Assembly: GCF_004010195.1 (NCBI RefSeq)
Contig: NC_057755.1
Location: forward strand, 5,749,474 to 5,813,473
Source: Chiloscyllium plagiosum
Taxonomy: Eukaryota
Length of the DNA: 64,000 nt
Reading direction: 5' to 3'
In this document: in pieces, positions 1 to 64,000 of the stretch
Layout of the letters: each line of letters begins with the position of its first letter
How positions within the stretch are numbered: the first letter of the stretch is position 1
Position numbers and translations under genes: made by a program
Notes under the pieces: model-generated
Databases searched by the model: none
What the model was told of the DNA's origin: nothing
What the model saw: the letters and a program-made list of their open reading frames with translations, nothing else

Positions 1-900
1 GTTTCAACATTTAAACTTTTGAAATATTTAGGGCAAGGGCAGACCACAGACAGTAAGGATCATGTAGTACAATCTCTGGACGTTCTACACACGATAAGTC
101 CTTCCTGAATTAATAATCTGCTCCTTCATTGTGCAAGTGATCATTTCGTTTTCAGTACTGCGCTGATCAACTCGTAGAGCCACTGACTGACACCTTGGTG
201 AGATTGTATTTCTGATATTGTATTGCTGATTGTAAAGCTGCCACCGGCTGCTGTGAATAATCGGTTCAATTAATAAAGCCACTTAATTCACAGAATCACA
301 AAATTGTTACAAATTTTAATGAGGTAATTCGGCCCACTTTGCTTAATAATGCAAATAACAATAGAACATTATGAGAGCAGTCTTCAAACTCCCACAATGA
401 TAGCCTACGAGGGAAATATAAGCAACAGCGAAGATGACAATGTAACTGAATTGACAGGAAAGGAAATGATTGCGTTTTCCATGTTTTTATACTGTACTTA
501 TTTACTTCATTTCAAAAATGTACTTCATCAATAAAAAAATCTTTATATGCACGCATAATCACTAAATACGTTTAGCTCTGTACAGTAGCAAATGAAAACT
601 GGGCAAACATTGAAGGTGGACTCAATCCAACTAAACAAACCAAAGGTATTCCTTACTTGTGCAAGATGACATTTGCATTTTTTGTATATTCCACGTTAAC
701 TGCATTTTCTAATTAGTTTTAGTGAAATATTCTTGGTTGTTCAATGGTCTTGGACTTTCATGCATTTCTATCTTGCAACGGTTGACGAAGATGATAGGAA
801 TTATAACAGCTTTTAAAATTTCCATTCTCATGAAGTGACTTCAACATTTCTTCCAAGCCCAGATATGGGTCAAAGAAGGTATATCTTTAACTGATTCAAA

Positions 901-2080
901 GAAAAGAACACAGAAAAGTTACAGCCCAGGAAAAGGCCTTTCAGCCCTTCAAGCCTGAGCCGATCCAAATGTACTGTCTTAACCTGTCAGTCAATTCCTA
1001 AGCATTTGTAAACCTCTGCACCCATCTACTCATGTATCTGTCCAGCGGCATCTTAAATGAATCTACCGTGCCTGCCATTACCACCTTTGCTGGCAATGCA
1101 TTCCAAACGCCCACCACCCTCTGTGTGAAGTACTTGCGTCGTGTATCCCCCTTAATCTTTCCACCTCTCATCTTGAAAGCATGACCTCTCGTTATTGAAT
1201 CCTTCTCCTTGGGCAAAAGCTTGTCTCTGTCCACCCTGTCTATGCCCTTCATGATTTTATAAACCTCAATCACGTCTCCCCCCCAATCTACTTTTTTCTA
1301 GTGAAAATAAACCTAACCTACTCAATTTCTCTTCATAGCTAGCACCTTCCATACCAGGCAACATCCTCGTAAACCTTCTCTGCGCTCTCTCCAAAGCGTC
1401 CACATCCTTTTGGTAATGTGACGACCAGAAATGAATACAAAATTCTAAATTGCCGCCGAACCAATGTCTTGTGCAATCTTAACATGACTTGCCAGCTCTT
1501 ATACTCAATACCCCGTCCAATGAAGGCAAGCGATATGCCTTCTTGACCACTCTATCCATCTGTGCGGCAACCTTCAGGATACAATGGACCTGCACTCCCA
1601 GATGTTTCTACCCATCAACTTTTCCCAAGGCTCTTCCGTTCATTGTACAATTCGCGCTAGAATTAGACTTGCCTAAATGCATCACCTCACACTTGTGTTG
1701 ATTGAAAGCCATCTGCAACTTTTCCGCCCAACTCTCAAGTCTATCTATATCCTCCTGTATTCTCTGACAGTCCCTTATGTTTTCTGCTACTCCACCAATC
1801 TTTGTGTCACCTGCAAAACTTGCTGATAATACGAACAGTGCCCTCTTCTAGATCATTTATATATATTGCAAATAACAGTGGCCCCAATGCTGAACCCTGT
1901 GGAACATCACTGGTCACCTTTCTCCATATCTAGAAACTCCCTTCAACTACTACTCTCTGTCTCCTGTTGCTCAACCAGTTCTTTATCCACCTAGCCAGAA
2001 CACCCTGCACACCATGTGACTTCACTTTCTCCATTAGTCTACAATGGGGAACCTTATCAAATGCCTTACTAAAGTCCATA
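901..2080 (-). mobile_element. CR1 (HER1-like) LINE, 5'-truncated
   Basis: ORF2 C-terminus IEVYKIMKGIDRVD..YFTQRVVGVWNALP (ORF 998..1273) and RT fragments; 3' UTR at the left end. Absent from the paralogous flank near 54185. Confidence 0.92.
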
Positions 2081-2821
2081 TTCCCAAAGCTTTTCCACAC
2101 AAATGGTGGATTGGCGAACTGCTGTCCAATCAGGGCAATGCAGTGCAGGATGAATACACCAGACAGACATATTATATTTCCTGGTGGAGTGTAGTCGTCT
2201 GAACAATCCTTACAGAGGAAAGGACTGCCAGATGGACTGTGTACCAGAATAGCAGGAAGAGATTGTGATGAATGTGAAGAAATGCTTCCTGTACAATTGT
2301 TGCACGGAGATGAGTGATGTACAGGCAGAGCTGGCGGTGGAAAGGAATAATCTTACAGACAGCTGGCTGTGTGATTTATTGGTGATAGATCGTTGCAAAG
2401 GGTGATGGCTGACTGGTAGCACTTGCAAAAATGATCAAGGTCATCAAATCGAAATAAACCATTTCAGAGGCACAAGACGGTGTCACTACAAACGCACTGA
2501 AGATTATTTGTAATGTGTTAACTCCTAAAGCTTTCTGTTATTTGTGACTCTTCTTTGATATTCATTTGAAGCTGATCTGAAAATGTGTAAATTCCACTTG
2601 TGCAGGGGTCATATTTCGAAAGGTTATCATCCTGAGCAGGACTAAATGCCCTCAATTTCCTTCCAGCCCAGTAATGTCTATTTCAATGCTGGCAAAGCTT
2701 TGACCATAGTTTAATGAACTTCATAAGATGGTAAAGTATAAATCTGGCATTTACCAGCTCCAAACATTGTGACACTGTCAATGTGCTCTCAGAAGTACAT
2801 GTAATTCATTCATTATTTAAA

Positions 2822-3164
2822 TTATGAAACCAGAGATTTCAAACTATTCTTAATTTTCTCCCTGAAGTTAGACTGAGTTGCTGCATAAGTAAATGTGATT
2901 GTCCAACAATGTAAATTGCGGAACATGAATCCAAAATCTTGCGATATTATTTCAGACTCTGTGAACATGTTTCTCTAAAGTCGTACCAAAAAATAAAATG
3001 AGGCTTATCTATCACAGAAGTCTAAAACTACCAGATATGCTGAAAAGCAATATGAGTCTTCTGCCTGCTTTGTATTTTGGGTTGCTGTGCTTCTCTACAT
3101 TGCTGCAGGCTTTCAGTTCATTTTGGATTGGGCTGGGTACCAAAGTTTGTCTGACAGAGTAGTT
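2822..3164 (-). pseudogene. GPR139-like pseudogene fragment (ICL3 to C-terminus), paralog of gene B
   Basis: Aligns by eye to 54924-55265 (ttatgaaaccagagatttcaaa is shared at the stop). Residual ...NPKYKAGRRLILLFSISGSF in ORF 3012..3305; frameshifted, and the 5' part is missing. Confidence 0.85.
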
Positions 3165-5277
3165 AGGAGGATGCTGAAAAACACAGCAAATCAGGCAGCA
3201 CCAGGAAGTGCAGAAGCCGAGTGTTTTTCGACGGAAATGGTTCACTTCTACCTTCTGGAGGAAAGGAATGGATTGACAATAGAAACTGTTTTCACCACAA
3301 ACCAACAGATCCCGTTCGTGTGTTTGACAAAGTAGAGATATACCTCATTGTCCTCAGAGAGAATGAGACAATTGTGACAGATATCCATGCTTCCTCTAAT
3401 TTCCATTCCGGAATTTTCTATTGACCACACCTGCTCCAGTGATTCTCTGCATGCCTTCACAATAAATTGATTCAGAGAGATGTTTCCCATCAAACACTGT
3501 GGCGTATTGAATTTGCAACTGTTTTCAATCCATTAATATTTGCGACAATCTTCACAATGCTTTCCGTGTGTTTGTTGATAATATTCATGATCCTTTATAT
3601 AGTTATCAAAAATGTTTTAATCATTTATCGCACTTGTAATTCTTTCTCAACTGTCATGATCCTTCATATAATACCTTACAATGTTTGCAACAATTCCTAA
3701 CATTCCATCATGTCTTGCTCTTGTCTGATATTCTATATAAAGAGTATAACCATTCAATAATTTTACAACTCTTTTTGATACTTTTCTACATACCTTTACC
3801 AATTTAGAGTGGCAGTTCGACAAACTGAGGAGCATACGGGGGCAGAGTGTGATAGATGCTAGTTACAGGGAGATGGACACACTTTAGTTTCAGTCAGGTA
3901 GTTGGCTGATCGCCAGACAGGTAATGTTAGAGAGGAATGACGTTAGACAATCATTTGACACTCATTCTATTGCATTCATCAAATTGGATAATTTATAGAC
4001 AGTAGGGGGTGAGTTGGTCGGTGTACCACGTACTAATCCACTGAGCAAAGGATATCATGCTTTTCTTGTGTACAGGAGTTTCTGCAATAACATATCTCTC
4101 ATCATTGCGAATTGGCTGCAATTTATCGGGCAAGTAATGAACGCTGCTTCTAAACCACGAAATTTTGAAATGTGCATTGCTTATAAAGTAACACGATTAG
4201 ATCCGCAGCACTATAAGTGTTGTTTCTTCTCGAAACTGATAAGTGTTCTTTGTCTAGCATACTTTTTGTATAGCGTAGTTATGCAGGAAGGCAACTATTT
4301 TTTTCTGGAAGAACTGATGGTACTTTTCTTCTGCACATCCTGGCTGGTTCAGAATTTCTTTCACAATGAGTTTGAGTGGTCAAGACGTTTCTTCGACGTG
4401 TCTATGCACAATAGTTCTTTCACAGTGAATCATATTTCTCGGTATCAGCGTTCAAATCGAGTTCAAATCGATGCTCAGATATAGTGAGATGAGTGAATAT
4501 CCACTGTGCAGTGTTATTATTCATTTCAATAAACAGGAAAAAAGATGATTAAAAGCCCCAATTGTAGATTGGAACTGAAATCTCAACTGGCAAGTTATAA
4601 CAGCTTAACAAAAACAAAATGGAAGGCACACCCAAAGAAGAAGGTGTTAGGAATGTTGAAAATGAGGTGGTTTCAAAATTCGACTGTGGGTGAAGGTATA
4701 TAACAGTAGGAAAACTAGACTTTTTTGTTTACGAATCAATGACAGAGATTGAATGAATTGTGGAAAACAGATTTGAATATTGTACGATTTCTTCTCAGTT
4801 GCTTATAACACTGGTCAATTCAGATGCCTGAGTGAATGCAGTTTGAAACATTTTAAGTTTAATCTTTGCATATCTTTTCTGTGGTCGACAGTCACTGAAC
4901 ATATTCACATGAGGCTGCCACTGTGATTTCAGCAAAAGAACATAAATTTTTTAATGAGAAAATCCAAAGCTATAAATGGATTAAAATTGGAAACATTTTT
5001 AAAAAGAAACGCAAAACAAAGACTCAATCCATTGGCCAACAACATCATTTACAGATACTTAGTCTCAGTGACATATTAGTCGAATTTAAAAACATTAATT
5101 TCATGTATACCAGATTACTTCCAAATTTGAGTGACCAAGTTTGTCATGCTGAAGACATGGACTTCTTTTCAGTGAACGCAGACAGGAAAGTTCCACAAGC
5201 TCTTTGAACCCGTTGCATGACCTGTTATATCTTCAATTCGAAGTCAGGTCCGTGGCTTATTTGCATCGTTTAACAAT

Positions 5278-6146
5278 TTAATTAAATGGGTACTCTACTC
5301 CCTGGATTAACTCATCTCTGGCGTTAATTTGCGTTCGTTCGTATATGCAGGTTTTGGTGCACGAATTCAGAAGCCGTAGCATCAATCCAATTTCTGGAGA
5401 GACAAATGTTGGATCGGTTAAAGTCATGTCCTCGTAATTATAGTTTACTTCTGGCTGGAATAAAGAGCGTATGACATGTGTCATCCAGAATACTATAGAA
5501 TTAGCAGACAACGCAAATAGCAAGCTGATGGATGTCCTCCGTTCAACGCCTCTGGAACAATATTATTCTGTCCATTTCCCTGGTTCTGAAGCCAACAGCG
5601 GATGTCGTTGGTCTGTTAATATGCCTGATAGTCAGAACATTGAATATCAAAATCAATATAATTGGAAGCAGTCTATAGTTATAATGTGAATCCATTCATT
5701 CACTTTCCAAAATACTGATATGTAATCGTCTGATATAATGACGGAAAACAATGGCACATTGTCAATAACAACTGCAGGAGCTAATGCAAAATAACAAGCA
5801 ATTAACCCCAAACAGTAGACCTCACTCACAATTACTATAACCACAAGTGCAGTTCTGTTATTGCAATATCTCGCTCTTAGCTTCTGGCAACAAATCAATA
5901 CAAACCGGCCAAATGTGAAAGCAAACGTAACCAAACTGAGCAGTCCAGGGCTGCGAGGCAAAGAACAACTCTAAATGCACACACAGACGTGATGGACAGG
6001 AAACTAACTGGGAAATAAAGATTATTAATTTGTGTAAGGATGACAGTAAGGATGACGAGAAGTAGATCTGCTGCAGACCTTGCCAACAAATAGCGAGTGA
6101 TGCATGGGGAGAGCCCACAATTGCCTCGATTCAGGATCAAAGTTAA
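5278..6146 (-). pseudogene. GPR139-like pseudogene C1, exon 2
   Basis: Acceptor ...tttgtacag|TT AAC at 6147. GPCR sequence is spread over several frames: ILNRGNCGLSPCITRYLLARSAADLL..DCSVW (5895..6140), FTFGRFVLICCQKLRARYC (5653..5961), LNSCTKTCIY..RDELI (5278..5523). Multiple frameshifts. Confidence 0.9.
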
Positions 6147-6759
6147 CTGTACAAAAAAAGTACAGAAACGTACACTTTTTCACGACTGGCGTCAAAGCAG
6201 AAAGATATGCTCGATATGTCTGTCAAACTGTACCAGTTACCTCAGATTAATATATTAATTCAATTAAATGATATATGACTCAAGCAAATCAGAATTAAAC
6301 AAACCAATAGACAGAACGAATAAATAAATTAATAAATAAGTAAGGACCAAAATTCGTAAAAAATGAAATATTGTAATGCAAATCACTCATCTGACCGTTG
6401 CAGAGCAATCTTTAAAAGATTCTCCATGCTTATGATACTGTTGGTAGACAAAAAAAGTAAATGCAAATCGGAATAATGACAAGATATTTTCCATTTAATG
6501 ACCCCATCAGGGATGTGGTACATGAACAGCCACGACAATAAATACTTTCTGACATAGAACTGAGATGGTCGAATTAAGTTCTCGGATTAAGTTCTTGGAC
6601 TGACCTGTCATTGAAAGGGGTTCCTTGCTTTCTCACTTCCGCTAGTCACAAATCTGCAGGCATTCTTGATAAGGGACGGTGCAGAAAGCATGGGAGCACA
6701 TGAGGATCATTGTGGAACTCCTTACATCTGGTAGTTTTTTTGAAACGTAATACTGTAAT

Positions 6760-7230
6760 TAGAAGGTTGGATTGCAGTCCGATTGATTGCCACCACATGC
6801 ACAAAACATATATGCCACCCATCCATTCTCCCCATCTCCACCAGCACTCACTAACAGCAGTGTGCACGACCTCCAAGATTCAGTGCGGATATCCATCTAA
6901 GTTTCATAGACAGCAAATTCTACATCCACAAATAATTCCTTCCAGAAGAGTAAGGGTATCTGATTCACAGAAACACCACCCCCAGCCAGTTCCCCTCGAA
7001 GCCACTCACCATCTTGACTTGGAAATGTATTGTTTTACTTTGCTGTTGCTGGGTAAAAATCCTGGAACACTTATCACCCCGCTCCCCCCGGCAGTGTGAG
7101 TCACCCCACAGCGTGTGGATTGCAGTGGTTCAAGAAGGCAGCTCAGCACTGCCTTCTAAAGGAGCAATTATCAACAGGCAAGTAATGTTGGTCAACCAGT
7201 GATGCTCGCATCCCACGCACGAGTGAAAAA
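6760..7230 (+). mobile_element. Old CR1/L2-group LINE 3' fragment
   Basis: Shares blocks (ccactcaccatcttgacttggaaat; ggttcaagaaggcagctc) with 10420-10900 and 30740-31110; HHxx.AVCT-type ORF2 C-terminal remnant. Confidence 0.65.
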
Positions 7231-8192
7231 CCAAATGGCTCGTCATTGTTCAAATTTCAGTTTGAACATATAAATTAGTGATAAAATAACTTTTATCTGT
7301 CAGGTTACATTTTGTGACATGAATTGAAAGTGGTGTTTTGGATGGAATGTCCAAAGAAATGATTCAGCACCCGAAGTCCACTTCCAGCATCAAAGAGTTT
7401 ATTAATTTTACACGGATATGAGGAAACGTCTGGTGTTGCAGAAGCTTCTCAACTGAATAAATGAAAGACATAAACTTTTATATATTCATTTTATCATGCT
7501 TTCAGAAAAGTCAGACCACTTTTATCATTAATTAGTTAAATACACACGAAATTCATTTAAGCATGTGACAGTGTGGTCTTTGATGGACAATCTTCATGGA
7601 CGGCCCTCAGTGTTCAATGATCTCATGACGCTTCCCAGTCCCTATTAACTCTATCCTCGGGGCTTCCACAATGCATGCTACATTTAACCATAACCAAATG
7701 TTGCTAACGCCTGCATCTGGACATCAATCTCCTTCTCGCAGAGTGGTGTCCCTCCCTTACTCTTCAAAGGATCTTTACTGGAATCTCTTCAATATATATA
7801 TTCACACTGTCAACTAATTGACATGGAAATTTCAACCAGTGTAAATTTATTTCTGATGGATCTCAGACATTAAGCCACTGGGCCTGGAATTCTTCAATCA
7901 CCATAATCATGTTCCCCTTCATAAGATATTTATTCTCGTGGCTGCCAATGTACTAATTTGTTGATGGGGGTCCATTGATGCGAAATACCTTATCTGGCTA
8001 TTTCTGTATCAACACGACACCTACATGTTTGCAACAGGACTCTTTATGTATGATCTTAATCTGTTACTTTGGACATATGTCTACAAATCTAGAAGTGCCC
8101 TAAAGTTAGAAGCTAGAACTTACAGCTTTCTTCACTACTACGTAAAACCAGCAATTTCTCAGTTCACTGATAACCACTTGAGGCCGTCTTTC

Positions 8193-8425
8193 TAGCGATG
8201 GAAACGAGGTGAGCCAGATGGGCCGCACAGAATCTGAGCTGCCTTACTGTGGTTGTTAACCTGATCCAATCAGCGAGCCGTGGTGTAGAGGCATATACTG
8301 GGGTGTCACAGGTTGTCTTCTCTCTGAGAGCTGGCACTGAGGAAACCGGAACAGTTTCATGTACTATGCAGCTGTAAATAAATGGGCACGAGGTGATCGA
8401 TTCCGGCCTCTGTTGAGTTATTTCA
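8193..8425 (+). mobile_element. Solo LTR-like element (~235 bp)
   Basis: CCAAT, AATAAA and a terminal ttatttCA. Homologous to the split minus-strand copy at 31194-31310 plus 34162-34270. Confidence 0.6.
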
Positions 8426-8499
8426 ACCTTGTGTAACTTTCAGCCATGGCAGGCTCAACGTCAGTAAGGAGAAAGCAGCAAATTGGTGTTAAGACGTAT

Positions 8500-9832
8500 A
8501 TAGAGTCATAGAGTCACAGCGACGTACAACATGGAAACAGAACCTTCAGCCCAACCCGTCAATGCTAAACAGATATCCTAACCTAATCAAGTCCCATTTG
8601 CCAGCACTTAGACCAAATTCGTCTCAATCCTTCTTATTCAAATACCCATCCAGATGCCTTTTAAAGTTTTCAATTGTATCAGACACCACCATTTCCTCTG
8701 TCAGCTCATTCGGTGCATGCACCACTCTCTGTGTGTAAAAGGTGCCCCTAATGATCCTTTTTTATATTTCCCCTTTCACCTTAAACCTTTCCCCTCTATT
8801 TCTGGCCTCGCCCAACCCAGTGAAAATACCTTATCTATTTATCCTATGATTTTATGATTTTATAAACTGAGCTGAGGTCACTCCTCAGCGTCTGACGCTC
8901 AAGAGAAAGCATCACTAACCTATTCAGCTTCCCCCTCTAGCTCAAAACCTCCAATCTACACAACATCCTTGTAACCCTGTTCAGAACACTTTCAAGTTTC
9001 ACAACATCCTTCAAATTTGCAGGAGATCCGACATTGCACACGATGTTCCAAAAGTCGATGAAACGATACCCTGTACACCCGCAACATGACCTTCCATCTT
9101 CCATTATCAATGTGCTGACCAATAAAGGAAAGCATGCCAAACGCCCTTTTCACTATCCTATCTACCTGGGACTCTATTTTCCAGGAACTATGAAGTAGCG
9201 CTTCAAGGTCTCTTTGTTCAACAACACTTCCTAGGACCTTATCATTAATTGTAAAAGTCCCGTCCCAGTCTTCCTTTCGAAATCGCAGCACCTCGCATTT
9301 AGGTTCCCTACAGCGTGGAAAGAGGCCCATCGGCCCAATTAGTCCACACCGACCCTCCGAAGTGTAACCCATCTACCCACTAACCTATGACGAATGCAAC
9401 TATCGCTATGGGCAATTCAGCATGTCCACTTCACCTGACCTGCACATCTTTGGATTGTGGGAGGAAACCGGAGCACCCAGAGGAAACCCACGCAGATACA
9501 GGGAGAATGTGCAAACTCCACATAGACTGTCACCCGAGGCTGCAAGCGAACCTGGGACCCTGGTGCTGTGAGGCAGCAGTGCTAATTACTGAATCACCGT
9601 GCCGCCCATTTGCTAACCTCCATCTTCCATTCGTCAGCCCATTGGACCATCTGATCGAAATCACATTTTGGAATGAGGTAATCTTCTTTGCTATTCACCA
9701 CAACTCCATTCTTGATGTCATCCACAAATGTACTAACTATTCTTTCTATCTTCGCATTACAATCATTCATATAAATGAGTAAAAACATTGGATCCAGGTC
9801 TGCTACTTGTGGCATACCAATGGTCACAGGCA
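8500..9832 (-). mobile_element. CR1 LINE fragment interrupted by an HE1 SINE
   Basis: RT remnants GMPQ..FVDDIK (ORF 9594..9833) and VEQRDL..ESQVDRIVKRAFGML (8992..9372); tagagtca tail repeats at 8500. Confidence 0.88.
9301..9606 (-). mobile_element. HE1-type tRNA-derived SINE
   Basis: Minus-strand head ggcggcacggtg..., central gggtttcctctgggtgctccggtttcctcccaca, CR1-like tail; flanked by cattt at 9296-9300 and 9607-9611 (candidate TSD). Confidence 0.9.
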
Positions 9833-9929
9833 ATATGAACCATGATCGAACGGCGGAGCAATTTCATTGGGCCAACGGCCCTAATTCTGTTCCTCTACCT
9901 TATTTCTTTTGATCTTACAGACAAATAGT

Positions 9930-10900
9930 AAGTAACATTTTGATACATAGAAGAGTCAGACAATTACCATCTCTCATACATGAGTTTCTTGCCATCACCC
10001 TTTCATATTCGATGATATGACCATCACGAAATCCACCACGATCAACATTCTGGAAAATACCATTGACACAAACCTGTCATGGATTAGCCATGTAAGTATT
10101 GTTGCTACTATAAAATACAGAGGCAAGGAGTCCTGCAGCCAATCACTCATCTCTTGACTCACCAAAGCTTGTCCATCATCTACAAGGTACAAAACCTGAG
10201 TGTGTTGGAATGTTCCCCACATTCCCAAATTCAGCAACACTCAAAACCTCGAACACCATCCAGGACCATAGAAAATTCTGCAGGAGAGTCATACCAGACT
10301 CGAAAATGCAACTTTCATTGCTCACTGCATCGAAATTGCTGATCTACCGACTTCATCCAACATTTTCTTTGTCTATTGCAAATATACAGCATCTGCAGTA
10401 GTTTGACTTTCTTCCAGGACATATCAGCCCAGTTGATTGCCACCACATTCAGAAACCTTCAGTCTGTCCCCCTCCGCCACTGCCACTCAGTACGAGCAGG
10501 GTGTAGCATCTGCAAGACACATTACAGCAGCGCACCAAGGTTGCTCAGACAGCTCCCTCTCGCCCTCAAAGCCGATGAATGAGAATGACACTACTTGTAA
10601 GTTCCGTTCAAAGAACTCAACTTCCTGGCTTGGAAAAACATCACCGTTCCTTCAGTGTTGTTGGATCTTTTAAAAGACATTTGGACAGCTGTACAGAAAG
10701 GAAAGATTTAGCGGGATATGGACCAAAATAAGGCAATGCGTGTAGCTCTCCTTAGGAAACCTCGTCAGCATGAATGCATTGGACAGAAGGGTCGGTTTGC
10801 ATCCTCTATGTCAGCGTTCTGACAACGATTGGTCTGCAGTGGTTTGAGAAGGCAGCTCATCACCACGTTCTGATGTGTAACTCCACATGGGGAATAAATA
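9930..10900 (+). mobile_element. Old CR1/L2-group LINE 3' region with a nested short CR1 tail (~10670-10812)
   Basis: IYKVQNLSVLEC (YKAQVRSVMEY-like) remnant; 3' UTR blocks shared with 6760-7230. Confidence 0.6.
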
Positions 10901-11120
10901 ATGATTCAGCTTGCTTTGTGTTGGAACTAAATACTCTGCAAAATATGCGTGCAAACCTGTTTCAGTGAACGGAGGAAACAATAATACAAATTGACTGCTG
11001 GTGAAACCACTAGGATTGATCGTTTGGAAATACCAAAGCTGGGGAAATTTTGTCAAATTTCAATAAAGAATTAAGGAGCATTGTCTGACTCTTCAGTATA
11101 AAATAGGTCGAAGGAATTAT

Positions 11121-11190
11121 CGATAATGCCAACAGCTGCAAGTATCGGGTAGTAAATTTGCGTTACCTGTAAGATTACCAAGTATTTCAT
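11121..11190 (-). pseudogene. GPR139-like pseudogene C1, exon 1 (splice donor destroyed)
   Basis: Minus-strand MKYLVILQVTQIYYPILAAVGII plus G, followed by ataatt instead of gtaagt. Confidence 0.8.
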
Positions 11191-12811
11191 TCCCTCCCAT
11201 TCATATCTGTCTGGTACTGTCGAGTCAATGTTTCTCTGCTGAACAATAATATCGTCCGTCAGCGCAATCTCATCTTATTTGGAATATAAATGTCCAGTGA
11301 TGCAATAAATCTAGCTGAATAACTAATTACATTAGTTGCATTCATCCGAACAAGCCAGAAATTAACCACTTCCCTCTGAGAGTAATTATACCGTCGAATC
11401 TATTTTGAAGAATGATATGTCACTAATTTGCTGAGAAATAGGATTAGTGTTTTTTCGTCCTGTATACTCAAGAACAGAATAAAAGTGAAAAGTGGACAAT
11501 GTCGCCATGTCCAACAGCATCTTAGCGAAAAAGGGAGCGACATACAAAGCCTTAGGTACAAAACAAAAAAATAGAGAAACAACATTAGAAGTTAAAAAAA
11601 AAAACAATCCTTCTTAGTATTAAGACGAAAAATAAAGAAGTTATAACTTAAAAGACTTGCGGTCAAATATTTTGGAAAGACAGAACAATGCACTTCAGTT
11701 TGCCATAAACTTATTGTGTAACAGACTGTAGCTTCTCCTTCCTTATTTAAAAAAAAAACATCAGTGGGACAAGTTTTCCAGCGGGTGGGAATTTCGCAGA
11801 TTGCAACCATGGCTGTTTTCTTTTTGACGAAAAAAACGGTGCGCTGTATTTCTGACAGGAGATTTTATTCAGGGTAACGCACAAGAACGCGGAAACATGC
11901 TTCCATCCTGACAGATCTCTCCTGGCTAAAACTGTCTTATTATGCGTATAGTAAGCGCGATTGGGCAGCACTGTACAAATAAGGAGCTCAACATATAGCG
12001 ATGCAAGTTACCACGCCAGTAATGTGCAAAGTAGGCAAGCTGCCACGTATGTAGAGTACCAAGTTGGGAAGGGTTAAAACGTCCAAAAGGAATGTGGGTA
12101 CGTTCCCAGCTGGGATGGCAGCAGAAGTTCAGGTGGACTTTAATCAAGATGTCAATAGTGTTGTCTGTCATTCTATATGAGGGACATTGAATGCCTGGTA
12201 TAAAACTGACGAAGGGATGGCACATGTGTGTGTGTGGAGTAGGCCAGCGTGGGCTGCTGTAATGGGGCCTGCGAGAGGCCATGGCTGGTAATTGTACGTC
12301 TGGGGGTTTAGGGTCTTGTCTGGTTTTGTGGCAAGATGGAAATGTGTTGTTTGGTCCAGTGGCAGAGACATGGTGTGGGTTGGGAGATGTGATATGAGGT
12401 CTCGTCCGATCAAGGATCTTTAAAAAGGACGACACAATGAACATAGCAATAACTTTGAGGAACGCAGAAGAAAATGGAACATTGCGGATAGTGAGAGAGT
12501 GAGAGAGTTGGAGAGTTGGGCGACTGGGTGAGGGGTCCGAAGAGAGATGATAAAGTTAAATGAGGCAGAATGAATAGAATGCAAAAGGGTGGATGAATGT
12601 TAAAGCAGAAGATCATGCCCGAGCAGAGACTGCGAACAGGAAAGGTCATTCAAAACCCTGAGATGACAAGGAATTGAAACGTGGAAAAAAGAGATTAAGA
12701 GCAAACAACAAATCTGGAAAGGCATAATGAGGGCAATCCTGACCATTTCGAGAGGATATGTTTCATCAGGTGTTGGAAAAGAACATGATCCTGACCAGTC
12801 ACAGTGTAAGA

Positions 12812-13451
12812 TGTGACATGTGGTTTCTTTTTTCTTTGAGCAGTTCCCTTTCTCAAGGATAGTATGGACTTGCTCTTTTTTCCACGGGGATCCGAAACTC
12901 CCCCGGTGCCGATTAGGCTGGTTTGGTAGACAGACTAATGGATATTCAGAGGCCTGTTTGTTTGCATGCAAACAGGTGAGACTTCAGGGCAAAGTTGTCA
13001 TGCTTTAGAATTGACCTGTACAATCATAGGGGAGTGGTTAGTTCTCTAGCAGAGCATTTCAGTCCAGAACTAGTCGAGGGTTCAATAGTGGGCTGTATGG
13101 AAACTCTCTCTCTCTCCCCTTCTGCCCTTCTAACTTCAACCTGTTAGCATCCGTTACATTTTTTAATTGTGCTTTGGTTTGGTTCTTAGGACTGCACTGG
13201 ATACTCGGAACAGCATAGTTTAAGTCTGGTTTGGATAGACTGTGTTCCAGTAAGGGTTCCTTGATCTATTCTTTGTGTTTCATTGTGTAATTTTTTAAAA
13301 ATTAATTTCTGTCTGCTTTAAAACCGAGAAGTCAACCCTGCTAGCTTTCTCCACGTAATTTTCACTGTAAACTTAGCGAATCACATTGCAAAGTTATAGT
13401 CTGGGCTGCATGCTTAAGAATATTTTGAATGGTCTGTGCTAGCCCATAACA
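12812..13451 (+). repeat. 5' LTR of the Gypsy element
   Basis: TG...cataaCA; direct repeat of 21674-22316 (ttctcaaggatagta; gagcatttcagtccagaact; ttgcaaagttat). The start could instead be 12805; no TSD recognisable. Confidence 0.85.
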
Positions 13452-13915
13452 GACTGGGGAATTTTAAACAGTGAGTGGTACGTGCTAGTATCTTCATTTC
13501 GGGTTCTTGTTTGGTTGTGTAGACAAAGCTTGGGGTAGTAATGGCTCTTTCAGTCGCCAAATGTTTTGTGTAAACGAATGTTGACTTTGAATGTTTTGCA
13601 ATAGGTGTAAATGAACAAGCTGCAGGAATTTGTAGACCAACCAGCATTGGAACTGTCTGTTTCTGTCAGGAAAGCAGAGATGATTATAGCCGTAGCTCAG
13701 CATTTACATTTGCTGGATAAACCATCAGAATCTATATAAAAGGCAAGAATTCAATTGTAAATGAAGTAGCTTGAATTATCGACCAGAAATAAGGAAAGGG
13801 CAGCAGAAATGAAACACTTCAAGTTAAGATTAAAAGCAGAAGAAACAGAGCAGCATAAGAGAGGGGCAAAAGAGCAGAGAAAAAAAATAGAGAGCTTTTG
13901 AAATTCTAAAATTTA

Positions 13916-15587
13916 CATAGAACATAGAACATAGAAGAATACAGCGCAGTACAGGCCCTTTGGCCCTCGATGTTGCGCCGATCCAAGCCCACCTAACCTA
14001 TACTAACCCACTATCCTCCATATACCTATCCAATGCCCGCTTAAATGCCCATAAAGAGGGAGAGTCCACCACTGCTGCTGGCAGGGCATTCCATGAACTT
14101 ACGACTCGCTGAGTGAAGAACCTACCCCTAACTTCAGTCCTATATCTACCCCCCCTTAATTTAAAGCTATGCCCCCTCGTAATAGCTGACTCCATACGTG
14201 GAAAAAGGTTCTCACGGTCAACCCTATCTAAACCCCTAATCATCAAGTCACCCCTAAACCTTCTTTACACCATTGAAAACAACCCCAAGTGCCTCAGCCT
14301 TTCCTCATACGACCTTCCTACCATACCAGGGAACATCCTGGTAAACCTCCTCTGCACCCGTTCCAGTGCCTCCACATCCCTCCNNNNNNNNNNNNNNNNN
14401 NNNNNNNNNNNNNNNNNNNNNNNNNNNNNNNNNNNNNNNNNNNNNNNNNNNNNNNNNNNNNNNNNNNNNNNNNNNNNNNNNNNNNNNNNNNNNNNNNNNN
14501 NNNNNNNNNNNNNNNNNNNNNNNNNNNNNNNNNNNNNNNNNNNNNNNNNNNNNNNNNNNNNNNNNNNNNNNNNNNNNNNNNNNNNNNNNNNNNNNNNNNN
14601 NNNNNNNNNNNNNNNNNNNNNNNNNNNNNNNNNNNNNNNNNNNNNNNCCCCTCATCATCCTCCTTCGTCACCTTTTCAAAGAATTCAATAAGGTTTGTGA
14701 GGCACGACTTGCCCTTCACAAAACCATGCTGACTATCCTTGATCACATTATTCCTATCCAGATGTGCATAGATCCTATCCCTTACAATTCTCTCTAAGAC
14801 TTTGCCCACAACAGAAGTGAGACTCACCGGCTTATAGTTACTAGGGCTATCCCTACTCCCCTTTTTGAACAAGGGAACCACATTTGCTATCCTCCAGTCT
14901 TCTGGGACTACTCCTGTAGACAAAGAGGACATAAAAATCAAGGCCAATGGCTCTGCAATCTCCTCCCTTGCTTCCCAGAGAATCCTAGGATAAATGCCAT
15001 CAGGCTCAGGGGACTTATCTATTTTCACCTTTTCCAGGATTTCCAATACCTCTTCTCTACATACCTCAAAGCCATCCATTCTACTTATTTGTGCCTCAGT
15101 ATTCTCATCGACAACAATGCCCTGTTCCTGAGTGAATACTGAAGAAAAGTATTCATTCAGTGTCTCCCCAATCTCTTCCGCCTCCACACGCAACTTCCCA
15201 CTACTATCCTTGACTGGACCTTTTCCTACCCTAGTCATTCTTTTATTCCTAACATACCTATAGAAAGCCTTAGGGTTTTCCCTAATCCTATCTACTAAGG
15301 ACCTTTCATGTCCCCTCCTTGCTGCTTTTAGCTCTCTCTTCAGGTCCTTCCTGGCTACCCTATAACTCTCAATCGCCCCAATTGAACCTTCACGTCTCAT
15401 CTTGAGATAGGCCGCCCTCTTCCATTTAACAAGGGATTCCAATTCCTTATTAAACCACGGCTCCCTCGCACGACCCTTTCCTCCCTGCCTGACAGGTACA
15501 TAATTATCAAGGACACTCAATAGTTGCTCCTTGAACAAGCTCCACATATCATTTACACTCTTGCCTTGGAGTCTACTTTTCCAAGCC
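13916..15587 (-). mobile_element. Relatively young CR1 LINE nested in Gypsy gag, containing an assembly gap
   Basis: Uninterrupted ORF2 stretch (KSPEPDGIYPRIL, PEDWRIANVVPLFKKG, NYKPVSLTS, SQHGFVKGKSCLTNL) and a clean (catagaa)3 tail. Confidence 0.95.
14384..14647. other. Assembly gap (264 N)
   Basis: Run of n characters. Confidence 0.99.
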
Positions 15588-18298
15588 ACTAAAAAGAAAA
15601 GTCTGCTTAAAAGACTGGAGGTAAAGGCTGAAGGTAGACTTATTCAGGAAGAGAGTGAGAATGAGCAAGCCTTTAGAAGTTAGAAGCCTGGTGAAAAACT
15701 GTTAAAGTTTGTTCAAACATTGCCTAAGTTTGATGACAATTAAGTGGAAGCCTTTTTCATCTCATTTGAAAAGGTGGCCAAACACATGCAGTGATCGAGG
15801 CAATGTGGTTTTTGTTGATTCAAACGAAATTTGTAGGTGTGGCTAGTAACGCATTCGCATCAATATCAGAGGAGGTACTTGAGGAGTATAAAGAGGTGAA
15901 AAAAGCCATTTTCAGTTTACATGAGCTTGTACCAGAAGGATACTGACTACGGCTCAGGACTCTAGGGAGGGGCCTGGTCAAACCTATATTAAATTTGAAA
16001 GAATCAAACAGTGTAATTTGGATAGATGGATAAGAGCTTTAAAATAATCAGGCAAACCTATGAAGCCTTTAGTGAGGTAATTATTTTGGAGGAATTCAAA
16101 GAAAATCACTGCCTGAAGTAGTGAAAACTCATGTGGAAGAGCAGTGAGTTTAACAGTCGGATTAGCAGCCGAAGTGTTTGATGAATATGGGCTGGTTCAT
16201 AAAACTCGGTTTGGCTTCCAGTCCATGAAGGATAAAATTTGAGGGTAAAGAGAAATCCTCATATGGAAAGGGGAAACGTATATCTCAGTGGAGATCATAA
16301 GGATAACTTATCAGAGTGTAAGTAATAAACAATTGAGGGGGACAAAGCGGTCAATAGGCTGTGGTGTTTTCATTGTAATAAAGTGTGCCACCCAGAATCG
16401 CAGTGCTGAACGGCTAGGAGAAAGCCAGATGTAGGAAAGCCAGACAAGCCTGGAAGTTTTGGTAAACTTGCAACAGAAAGCAAAAGGGACGTCAGATAAC
16501 TGCCTCAGAGTGTATAAGACGATCAGAGGTTGGTTAAGGGGTAAATGCCAGATCTGCTTAGAAAATATGAATGCATGGCTGAATTTTATTCTCATAGGCC
16601 AGGAGTAGTAGATAAGGATGTTACAATATTAAGGGACACATGATCGTCTCAGTCTATAATGCTGAAGTATGACCAGATATGTATTACTGAGGGACTACTG
16701 CCAGAAATTGTACTTCAACAGGAATTCATGTTTGGACAGAAAAGTGCTCAATTACGTAAAATGAGGCCAGAGAGTCCAGAAATGTGTGGAGATTTTGTGG
16801 TAGGAGTATTGGACAAACTCAGCTGCAGGAATACAATTTGTTCTTTCACATGATGATGTTGATTCACCGGTAGGCGTGCTGCCTACTCTAGTTGAAAAGC
16901 CAGTGGAGACGTAGAAATGGAGGATGTTTTTCCAGGAATCTTCCCAGATTGTTTGATCACAAGATCACAGAGGCACAAGGTGAAGCAGGAGAATTCAAAC
17001 AACAAAGATAATGAAGAGGACATAGTTCTATCCGATACCTTTTTTTCATCAGAAAAGTGGCGCAGAGCAGGAGCAAATAGATAAACATGTAATTATCATT
17101 TTCACTACTAAGCTGATTGAATTACAGCAGAAAGATGAGAACTTAAAACAGTTGCATCAACAGGCATTTACAGAGGAGAGTGCATGCATCCGTGTGTTAT
17201 TTCTTAACAAATGATGTCTTAATGAGGAAATGGAGACCATCACACATTTAGGCAGATGAGAAATGGCAGAGATTCATCAAATTGTTTTGCCAGTAGCGTA
17301 TAGAACGGAGGTGCTGCGAGTGGCGCATGAGCTACCACTTGTAGGACATTTAGAGATGAGGAAAACACGTGCTGAAATATAAAGACATTTTTGATGGCCG
17401 TGACTGCACAAAGATGTCGCTGAATTTTGCCAGACGGATTCTACATGCACGCCAATCGGTAAAACCACAGGCAGTAATAAAACCTGCATCGTTAATACAT
17501 ATTCCAGCATTTGAGGAACCTTTCACAAGAGTCGTGATTTACTGCATTGCCTACCTCAAACAAAAAGTGGGAATAAGTATTTAATAACAATGGTGGATGT
17601 GCCAACCAGATTTCCAGAGGCAATCATATTCCACAACATCACAGCTAAAGGGGTTGTAGAATATTATTTTCAACTAAATACGGACTGCCAATGGAGATCC
17701 AGACAGATCAACGATAAAACTTCACATCCAATCTATTCATGGATAACTTGTGAATAAAGCAAGTCAAATCTACTTTGTACCACCCAGAATCGCAGGTAAC
17801 GCTAGAGAGATGTCTTCAAATATTAAAGACCATGTACAGGGCTTATTGTCAGGATTATCCAGATGATTAGATAAGGGAAAACCGTTTGTACTTTTTGCTA
17901 ATCAGAGATGCACCAAATAAATCGACCAAATACAGTCCATTTGAATTATTTTTTTTTGTCCAGGAAAGAAGAGGACCGTCAAAATTGATTAATGAGAAAT
18001 TAATAAATCAGCATTCAGAAACCACTTATTTGGACTGTATGTCAATTTTTAAAGAATGATTAAACAAAGCTGGAGAGTTGGCTTGACAACATTTAAAAAA
18101 TATCGCAGTATACAATGAAACAGGAAGTGGATAAGAACCCACCGATTCAAACTTTTGCAATTGGGGATAGGTATTGGTGTTACTTCCAATAACAGGTTTA
18201 ATGGACATTATCAAACTGAGAGGGAATTGTCTGACTTGCGCTACTTAATAAGGTCTCCAGACAGGAAGAATTCTCTCAGAGTGTGTCATGCGAATATG

Positions 18299-19966
18299 GA
18301 TAGAGAGCATAGAAAAGTACAGTACAGAACTGGCCCTTCGACCCATGATGTTGTGCTGAGGAGTATTCCTAATGTACAATAAAATACCTTACCCTGCGCA
18401 ACCATCAATTCACTGCTGTCCATGTGCATGTCTATCAGTCACTAAAATGTCCCTAATAACTCGATTTCCACCATCACCGCTGGTGATGCATTCCATCCAT
18501 TCACAGCTCTCTGCATAAAGAACCTACCTGTGACGTATCTTCTATACCTTCCTTCTAATGTCTTAAAACGATGACCCCTTGTGCCAGTCAATCCTGCCCT
18601 GCAGAAAGGTATCTGGTAATTGACTCTATACCTGCTTCTCTTTATCTTGTATATCTCGATCAGTCACATCTTTCCTGCTTCTTCTCTCCAGAGAGAAACG
18701 TCCGAGCTTAGTTAACCTCTCTTCGTAAGACAAGCTCTTCAGTCCTGGCAACATGCTGGTAAGCGTTCTTTGCACACTCTTCAAAGCCTCCGTATCTTTA
18801 CTATAATAGGGAGACCAGAACCGGACACAGTCTTCCAAGTGTGGACCCACCAAGGTCTTGTCGAGCTGCAGCAAAACCTCGTTTCTCTTAAACTCTATCC
18901 ACCTGTTAATTAAAGCCAAAACCCCAGATGGTTTCTGAAAATAAACTATCCAATTGGGTGGCAACTTTGAGGGAACTATGGACTTGAACACCAAGATCCC
19001 TCTGTTGTTCCACACTGCCAAGAATCCTGTCTTTAATCCTCTGTTCAGCATTCAAGTTCTAGCATCCAAAATCCATCACTTCGCATTTATATGTCGAACT
19101 CCATCTGGAATTTCTCAGCCCAGCTCTACCTCCTGTCTGTGTCGTGCTGCAGCCTGCAATAGCCCTCGATACTATCAATGGCACCTCCATCCTTTGTGTC
19201 ATCAGCAAAATTTACTAACCCACTCCTACGCCTCCTCATCCAAATCATTTATAAAAACTACAAAATGCAGAAGCCCAAGAACAGAGCCCTGTCTGACACC
19301 ACTCACAACTGACCTCCAGGCATAATATATTTCATCTACAATCACTGTCTGTCTTCTGTCAGGCAACCAATTCTGATTCCAGCCAGCCAAAACTCCCTTT
19401 CCCCCTTATCTCCTGACAATATGAATGAGCCTACCGTGGGGAACCTTCTCTAATGCCTTGCTAAAGTTTATATACACCACATCCACAGCTCGACTTTGTC
19501 GACCTGTCTCGTCACCTCCTCAAATATCTCAATAACATTTGTGAGGCATGATCTGCCCTCATAAAGCCATACTGACTGTCTTTAATCACGCTATGCTTTC
19601 CAAAATAGTCACAAGTCCTATCCCTCAGAATTCTTTTCAAAACCTTGCTGACCACAGAGATATGACTGACTAGTTTGTAATTTTTAGGGATTCCCCTATT
19701 CACCTCCCTCCAATTCACAAGTACGAATCCAATGGAGAGTGAGGAAGCAAAAATCTTCACCAGTGGTTTCGCAACCTCCTTTCTCGCTTCCCGGAACAGC
19801 CTGGGATAAATTGTTCCCTCCATGAGTGTTCCCTCACATTGTGTCATCACGCGACAACCTTTCCCAATAGATTCACTACATCCTGTCACTGTCACATCTA
19901 CAACCACCCCCTATCAGATATGTAGCTCTGGTTTCAATTCCCTTGCCAAACTAGTTTAATCTAGTT
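18299..19966 (-). mobile_element. CR1 LINE (internally deleted) nested at the integrase C-terminus of the Gypsy element
   Basis: LVGPHLEDCVRFWSP, SYEERL, SQYGFM remnants; flanked by gaatatg at 18292-18298 and 19967-19973 (TSD). Confidence 0.92.
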
Positions 19967-21673
19967 GAATATGCTCAGTGGTATTTTGATAGGGAAGGAA
20001 AGCAACAGAAGAATGCTTTCATGAATACAGCACAGAAGGAAGACTCAAGTTCAGAGGATTCCCAATTTGACTTTCCTCAAATCAGATTGGACAATGAGGA
20101 AATGATCAGAAATTGGAATAAACCATTGAATTACCTACCATATGATAATTGAAATGTCCTGAAAGTTATTATTATCACATGGGGAGACATGTGGAAAGAA
20201 AATGGGAAGTACAAACATAATTGTGTATGAGGTTGAGATAAGAGCTGCTGTTCCGATTAAACAACACCCTTGTCGGCATAAACCTCTAAAGTTTGCATAG
20301 GTTCAGAAGGGAATAGAGTGCATACTCCAAGTTGGGATAATCAAAGTGAGTTACAGTGACTGGAGCTCCCCAATAGTCATGGTGTCAAAGTCAGAGAATA
20401 ACCAATGTTTATGTGTGTATTATCGCAAAGTCAACACCCTTACAAAGACTGATGCATATCCAATTCCATGCTCGGAGGACTGGGTCGAAGAAGTAGGACA
20501 ATCAACTTAAATTTCTAAGTTTGACTTTCTCAGAGGCTACTGGCAAGTACTTCTGTCAGAAAGAACAAAGGCAATTTCGGCCTCCGTCATGCCAAATGGC
20601 CAATATCAGATCAAAGGTATGCCATTTGGCATGACAAACTCTCCAGCCACATTTCAGAGACTGACTAATAAGTCCATTGCCAGATTACTAAAATGTATGA
20701 TGTATATTGATGCCCTGGCGTTTTTTAGTCACTCATGGAGGGAACAATTACTGCATTTATCGGACATGTTCAATTGACTTTGGAATGCAGTCTTGGTGGA
20801 AAACTAGCTAAAAGTGAATTCGCCAAGTCACCTTCATGGGCCATGTCATTGGACATGGACAAATAGCCCCTCAGAGCGCGACATCGGAAGTAAATGCGGA
20901 ATTTCCCACACAATCGACGAAAAAAAAAGCGTACTAGATTTCCTGGGATTGAATGGATTTTACTGGAAGTTTGTGTCAAATTTTAGCAGTGTGTTTGCTC
21001 CACTCACTGCATTGACAAAAATGGGCAAGACATTTCACTGGACAGTGGACTGTCAAAACGCATTTGATAGCCTAAAAACTGTGCGAACCACTGCCCAGGT
21101 ATTAGCCACACCAAATTACACGAAGCTTTTCAATGTAGCAATAGATGCCAGTGACGTGGGGGTCGGTGTGGTGCTCCTGCTGGAGGATGACGAAGGGATG
21201 GAAAGACCCACCGCGTTTTTTTACCAGAAGTTGAACATGCATCAACAGAAATATTCAACGGTGGAGAATGATACTTTAAACTTGGTGTGAACATTGCAAC
21301 AGTTCATTGTTTATATTACAAGCAAAACATTTGAGACAATAATATACGCTGATCATAACCCATTGGCATTTGTGGAGAAATGTAGGGACAAAACTGTCAA
21401 ACTGTTTAGATGGAGCTTGTTGTTACAGTCATTGAATATGAGAAATGTGCATATTTCAGGTCTGGTAAACGTGATTGCTGATGCATCATCAAAGCGAGAA
21501 TTAGTTCGGTGGCGGATGTCCTGCGGCCTTAATTTGCATTTGGTTGTGCATGTTGCATGATTATACTGAAAATAGCGCACATGTGTGTTGAGGCTACTAA
21601 CTGGGTTTTTGAATGGTTCTAAAAATGCAGACATATTTTGGTATTGGCCGTTCACTTTTTTTCAGGTGGGAGG

Positions 21674-22316
21674 TGTCACAAAGCTGCTTCCATTTTTTTC
21701 TAAAAGCTGCTCCTTTTCTCAAGGATAGTAAGTTCTTGGTCTTCTTCAGTGGGATCATAAACGCTCCCAATGCCTACTAGACTAGTCTGGTAAAGAGATC
21801 AAAGGTAATTGAGAGACCTTTTGTTTAAATTCAATCAGATGAGACACCAGGGCAAAGTGGTCATGTTTTAGAAGTGACCTGTATAATGAAAGGCGAGTGG
21901 TCAGCTGACCAGCTGAGCATTTCAGTCCAGAACTCGTTGGGAGTTCAACAGTGAGCTGTTTGGAAACGCTCTCTCTCTCTCAGTCTTCCCATCCTTCTAG
22001 CTTCAACCTCTAAGCATCTATTCCATTTCGTAACTGTATTTTAAGGGACTGCTTTTTGGGACTGTTGTGAATATTCGTAACAGCATAATTAATTCTAGTT
22101 TGGATAGACTGAGGTTTAATGGGTTTTTTATTGTGTTCTTTGTGTTGCATTGCATAATTGTGTGAGTAAACTTCTCTGTGTTTTAAAACCTAGTAGTCAT
22201 CCTAGACAGCTCATTCTGGGTCATTCTCACTGCACACGTTACCGAAACAAATTGCAAAGTTATGATCTGGGCTACCTGCTTCAGAATATTTTAAATGGTC
22301 TGGCTCTTCCATAACA
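21674..22316 (+). repeat. 3' LTR of the Gypsy element
   Basis: Starts TGtcaca right after the polypurine tract, ends cataaCA; visibly diverged from the 5' LTR. Confidence 0.88.
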
Positions 22317-23149
22317 GATTGAATATTCCGAGTGTGTAGAATACTATGGTGATGCAACAGGAAGTTTATCTCCATTCTAATATGGATAGCAATGGAGGAG
22401 ATATATAGATTCCGGAGCAGTAAAGGACGAGTTGTAAAGACGTTTTCTGTCCTCCCCTCGGCCTTCTGAGTAACATTGGTAGTGTAAGTGAATTGGCAAA
22501 GCTCACAAGCTGCACTTTTGTTAAAATGATGTGAATTTCAGTTATTTTTAACTACCACCTGGATAGATTCAGGTTAACTATGGAATTGCTGAAGTAAAAT
22601 AGAGTTTGCTCAATAATTGTCAAGACATAGAACACAGAGCACAAAACAGCATAAGACAGCACAGGCCCTTTCGCAGTCAAAGGTGCGCTGGTCATGGATT
22701 CGATATGATTCATGAGTACAGATTCTGGCTGAATGATGGCAGGAATTTGACAGTTCAGGAAGACCATTAAATGCAAGAAATATCAAGCAGTGTTTCTTTT
22801 AATAAAAGGCTAGACTAGCACCACCGCGATGGGCGTTCGAAATTCATGAAACACAATTTTCGAAGCAATTTTCTCAACAAAGCTGCGAAATAATAAACGC
22901 AAATTGTTGCCTCTGGCAGTGATGTGCAGGTCCATTCACAGTAAAAAAATAAAGGTACAAAGTCAGCAATAACTGGAAGGTGTCACAAAGATGCAGCAAT
23001 TGGCATAGGATAGTTGAACGCATTTCTAATTGGATTAATAAGATGAGAAAAGGTGGCCAAAATTAAAGTTCATCGAAATTTGTCGTAAAGGATGTTTGGA
23101 ACGGCATCTTCAGGCACAGCTTGTTATTTAGACACATAACTGACTTGAA

Positions 23150-23410
23150 GGTAGGAGACAGAGGGTCGTGGTGGAGGATTGCCTCTCAAACTGGACGCCA
23201 GTTACCAAGGCTCTGCCATTGGGATCATTGTTGGTTCCACAGCGTTTTGTCTTTTATATAAATAGTTTGGATATGATCATTAGAGGTGTGTTTAGTAAGT
23301 TTGCAGAAGAAGCCAAAATTGGACGTGCCGTGGGCAGCGATAAATGTTATCTCAGAGCGCAATGGAATTTTGATCAGATGAGCCAATGGGCCGAGGTGTG
23401 GCAGATGAAT
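23150..23410 (+). mobile_element. CR1 RT fragment
   Basis: WTPVTKALPLGSLLVP..SKFAEEAKIG..QWAEVWQM (ORF 23168..23551). Confidence 0.8.
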
Positions 23411-23789
23411 GATTTTGTACCAATGATTTTGTGCCTCTGCACCTTTGTACCTAAGATGGCGTCAGGAATGGCAACATTCTACACTTCTCACTGTACTCAT
23501 GTACTTCTGGACTTGAATACACACGACAATAAAAAATCTAGTTCTCAGTAAATTAGTGATATCGTTTTCTTCAAATTGGATTCTAGTGCGTAATAATCCG
23601 CAAAGGAAAACGGTTCATTTTCTGATTGTTCAGATCACTGTAACTAAGTTCATTATTGATTCAATCAGATTTATATTCTCAGCAGAATTGTAGCTTCCAA
23701 ATAACATGAACTTGTGTTGACAATATTGTTGTACTTAGGCGGGCAGAATCATTGACTCTGCAGTAACATCCAGGCGTGCCTGCGACAGA

Positions 23790-23859
23790 ATGAACTACTC
23801 AGCAATCTTACAGGTAGTGCGAATTTACTACCCAATACTTGCAACTATTGGCATTATTG
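23790..23859 (+). pseudogene. GPR139-like pseudogene C2, exon 1
   Basis: MNYSAILQVVRIYYPILATIGII plus G, then gcaagt (GC-type donor). Inverted paralog of 11121-11190. Confidence 0.82.
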
Positions 23860-24376
23860 GCAAGTTATTAAATCCAGTTATATTTGTGTAAAACCTTTTT
23901 AACTCTACTACCTCATTCTTTGTGGAAATTTGACATGTTTTCACTGGCTTTGAGTATTTTCAAACTTTACATTCCTCGTCGTTTCACCACTAGTTCATTA
24001 TTATTGTTGCTTCCTTCCGTCTGCTGAAGCAGGTTGATTTATAAATGTTTTGCAGAGAATTTAGTTGCAATATAGAGCAGGCTGAGTCATCATCTATTTC
24101 CCATCTGGAGGTACACTTCAGAAGATTTAGGGTTGCAACCTTCTGAAACCAGTGCAGGCCAGTTCGTGGAAGAATGTCGTCATAGAGTGGTACAACGCAG
24201 AAACAGAACATTCGATCTAACTCGCACATGCCATAAACTTTTCCTGAATTGAACTACTCCCAATCGTCTGCTTTTGGACTTTGTTCTGCTAAATCGTTCC
24301 TCTCTACATAACTGTCCAAAGGTCTTCTGAAGGATCCAGCAAAACTGAAATAACAGTGATATGTATCCAAGCCAGG

Positions 24377-27300
24377 AACATAGAACATAGAAAATTACAG
24401 CGCAGTACAGGCCCTTCAGCCCTCGATATTGCGCCGCCCCGTGATACTAATGTGAAGTCCATTCCCCCTACACTATTCCATGTTTGTCCATTTGCCTGTC
24501 CAATGACGATTTAAATGCACTTAAACTTGGCGAATCTACTACCGATGCCAGCAAAGCATTCCATACCCTTACCCCTCTCTGAATAAATAAACTACCTCTG
24601 ACACCTGTCTTATAGCTATCTCCCCTCACTTTAAAGTTGTGTTCCCTCGTGCCCTCGTGTTTGCTGTCCCCATACTTGGAAATAGGCCCTCACTGTCCAC
24701 TCTATCTAACCCTCTGATTACCTTGTATGTCTCTATTAAGTCACCTCTCAACCTTCTTCTCTCTAACGAGAACAGCCTCAAGACCCTTAGCCTTTCCTCG
24801 TAAGACATTCCTTCCATACAAGGCAACATCCTCGTAAATCTCCTCTGCACCATTTCCAAAGCTTTCACATTCTTCTTATAATGCGCTAACAAGAACTGTA
24901 CAGAATACTCCAAGTGTGGCAGTACCAGAGCTTTGTACAGCTGCAGCATAACCTCCTGGTTCCAGAACTCAATTCTTCTATTAATAAAGGCAAAAACACT
25001 GCATGCCTTCTTAACAAACCTGTCTATCTGGGTAGCAACCTTCAGGGATATGTGCACATGGACACCGAGATCTCTCTGCTCATCTGCACTCCCAAGAATC
25101 GTGACACTAGCCCACTACTTTGCATTCCGATTTCTCCAGCCAAAGTGTATCACCTCACACTTGTCCGCATTAAACTCCATTTGCCAGCTCTCAGCTCAGG
25201 TCTGCATCCTATCTATGTCTCTCTGCAACCTACTACATCCTTCGTCACTATCCACAACTCCACCGAGCTTAGTGTCGTCGGCAAATTTACTAACGCACCA
25301 TTCTAAGCCCTCATCCAGGTCATTTATAAAAATGACGAACAGCAGTGTACCCAAAACTGACTCTTACGGTAACTGGACACCAAGGGATACATGTTCCATC
25401 AACTATAACCCTCTGTTTTCTTTCAGCAGGCCAATTACTTATCCAAACTGTTATGTCTGAAATCCATATACACCACATCAACCGGTTTGCTCTCATCTAC
25501 CTGTTTGGTCACTTTGTCAAAAAAACTCACTAAGATTCTTTAGGTACGACCTAACCTTCACAAAACCGTGCTGACTGTCCCTGATCAGACTATTCTTTTC
25601 AAGATGGTTATAAATCCTATCTCTTATAACCTTTTCCAACACTTGACCAACAACTGAAGTGAGACTCACTGGTCTGTAATTACCAAGGTTGGCTCTACTA
25701 CCCTTTTTGAACAAGGGTATCACATTTGCTCTCCTCCAGTCCTCAGGCACTATTCCTGTAGACAATGATGATTTGAAGATCAATGCCAAATGCTTAGCAA
25801 TCACTTCCCTTGCTTCCCAGAGGATCCTAGGATAGATCTCATCCAGCCCAGGGGACTAGTATATTTTCACACTCTGCAGTATTTCTAATACCTCTGCCTT
25901 GTGAACCTCAATCTCTTCTAGTCTAGATGCAAGTACCTCTGTATCTTCCTCGCCAACATGTTCATTTTCTATAGTGAACACTGTCGAAAAATATTTATTT
26001 AGTGCTTCCCCTATCTCGTCTGACTTCACACACAACTTCTCGCTATTATCATTGATTGGCTCTAATTTAACTCTCGTCATTCTTTTATTCCTGACATATC
26101 TATGGAAAGCCTTAGAGTTAATCCTGATCCTACCTGCCAACAACCTCTCATATCCTCTCCTGGCTCTTCTGAGCTCATTTTTTAGGTCTTTCCTGACTTC
26201 CTTGTAAACCTCAAGCGCCCTAACTGAGTTTTCACATTTTGTCTTAACATAAGCATTCTTCTTCTCCTTGACCAGGGATTCCACTTCCTTAGTAAATCAC
26301 GGCTTACGCGTTCTATATCTTCCTCCTTGCCTGACAGATACCTACTTACCTAGGACACACAGGAGCTTTTCCTTGAATAAGCGCCACATTTTAATTTGCT
26401 CATCCCCTGCAGTTTCGTACCCCATTCTACGCTTCCGAAATCTTTCCTACTTGCATCTTAATTTCCCTTCCCCAGCTGTAATTCTTGCTTGGTGTAGTAC
26501 ACCTATCCCTTTCCATCACCAAAGTAAACCTGACAGAATTGTGATCGCTGTCTCCAAAGTGCTCACCTGCTTCCAAATCTAACACCTGCCAGGCTCGTTA
26601 CCCAGTACTAAATCTAAAGTGGCTTGGCCCCTTTTAGGCCTGTCTACATACTGTGTCAGGAAGCCCTCCTGCACTCACTGGACAAAAACTGACCCACCTA
26701 TTTTACTCGTACTGGAGCGATCCCAGTCAATATTTCGATGATTGAAACCCCCCATGACAACTCCCCTGCCTCTCTCACTCCTATCGAGAATCATCTTTGC
26801 TATCATTTCCTCTACATCACTGGGACTATTTGGAGGCCTATAGAAAACTCCCAACATGGTGACTTCTCCTTTCCTGTTTCTAACCTCAGCCCATGCTACC
26901 TCAGTTAACGTATCCCCAACCATCCTTCCTCCAACTGTAATATTGTCCCTGATCAACTATGCCACACCTCCCCCTCTTTTACCATCTTCTCTGTTCTTAC
27001 TGAAACATGTGAATCCCAGAACCTGCCACAGTCATTCCTGTCCCTGTACCTTCCATGTCTCCGTGATGGACACAACATTGAAGTCCCAGGTACCAACCCA
27101 CGCTGCCAGTTCACCCACTTTATTTCGGATGCTCCTCGCGTTGAAGTACACACACTTCAAACCAGGTTCTCGCTTGCCAGTGTCAGATACTTGATTTGGG
27201 AACTCCTTACTCTCATCCTGTTTTGTACCTGTCCTGCAATTTTGGTTCCCATCCCCCTGCTGTATTAGTTTCAATCCACCTTAATTGCCTTAGTGAATTT

Positions 27301-27766
27301 CCCCCCTCCCAGGATATTGGTACCCCTCTGGTTTAGATGAAGACCATCCTGCTTGTAGAAGTCCCACCTACACCAGAAAGAGCTCCAATTATCCAAAAAC
27401 TCGAAACCCTCCCTCCTGCACCAACCCTGTAGCCACGTATTCAACTCCTTTCTCTCCCTTTTTCTCACCTCACTAGCACGTGGCACGGGCAGCAAACTTG
27501 AGAAAACAACTCCGTTTGTCCTAGCTCTAAGCTTCCAGCCTAGCTTCCTGAATTTCGACCTTGAGTCCCCATCTCTCTTCCGACCTAGGTCGTTGGTGCC
27601 AATGTGGACCACGACTTGGGGTTTCTCTCCCTCCCCCCGAAAGATCCCAAAAACCCGATCAGAGACATCGTGGATCCTGGCACCCGGTAGGCAACACACC
27701 AACCGTGAGTCTCTCTCGTCCCCAAAGAACCTCCTAACTGTCCCACTAACTATCGAGTCCCCATAG
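24377..27766 (-). mobile_element. Long CR1 LINE with esterase-type ORF1 remnant, APE and RT domains (inactivated)
   Basis: ORF1 SGNH motifs GDSIV, CLPGAR, HIGTND, DGLHLN (27271..27780). APE: YFNARSIRNK, ITETW, FYRPPNS. RT: NYRPVSLTS, SQHGF. catagaa tail at 24377; small internal deletion near 25455. Confidence 0.95.
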
Positions 27767-28560
27767 TTAACGTTCTGCATTTCCCAGTTAATTTCTTAGC
27801 CATCACTCCTGTCTATGCCTTAAGAACTGTTCTGTTTCTTGCAGCTCTGGATGGTTCAGTTTGGTTCACAATTGCTTTCACATTTGGTCGGTTTGTACTG
27901 ATGTGTTGCCAGAAACTAAGAGCGAGATATTGTCACGAAAGAACCGTTTTTGTTGTTATAGCAACTGTGAGTGTGGTAGGTTGCTTGTGGTCAATTACTT
28001 GGTATTTTGTATTTATTCCTGCGATTATTGTTGAGAATGTACCATGGATTTGCATGACAGTACCAGAATGTTAAACATCAATATTTTGGAAAGTGCATGT
28101 ATGGAAAACACTATATTTCTACCGTTGCTTGCAATAGAATTGATTTTGATATTCAATACTCTATTAGGCACGTTTTTGCAGCCAACCGCATTCGCTCTCG
28201 CCTCCAGATCCATGAATGGAGGGAAAAATACTGGTCCAGAGTTGGTAAATCGGAGAAAATCCAACATCTTGCTCTATTGCATTGTCTGTTAATTTTATGT
28301 TGTTCCAAATGACACAAAGCATATGCCGTATCAGCTTTCAAGAAGTAAATTTTAACGATGAAGACAAGACTTTAAAATCTCCGACATTTGTCTTCCAAGA
28401 AATTGGATTCATGTAATGGCTTCTGAATTTGTTCACCAATGCCTGCATTTATGCTCTAACACAGACTAAATTCAGAGAGGAGTTAATCAATGGAATAAAA
28501 TATCTGTTTACTCGACTTGTTAAGGAATGCAATCAGAATACAGGTCTGACCTCTTTTTGA
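27767..28560 (+). pseudogene. GPR139-like pseudogene C2, 5'-truncated exon 2
   Basis: Manual translation NVLHFPVNFLAITPVYALRTVLFLAALDGSVWFTIAFTFGRFVLMCCQKLRARYC...ENVPWIC; stops at 28072-28074 and 28414-28416; ends ACIYALTQTKFREELINGIKY..TGA 28560. TM1-TM2 part absent. Confidence 0.9.
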
Positions 28561-29235
28561 AAGTGTATTACAGTCAAAGGACAGGATCTCCACTTTGAAA
28601 CGGCTTGGATATCTTCCCCTGGTTGCATCAAATAAGATGGATTCCTTGTCCTAGTAATTGTAAAGTAGCCTCTTCGCCACTCAAATATGAGCTAATCTAG
28701 TGTGCAAATAAAAAAGAAAAACAATAATAATCTGAAATTGTAATAATATTTCAATGAGTATCTGTAAAGTATGTTACTGGTCAAAATGCGGAGTCTTTGC
28801 TGTTGTGTTTGATGTTGAGGCTTTTGCAATTGTTAATGTATTTAAAGTTTTGCTTTATCTCATTAATAAGGGTACGTTCTTATGCTGAATGGACATTGGC
28901 AGCCTCATGTGAACACACTCTGCAGCTAACTACCACAGTAACCCTTGGAAAAGAAATCTGAAAATCTTCTAAACTGCTATCAAAGTGGGATATTATTTGA
29001 CCGGCATTTTTAACAGCTGGTTGCACCACATACAATGTTCAAAGGGTTTTCCACAATTCACGTTCAGTTTCTCGCATTGCTTCCGGAAATCAACTTGTCC
29101 CGTTTTCTCCATCATTGTAAATGATCAACCACCCATCTTTTAAGCTATCTCATTGTCAACTGTCCTGAATCTTCTTCATTACGTGTGTTTGCATTTGTTT
29201 TTTTTTAAACTGTTAAAAAGTGCCAGTTAAGTTTC

Positions 29236-29990
29236 GTATGCAATGACATCAATCTTTGTCTCAACGTTGTAAAACAAAATAATTGTTCATTGACTTCAGG
29301 AAGAAAAGAGATGGACACCCCCCCTCCCCCATCTACATTAACAGAGTTGGTGTGGAGAGGGTGTACACCATCAAACCTTCGGAGTTTTGATAACTGAAAA
29401 GATGTCCTCGGCCACTCACAGAGATACGACGGTGAAGAAGGCACAACGTTGCCTCTACATGCTGAGGTGGCCCAGGAAATTTAGCGTATCCATACGGACC
29501 ATCACCAACATTTAGATATGAAACATTGAAATCAGAAAGTCTGGGTGAATATTGATCTGGTATCTGGGACCGTAAGAAACTAGAGAAGTTTGTGTGCCCA
29601 GCCCAGGCAATCACGAATGCCAAACTCGCATTTATGGACTCCTTTCAAACTTCTTTTTTCTGTGGAAAGACTGCAAAAATCATCAAATACCCCTCTCACA
29701 TTGATAAGCATCAATCAGGCAAAAGATATAGCGACTTGAACACGCACCAGCAGGTTCAGGAACAGCTTCTGCCCTGCAATTAGTCAACCACCGAATGGAC
29801 CTCTCTAACTTCAAATAATGTTGCTCTTGCTTTGTGCACCTCTTGTGCAGTTAAAACCTTGTATGCCTCGCTCTGACAATGCACCCCGTGATCTATATGT
29901 CCTTGTTTGCTATGATTAGCCTGTACTGCTCGCAGAACAAAACTTTTCAGTCTGGCTAAGGTACGTTTGACTACAATAAATCAAATCAAG
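29236..29990 (+). mobile_element. Rex-Babar/REX1-like LINE 3' fragment
   Basis: DFRK..PIYIN..VERV and KKAQRCLYMLR..RKF remnants; ends aataaatcaaatcaa. Absent from the paralogous arm near 4580. Confidence 0.75.
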
Positions 29991-30739
29991 TCAGTTCTGA
30001 TTGAACATTGTGACTCTTTATTGTTACTTTCTCCTGTTTATATCTGGGCACATAATGTACAAAGCACAGTGGATGGTCACTGACCTCACGAGATTTGAAC
30101 AGATCCCTGAACAGTGAGACTCAGCACCAAGATTGACTGCGAAAGAAATACTGAGCATTGGCACTATTTCTGAGGAAAATTCTTGACCACTGAGATGCAT
30201 TGTTTAGAAATCCAGAACCGGCGAGGATGTGTTGAAATAGAAGTATACAAAGTGCACAATCTCCTTTGCTCCGTCGTAAATTGCATGATAAATCTATCGA
30301 CTTACTCCCCATCGGATCGAAAATGAATAATTTGATGGTTGGAACAGAAGAAGGTGTCAAGTGACTTTTTTCAAATTTTCCCTGTCTTGCAAAGGATGTA
30401 TGACATCAGCAAAACATTGAAAGAATGGTCATGTGACTTCCAAAAATAAAAAGAAGAGGAGGCCCATTTAGCCCATCGAGTATGCTTTACAGTTCAATAG
30501 GATCACGACTGGACCAAGAGTCCTCACGTTCATCTTTGTGCCATGTCCCCATAAGTTTTGATTCCCCGAATGATCAAGAATCTATCTCTCAGCCTTAAAT
30601 ATGTGACATGGAGTTCCAAAACCCACAAAACGCTCGGGGAAGAAATTCCTCCTTATCACAGTCTGAAATTGACACCCTTTAATCCATTTCGCTATGTCAA
30701 GCAGCCCACTTAATTGGCACCAAATCTACAAGGTGCAGT

Positions 30740-31110
30740 TCCTCCGCCACCGATGCTCAGTAGCAACTGTGTATACCAGCTACAAGATGCACTGCTGAAA
30801 TTTACCATTTATTCTTTGGGCAGCATCTTCAAAACCACAGCCACTTTCATCACAGAGGGCATGCTCTATGGCACATAACTGGGAACATCATCCCATTCAG
30901 TTTCCCCTCCAAACCACTCACAATCCTGACTTTGAAATATGTCAGCATTCCTTCAGTGTCGCTGGGTCAAAATTCTGGAAGTATCTCCCTAAGGGAAGTT
31001 GTGGGTCAACTGACAGCACATAGCGGTTCATGAAGGCAGCTCACTATGACCTGCTCAAGGGGTAACTGGGGACTGGCAATAACTGTTGGCCCATACTCAG
31101 TCTACCAACG
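30740..31110 (+). mobile_element. Old CR1/L2-group LINE 3' fragment
   Basis: Homologous to 6830-7230. Confidence 0.6.
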
Positions 31111-31315
31111 CAAAAATGGAAGTTATCTTTTTATTTCTGGTTCGGATTTCTGATAATTCTAATTCATAACAATGCAATGCATTTATTTGGCATTGAATAA
31201 ATATTGCAGAAAGTTTGGCAAAACAACACCAAGACAACCTTTATTTACACCTGCACAATACACTGACACTGACAAGCAAACTCAGAGCCAGTCCCGAGAG
31301 CGAGGAGAAACGCCC

Positions 31316-33486
31316 TTTTTTGTTTTTGTTTTAATGTTTTTTCTATTTATTAAGCAATATGCAGTTTACAAAACAATTAACAGTAACAGCTGTGTACAGA
31401 AATAACAAATGTACAAGTAAAAGGAATGGCAGAGCCAGGCCCCAAACCAAATCCGTTTAACCAGTTTTCAGGGCAATGAGGAGAAACCTCAAATCCCAGT
31501 CTCAATCATTAAAACACAGTAACAATTACATTTGTACATATAAGACTGTCCAACTACATAAAAACAGGGCACACAATAGAGACCACCAGCAATCCAGCAA
31601 GCCATGGTCCCACCCACCTTCTGTCCACTCTGAGGCCGCCCGTCCCTACACCAGTTCCAGCTCATGGTTCGCCCCATGCTCCTTCCAGTTCTCAGTGCGC
31701 TCTGACGCACCTTCCGACCACCTCTAGATCAGCCTGGCCTGCTTCCCCAACTCCCCCCAAGGACGACAGCAGCCAGAAGAGCCTACACATCTTCCAGCTT
31801 CCCTAACTCACTTTCGCACCTTCTGACCACCTCTAAACAGCCCGCCACGCTACCCGCCCAGCGTGACAACGCTGAGGACAGTCGAATCGCCTTCCAGCTC
31901 TCCGTCTGCCCCTACATCCCATCGGGCTTGCACCCACCCTGATGCACCATCTGGCCTGTGGACTGCACTGACACACCATCCGGCCACCTCTAAGACCGCC
32001 CGTCCCCTTCCCTGGGACCACAGGGCGCAGGTAAAAGCACAAGACTTCCAAATCTTGGCCTGCCCCTCCGCACCATCTGGCTCTCAGAAGCTCTAACACA
32101 CCTTCCGACCACCTCGAGGACTGCCCGTCCTGTTTACATCTTCTCGGGATGGCAATGCTCAGAACGAACTACCCACCTTCTAGCTCTCAAGCGAATGGCA
32201 CCGGTATGGCCTACCCACCCTCCAGCTATCAACATGCGACCTTTCTGGACGACCTATGACCATCCCAGCTCATATTAAGACCTGCCAGACTCAGGGACAA
32301 AAGAACGTGCAGGTGATAACCCCAAAACGCAACATGACAGAGTCAATTATCAACAGACAGAGTTTTTTTCTGGTACAGAGTGCATTACCATATGTAGTTG
32401 TCTCCAAAACATAGAGTCCATTTCAGGGAACGGAGTCCACTCCAGCATACAAAGTGTATTGTCAGAAGAAGCGTCCGCTCCAAACTGCAGAGTCCTTATC
32501 CAAGGGCAGAGTCCATTCCTGAAGGCAGTAAATACACACCACACATTTCACAGTTGTTCAATCGCCACAGACTCCTGGCCCATCCAAAGGGAACCAGGCC
32601 CACTCACAGGAACAGAGTACATTGTAAAGGTGCAGTTAACTCACTGGGGTTTGGTCCACTCCTAAAGGAAGGGTCAACTCCCAAACTCCAGGATGCAGCA
32701 AATGTTCACCTCCGAGCACACACAGAGGTGTTCAGTCTTTGCAGTAGCCCAGTACCATGGCCAGCCCTACCCACAGGAAAAGCTCATCTGGTAAGTTGTA
32801 TTTTCCCGCAAGGGCTCAGTCCAGTGACCAAAAAACATTGAAGACACAAGCAAAAGAAAGGACACGAGAGTTCAAGGGCTAAACCCTGCCAAAAAAAATC
32901 AAATATTGTCCTTTTTTCAAAGTGAAAGCGAAAACAGTAACGGAGAAGCTGTTACCATCAAGTGAAACAACAATCCCTTAATGAGAACGGGGTTACACCT
33001 GAAACACATTGATTGTGTGGATCGGACAGTTCAGAAGTCAGTCCTCAATAAAGAGGGAATATCAGTTAACAAACTGGCTAAATAATTCAGCCAGTTCAGG
33101 AATCAGGTTTTGTGATTAGATTACTTACTGTGTGGAAACAGGCCTTTCGGCCCAACAAGTCGGCACCGACCCTCCGAAAAGCAACCCACCAAGACCCATC
33201 CCCCTAATATTTACCCATTCACGTAACACTACGGGCAAATTAGCATGTGTAATTCACCTAACCTGCACATTTTTGAACTGTGGGAGGAAACCGGAGTACC
33301 CGGAGGAAACCCATGCAAACACGGGCAGAATGTGCAAATTCCACACGAACAGTTGCCTGAGGCAGGAATTAATGTCAGGTGCCTGGCACTGTGAGGTAGC
33401 AGTACTAACCATTGTGCCACCGTGCCGACCCCAAACAAGAAGCAGAAACCAACAGCAGCAGTAAAACAATGACTGTGGCCCAGACA
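31316..33486 (-). mobile_element. Unclassified poly(A)-tailed insertion (possibly a non-autonomous L1/Tx1 derivative)
   Basis: T-rich tail at ~31316-31350; flanked by a ~30-bp direct repeat actcagagccagYcccKagagYgaggagaa (31280-31309 and ~33487-33516); internal repeats; no clear RT. Confidence 0.5.
33114..33430 (-). mobile_element. HE1-type tRNA-derived SINE
   Basis: Minus-strand head cggcacggtggcacaatggttagtactgctacctcacag, conserved central domain, CR1-like tail; homologous to 9301-9606. Confidence 0.9.
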
Positions 33487-33529
33487 ACTCAGAGCCAGCC
33501 CCTAGAGTGAGGAGAATCTCCTGTTTATT

Positions 33530-34161
33530 TTATTTTCTTACAGTGAGAGACACAAGGTGCACGAATCTTTATTCAATTTCCACCACCAGGAAGAAAGAAA
33601 ACACCTGAGTGGCCTGTGACAATCAGTGCCCTTCACAAAAGGCAATACTGTGTGAAATCTCCTGTTTATTTATTTTTTAGACACTCCGGTTTTTTTTTAA
33701 AAATTCTCCAAACTCCACACTACCGACTAGCTGCGGTAGTGCTTATTTTCCCCAGAATCCATGTGTGTGTGCAGGTGTGAGACACAGTGAGAGACACAAG
33801 GTGTGCGAATCTTTATTCAATTTCCATCACCAGGAAGAAAGAAAACACCCGAGTGACCAGTGACAAGCAGTGCCCTTCACAAAAGGCAATGCTGTGTGAA
33901 ATCTCCTGGTTATTTGTTTTTCTTTTTTTTGGGTTTTTTTACCCCCACCACTAGGAAGATGAAAACACCCGGGTGGCCAGTGACAAACAGTGCCCTACAC
34001 AAAAGGTAATGCTATGTGATCAGTTTTTAGATTTATTTTATTCTTTTTTTTCTTTCTTTATTTTTCCTCTTTTTTTTATTTTAACTCCAACACCAGGAAG
34101 ATGAAAACACCCGGGTGGCCAGTGATAAGCAGTGCCCTACTCAAAAGGCAATGCTGTGTGA
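33530..34161 (-). repeat. Four tandem short poly(A)-tailed retroelement 3' ends
   Basis: Core caccaggaaga..gaaaacacc..gtggccagtgacaagcagtgccct.cacaaaaggcaatgctgtgtga occurs four times, each preceded by a T-rich tract; aatctcctg(t/g)ttat at ~33516, 33657, 33900 and 34162. Confidence 0.8.
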
Positions 34162-34429
34162 AATCTCCTGGTTATATCTGTCAGCAAGGGGTCCCTGATT
34201 GGCAAGGTTAGCAAATCCAATCAGGAACTCACAGTCAATGAGATCTTATAGGCCCTCGTTCCAATCACCATAAACGCTGAACATTAACCTGTCAAATCTG
34301 CGATCCAATAGTTGAATTTTATGAAGCCGTTGTCTCTCAATGCAGATTTGAAAGTTTGACTGAGAAGTGAATTATTCCAATTAAAGGGCCAATCAATACT
34401 TCGAAGTAATGCAGCAACCGAGATTGGCA

Positions 34430-34625
34430 GAGAGTGAGATAGAAAGAGACACAGATTCAGAGTGAGAGAGAGAGAAAGCGAGCGAAGCAGAGAGAATGAG
34501 AAAACAACTTGGAAAGAGACAGAAATGGAGAGACAGAAAGAGAGACAGGGCAGTCAGATAGAGAGCAAAAGGGAAACAGAGATACACAAAGTGAAATAGA
34601 GACAGTTAGAAATGCGAAAGAGAAT
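34430..34625. repeat. Degenerate GA-rich simple repeat
   Basis: gagaca/gagaga low-complexity tract. Confidence 0.8.
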
Positions 34626-35689
34626 AAATGGAGTCGTGTGGCCAGTGGTGGTCTATAGGGATCGGTGTTGCGTCCAATTTTTGTTTGTCAGTTATGTATC
34701 AATGAATTAGATGAGGAAAGTGAAAGCATGGTGAGTAATTTTGCGAATGAGATTGCTTTATCTCCCATACAGTGCATTTGTTTTACATATTCCGCTAAAG
34801 AACTTTAAATCGACTCGTATAAATAATAATATTAATTCATTGAACAGAATTGACATTAGAAAATTAAAGTACATGATGAAATAACGGTAATCACTGCAAA
34901 GTAACGCATACTTTAACTTAAATTTGTTTGATCATGTCCAACACTCAAGAACGTGGCCTGGCTACAGGTGTACCTTTCTCTGCCATTGTAAATACACAAA
35001 AAAAGGGTGTAGGATACGTACTGGACTGAGTACATGGCTTTGCTATTTCCCATTCTATAAACTACTGATAAACACTGCAAAATATCTTATTGTATAACTT
35101 ACGTTTGTGTGATCGCATACCACCACACGAGAATTTGGCTGGGCTACATGTGGTAATATTTCCTACTTCCAGTTTTCTTTGAGGTGTCTTTTCTTTCTGT
35201 GGTTAGCGCCCTGAGTGGGGTTTTGTGATGATTCTCAGCCTTCCAAGTCTTCACGCACTTTTGGGATATTCTTGAGGACCTGCCAATAGATTGATCAAGT
35301 TCAATTAACCTGATAATTCGGTCCCAGTCAGGTGTTGGCACATTGATGGCGGGGTGGCTAGTAGATGCCCATTATGATAGGTGGTGGATTCACGTAGCCT
35401 CCTCCAAATAAGTGTGTCAGACTCCTCCGTATCCCACAAATGACTCGATGCTCCCGATTGTTCCAAGGGCGATATTCCATCATCCCAATAAAGTCCAACT
35501 TCCAGTGATTATTGCACGGTCTGCAGCTGCCAGTTTTGTTTGCAAACCATTTGTGGGCAGCTGCAGTGTGCCAGGATTCTGCACCACGTGGATTGACACA
35601 GTCATTTTAAACAAGACTTGTTTCCATTTCCCAGCATGCTTTAATCACTGTTCATCTTTTGTAATTCCATGGTAAATAGTATATCTGGA

Positions 35690-37310
35690 TGTAAGTTTGC
35701 TTCCTGAGCTGGAAGGATTGTTTCGTCACCATACTAGACAACATCATTAGTGAGCCTCCGATGAAGCACTGGTGGAATTGTCCACTCTTTACTTATCTGC
35801 TTAGGTTTCCTTGGGTAGGTGCTGTCATTTCCTGTGGCGTTGTAATTTCCTGTGGTGACATCATTTCTGGTTCTTTTTCTCAGTGTGGTCAAGTGGAGAC
35901 AAGTCAATGTGTTTGCTTGTAGAGATCCGATTAGAATGCTATGCTTCTTGAAATTCTCCTGCATGTCTCAGTTTGGCTTGTCCGAGAATGGATGAGTTGT
36001 CCCAGTCGAAGTGGTAGCCTTCCTCATCTGTATGTAAAATCTCCAGTGAGTGTGGGTCATGTGTTTTTGTGGCTAGTTGATGTTCATGTATCCTGGTGGC
36101 ACGTTTTCTCTCTGATTGTCCATTTTAGTGTTTGTTACAGTCATTGCAAGGTATTTTGTTCATGGCATTAGTTTTGCTCATTGCCTGCATAGGGTCTTTC
36201 AAGTTCAGTGGCTGTTTTTATTTGTGCTGGTGAGTTTCTGGGCTACCATGATGCCAAGAGGTCCGAGTAGTCCGGTAGTCATTTCAAAAATGTCTTTGAT
36301 TTTGGCGAGATTGGCTAAGGTTTTTGGACACGTTTTATCAACTTGTTTGGGGTTGTTGCTGAGAAATTGATGGACTGTGTTCGTTGGCTATCTGTTCTTT
36401 TTGAATATACTGTATAGGTGATTTTCCTCAGCTCTTCGTTGCTCCTCTGTGCTGCAGTGTGTGGTGACTCGTTGAAGTAATGTTTTAATACAGATTCGTT
36501 TGTGGAAGTTGGGATGATTGCTTCTGTACTTCAGTATTTGTTCTGCATGTGTTATCTTTCTGGAGACGCTGTTTGCAAGTGCCCCATTGGCTTCTCGCTC
36601 AAATGCGAATCTCGGAATGGCAGTTTGTTATTGTTTTCCTCTTCGATAGTGAATTTTATGCCAGTAAAGATATTGTTGATGGCCTTGAAGGTTTCCTCTA
36701 ATTTATTTGATTTAGCGAGACAAAGTTGTCATCCACTTCGGGGACCCAAAGTTTGGGTTGGATGGTTCGCAGAGCTGTTTGTTCGAATGTCTGCATTACT
36801 GCCTCTGCAAACAATGCTGTTATCGGCGATTCTATGGGTCGTCACTTGGGTTCTCTGTAGGTTTTGCTGCTGAAGGTGAAGTCGGTGGTACATTTTCTCG
36901 ACAATGTTGTCCCTGTTGATGAAGTTGATCGAGTTTGGTGTATATGTATTTGGTTATTCTAATTGAGTAGTCAGTCATTCCTTGGCCGGGTTGATGTTGA
37001 TAGATGTGAAAATGTTGTTGCATCAAAGAAGGCCATTATTTCATCCTCTTCTATTTTGGTGTCTTTAACGGTCTTCATGAATTCTTGGCTGGAGTGGATG
37101 GAGTGGCGTGAATCTTCTACTCAGTGTTTTAGTATTTGACATCGCGCCTTGCCTAATCTATAATTTGGTCTTCTGGGTAGCGAGGCTGTGGTGCTGAGGC
37201 GGGGAGGTGGGCGGCGTTCCTGGTTTGTGAATTTTGGGTGATCTGTAGAAATGTGGTTTGTTGGTTCCATCTCATTTTGTTTTCGATCGTATGTTAATTA
37301 TTGTCCATCA
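35690..37310 (-). mobile_element. Decayed Penelope-like element (RT plus GIY-YIG)
   Basis: Minus-strand remnants PHFYRSPKIHKPG, HSIHSSQEF, SFDA, AEAVMQ, PKLWV, ACNDCNKH..GQ..RKRATRIHEHQL, REFQEA..KHIDL; pLTR-like end near 35700-35780. Confidence 0.85.
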
Positions 37311-37399
37311 TAAGTTCTTTATTTTGGGTGACCCGTCGCCACAACATCAAGATTGGTGTATGGAGACATTGAAGAAGGTTATTAACGATTATAAATACG

Positions 37400-38245
37400 T
37401 CTCGTTTAACTGAGTCAATCGGCTGAAGAGTGGCAAGTAGAGTTTAAGCTGAAATCATGTGAGGTGTTGCATTTTGGTCAAGTAAAAAATGACAGGACTT
37501 TTCCAAACAAAGGTAATGCCTTATGCAGCGCTGTGGAACAGAGAGATCCAAGGGATCAGGTACGTAATTGTTTGAATAGTGCATCACGTAAAGATAGGGT
37601 GGGAAAGTAACATTTAGCATGCTTGCCTACTTTGCTCAGCACTATAAGTATATGAATTGGTTCATCACGTTGAGTTTTTAGAGGCTATTAGTGAAACCAC
37701 TTCTGGAGCACTGTGTCCAATTCTGGTCTCCCTGTTATAAGAGTATATTAATAAGCTCGAGAGGATTCATAAGAGATTCACAAGAGTGTTGCCACAAATG
37801 TAGTGTTTGAGTTATGATGGCAGGATAGGTAGTCTGGGACTGTTTTCACTGGAGAATAGGAGGTTGAGAGGTGATCTCATTGAATTGTACAAAAACAATG
37901 AAGGGTACAGGTAAGGGTATTGGCAGATGACACTTTCCTCGGGTGGGGGATTTCAAGACTAGAGGGCATATTTTCACAGCGATTGGAGAAACATTTAAAA
38001 ACGACAATGGGGCAAATCTATTCTTGCACGAGGGATGGGTCATTTGTGGTATGAACCTCCAGAGGAAGTGTTTGATGTAGGTCGAGTTACAATGATTAAA
38101 GTACATTTGGATAAGCACAAGGTTTAAAAAAAGTATTGAAGGATATGGGCAAGCAGGTGGAGCTAGTTTAATTCGGGATTATTGTCGACGTAGATCGGTT
38201 TGACTGAAGGATCTTTTGCCAAATCCGAATGACTCTCTGATTCTA
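37400..38245 (+). mobile_element. Old CR1 LINE 3' fragment
   Basis: PLLEHCVQFWSP and RRLRGDLIELYK remnants; gactct tail. Confidence 0.85.
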
Positions 38246-38254
38246 TAATGCAGA

Positions 38255-38280
38255 AAAAGAGAGATCGGGTAATTGAAAAA

Positions 38281-38311
<31 letters not shown>

Positions 38312-38575
38312 TGTAGAAATGGAAAGGGAAATATGGAGAGACTGAAAGAAAGAGAGAAACGGAGAAATGTAAGTATTCAATCAGATGGAGCAACAGATAG
38401 AAAGAGAGGGAGGGAGAAAAAGTATAGAGTGACACTGAAACATTGATTCAGAAGAGAAAGAATCTGAGGCAAAGACAGAGAAATAAAATGACATAGGTAC
38501 ACAGAGACATAATGAGGGGGAACAGAAAGAGTTAAACAGAATGAAATACTGAAAGACTTAAATAGAAAGAGATAA
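38255..38575. repeat. Degenerate GA-rich simple repeat upstream of gene A
   Basis: Low-complexity ga/gaaa tract. Confidence 0.75.
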
Positions 38576-38935
38576 AGTTTTGAGCATTTTCAAATCAATG
38601 ACTGGCTGCAGAAGAGGAATGGAATTTCCCAGTTTTGTTGCAATCCTGTTTATTACTTTAAAAATTAAAGAAACACAATCAATATTGACAGAATATAACC
38701 CTCGGTATTTGTTTGCTAATTAATATGATCAAAACTTTTCTCTGGAGTCTCTGTTCTAAATATATCTTTGATTCCCAAGATGTAAATTAATTGCCTATTT
38801 GTCTATTACACCAAAAAACAAAAAAAGATAATGATGTAAATTACACATGCTTTAAATTAAAGGATCGGCAAAATGTCACCCCAGCGCATGTTACAGAGAG
38901 ACTGCTTAAAGCAAAAACTCGTTCCTCAAAATACG

Positions 38936-39008
38936 ATGAAGATGATCGAAACATTTAACAATATGAGGAAATTGTATTACCTGATGCTAGCTGCCATTGG
39001 TGTTCCGG
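38936..39008 (+). CDS. GPR139-like GPCR gene A, coding exon 1 (short N-terminus and first half of TM1)
   Basis: Manual translation from ATG 38936: MKMIETFNNMRKLYYLMLAAIGVP plus 1 nt (G), followed by a canonical donor gtaagt at 39009. Its phase matches exon 2 at 43587. Too short for the ORF track. Confidence 0.88.
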
Positions 39009-39489
39009 GTAAGTGAAGAAAATGATTTCTTTTTTGTTATTGTCTCGAAACTGGCTTGAAAATTGTGACTGATCATACCACATGGTCACCTTCTGATCAC
39101 TAAATCATGACAATATAGTTTCCTCAATTACCTGCATTATCTTCAGTGAGTCATTCCATCTTCAGAGCTAACGGGAAACTTTGTTTATATTATTCACTGA
39201 AATATTATATTAGTTATTGCCTTTCTGGAACACCAATGCAATTGCACAAGGCATGAGTGCGAGCAAGTCTCCGAAACGCAGCAGTGTAAGGACTATTGAT
39301 CAGTGCAGATTTGAACTTGAGATGAAAAATAACTGCAAACAATAATGTGGTCCCAGTAAAAATGCTCAATGTTGAATATCTGTCAGTATTGTGTTGTAGG
39401 TCATGGAATGGATATGAAGCGTTTGGGTCTAGTTTGAAACTGTGCTTTCTTTTGTGACTGATCTGGACCTCAAGAAAGCAGGTAATAGT

Positions 39490-40040
39490 AACAAGGGTAG
39501 ATGATTTATCCAATCAAGCCTGCTTTGCCATTCAATCGAATCATGGCTAAGCTCACATGCCTCACGTCCAATCTGTTGCCCTTTTCCTACAACACTTGAA
39601 TCCGCGAATGATCAAAAATCTATATACCTCAGCTTTAAATAGAATTAAGGACTCTGCCCCCACAGCTGTCTGTGGTAAGGTCTTCCAATAACTTTAAATC
39701 CTCTGAGAGAAGAAATTCCTCCTCATCTCAGTCTTTCCTTGGTGCCCTTTGATTCTGAGATTGTGCTTTCTGATGCCAGACACTAACGTGAGAGAATGCA
39801 TCCTCGAGCATTGACCCTGCCAACCCCGAAGAATCTTGTCCGTTTCGATGAGATCACCTCTAATTCTACTGAACTCTAGAGAGTAAAATCCCAACCTGAT
39901 TAGCCTTTCTCTCCATATCAGGAATTAGTCAAGAAAAACATTTCGGAATTACCTCTGATGAAATCATATCTTTCCTGAAATAATGGCAACAAAACTGTCC
40001 CACAATACTCCAGATGCAAATCTACCAATACCTTTTACAT
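39490..40040 (-). mobile_element. Old CR1 3' fragment in the gene A intron
   Basis: YSLEFSRIRGDLIETDKILRG..EMRRNFFSQRI (ORF 39694..39894). Confidence 0.8.
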
Positions 40041-42159
40041 TTGCAGGAAGATTTCCCTGCTCTTATACCCCAATCTTATGGAAATCAGGAACAATATACT
40101 ATGACTATTCCTGCACGGTCGGTGCTCGCTTTCTGTGTGCCTCCTTTCCTTGGGGTTACCTCCATATTTCCACGCTGGAATAGAATGAACACAGGAAAGG
40201 TGTTGCTGTAGGATTTGATCTTTATTAATGACTGTGCGAAGTACAATGTCTCGATACAATTATTTTCTATTAAAGTTCTCCAACAGCAACCGATTTCAAC
40301 TCGTTTAAAGAACACGAAACAAGTTTTCCAGTATCCACATCATCTGAACAATGAATGTGTCCCGTTATTGTAAATAAGCTGATGATTTTTTTGTAGATTA
40401 ATCCTTTTGCCGCAGACAATGCAGCTTTCCCTCATACTGAGAGTGGACGGAGGGAAGTAGTTCATGAAAGCAAAATAAACGAAGGCACTGGACAAGTGAA
40501 GCATGCTGTGCAAAACAAGTGGTGAAAGAATTGGAGCTTAAATTTCGCTTTGAACTTGGATCACATTTGATTCGAAACAGAACTCTGCTACTCTCTCCAC
40601 AGCTACTGCTTTAGAAACGCAGTATTGCCAGTATTTTCTGTTTTTACTTTCAATCTCGAGCATTCACAGTATTTTTCCTGCTCATTGAGCAGGAACCAAT
40701 CATATACATATAAATTAAATGATGGAATTAGAATTTCCTCCCAATCAGTCTGATGATCGCACCTTCTGCAATGTGGACCTGTCGTTTTTCTACAGTTTTG
40801 ATCCGACACTGAAACCAGCAAGGTTAGCTTTGCAAATCCAATTTTCACTTTGTTTAACCTTTCAGTTTTTATTTCTTGATGTTCGTTTTGAAATGAACCC
40901 CGTAACTTAATTTGACAATTTTTAATTCCTGAAAACTCTTGGTTAGTTTCATTAGTTTGAGAATCAACTCCACTAAACCCATGAATCCCTCAATCCCTTT
41001 TCGTCACTCACTTTCCAAGATTGACGTTGGGAGAATTCTTGTTTCCACTGAAATATACCCACTGATGTGGAACTATCATGGGGTAATAATTTGTCGTCCT
41101 TTTTGTGAATAACAGTTTTGATGTTATGCCACTATGTTTCTCCTCTGGTTTTATTCTCCTGTCAATGTAGACTTGGCTGTCGATTTTAATGTTGTCTCCA
41201 GCTTCCTAATTCTGTTTCACTTCAAATTGTGAAGGACAACATTCCCAGCTCTGATCCTTAAAGGAGAACACCTGTCTCCTTTCATTAATCGAAGTAAATT
41301 TCTGTTACCTCTGAATTGCTGTGCTCTGTTCTTTTGTGCAGCCAGCTTGCCGGTCCTCCTATTTTCCATGGAAACGGTATTGTTATTACATTTGAGTTTG
41401 TTGAAAATTTTTTCCGGAAGCTTGTAAAATTAACTGAAAATTCCTCTCTCCTGGTATTTGCTCTCAGCTCGCAGTTATGCTCCAGAGTCCAGTGATTGTT
41501 ACAGCCCACAAGAAGGCAATGTCATTCATTACTCCGGGGTCGCTATCTGAATGAGTAATCAGTTATTGTCATTCTCCTGCATATGGTTGCTTTCTAATTA
41601 AAATATTGAATTCAGCTTGAAAGCTTGAACAAAACCTAGTTGCAGTGCACACGTTGACAAAGTGTAAACAACAACATCTGGCTTCATGAAAAAGGTTTTC
41701 TGCACATTACGTTTTCCTTTCCAAATGCATCAAATCTGTACCTCCTCTTTCTCATTCCACCCTGAACTGTGAAAGGCTACACCTAATCACGGTGCTTAGA
41801 CCTCCAATGTATTGGAATAGTTGGATCAAACCTCCTCTCCTCTCCTCTCCAAAGGAAACAGTCCAAAGACTTATTCACATGCACAATGCTGAATGAAGTC
41901 ATTCAGTCCATCAGGGTTACATGGTCAACAACGATAAACTATGACATTTTTCAGCATTTGGCTCATATTCCTGAGGGCCACAAACCGCAACTGAATATTA
42001 AATACGTTACCAATATTTAAGAGAGATTGTCTCTCCACCAGACGGTTTGCCAATGAGAATCAGATACCTGCTAACTTCTGCTCGACATCAAGTCTCCTTG
42101 TCTTTTTCTTTGCCTTCGCTACCTGACATGAAATCCAAACTTCCTTGTAAAAGAATATA

Positions 42160-42800
42160 GATCGGTATGACACAGGAATAGACACTTCAGTTCACCATGT
42201 CTCTGCTGACCTTGACGCCATCTACCTGCACATGCTCCATATCACTGTATTCGCTGCTTGTTCATGTTATATACCCCATTAAGCGAAAGAGTAACTAAGT
42301 TTCCACATATTCATGACTCTTACTTTCCTAAACAAATCGATATCAGGTCCCCACTAAACATTCAAGGAAAACTGGCCTAGTCCAATCAAAATATTCCTCA
42401 TTATTCAGACTCTCCAGATCAGGCAACATTCTGGTAAATCTCATCTGCACTCTCTCCACTCTGACCACCACCTTTCTATAATGTTGTAACAATAACGGCG
42501 TGTTTCAATGCAGACTTGATCTCATCAGGATTCGATACATTTCCAGCCGAACCTCTTATAAACGTAAGCAAACAATCTCTCTTCTTAACAACTTTACATC
42601 GCTGCTTTCACGTATCTGTGTGCATAGAAAACGAAGGCCCTGTGAACTTGTTTGTCAACCATATATTTATCGAGCATTGCAAGATCGCTTGCCTTGTTTA
42701 CTCTACTCAAGTACACCACCTTGGACTCTCTGGCTTGCATACCGTTTGCCACTGCTGGGTCCACTTGACACTAGTCCAATGACATCTTCTTGCAATATAC
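42160..42800 (-). mobile_element. Highly decayed CR1 fragment in the gene A intron
   Basis: ggcaacattctggtaaatctcatctgcactctctcca is the reverse complement of LERVQMRFTRMLP. Confidence 0.65.
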
Positions 42801-43586
42801 CATAATAGTCCTCGTTGTTCAGAAATTATCTGACATAGGCAAAATTCTTGTCAGTTTGGAAAGTCCTTTGGTAGGAGAAGATCTCCTTTGGTAGGAGAGA
42901 AGCCCGTGTCTATCACTGTGAAAGTCAGGATTGGAGAAACATCAGCACCTTATCCCAGCGAATTTCATTCATCAAGAATCTGAATACGTTCTAATCTCAT
43001 AAAAATACCAATCTCAGTGAGGGAGCATTACTTTAGAGGGATTTGGTGGTTCAGATCTCAAATCCTAGGCGTCTTTGTGCGGGTCATGGGGTCTAATCAT
43101 AAATCCACTTGGTTAAATTAAAACTTCTTAAAAAGAGATTAAATCAGAACATTCCAACTTCATTATAATGCAGTTACTTACCAGGTTCCACTCCGGTATA
43201 GATTTAGATTTGACATGTAATTGCAGGAAATTGGTTGTATGTTGTAACCTTAAAATTAAACCTCTGTACAGAATCACATTCATTAGTATGAGAGTTCAGA
43301 AGTTTGATGTTCATAAATTGCACACCTTTATTCTTAAATATCCAATCAGTTTTTTTTTATGGGTAGATGCTTGACTGAACTTTGTTATGATTCTGTTAAA
43401 GCCGGCAGTGGACCTGGTTGGGGCATGGGGAAAGATGCCTTACTTGCTGCAATTTTTAAATGTTAATTGCAGACCCTCCTTCATGTATTTATGAAGTGAA
43501 AATTCTGGCCTTAGTTTCTGACTTGGACAAAGAGAATGTTTGAACAATAAGCTTATGATCGTTTTTCTCCCTTTATTCTCTTGCAG

Positions 43587-44494
43587 TTAATTTACTTGGA
43601 ATTGTGATCCTGTCACGTGGAAAATGTGGCCTTTCCACATGCACCACTTGCTACCTGGTGGCCATGGCAACGGCAGATTTGCTCGTTCTTAGTATTGGGA
43701 TTATACCTTTGCGGGTCTGTTTGTATTATTTCCCTGGGTCTTTCCTGGAGATAACCCACATCTGTCGTGTTACCTCTTTCCTGCAGTCTGCTGCCACAGA
43801 CTGCTCTGTGTGGTTCACTGTCACTTTCTCCTTTGATCGATTTGTGGCCATTTGTTGCCAGGACCTGAAAAGAAAATATTGCACTATGAAAACTGCAGCT
43901 ACGGTTCTGGCAACAACCTGCATGCTGCTCTGTATAAAAAACATCCCCTACTTCTTCATATATGAACCTGGAATGATGATTGATGATGTACCTTGGCTCT
44001 GTGCTGTAAAGCCAAGCTCCTACACTGAGGCTGTATGGGTGGTATTTGATTGGTTTGATACGGTTTTAATCCCATTGATCCCTTTTGCTTTGATTCTATT
44101 GGTCAATGCTCTGACGGTAAGGCACATTTTAGTAACCAGTCGAGCTCGTCAAGGACTGATGAATCAGAGCAAGGGAGGGAATCTCAGAGATACCGAGATG
44201 GAGAGCAGAAGACTGTCTGTGATTTTACTCTTGACCATATCCGGCAGTTTTATCCTCTTGTGGTCGGTCAATGTTGTAGAATTTGTATATTATAACATTA
44301 CAGGTACAGACCCTGCAGATTATAATGGATCTGAGTATGTATTTGAACAAGTCGGAGAGATGCTACTGAGCTTGAGTTGCTGTACAAATACCTTTATATA
44401 CACTGTTACACAGTCCAAGTTCCGAGAGCAGCTCATGAATGCAGTGCAATACCCAATCGCATCAATTCCAAAATTAATCCTGAGAACCAACTGA
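43587..44494 (+). CDS. GPR139-like GPCR gene A, coding exon 2 (TM1-TM7); spliced product 326 aa, intact
   Basis: Polypyrimidine tract and ttgcag acceptor at 43561-43586; G|TT AAT gives VNLLGIVILSRGKCGLS, then ORF 43604..44494. Class A motifs: AMATADLL (TM2), FSFDRFVAIC (DRY variant), PLIPF (TM5), FILLW (TM6), SCCTNTFIY (TM7), QSKFREQL (helix 8). Confidence 0.92.
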
Positions 44495-45329
44495 GAGCTG
44501 ACCATTGGTGAGGGAGTTATGTGTGGAAACTGACACCCAAAGCGAATAATCAGAGCGCTTATGTCATTGATTGAAATCCACAAGACGGAATCAGAATGGC
44601 CTGCCCAGAGAAATAATATCCAGCTCCACCACCCAGTGTCCAGTGACAAATACATCCAGCTCAGATAGTCAGGATGAGACCAGCAGTGAATGAGACACCA
44701 GTAGTTTCTGTACATCTGAGGTAGGAGACTCGAGCACATGTTCTCCAAAGGAGTATAATAACTTTGGTAAGAAAATATCTATAAACAAATGACTGGCAAT
44801 CTTTGAACCATTGTAGTGGAGACCAATTGACACGATCACGATAAAGCCTGAACTACAAACAGACCAGCTGAACTGTAAACTAGATTTGATCAAATAATTC
44901 ACTAGTTCTGCAATTCAAAGCAACATTTCCCTCATGCAATTGATGCTTTACACTACCTGAGTAATAGCTATTGTATCTCTCCTGAGAGCTGAAATTGGCT
45001 CCTGGTCTGTACGTTCCGAGTTCTTATCCATATAGAATGGCATTTCCCTTCTTATATCCATTGAAGTAAATTTTGATTTCCGTTTAAAAATGTTATGAAA
45101 ACATTTATTCAACTCGATAGTATTCTGTATGTCTGTGTGCTTCAACACTACCAAGCCGAGGGAAATCAGCGTGTATGATTGTGTGAGATTGCGTGGTGTG
45201 AGGATATGTGTGCGTGTGTGTGTGTGTGTGAGAGAGAGAGATGTTTAGAATCCCAGTCGAAGGGGATCATTCTGTGAATGTATGAGTTAGTGATATTCGC
45301 AGATTCCATCAAAAAGATAATACTGACAT

Positions 45330-47320
45330 TTTTACTTCAAAAATATATTTTATCCACAAAACATTGTGTATGCACACAGTCACAAACACAGTTGGATTCT
45401 GTACAGTAGCATCTCAAACAAACAAACAAACATTGGAGATTGTCTATCCAAACCACTCAGACATGACTTACTTGAATAAGGATATATTTACATCTTTGAA
45501 GCATGGGGAAGATTCAATAACTTAACAGACCCTCGTTTAACTTTAACAGAAGGACCTTAGACAGTGGGCACTCATCTCCTTTAGCAGCAGCTACCCCAGG
45601 TTCTAATGTGTCCTGTTGCATGTAGTCATGGACTTTGGAATGTGACAAATCCACCACACTCAGCCAGAATCAACGGTTTTTTTTTCCTGCAAGGCAAACA
45701 AGTTTGAAGCGGATAAAAGAGCATCTTTCACAGAGTTGATGGCCCTCATGGAGCTGACACTGTCTGTCTCGGTTTGCATCCCACAGAGCACAGAGTCCCG
45801 CGTCATGGAGGTGCATGTGATGAACATTGACACAAATCACTGCAACTTTCTCCAGACTTCCTTTACAAAGGCACATTCCAGCACGAGTTGTGTACATGTG
45901 CCATTTCAAGGACAGTGTGCAGAGGCACAGATCAGGATGGACATAAATTAAGTATCTCACAGGTAGTGCCCTTCTCACCAAGAGCCAAGTGATATTTTGG
46001 TGCTAGTTAGAAAGTTCTGGTGATGCAACTTTCTGGTAAATGACATTGACAGTCTGCTCAGGCAAATATCCGACATGATCCACCCTCTCCCTTTCACACA
46101 GGGTCTCGTGAACGCTATGTGCTGACTAGCTTGTGATGGACTGGTGGTCAAGGATGTTTATCTTTGTACATTTCTCCAGGAGGGACAGGTGATAAGGAAC
46201 TGTCCAACTACTTGAAGCATTCCACTGCAACGAGGCCAATCCAATAGATCCCGGAACAGGTGAAAATATCGTGCATAATGACACTAGATGTTTCTGTACC
46301 AAGGATCTACGTTCAGCTTGATGCATTTGTACACAAAGGTGGTCGTCAGCATGAGGGCAACATTGAATGTTTTCTTCTCCTTGACTTATCCAGAACTTTG
46401 TACATAGAGTCCCTGCAGACACGGTCTGTCTTTTACACCCAGATAAGAAGAAGCTATTTCAGGTGACTGAAACAGGACAGTACCTGAGGTGGCTCAGACC
46501 TGCGCAACGTCCAACAGAGAGAGAGTGTCTCACACCTGATCACGAAGTTTGTACCCATAATGGTCAGAGTGTGGAGCTCTCCAAGCTCGGTATCTGCATC
46601 ATCTTGGCCATACAGTCCTGGTCATGGCCTCGCATTTGCCTTAATTTGTCTTTCCACCCAATGCCAATTCGAACCAGATGCAGTTACTCATGAGTCTGTG
46701 CAATGACATCACTTCTAAGCAGAAAATGAAAGTCATTTATGTGCAGGACGGCCATGACCTGGTGAACTCTGCAATCCGGAAAAGCTTTCCCACCCCTCTG
46801 AGATTTGATACCTTTCAAATAGACCAGCAATAGGTTCCATGCAAAACACAAAAAAGGCAGGAGAGAGTTGGCAGCTCTGCCTGACTCTGGATCTGATCGG
46901 GAAACTTTCTGATTCCCATCCATTGATTGATACTGAACGACCGGTGCTGGTGTAGAGCAGTTGTTCTAATTTCCAATTCCCTCACTGAACCCGATTTTGG
47001 AGAGCACATCCCACACCTCTGAAATATCCTGTCAAAAGCAATCTCCTGGTCCAGGCTGATGTTGCAGACATTGAGCCCCCCTGTCCTGCATGTAGGCGAT
47101 TCTATCGCTGAAGTATACGAGACTCCTTGAGATTGTCCTATCAAGTACAGCATGTGTTTGGTCGAGGTGATTCGCCAGTCTCAGAAAGATCTGACACGGT
47201 TGTTGATGACTGGAGGCAGGATTTTTCAGTTTGCATTCAGCAGTGTGGTTGTTCACGGGACTAGCTGCATCACCACACACTACTATTGATTCACTTCTGG
47301 GGGTAAAGACACTCACACAC
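45330..47320 (-). mobile_element. Decayed L1/Tx1-clade LINE (RT and 3' end)
   Basis: DQTHAVLDRTIS..RIAYMQDRG, ISLDQEIAFDRI (SLDQEKAFD-type), VRRALPVR. Its 3' UTR at 45330-45480 resembles stubs at ~500-660 and ~53800-53950. Confidence 0.8.
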
Positions 47321-47699
47321 CTCCTGTTGGAATGTACCTTTTACTTCAATTGAAATTTCAAGTGTTTGTTTAAGGAGTAGCAATTCAGTCATATAACTTC
47401 AACTGATCAGATGAACGTTGTATGAGCCATAGCAGACAAAGGTGTCGTGTGCTGTCAGAGGTAAACAGGTATCTTGATCTTGTGGAGGAACTGTTCTGCT
47501 CACTAGTCTCTCTTAAATAAAAAATAATCAATTAGACACTGAACTATCGGTCAGCAATAAAAATGAAAGGGTCATCAATAGTGGTTCTATCACTACATAA
47601 TTATTCCAAAGACCCAGGTAATGTTCTGAGTACTGGTGAGCTGTCCAAGGCCTTCATAGTCTAACGAATTGCAAAGGGAATAATGGGACAAACATATAT

Positions 47700-48320
47700 C
47701 AACAGTTTACGTCAATGGGTAGAATCTAGCTAATTAATCACCGACTGGGAAAATGTGAAATTACCCATTTTGAGAGAAAGTATAAAACATTTTTAAAAAG
47801 TGTGAAGATACAGAGCTCAGAGATTGTGTGTGTTCTGATGCATGAAACACATAATTGGGTTGGAGTATTTAAGCTATAAGGAGAGGCTGAATATACTGGG
47901 GCTGTTTTCCCTAGAGAGTCGGAGGGTGAGAGGTGATCTTATCGATGTTTAAAACATTATGAGGGGCATGGTTAAGCTAAGCAGGCAAAGCATTTTCCCT
48001 GGCGTCGGGGGGTTCAGAACGAGAGGACTTAGGTTTTTGGTGAGAGGGGAAATATATAAAAGAGACCTAAGGGGCATCTATTTCACACTGAGGGTGGTAC
48101 ATGCATGAAATGAGCTACCAGCGGAAGTGGTTGAGGCTGGTGCAATTGAAACATTTAAGAGGCATTTGGATGGGTATATGAATAGGAAGAGTTTGGATGA
48201 ATATGGGCTGGGTGCTGGCAGGTGCAACTAGATTGGGTGGGGATATCTGGTCGGCATGGATGGGTTGGACCGAAGGGTCTGTTTCCATGCTGAACATCTC
48301 TATGACTCTGTGACTCTATG
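47700..48320 (+). mobile_element. CR1 3' fragment(s)
   Basis: SYKERLNILGLFSLESRRVRGDLIDV remnant; (ctatgact)-type tail at 48297-48320. Confidence 0.88.
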
Positions 48321-48687
48321 TGGGTACAGGGAGTATTCAGGATAGCTACTAGAATGTTTTCGTGCATTGTGACGGGAATTGAATATGAAAGTAAGACGAT
48401 TACACTTCCGGTAAGGTTTACTAGACTAATACACACAGGAAGTAGACTCTTTATGCAGGAATTGTTGGGCAAGCGAGACTGGTATCACTTTGATTTTAAA
48501 ATAACATGTTTTGACTAAACTCAGGAAGGTAAGATCTTCAGGTGTCTAGACTTGATCGCTTTGAGAAAGATATTTCTTCTTGTATTTCCCTATTTCAGTA
48601 TCAGGGAGAAAACATTTCCAACAGAGAGCAAGAGATTTGTGAAGTTAACCGATCAGGTGCGATTGAATTGATTGGTAGAGGAGGCGC

Positions 48688-49385
48688 AAGGGAGTACTGC
48701 ACTGTCAAACGGTCATTCCAAAGCGAGCGCTGCCCTGCCAGATATTCAGTACTGAGGGAGTACTGCATTGTCAGTGGAACAATACTGAGGGAGCGATGCA
48801 TTTTTGGAAAGGCAGTATTGAGGGAATCCCGCTCTAAGTGTCAGTACTGAGGGAATGCCGCTCTGTTGGACAGTCAAAACTTAGGGAGCGCTGCATTGTT
48901 GGTGGGTCAGTACTGGTGGATTGCTCCACCGATGGAGGGTCATTGTTGAGGAATTGCCACACTGTCAGAGGGTCAGTGCTTTGGGAGTGCTGCACTGTCG
49001 GTGAATCAGTGCTGAAGGAGTGACGGAATATGGAGCGTCAGTACTGAGGGAGTGCTGCACTTTTGGAGAGTCCGTACTGAGTGCGTGCTACACTGTGGAA
49101 TGGTCAGCATTCAGGGAGTCGCACTCTGTTGGTGTGTCAGTACTGAGGGAACCTGCTGTTTTGTAGTTGTGTGAGGGCCACAGTGTCAGAGTGTCAGTAC
49201 TAAGAGAGTGCTGCATTGTCGAAGGATCAGCACTGAGGGAGTGTTGTACTATTGACATGTTAGTTCTGAGGGAGTGCTACACTGTTGGGAGGGTCAATAC
49301 TTTTGAGGCACCAAAATATTGGAGTGTCAGTACTGAGGGAGTGCCATAGTCAAGGGAGTTTCGCGCTAACAGAGGTTCAGTATTC
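48688..49385. repeat. Degenerate ~33-bp minisatellite (gtcagtactgagggagtgctgcactgtcggagg-like), about 20 units
   Basis: cagtactgagggag recurs with ~33-bp period; produces repetitive SVLRECC ORFs. Confidence 0.9.
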
Positions 49386-49399
49386 CATATGCGGCTTCA

Positions 49400-50320
49400 G
49401 ATATGGAAATCTTTGTAACTGCATTAACTTTGCGATAGTTCACGCATAACTATTGGGTACTGTCTGATTTTGTCACCATTAGCATTTGTGAGCTGCAGTC
49501 ACTGTCACTCTCTTCAATTATGTCGCCTTGGAGCATGCGTTCACTCTCCTTTTAAACCTGTACCAACTTCAGAGGGCTATGCCAATATGGATGTTGCTTA
49601 ATCGGAACAGCATCTCCGATATCAGCATTATGGATAATTAGGTTAGCACTTCCCAGCTTATTTCCACATATCTCCCCAAGTGATAGCAATAACTCTTCCA
49701 GGTCATTTCGATTTTCTCCAGGAAGGTAATTCAATTATTTTGTCCCAATATTTGGCAACTTCCTCATTGTTCAATTTAATTTGAGGAATCCCCAAACCAG
49801 AATTCTATGAAACTGGCTCTTCACTCTGTGTTGTAACCTTTAACACAGTATCCTTTTAATTTCCTTACCTGTCGAAATATCTTTTCAGCATATTCACAAG
49901 ACACACCTTGTGCGATTTCTTTCTATATGGAGTCCTTGTCACATAGTTCACCTCATTCAATCTCCTTTAGAACGATGATGACGTTCGCTAAACATTACTG
50001 TTAAAGCTCACCTATCACTGGAATTTACACTAACATCTTATTCATGATAGCAAATTACAAATTTTGATTTCGTGTCTGCTTCTTGTTTCATTTTATGCTG
50101 CATTCACTAAAAATGTTATCAATTTTTCCCTAATCAATTTCACCAGTCCTCTCACTTCTTGCCAAAAAACGAATTCAGATGGATTGTATTTATTCGATTC
50201 ATTTGGTGCATCTCTGTTTGCAAAAAAAAGGATAAATGGAATCAGCTGGATTGTCTTGATTATAAGTCCTCGACATGGTACTTACTGTCTGATGGGACCT
50301 TTCTCGCCTTGCATGTGATT
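49400..50320 (-). mobile_element. Gmr1-like Gypsy internal fragment (integrase C-terminus then RT N-terminus)
   Basis: Homologous to ~17800-20450: VCLVNMLKRYFDR, then DAVPIKQHPY, then LCVNYRKVNAVTK. Confidence 0.85.
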
Positions 50321-51429
50321 CATGATTACTCATTCAGATACTTTTTCTTCAGAACAGTAGGGTTACATCAATGGATTACATCTCCTGAAGTACTTTTAGG
50401 AAGTCAAGAATGTTGGCAGCAGACTTGCACCAAAACCAGACAAAACTACTACAAGTGGGAAGCACTGTTATGTAATAATTTGTTTATATATATAAGGGGT
50501 AAAAACAATAAAATGGATAACATATTGCAATTTTTCACGTTCGTCCTCCTCGTCCTTATTTTCAACAAGTGCAACCGCATTCCATTGACTCAATTATTCT
50601 GCAACATTTGGGAATATTTCACATGCATTCCAACTGAACTCACGTGTATTGTTATCTTTCTTGGACGACTTGGTGCAAATCCAATGCACTCTGAATTAAA
50701 CTCTTCCCATCATCACGTTTATTCCCTATTTGAACAGAAAATGAATGATCTGTGAAATTCAATAAAACTGACTAATTTTCATTCAATAGCCATTTCTCAT
50801 TGAGAATAACTCTCCGAATTTTTTACAAACTGTTAATTTAATTCACCGCTCTGTATTGGCCTTTGCTTGCGCATTATCTATTGTCAGCAACGATGTTTTC
50901 AAATTAGCTTGAGTAATAGAGAGGCAATGATGACTGCACGGAGACATGCCCTTTGTCTGAAATGTGTTCATACCAACACAATCCCCACCGATGCTGACAT
51001 AATTTACTTGCTTGGGGTTGATTCATCTAAAATTCATTTTTGCAATTATATGAATCCCCTTTATTAAAAAAAGAAGGGAAGACACAACCCAATGGAACAG
51101 AGACACACTGGAGAAAAATAATGCAATTTCACAATCGTACGATTTTACTTACTGATAGTTAATGAATTGCACTGAGAACAATTATTCTCTGGTAGATTTT
51201 CGCAAAGTACAAAAACAGTATGATAAAGTATTTTGCTCACAATTGTAATACAGGCTATGTGGATCTGCATGAAAAGATTTTCCCGGGAATGTCCTCACTT
51301 CGTAAATCTAAAACGTTGCTGTCCCGATTTCAGCTCGACAGCACATTGCATTCAATGTGGTAAATCAATGTCAGGAATCAGTGAGCATGAATCAGCAGTT
51401 GTTATTATCAGATGATAGTTAAAAGTTTA

Positions 51430-52978
51430 GAGAAAAACAAAATAATGGAAAAATCCCTACGGCCTGATCAGGTACACCCTAGAACGCTGTGGGAATATAT
51501 AGAAATGATTGTTGAGCCTTTTGCTGAGATATTTGCATCATCAATGGTCACAGGGGAGCAGCCAAAAAACTGGAGGTTGGCTACCATGGTGCCACTGTTT
51601 AAGAACACAAGCCAAGGGAGTATAGACCAATGAACATGACTTCGGCGGTGGGCAGGTTACTAGCGGGAATCCTGAGGGACAGGATGCACATCTATTTGCA
51701 AAGATAAGGGCTGATTACGTATATTCAACATGGTTTGTGCGTGGAAAATCATGTCACACAAACTTGATTGAGTTTTTTGAAAAAGTAACAAAAAGGACTG
51801 ATGAGGGCAGAGCGATAGATGTGATCAATCGGGACTTCATAAAGGCTTTCAACAAAGTTCACCATGGGAGACTTATTAGGAAGGTTAGATCTCATGGAAT
51901 ACAGGGGGAACTAGTCATTTGGATACAGAATTGGCTCAAAGGTAGAAGAGAGAGAGTGGTGGCGGAGGGCTATATTTCAGACTGGAGGCCTGTGACCAGT
52001 GGAGTGCCACAAGGATTGGTGATGACTCCACTACTTTTCATCATTTTTGTAAATGAATTAGATGTGAGCATAAGATGTATAGTTAGTAAGTTTGCAGAAT
52101 TGGTGGTGTATGTTACTTCAGATTGCAACAGGATCTTGATCAAATCGGCCAATGGCCTGATAGGTGACGGATGGAGTATAATTTAGATAAATGTGAGATG
52201 CTGCACTGTGGGAAAGCAATTCTAAGCAGGACTTATACACTGAATGGTAACGTCAACGGGAGTGTTGTTGAACCAAGAGACACTGCAGTACAGATTCACA
52301 GTTCCTTGAAAGTGGAGTCACAGGCAGATAGAAGAGTGAAGAAGGCTTTTGATATGCTTCCTTTACTGGTCAGAGTATTGAGTACAGGATTTGGGAGGAC
52401 ATGCTGCGCCTGTACAGTACATTGGTACGTCACTGTTGGAATATTCCGTGCAATTCTGGTCTCCTTCCTATCGGAATGATGCTGTGAAACTTGGAAGGGT
52501 TCAGAAATGATTTACAGGGATTTTGCCTGGTTTGGAGGATGTGAGCTATTGGGAGAGGTTGAAAAGGCGATGGATGTTTTTCCCTTGAGAGTCGGAGGCT
52601 GACGGGTGACCTAATAAAGGTTTATGAAGTCATGAAGGGCATAGATAGGATAAATAGAGGAAGTATTTCTCCTGTGGTCGGTGGTTATTCAAAAGTAGAG
52701 GGTATAGGTTTACGATGAGAGCAGAAAAGTATAACAGAGATCTAAACGGCAACATTTCAATGCAAAGGGTGGTAGACGTATGGAATGAGGTGCCAAATGA
52801 AGTGGTGGAGGCGGGTGCAATTGCAAAATTTAAAAGGCATCTTCATGAGTATGTAAAGTGGAAGGGTCTGGGCTGAGTGCCGACAGGTGAGACTAGATTG
52901 GGTTGGGATGTCTGGTCGGTTAAGTTGGACCAAATGGTCTGTTTTCCTTTTGTACATTTCTGTGATTCTATGGCTCTT
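51430..52978 (+). mobile_element. CR1 LINE, 5'-truncated and decayed
   Basis: KSCHTNLIEFFE, DFIKAFNKVHH, VTSGVPQG, SKFA (ORFs 51412..52479); tail at ~52960-52978. Absent from the paralogous flank near 63600. Confidence 0.92.
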
Positions 52979-53154
52979 ATTGAACAAACTAGTGAATGCC
53001 AGAACTGATCAGCATGTCACATAATCGGACAAAGTTTAAATTCTTGGAGAAATGAAATGTTTATACTCACTTACAAGCATATCAGCCACAGCAAATGTCA
53101 AGTAATAGAGCATCTGGAAATGCTACAAAGGAAAAATTCCTCTTGCATTAAGAA

Positions 53155-53340
53155 GGTGCCCGTCAGGGTTTTGGTGAGCTGTTGGTTTGGAGATTCGGAT
53201 TCCAGCAATCGGATTCCAGCAGCGTGGGTTCAACTCCCATCTCTGTTTACCGTGAAGGGCTATCCTTGTCAACCGTTTCCTACATCTGAGTTCTGGTGGC
53301 CTTCGGTTTGAAACGTCACCAATCGCTTCTGATTCATAAA
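53155..53340 (+). mobile_element. Decayed SINE-like insertion
   Basis: B-box-like gggttcaactccc; absent from the two paralogous flanks (~115 and ~63790). Confidence 0.45.
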
Positions 53341-54923
53341 ACAACAGCTCCTATTATCTATTCAGACTATTGCGACAAAACATTGTGTCCTGTCATTGCA
53401 CAAGTAATCTTTCTGTTCTAAGACTCAACGATATGACTATTCTATGATCGAGGCCACTTATTTTTTGCATGGACTCGAGTAGAGCCATTTTCGTTTTCTC
53501 TGAAGTACACGTGCCACAGGCAACTGTCAATAATTGTTTCCATTAATACAGCCAGTTAAGTCACAGAATCATCAAGTGGATAGAAATCTGAATGAGGGTA
53601 TTCGGCCAATCCTCCTTTTTTATTGTACATGTTCATCTTAATATTGACAATAACAATACAACCTTTTGGGACCAGTCTTCAACATGCCACAATGCTAACC
53701 TATAAGGGAAATATAAGTAAGAGTGAATACGAAAATGTAACTTCATTGAAATGATAGAGAAGTTTGCGTTTTCTAATTAATACACTGTATTTAATTCCTT
53801 TGTTTCAAAAAATATACTTTATTAATCAAAGTATCTTTATACACTAAATCACTTAATAAGTTCAGTTCTGTATAGTAGCATATGCAGAAGTGGATAATAA
53901 TTGCAGTTTGACTCAATCCAAAAAAAGAAACCAAAGGTATTTCTTACTTGTACAACAGATGTGCATGCATATATTTATATTCGAAGTAAATTCCATTTTG
54001 TATTTAGTTGTACAGTGAAATATTCTTGATTGTTAAATGCTCTTGGAATTTCAGGTACTTTTATCTTGAACATTTGCTGAAAATTGTATGAATTATGAGA
54101 ACTCATGTAATTTACATTCTCATAAAGTGATCTTAACATTCATTCCAAACAAAGAGGTGCAAGATGATATATCTTTATTTGATTCACAACGATTTGCCAG
54201 TCTAATGATGGCAGGGTGAACTACTGACCAATCAGGGCAATGCAGTTCAGGATGATTATGCCAGACGGACAAGTATTTTTTTTCCTGTTGCCTAAACAAT
54301 GCTTTTGGACGAAAGGATTGAAAGGTCGACCGAGTATCAGAATAACGGGAGGAAATTGCGATAACTGCAAATGAATGCTTTCGGTATAATTGCTATATCT
54401 GAGCAGGATGACGTTCAGCGAGATCTGAGGATGGGATGGAAGGACCTCACAGAGTGCTGAATTTGTGATTTATTGATGATAAATCGTTGTATTTGCTGAT
54501 GGCTGAACTTATATCACTTCTAACATAGAATTGGAAAGATGTTCAGTGTATAAAAAAACCCAATGCAGACACAGTAAAAATGCACTTGAAATTATTTCTA
54601 ATCAATGAATTCACAAACATTCTTATAATTTGAGATGTTTCGAATCTATTTATGAATGACACATTTATTCGATGTTCATTTGACAAGGTGAGAATTGAAC
54701 TTGTGCAGGAGTAAACATTACCAATGTTTATCGACCTCATCACAAATAACATCTATTGTATTCCAACTTTGTAGTGTCTATTCGCAATACTGTCACAACT
54801 TTGACCATAGTTACTGCAAACTCATAATTTGGTCAAACATTAAACCATCATATAGGAATTGTAAACACTGTAACACAGGCGAATGCACTCTCAGATGTGC
54901 ACATCATTCATTCATTGTATAAA

Positions 54924-55795
54924 TTATGAAACCAGAGATTTCAAAGCGTTCTTGATTTTCTCTCTGAACTTGGACTGAGCTGCTGCATAAATAAATGTGT
55001 TTGTGCAGCAACTAAAATTCCGAAACATGAATCCGAAATCTTGAAATATCAACTCGGACTCTGTGTAAAATGTTCCTTTAAAAGTGTAACGTAAGAAGTT
55101 TATGATAAACATCAACCACAAAAATATAAAACTTCCAGATATGGCGAAAAGTAAAATGACGGATTTCCTCCTGCTTTCCATCTCTGGGTCACTATTTTTC
55201 TCTCCATTACTGTGGGTTTTCAGTTCCTTACGAACTCGGCTAGATGCTAAAATGTGTCTTACAGTCAAAGTGTTGATCAACAGAATTAGAGCAAAGGGGA
55301 GCAGTGGAGTTAAAGCTTTAGCAAAGCATTCATAGCTCACCCATCCAGAATCAGAATAAAAGTTCGGTTTTACATAACAAAACCATGGTACATTGTCCAC
55401 TATCTTCACAGGCTCATAAATAAAGTAGATGGGAGTGCTTTTCAAACAGAGCAGAATGCAAGTTGTTGAAAGCATGACAGCTGCAGTTTTCTCTTTGCAA
55501 AATCGTGTTCTGAGATTAGGACAACAAACAGCTACAAATCGATCAAAAGAGAAAGCGATGGTGAACCAGACAGAACAATCTATGACTGCATCACACAAAG
55601 CATCATGAGCACTACACGCAGGAGTGATGTCCAGGAAAAACACTGGAGCTTCATAATAATAAATAACCTTTTTCAATATGACTTCAAAGATAATGACCAG
55701 GAGATCTGCGATTGCCATAGCCACAAGGTAGCGAGTAGTGCACTTTGAGACGCCACAATTTCCACGAGAGAATATCATAATTGCCAGCAAGTTAC
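54924..55795 (-). CDS. GPR139-like GPCR gene B, coding exon 2; spliced product 312 aa, intact
   Basis: Pyrimidine-rich ...cacag acceptor at 55796; G|GT AAC gives GNLLAIMIFSRGNCGVSKC, then ORF 54924..55790 with AMAIADLL, FSFDRFVAVC, PLLPF, FIFLW, SCCTNTFIY, QSKFREKI. Confidence 0.92.
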
Positions 55796-57929
55796 CTGTG
55801 TGAGAAAGAAAGGAAAAAGGTGTTGGAATTTAATCAGCGAACATCTATATCGGACGCAATCAGTATGGAATGATGGTGCACTGATTGTGGGAAGGGAACA
55901 TCAATCACAGTATTTCTGTTACTGTAGAACATGAAACTTCAAAGCTGAACGTAAAGTGATTTCACGCTGATGGATGGGTTTGTTTGAATTCTTGAACAGA
56001 TGAGCCTTCTCTGGATCGTTGCCGGACTGAGAGGAGAGAAAATTCACGCTTATACATGAGTCACAGTTCATCTTTCTGAGGTAGAGACACTTTTTGTTCT
56101 GGATGATCCTGATCTTTTTTTTCCCATTTTAACCTGAATGTCTTCCAGTGACGTAGCAGAATAAATCTTTCAGTCAGATATCAACTAATGAATACCACTG
56201 TTCACAGCATTAGTTTGCATTCAGAGTTCACTTGTCTTTCCAACATAATTCAAAATCATTTGCTTTCATTGAGTGGCTGGCTTCTGAAATTCAATTCTTC
56301 AAATGAGAGAGAGTTATTTAGATGACTGCCACAGGATTTAATCACGTGTTTAAAACTGTACACTGAATCAATGTCTGTATGATGTCACAAACTCACAGTA
56401 GGAGTAGGCCATTAGAGATTGAGATATGATCGTAGCTAATCGAGTCATCACACGTTCCATCCCACCCATAACAACTTTTCATCCATTTATATTCGAGAAC
56501 CTGTCCAACTCTGCTTCAATCTCTCTGCTTTAAGTGACTTTGCACAAATGAAGTGCAATAGACTCATGAACCTTGGTAGGTAAATTACTTATTCTCAACT
56601 CTGTGTTCTATGTGTTGCCTCTTATACCGAACCAGATAGACGGAGGTCTTGAAGCTCACACAAGAAGAAAACTCCTTGCTTTCAAACCATCTATTCCAAC
56701 TATTATTTCCATTCATCATTATTCCCAGATTCCGAAAACACTGTAATAGAACCTTAGGAATCTGGAAAAGAAAACTCTCTGTCGGGGTGCAAAGACAATA
56801 TTTTAACCCATAATAAAAGCACCGATCAAACCTGATTTCCCCACCATTACCATGCCCAGACGTGTGTCCATTCTCGTTTTTTCTCTTTCCCTGGGAATCT
56901 TCAATGTGCAGTTGACCTGGCTCCAGCTCTATTCCCAAAATAAATTTCAATCTCACTGGCATTCTGAATTGAACTCAGATTGGAGAGTTGTTTTCCATTC
57001 AGTTAAATACTGTTCTACCTACCTGCCTCTCGTTGTCTGTTTGGCGCCTGGTCCAATGTAGTTATGATTGGGCCATTGCAAAATGTGAAGCTGTCACGTG
57101 CCTAAAGTTGCACAGACGTGCAGCAGTAACAATCGCTGATTTTCAGATTGCAAGAATCGAAGACCAGCCTGTGGTGAATATTGACAATTTGCACTGCAAT
57201 GCTAACACAGGAGTGCTGGAATATGCTGGTATTCCAACACTGGAAATAGGTTCTCTTGAAGACACTTGAGCAGAAGGTCAATTACTGCATTAATAAATGT
57301 GTTGCAAGCAACAGCTCTTGTTGATGATGACATTTCGTACTGCTGACGAAAACGTCTGTATTATGAAACGGTATTGGGATTGAGAACGGGTATCGTTCAC
57401 AGTCGAATTGAATGTAAGGGTGATCCCGAAGGCCAGAACGCTTCTTCTGCTTCCTTTAGTTTTGCTACCAACATATTGACAATACTGAATGTAATAAAAC
57501 ATTCGTGATTCTAAATCGATTTCCAATGTAACAATTACCCCGCTGGAAATAAAAACGTAAGCAATATGACACAATCTATTAGGTTGTCATTTGCTCCTAT
57601 TTGGTAACCTGATCAAGACTCCCATTCCATTTTATACGTTTTTTAAAACTGAAATTCAACAGCATGTTGTCCTTTGATATCTTCCATACATAATTTTCAA
57701 CGTGGGATCACTCCCAAAACTCTTCCACGAGATATTGCTGAATGAAAGGCTGCTCCATCCTCAGTTACACTGACGTTTAGGAAAACAAAGAACTTCAGCT
57801 ACTTGAAATCTGACAATGGGACAAATATTGTTGGAGAAACTCAGGATGTCTACCACCATGCATGGAAAGTAATAAAAAAAAGTTAAACTGGTTGGGAAAC
57901 TAATCCAGTTCAGATGAATGGCGCGGTCT

Positions 57930-58330
57930 ATTCTCCCTATCGATGGTTCATAATTTTATATACCTCTATCAGGGCTCTCATTAGACTCTGACGCTGTCAG
58001 GGAAACAATCTAAAGTTTTTAATCTGTCCTTTTAGCTCATGCACACCTATCCAGGCAATATCTTGGCAAACATCGTTTGAACGCTGCAGAAGTGCTCATG
58101 TGGTGACCAGAACTGTGCACAAAACTCAAATTGTCACTTCATTAAAGTTCTTTACGCTTGCAACATGATATTTCAACTTTTATACTCAATACCTGACTGA
58201 TGAAGTCAGGAATGATAAACACTTTCTTTATGAACCTAAATTCCTGCATTACCACTCTCATGAGCAACTCGTGAAAAAAAAAATGACATTGCATGAAAAA
58301 GTGAAAGTGCACTCCGGATGCACTCAGAAT
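57930..58330 (-). mobile_element. Decayed CR1 fragment in the gene B intron
   Basis: ggtgaccagaactgtgcacaaaactcaa is the reverse complement of LEFCAQFWSP-type sequence. Confidence 0.6.
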
Positions 58331-59169
58331 GTACTTACGTGTTTTTTTTTTCCCATTCATGAGATGAGGACTTCGCTAGCAATGTCAGCCTTTGTTGTCA
58401 AAATGGCAGTTAAGTGTCAACCACATTGCCATGTGGCTGGATTATCTGTAGGCCAGAAGGATGATAGTTTCTTTCCCTGAGTTTTTTCCAACAACTAAAT
58501 CATGGTCATCATGCATTCCAGATATTCAGTTGAATTCAAATTCCACTATCTGCCATGTAGAGACTGGAAACCACTGCATGGCCGAGGTTTCTTGATTAAC
58601 AGTCCAGTGATAATATCACTCGGCCATCGCCTCCCCTGACTAAATGCACTGCATGTTTGTTATTTGTGTCGAGTAAGCAGATGGACTTAGGAATATTACA
58701 GAAAGGAAACTGGCAAGCTTTTTTCATGATAGAGATGTCCCTGTATATGGGACATATCGATTAATCATGGTACAACTGCAGTTCATCTCTGTGAACCTTG
58801 AAAACCTTCTGGAAACCATTAACATAAATGCATCATAATTTATCTAATCAACAAATGTTTCAGTGAGAAAGGAATCTGAAGACGAGTTTCAACTAGTGAG
58901 TATTCCTTTGTAAATTGAATATAATGTTTTGTGACTGACTCGTGCCTCATGTAACGAACCGGTTTCGATGAGATCCACGTGAAGCTCTGAAATGACTGGA
59001 TGTTGCATTAATGGAAACATTTATGTTTTCTCATTTGTGTCTGTGACTCGAGCATCTGGGTCATGAAGAATAGGGAAGAATCTGACAGCAACGTCTAATT
59101 ATTCAGAGCATAAGAGTTCCTGATGCGTTAGAATTCCAAACAGTATCTTAGATGATGGACAACATATTT

Positions 59170-59392
59170 GCTCTGATGGACCGCCCTTTGGCTTTAGCCA
59201 AGGAGTGGCAGATGGAGTTTGACTTAGCTAAATGTGTCGTTTTGCATTTTAGGAATGCACATTTGTGCAGGCTTCAGGGGAATATTACCAAACAAAGAGA
59301 GCTTAGGACGCCGATTCGCAGTTCCTTGAAGGTGGAGTCACAGGTAGATCGTGTAGTGAAGGAGGCATTTGGTAAACTCGCACTGTTTGGTA
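59170..59392 (+). mobile_element. CR1 fragment in the gene B intron
   Basis: AKEWQMEFDLAKCVVLHF..SLKVESQVDRVVKEAFG (ORF 59152..59469). Confidence 0.8.
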
Positions 59393-60207
59393 CTGTCAGT
59401 ACTCTTATGCAATTTCTATGTAAGACTTCTACAAGGTCACTGGACAGAAAAATCTTGAGCATTTTCTAACAGATTCATAACTTAGACAATGGATACAATG
59501 TTTGGAAAGCTTGTGTCAGGCCGATGCTGCTTGCAAAGCATGTATGTACTTGCACCGTAACTCATTGCCTAATGTCTTTGCAATATCCATTATCAGTCTC
59601 TTTTTTTCTTGATATCCCATGGATGGAAATGAAGTAAAAGGGCCGGAGGTTTTCATAGGTCAGTGCAAGCCACTAGTCCAGATGAAAAACCACTGTTTAT
59701 CTTCAGCAATTGCATAAGGGAAGACAAATAAAAAAGAAAAATCCAGCACATAATATGAAAAGGCTGACTCAAATGTATGCTATTTTATATTGGAAACACC
59801 TCATTAATTCCAGTGAGAATCAAACCTTAGTAAAGTTCTACGTAAATTGGTATTCGCAATAACGTAACCGCATGCTGATAACTGTTCACAACAACATTTC
59901 GTACTTTGCACAAATATAAATGAATAGATATTTCCAATAGTTTTCCTCAGAATGTCTACATTTTTGATATCCATTTCAGCACTGGACAGCATTAACTGAA
60001 AGGAAGTAAATCGTTGACAGAAAGCATTTGAAAAACATGCAGTGATGAAACATCACCTGAAGAGATAGAGTAAAATTACAGAGATAAATCAACTGATTTG
60101 ATCCAGCAACTGAATGCCTGAAACAAGATCTGTGCAGTTGTGATCAGCACATAACCTTATCAAGCACTGTGGAACATTTATAAATCTTCGCTATTACACT
60201 TACTTAC

Positions 60208-60274
60208 CAAGCAAACCAATTATAGCAAGGACCATATAGTAGGATTTCTTTAAATCGTACATTTGAAACGCCAT
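60208..60274 (-). CDS. GPR139-like GPCR gene B, coding exon 1
   Basis: Minus-strand ATG at 60274: MAFQMYDLKKSYYMVLAIIGLL plus 1 nt (G), then donor gtaagt. Same YY..LA.IG pattern and phase as gene A exon 1. Confidence 0.88.
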
Positions 60275-60357
60275 TTATACGTTAATATGCGTTGCTTTGT
60301 GCTGCTATTAATCCATTTGTAGTTAATTCTGTGACGAGAAAAGTCCAGTTTAATTCA

Positions 60358-60363
60358 TTTATA
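60358..60363 (-). promoter_or_regulatory. Possible TATA box of gene B
   Basis: TATAAA on the minus strand ~85 nt upstream of ATG 60274; position only, in AT-rich DNA. Confidence 0.25.
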
Positions 60364-60929
60364 CCTTGTGATATTTCCATCGCAATGTTGTGCTTAACAC
60401 AATTTCTAGCCAACCGTAAACCCCAGGATGTTTGCATTGATGAAATCTGAAAGATTAATTCGCTTTTGTTTTTTAGGCGAGTGAGCTCATGCCAGAGTCA
60501 TGTTTTCCGATGGAAATAAAATTAAACTGATTATGACACTGTTTGAGATTGCATTTCATTGATGTGAAGCATTGGGCTGAGACACAGCTGCACAACTCTC
60601 AGAAAGTGAACACAGAGCATTGAAATTTCACAGCAACACTGTTGTCCACCCAGCATCACAGACGTGAAAAGATTTCTGATTGAATCTGCTATGCCCTTCA
60701 TTGACAGTCAGTTGATACACTGTCACAGTGTATGTTTTCTAGTGGGCAGAGTTATAACTCTGGGAATGCGTTAACGTAGATAGTGCCAGTTAATTAGTAG
60801 AAGAACTGTTCACAACCTTCAGCGAAAACACACTACGAAAGTTAGAAGGGAAGCCACTTGAAAAACGAAGACGCTTATAATGTTTGACATGACTTGGAGA
60901 TTCCATCGATGGACTGGGATGTACCAAGT

Positions 60930-61952
60930 GAAAAATCACACAGCGCTAGATTACAATACAAAAGATTTATTTAGAAGCATTAGCTTTCACGCTGCTTCTT
61001 CAACACGTGGTTGTGGGGTATAAGATCGTAAGACACAGAATTTATACGAAAAGTTTACAATGTGATGTAACTGACATTATATATTGAAAAAGACCTGGAT
61101 TGTTTAAATCTCTCATCTGTTAGAATGAGCATGTTGGTTTCAGTTCTGTCACATGTAAATCGCAGATTTTTTTTGAAGTTTCATTCTCAAGTGAACTTTA
61201 CCAGTCCGTTTCATGTTGGCCTCGTTAATGCAATTAAGGTGTGGCGTGCCCTATGTGAGACTGTATGTGCCACAATGTTCAGACTAATTCCAATCTGAAA
61301 GAAAACAGATTTACAGAATCTTACATCGTTTCATGCAGTTTTTGAGCAAAATAAAATATAATTCTGCAAGGACAAATTCACCCCACAAACATATATGTGT
61401 GTGTATGAGCGTGTGTATGAGCGTAAAGGGTGCCTTGTGAGAGGGTGCGTTTGTGCATGTGATTAATCAAGTGCATGTGTGCGCGTATGTGGGAGAGATT
61501 GTACATGGGAGAAGGTTTGTGTGAATGTATGGGTCTGCAGGAGTGTGTTTGTTTCTGTAGGAGTGAGTATGTGGAGCAGTGCCTGGGTGTATGTTTATGT
61601 ACGCGTCTGTCTGTGTGTGGCTATCGATCTGTGTGTGTGTGCGAGTGTTTGTCTGTGTGTATCTGTGTGTGTATATAGTGCAGTGGGGACACCTGTCGTG
61701 TGACATGAACACAAATTCCAGGTTGAGACAACCCCATGGGTACCGAAGTTGGCTATCAGCCTCTGCTCAGCCACTTTGCATTGTTGCCAGTCCAGAAGTC
61801 CGACTTGGAGAATGGTCACCCGAAGGCCCGAGATAAAAGGCCCGGGACCACTGAAATGTTCAACGACTGTAAGGGAACACTCCTGTCTGTTGATTGTTGC
61901 GTGGTGTCCATTCATCTGTTTCTGCAGCCTTTGCTTGTTCTCGGCAATGTAC
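60930..61952 (-). mobile_element. Penelope-like element 3' fragment (GIY-YIG C-terminus and 3' UTR with CA microsatellite)
   Basis: YIAENKQRLQKQMNGHHATINRQECSLTVVEHFSGPG..AEQRLIANFGT (ORF 61595..61960). Confidence 0.85.
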
Positions 61953-62029
61953 GGGTTCATATCACACTACAAGTGACCTCAGTGCACTACACACAGGCAC
62001 AGACATGAATGTGCGAATGCGTGCGCGCG

Positions 62030-62060
<31 letters not shown>

Positions 62061-62650
62061 CACACAGATGCATACACACAGGCAGACGCACAGACACACA
62101 CAAACACTCCGACGCACACACACACACACCTGCACGCACGGTTCGCCAGACACAAACATGCCTGTACACCCATACACTCACGCAGACCTGTCTCATTCAG
62201 AAACTCTCGCTCATACGTTCACACATACGTTCCCACACTCACATGCACATGCACACCCTCTAACAGATTGATACCCTTTTACACTCACACTCACGAACAT
62301 ACACACGCTCACTCACAGCTAGACTGAACGCATTCCGCCCCACACACGCGCGTGCACATACACACACACACACACACACAGATGTTCCAGGCAAAAATTG
62401 TACTTGCAGATTTAGATTTTATTTTGCTCAAAAACTACATGAATCCATGCAAGTTTCTGTAAAGTCATCTTTTGAGATTGGAATCAGTCTGAACCTTGTG
62501 GTACAGACAGTGTCACAAAGGGCACCTCGCACATTAAATGCATTACCTGGCCCGACTTGATACCAATTGTTAAAGTTGACACAAGGAAGTAAAATTGAAA
62601 TAGTTCTGTGATTTATATATGAAAGAACTGTTACCAACATGTTCATTCTA
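61953..62650 (+). mobile_element. Inverted second copy of the same Penelope-like 3' region
   Basis: Reverse complement of ~61120-61712 (attttattttgctcaaaaact.catgaa; gattggaat.agtctgaac). Confidence 0.8.
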
Positions 62651-62654
62651 AAAT

Positions 62655-63015
62655 GTAAAAACAATGACTGCAAATGCTGGAAACCAGATTGTGGATTAGT
62701 GGTGCTGGAAGAGCACACCAGTTCAGGCATCATCCGAGGAGCAGTAAAATCGACGTTTCGGGCAAAAGCCCTTCATCAGGAATAGAGGCAGAGAGCCTGA
62801 AGGGTAGAGAGATAAGTGAGAGGAGGGTGGGGTGGGGAGAAAGTAGCATAGAGTACAATAGGTGAATGGGGGAGGGAATGAAGTTGATAGGTCGGGGATG
62901 AGGGTGGAGTGGATAGATGGAAAACAAGATAGGCAGGTAGGACAAGTCATGGGGACAATACTGAGCTGGAAGTTTGGAACTGGATGAGGTGGGTGAAGGT
63001 TTACATGAGGAAACT
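62655..63015 (-). mobile_element. 3' end of a second Penelope-like family carrying a hammerhead motif
   Basis: Minus-strand pyrimidine-rich UTR ending ...cctgatgaagggcttttgcccgaaacgtcgattttactgctcctcggatg...; decayed relatives near 3165-3240, 40550-40680 and 57805-57915. Confidence 0.65.
62747..62784 (-). ncRNA. Minimal type I hammerhead ribozyme-like motif
   Basis: Minus strand reads CUGAUGA-a-GGGC-uuuu-GCCC-GAAA-CG-UC: intact core boxes, 4-bp stem II, palindromic ACGU in place of stem III; stem I is weak. Confidence 0.6.
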
Positions 63016-64000
63016 GTTGAACAGAAACTGTAACGATGAGTGAAGATTTCGAAACTTACTGATTGGCACTGAACAGTTATTTCCCTTTGAGAATAGCTCG
63101 ACTGCACTTTTGTTGAACGCCAAAATTAGTTTACTGATTGAAGCTGTGCTTTGGTCGCGCATCATTCATTATCACTGGCGATATTTTGGTGTTGACATAA
63201 CGTTGATTTTTCTTAAACTCACTTCAACTTTTGCAATTGCTTGAATCCCCTTTTGTTTCCTAATTCATTTAAATAAAGTCAAAGATGCAGCCCAACACAG
63301 CATAAGACAAACCAGAATATTAATGCAATTTCACGACAGTAATACGTTCTTTCATGACAGTTAATTAATGATCTTCAGAATCATCATGTCCTGATGAATA
63401 TTCTCAAATCCCTATGCTCCCAATTGTGACACGGGTTTTGCGGATCTATATGAAAAGTATTTCCAAGAAGGTCGTTCCTCAGTGAGTCCAGGTCAGGTGT
63501 ACATTTCAGCATTGCAGGGCATTACCTCACATTACATTAACCTCACAAAGTCTGTGTGCAACAAACAATGGTATGTTATCATCTAAATCGAGGAGCAAAC
63601 GGTCACAGAGAGAGAGAAAAAAAGCAAGTGAATGCCTGAAGTGATCGCCATGTCACATTGCCAGATATCGTTTCAAAATTGAAAGATTTGAAATGTTTAT
63701 GTTTATTCACAAAGCACATCAGTCACGGCAAGTATCATGTCATACTATTTCTGGATAACTTATGCACGAAAAGTTCTTCCTGAATTAACAATATTTCCCG
63801 TCGTTGTTCAAGTATTCATTCGGCTTTCCTTTTCATGATGATCAAATTCCAGATCCTATCACTGACACCTTGGTAAGACTTCTTTTATGATATTGAATTT
63901 GCAGCATTTTTTCAATATTATGTTTTCCAAATTTGATTTAAAAAAAACAGTAAGCACGCTATGAACTTGATATGATCCCCATTTCATTTAGTCTATACTT

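Follow-up and report, generated by a model that had tools for sequence, protein, structure and literature searches.

The nematode srw receptors (Pfam PF10324) form a large family with birth-and-death turnover, traced back to peptide receptors of the FMRFamide/myosuppressin type, whose members have been proposed as environmental-peptide sensors (PMC2576165). In PMC12208981, GPR139 falls into one group with the receptors for FMRFamide, MIP/sex peptide and proctolin. GPR139 and GPR142 (PDB 7vug, 9m42) are class A orphan receptors activated by L-Trp and L-Phe; activation by these amino acids is reported to need the four residues F3x33, H5x43, W6x48 and N7x38 (PMC5430874), and the GPR139 gene, which has two exons, is given an orthologue identity of 70% as far away as zebrafish (PMC7318219). 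A shark genome paper (PMC8455134) describes cartilaginous fishes as relatively poor in GPCRs, and the catshark is credited with about 50-60 olfactory receptor genes and with 34 V2R and 4-9 members of each other chemoreceptor family (PMC10116579), a low count that sits oddly with the famed chemical senses of sharks.

In this study, a 64-kb window, that is, the whole stretch of DNA analysed, was searched by tblastn with both of its long ORFs, and exactly five class A GPCR copies (G1-G5) were recovered, two intact and three broken, the same census that a sequence-only reading had proposed. Their E-values with the better query range from 1e-23 to 1e-102 and the next match stands at 0.08, so that the five copies are far beyond chance. 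The features are as follows.

35..100, minus strand: dead exon-1 remnant of a further copy, without ATG or donor, whose exon 2 would fall left of the window
2822..3158, minus strand: G1, pseudogene fragment of the G5 subtype, last third of exon 2 from the end of TM5 to the stop
5278..6146 (approximate), minus strand: G2 exon 2, full-length pseudogene with several frameshifting deletions
11121..11190, minus strand: G2 exon 1, 70 nt, dead splice donor reading AT
23790..23859, plus strand: G3 exon 1, 70 nt, GC donor
24380..27795, minus strand: LINE retrotransposon with reverse transcriptase pieces and a GDSL-esterase ORF1
27766..28550 (approximate), plus strand: G3 exon 2 remnant, pseudogene without its 5' part, with frameshifts
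38936..39008, plus strand: G4 exon 1, 73 nt (67 nt from the second ATG), phase-1 GT donor
43587..44494, plus strand: G4 exon 2, intact class A GPCR, spliced product 326 aa
54924..55795, minus strand: G5 exon 2, intact class A GPCR, spliced product 312 aa with a short C-tail
60208..60274, minus strand: G5 exon 1, 67 nt, phase-1 GT donor
63700..63770, minus strand: dead exon-1 remnant, 69% identical to the remnant at 35-100

Exon 1 thus measures 73, 67, 70 and 70 nt in G4, G5, G2 and G3, which bears out the 67-73-nt exon 1 and phase-1 TM1 intron expected from the first inspection. Joining 38936-39008 to 43587 in G4 and 60274-60208 to 55795 in G5 gives open proteins of 326 and 312 aa with GT-AG borders in phase 1; these junctions are predicted from sequence, and the RNA runs yielded no read across that of G5. 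An AATAAA lies 255 nt past the G5 stop. The predicted products of G4 and G5 are class A (rhodopsin-like) GPCRs, judging by their Pfam 7tm_1 matches (75 and 86 bits for the two ORFs against a cut-off of 30.5) and the hallmarks N1.50, D2.50, DR3.49-3.50, W6.48 and N7.49/Y7.53. G1 has lost its 5' part and carries stops and frameshifts, and G3 is interrupted by in-frame stops where G4 has codons 170 and 284. Three divergent subtypes, as previously suggested, are recognised by DNA identity and tail, namely G4, G5/G1 (with a common short tail) and G2/G3 (72% identical to each other and 50-56% to G4/G5). The intracellular motifs had been read as conserved, which holds in part: FDRF reads FGRF in G2 and G3, and the TM1-ICL1 motif is gone from G1 and G3. 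Both dead exon-1 remnants fall outside the coordinates given in the sequence-only reading.

The LINE, of CR1 type by its architecture, occupies the place expected for the end of the G3 intron and the first ~40 codons of its exon 2. The duplicated block that contains G1 (232-3157) is old and resembles 53505-55264 at 68-72% identity, and the flanks of such blocks have diverged to the same degree as the coding remnants (67-72%). Among 81 other ORFs of the window scanned, Pfam matches were found in five, all of them retroelement domains, and hence there is no flanking marker gene for synteny; no Rfam families or tRNAs were found in the window.

A single homologue search returned 1,910 proteins at E<=0.001 among 3,054 candidates, and the best 120 of these 1,910 are all from sharks or rays (11 species). 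Those 120 include 73 distinct horn-shark proteins, counted from the table as separate 90%-identity clusters on ~20 contigs, which is at odds with the idea of only a few copies. At 50% identity, 110 clusters have E<=1e-30; 20 of them were looked up, of which 18 are shark, ray, skate or chimaera, two are without a species shown and none is from a bony vertebrate. Two chimaera proteins were placed in separate inner branches of the family tree, so that the expansion is older than the chimaera-shark split. G1-G5 are therefore part of a very large, clustered birth-and-death GPCR family of sharks, rays and chimaeras, as the five copies in 64 kb had already suggested, in which each genome would have dozens of intact members at the least, and probably hundreds; turnover within the window is seen in the three dead copies of five and the two exon remnants. 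In run X1, contig depth at conserved exon-2 spots is ~5,000-22,000 against ~5-14 for unique sequence, a sign of many copies rather than a copy number, and 85 contigs of this run differ at position 55,559.

Among solved structures, the family profile matches human GPR139 best (E 1.9e-16; next 1.1e-9). GPR139 takes first place, with a lead of 4 to 8 orders of magnitude each time, for the family profile and for two single-copy vertebrate receptors, here called types A and B, so that all three appear to belong to a wider GPR139-like clade with GPR139/142. The family has in common with GPR139/GPR142 YY..G.P.N in TM1, S.W.T in TM3 and W6.48, the last kept in 120/120 homologues; the GPR139 intron presumably lies at the same TM1 position. 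The differences are that Cys3.25 is present in 118/120 family members and the ECL2 Cys in 120/120, while GPR139 has Asp at the aligned 3.25, and that GPR139 is a single gene. As single sequences, G4 and G5 match GPR139 at E 6e-8 and 1e-5, no better than other peptide/amine receptors. At the four activation positions, mapped via the GPR139 alignment, G4 reads S/D/W/E and G5 D/A/W/F, one kept in each; of the 120 homologues, 104 keep one such residue, 15 two, one three and none all four. Remote similarity, lost pocket residues and many copies together rule out a GPR139 orthologue, as had been anticipated, and the databases mislabel the family as GPR139 or 'probable GPR139'.

Type A is an unnamed receptor of amphibians and sturgeon, auto-annotated 'probable GPR139' (e.g. 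XP_069092602.1), with one match per species among 20 proteins. It is the nearest non-chondrichthyan match of the family (31%), and its own next matches, after the 20 amphibian and sturgeon proteins, are shark family members at 32-33%. The two share DPE..RR/K..S before TM6 and DR...CC after TM3, but the type A pocket is nearly invariant and net basic (+2 in 20/20) and keeps three of the four key GPR139 residues (F3.33, W6.48 and N7.39, each in 20/20). Type A was sister to the family in all four trees (SH-aLRT 92, 93; bootstrap/SH-aLRT 87/93), which were built without a GPR139 sequence and one of which is a quick version of a mixture-model analysis; it is likely the sister of the shark family, with AU leaving A+B (p 0.27) and family+B (p 0.15) unrejected. 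Electroreception as a trait common to sharks, sturgeon and amphibians was considered and rejected, because frogs too keep type A and, to our knowledge, are without ampullary organs. Type B, auto-annotated 'probable GPR139/142' (e.g. coelacanth XP_005988539.1), is likewise unnamed and has mostly one match per species in sharks, sturgeon, teleosts, coelacanth, amphibians, turtles and squamates. It falls in the same wider clade (the vertebrate branch has a support of 100 versus an unnamed outgroup, whose proteins match Srw, PF10324) and keeps Cys3.25 and the ECL2 Cys; it is not the family's orthologue, since sharks have their own type B copy. Bony vertebrates thus do keep close single-copy relatives, as an argument from orthologs against a shark-specific repertoire would have it, but the relation is one-to-many, and the family probably represents an expansion of an old jawed-vertebrate gene rather than a shark invention.

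The pocket was taken as 29 canonical class A positions, a generic list drawn up after the entropy profile had been seen and with approximate TM4 numbering. The 120 homologues are not independent, being the top matches to G4 with 73 of them from a single species; over these proteins the mean entropy of the pocket is 1.71, versus 0.77 for the 171 TM positions outside it (p 1e-6) and 0.93 for 52 other extracellular-half positions (p 3e-4). The excess is repeated in 57 divergent family representatives (2.70 vs 2.00, p 4e-4), is reversed in type A (0.05 vs 0.47 elsewhere, 20 proteins) and reads 0.71 vs 1.01 elsewhere in type B (120 proteins, p 0.056). A check that uses no list showed that, in the intracellular half of the receptor, family variability follows the variability of the single-copy relatives (rho 0.44 and 0.55), and that in the extracellular half it does not (rho -0.11, 0.03). 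All 120 homologues have different pocket strings; the 20 type A proteins have four. In the aligned proteins, then, the intracellular (G-protein-facing) side is fixed and the predicted pocket positions are variable between copies, in agreement with the diversified ligand-facing side proposed earlier. Variable ECL2, ECL3 and TM5-7 had also been named: the tip of ECL2, ECL3 and the pocket-facing positions of TM6 and TM7 are indeed variable, together with those of TM2 and TM3 and the N-terminus/TM1 start, but TM5 and TM6 as helices are not (mean entropy 0.70 each, against 0.82 for TM2 and TM3 and 0.95 for TM7). TM1, outside the pocket, holds 8 of the 20 most variable TM positions, and the AlphaFold model has a mean pLDDT of 50.5, too poor to confirm pocket geometry. 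Between G4 and G5 identity is 17% in the pocket and 57% in the rest, and dN is 0.90 and 0.28; whole-gene dN/dS is about 0.27-0.35, and no dN/dS above 1 was found for the pocket codons of this sole intact pair (dN 0.90 vs dS about 1.1-1.2, the pocket-only dS being not computable). In most cases the family pocket has an acidic net charge, Asp occupying 3.37 and in many proteins 5.39/5.42, and that predicted for G4 has a net charge of -5.

A pocket hypervariable in the family and nearly frozen in type A is the pattern expected of a many-ligand repertoire, and since the predicted pocket differs from copy to copy, we consider it just about probable that the family is a chemosensory repertoire with a common G-protein face and copy-specific pockets for differing small molecules or peptides. 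An ancestral single gene, common with type A, whose pocket is still like that of the aromatic-amino-acid sensor GPR139, would have expanded in cartilaginous fishes; each copy would retain the G-protein-facing side, have its own predicted pocket and respond to its own small molecules or peptides, either from outside or borne on surfaces. Given the acidic pocket, candidate ligands may be basic, as amines and the amino groups of amino acids or peptides are, and Asp5.42 is described as an amine contact in fish TAARs (PMC4695389). The copies would be expressed in epithelia with a sensory or barrier role (nose, taste or solitary chemosensory cells, gill, skin, gut). The family resembles vertebrate OR, TAAR, V1R/ORA and V2R/OlfC receptors in being clustered with high turnover, and ORs have a variable ligand pocket; it differs in its TM1 intron and ancestry. 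Membership in the OR, TAAR, V1R, V2R or srw families was ruled out, 7tm_1 being the sole Pfam match of G4 and G5 and none of those families standing near the top of the solved relatives; two further family members scanned also match 7tm_1 and not Srw, and the srw and shark families are independent expansions that we compare by analogy only. A broader claim, that cartilaginous fishes have here their main chemoreceptor repertoire, a further vertebrate chemosensory family several times the size of the known shark OR, TAAR, V1R and V2R sets taken together, more than 400 million years old and parallel to nematode srw in its origin from one GPR139-like amino-acid/peptide receptor kept once in amphibians and sturgeon, seems possible rather than probable.

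The same genomic pattern is found in the FPR (immune) and MRGPR (nociceptor) families, which counts against a chemosensory role, as does the report that catshark olfactory neurons are nearly all TRPC2/Go microvillous with V2Rs dominating (section of PMC10116579). Copies on leukocytes, mast-cell-like cells or sensory nerve endings might thus sense microbial or damage peptides, as mammalian FPR and MRGPR do, and clustering, turnover and pocket diversity also fit immune or tissue surveillance. Cartilaginous fishes reportedly lack MAS1-related receptors (PMC8455134), which may have left such a niche open, and paralogue reads do occur in a single-cell library, namely run X5 from an undisclosed tissue of the same species, where one paralogue subtype has 10-16 reads at two conserved spots in 2% of the run; 5-6 paralogue contigs were recovered from run X7, also of this species and of undisclosed tissue. 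This transcription of paralogues counts for the chemosensory reading as well. We nevertheless regard surveillance as somewhat unlikely, with no GPR139 entry in one supplement (4,750 characters) of a shark spleen single-nucleus paper and none of the best 60 solved structures listed connecting the family by sequence with FPR or MRGPR.

Genomic drift would have segmental duplication in repeat-rich clusters produce redundant or decaying copies, the pocket varying through lost ligand constraint. The dead copies, the old duplicated blocks with flanks diverged like coding remnants and the lack of pocket dN/dS above 1 are consistent with this, as are departures from 141 well-conserved positions at 11 sites in G4 and 26 in G5 (family median 5) and the fact that G5 itself was not detected in RNA (1 of 142 placed X5 reads at 99% or more). 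However, the whole-gene dN/dS of about 0.3 between G4 and G5 and a family that has stayed open in chimaera as well as in sharks, skates and rays make drift decidedly unlikely, and lost constraint alone would not be expected to raise the pocket above other extracellular-half positions, lipid-facing ones included. Internal metabolite or neuropeptide receptors like GPR139/GPR142 (Trp/Phe sensing; brain, pancreas, gut), multiplied for dosage or tissue specialisation, would accord with GPR139 as best solved relative, the invariant W6.48 and the residues kept by type A, the likely sister gene. Such a role is very improbable when 104/120 homologues, G4 and G5 among those so reduced, keep a single Trp/Phe residue and none keeps all four, and when types A and B, as endogenous-ligand receptors, occur once per species with conserved pockets.

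No publication describing the shark family was found in the literature searched, subscription journals being outside its scope, and term searches found GPR139 absent from the main text of PMC11979771, PMC8455134, PMC7677710 and PMC10116579 and from those of their supplements that were searched. A large family with a hypervariable pocket, as a chemosensory repertoire would have, revises the GPCR count of cartilaginous fishes and is addressable with existing tissue RNA-seq, and the type A gene of amphibians (Xenopus) provides an experimental handle on the ancestral ligand. Types A and B are two separate orphan receptors likewise concealed under the GPR139 label, and the ESM Atlas offers a further lead in chordate 'GPR139' clusters and Srw-bearing neighbours.

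The five receptor copies in the window (G1 to G5) belong to a new, previously undescribed expansion of class A GPCRs. Expanded GPCR repertoires are a known phenomenon, and public catalogues already contain the genes themselves, named automatically. The literature searched did not describe the expansion; supplements outside that search may hold expression data. Term searches of the text of shark genome and olfaction papers returned no mention of GPR139 or of the family, and a shark genome paper (PMC8455134) describes cartilaginous fishes as comparatively poor in GPCRs.

The window is repeat-rich animal sequence, in which tblastn of both long open reading frames recovered five copies and nothing further of note, in agreement with the five paralogs proposed in the sequence-only reading; G4 and G5 are open, and G1, G2 and G3 are broken. 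The features are as follows.

43559-44491, plus strand: long open reading frame (G4), Pfam 7tm_1 match
54927-55829, minus strand: long open reading frame (G5), Pfam 7tm_1 match
G2: full-length pseudogene with frameshifts and a dead splice donor
G3: pseudogene, exon 2 start lost to a LINE, two stops
G1: final third of a G5-type exon 2
232-3157 versus 53505-55264: old direct segmental duplication (G1/G5)
4579-6028 and 10622-11563 versus 29234-27767 and 24378-23413: old inverted segmental duplication (G2/G3)
35-100, minus strand: dead exon-1 remnant at one window end
63700-63770, minus strand: dead exon-1 remnant at the opposite window end
14113-15643, 18470-20000, 24380-27795 and 51400-53000: LINE copies
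20808-21287: RNase H-bearing LTR-type retroelement fragment

The splice models of the same reading also held, as canonical GT-AG, phase-1 junctions within TM1 gave predicted open proteins of 326 aa (G4) and 312 aa (G5). G2 and G3 form an old inverted head-to-head pair with 67-68% identity across exon-1 and exon-2 blocks, and in the segmental duplications of G1/G5 and G2/G3 the flanks are as similar as the coding remnants, both at 67-72% identity. The two dead exon-1 remnants are 69% identical along approximately 190-230 nt, and since they sit at both ends, the cluster extends past both window ends. Further recognisable coding in the window consists of retroelement domains only (5 of 81 ORFs scanned). 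One LINE copy is interrupted by a run of 264 N bases (14384-14647), and a degenerate 33-bp minisatellite of about 12 copies lies at 48746-49150. Exon 1 of G3 has a GC donor instead of GT at 23860-23861, which could reflect either decay or a donor of the minor class. G4 (43587-44494) carries Pro at 2.60 and Leu replacing Lys/Arg in the RRKS motif, both sites being otherwise conserved, and no AATAAA/ATTAAA was found within 3 kb downstream of its stop; early decay or altered coupling is possible.

Of 3,054 candidates in a search with G4 exon 2, 1,910 proteins passed E<=0.001, a set that may include more distant receptors. The best 120 (hereafter the 120 homologues) are 58-74% identical and nearly all auto-named 'probable GPR139'; every one belongs to a shark or ray, with 11 species represented. 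Heterodontus francisci accounts for 73 of them, as clusters at the 90% identity level spread over about 20 contigs, one of which carries about 26. With a word-free search, 110 clusters at the 50% level reached E<=1e-30, and the identity of full-length matches dropped from at least 38% directly to 25-32%. Among 20 divergent representatives looked up, 18 were named shark, skate, ray or chimaera, two had no species shown and none was from a bony vertebrate. G4 and G5 fall in a single well-supported subclade (98-99), and G2 and G3 resemble other subclades, with just 33-38% identity. Two Callorhinchus proteins (P0138 and P0167) nest in separate inner branches, and P0138 shares its branch with sharks at a support of 87, thus several family lineages predate the chimaera-elasmobranch split. 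In the same-species sequencing run X1, with introns evenly covered, 85 contigs differ in letter at one conserved exon-2 position, which is consistent with many copies in the C. plagiosum genome and is not a copy count. Many N-termini of public models (P0001, P0002, P0005 and other long matches) are wrong or fused, the first exon of 67-73 nt having apparently been overlooked; family counts based on annotation would be noisy.

Queried one at a time, neither G4 nor G5 matches human GPR139 better than it matches CCK or dopamine receptors; with the family profile, GPR139 ranks first (E 1.9e-16; next 1.1e-9). A true orthologue, that of zebrafish, is 70% identical (PMC7318219). Four residues are required for Trp/Phe activation of GPR139 (PMC5430874); mapped via the profile alignment, W6.48 alone is kept in 104/120 homologues and all four in 0/120. 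At 3.25, GPR139 has Asp in the alignment, whereas the family has the TM3-ECL2 cysteine pair. The weak single-sequence match and the absence of the complete activation set bear out the earlier suggestion that these are not true GPR139, and, judged by sequence, the family members are not GPR139.

The first matches outside the family were salamander, teleost and coelacanth proteins of the same automatic name, which represent two separate conserved orphan receptor genes, here types A and B. Among 25 matches, type A gave a single match per species in 20 amphibians, which cover all three orders, and in sturgeon (46%), followed by shark family members at 32-33%, with none in teleosts or amniotes. Its pocket is almost invariant and net basic and keeps three of the four GPR139 key residues (F3.33, W6.48 and N7.39 in 20/20 amphibians; no Trp in sturgeon). 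This hints at an ancestor of the family and type A that may have sensed a GPR139-like ligand. Type B, which is mislabelled GPR139/142 and is without W6.48, gave mostly a single match per species in sharks, sturgeon, teleosts, coelacanth, amphibians, turtles and squamates, and none in mammals or birds, among the best 120 of 145 matches. Two type B models carry the name of TMEM183A isoforms, which suggests that the gene adjoins TMEM183A. Type B is present in sharks as a gene of its own, and a distinct type A was not recovered from them, so that the family probably occupies the type A slot. Trees of hand-picked rows from 427 sequences, leaving out GPR139 itself and rooted on unnamed proteins bearing the Srw profile, grouped the family with type A (SH-aLRT 92 with 55 rows; 93 with 32 rows in a quick mixture-model tree; support 87/93 with 21 rows), and AU tests did not reject either alternative topology (p 0.27 and 0.15). 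In these searches the expansion is confined to cartilaginous fishes, the underlying gene lineage being probably wider.

The ligand pocket was taken as 29 generic class A pocket positions, in a list drawn up after the entropy profile was known. The predicted structure was unreliable, thus pocket geometry rests on generic numbering anchored in G4 at C84=3.25, R109=3.50, P190=5.50, W250=6.48 and N292=7.49. In the 120 homologues, the pocket has an entropy of 1.71, compared with 0.77 for 171 other TM positions and 0.93 for another 52 positions of the extracellular half; the respective values were 0.05, 0.47 and 0.45 in type A and 0.71, 1.01 and 1.01 in type B. The excess recurs in 57 divergent full-length representatives (at least 230 profile positions covered). 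Because the list postdates the profile, a list-free test was added, in which family variability correlates with that of types A and B in the intracellular half (rho 0.44 and 0.55) and not in the extracellular half (rho -0.11 and 0.03). Pocket strings are distinct in 120/120 homologues. Between G4 and G5, identity is 17% for pocket positions versus 57% elsewhere, and dN is 0.90 versus 0.28 at dS of about 1.1-1.2, which indicates a frame under purifying selection and, for this pair, a pocket close to free or diversifying, with no dN/dS above 1 obtained. The pocket is mostly net acidic (family median -2; G4 -5; G5 -3; type A +2). Asp3.37 occurs in 104/120 homologues and 42/57 divergent representatives, and Asp5.42 in 91/120 but just 14/57. 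Since amines are bound by Asp5.42 in fish TAARs (PMC4695389), this acidic pocket leads us to predict a ligand carrying a basic group for the G4 subclade. Type A is predicted to respond to an aromatic or acidic ligand, and the paralogues would differ from one another in their responses.

We propose that the family is a many-ligand sensing repertoire, in which the coupling face is fixed across copies, each copy has its own predicted pocket, and copies are continually duplicated and lost. Chemosensation at body surfaces is its favoured role, at slightly better than even confidence, by analogy with the proposed environmental-sensing expansion of the srw family (PMC2576165) and with shark behaviour, which is mismatched with the small known chemoreceptor repertoire (PMC10116579, PMC11979771). 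An immune or nociceptor surveillance repertoire predicts the same genomic picture, and we consider it rather unlikely. Drift with relaxed pockets, somewhat less probable still, accounts for the dead copies but less well for the excess of pocket variability, and GPR139-like sensing of Trp/Phe, which fails on the pocket residues, is very improbable.

RNA reads of the same species were matched to G5 at 82% likeness, with 2% of the single-cell run X5 read; G5 itself was not detected in these runs, and no reads spanning its splice joint were seen. At two conserved spots of exon 2, X5 contributed 10-16 reads; none is close to G5, and their loose ends translate to another family subtype that is also among the stored proteins. 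Run X7, RNA by guess, gave 5-6 paralogue contigs at conserved exon-2 spots and none in unique intron sequence. Run X6 yielded no reads anywhere along G5 and carries no weight for or against its expression. Some family members thus appear to be transcribed in C. plagiosum, with strand ambiguous.
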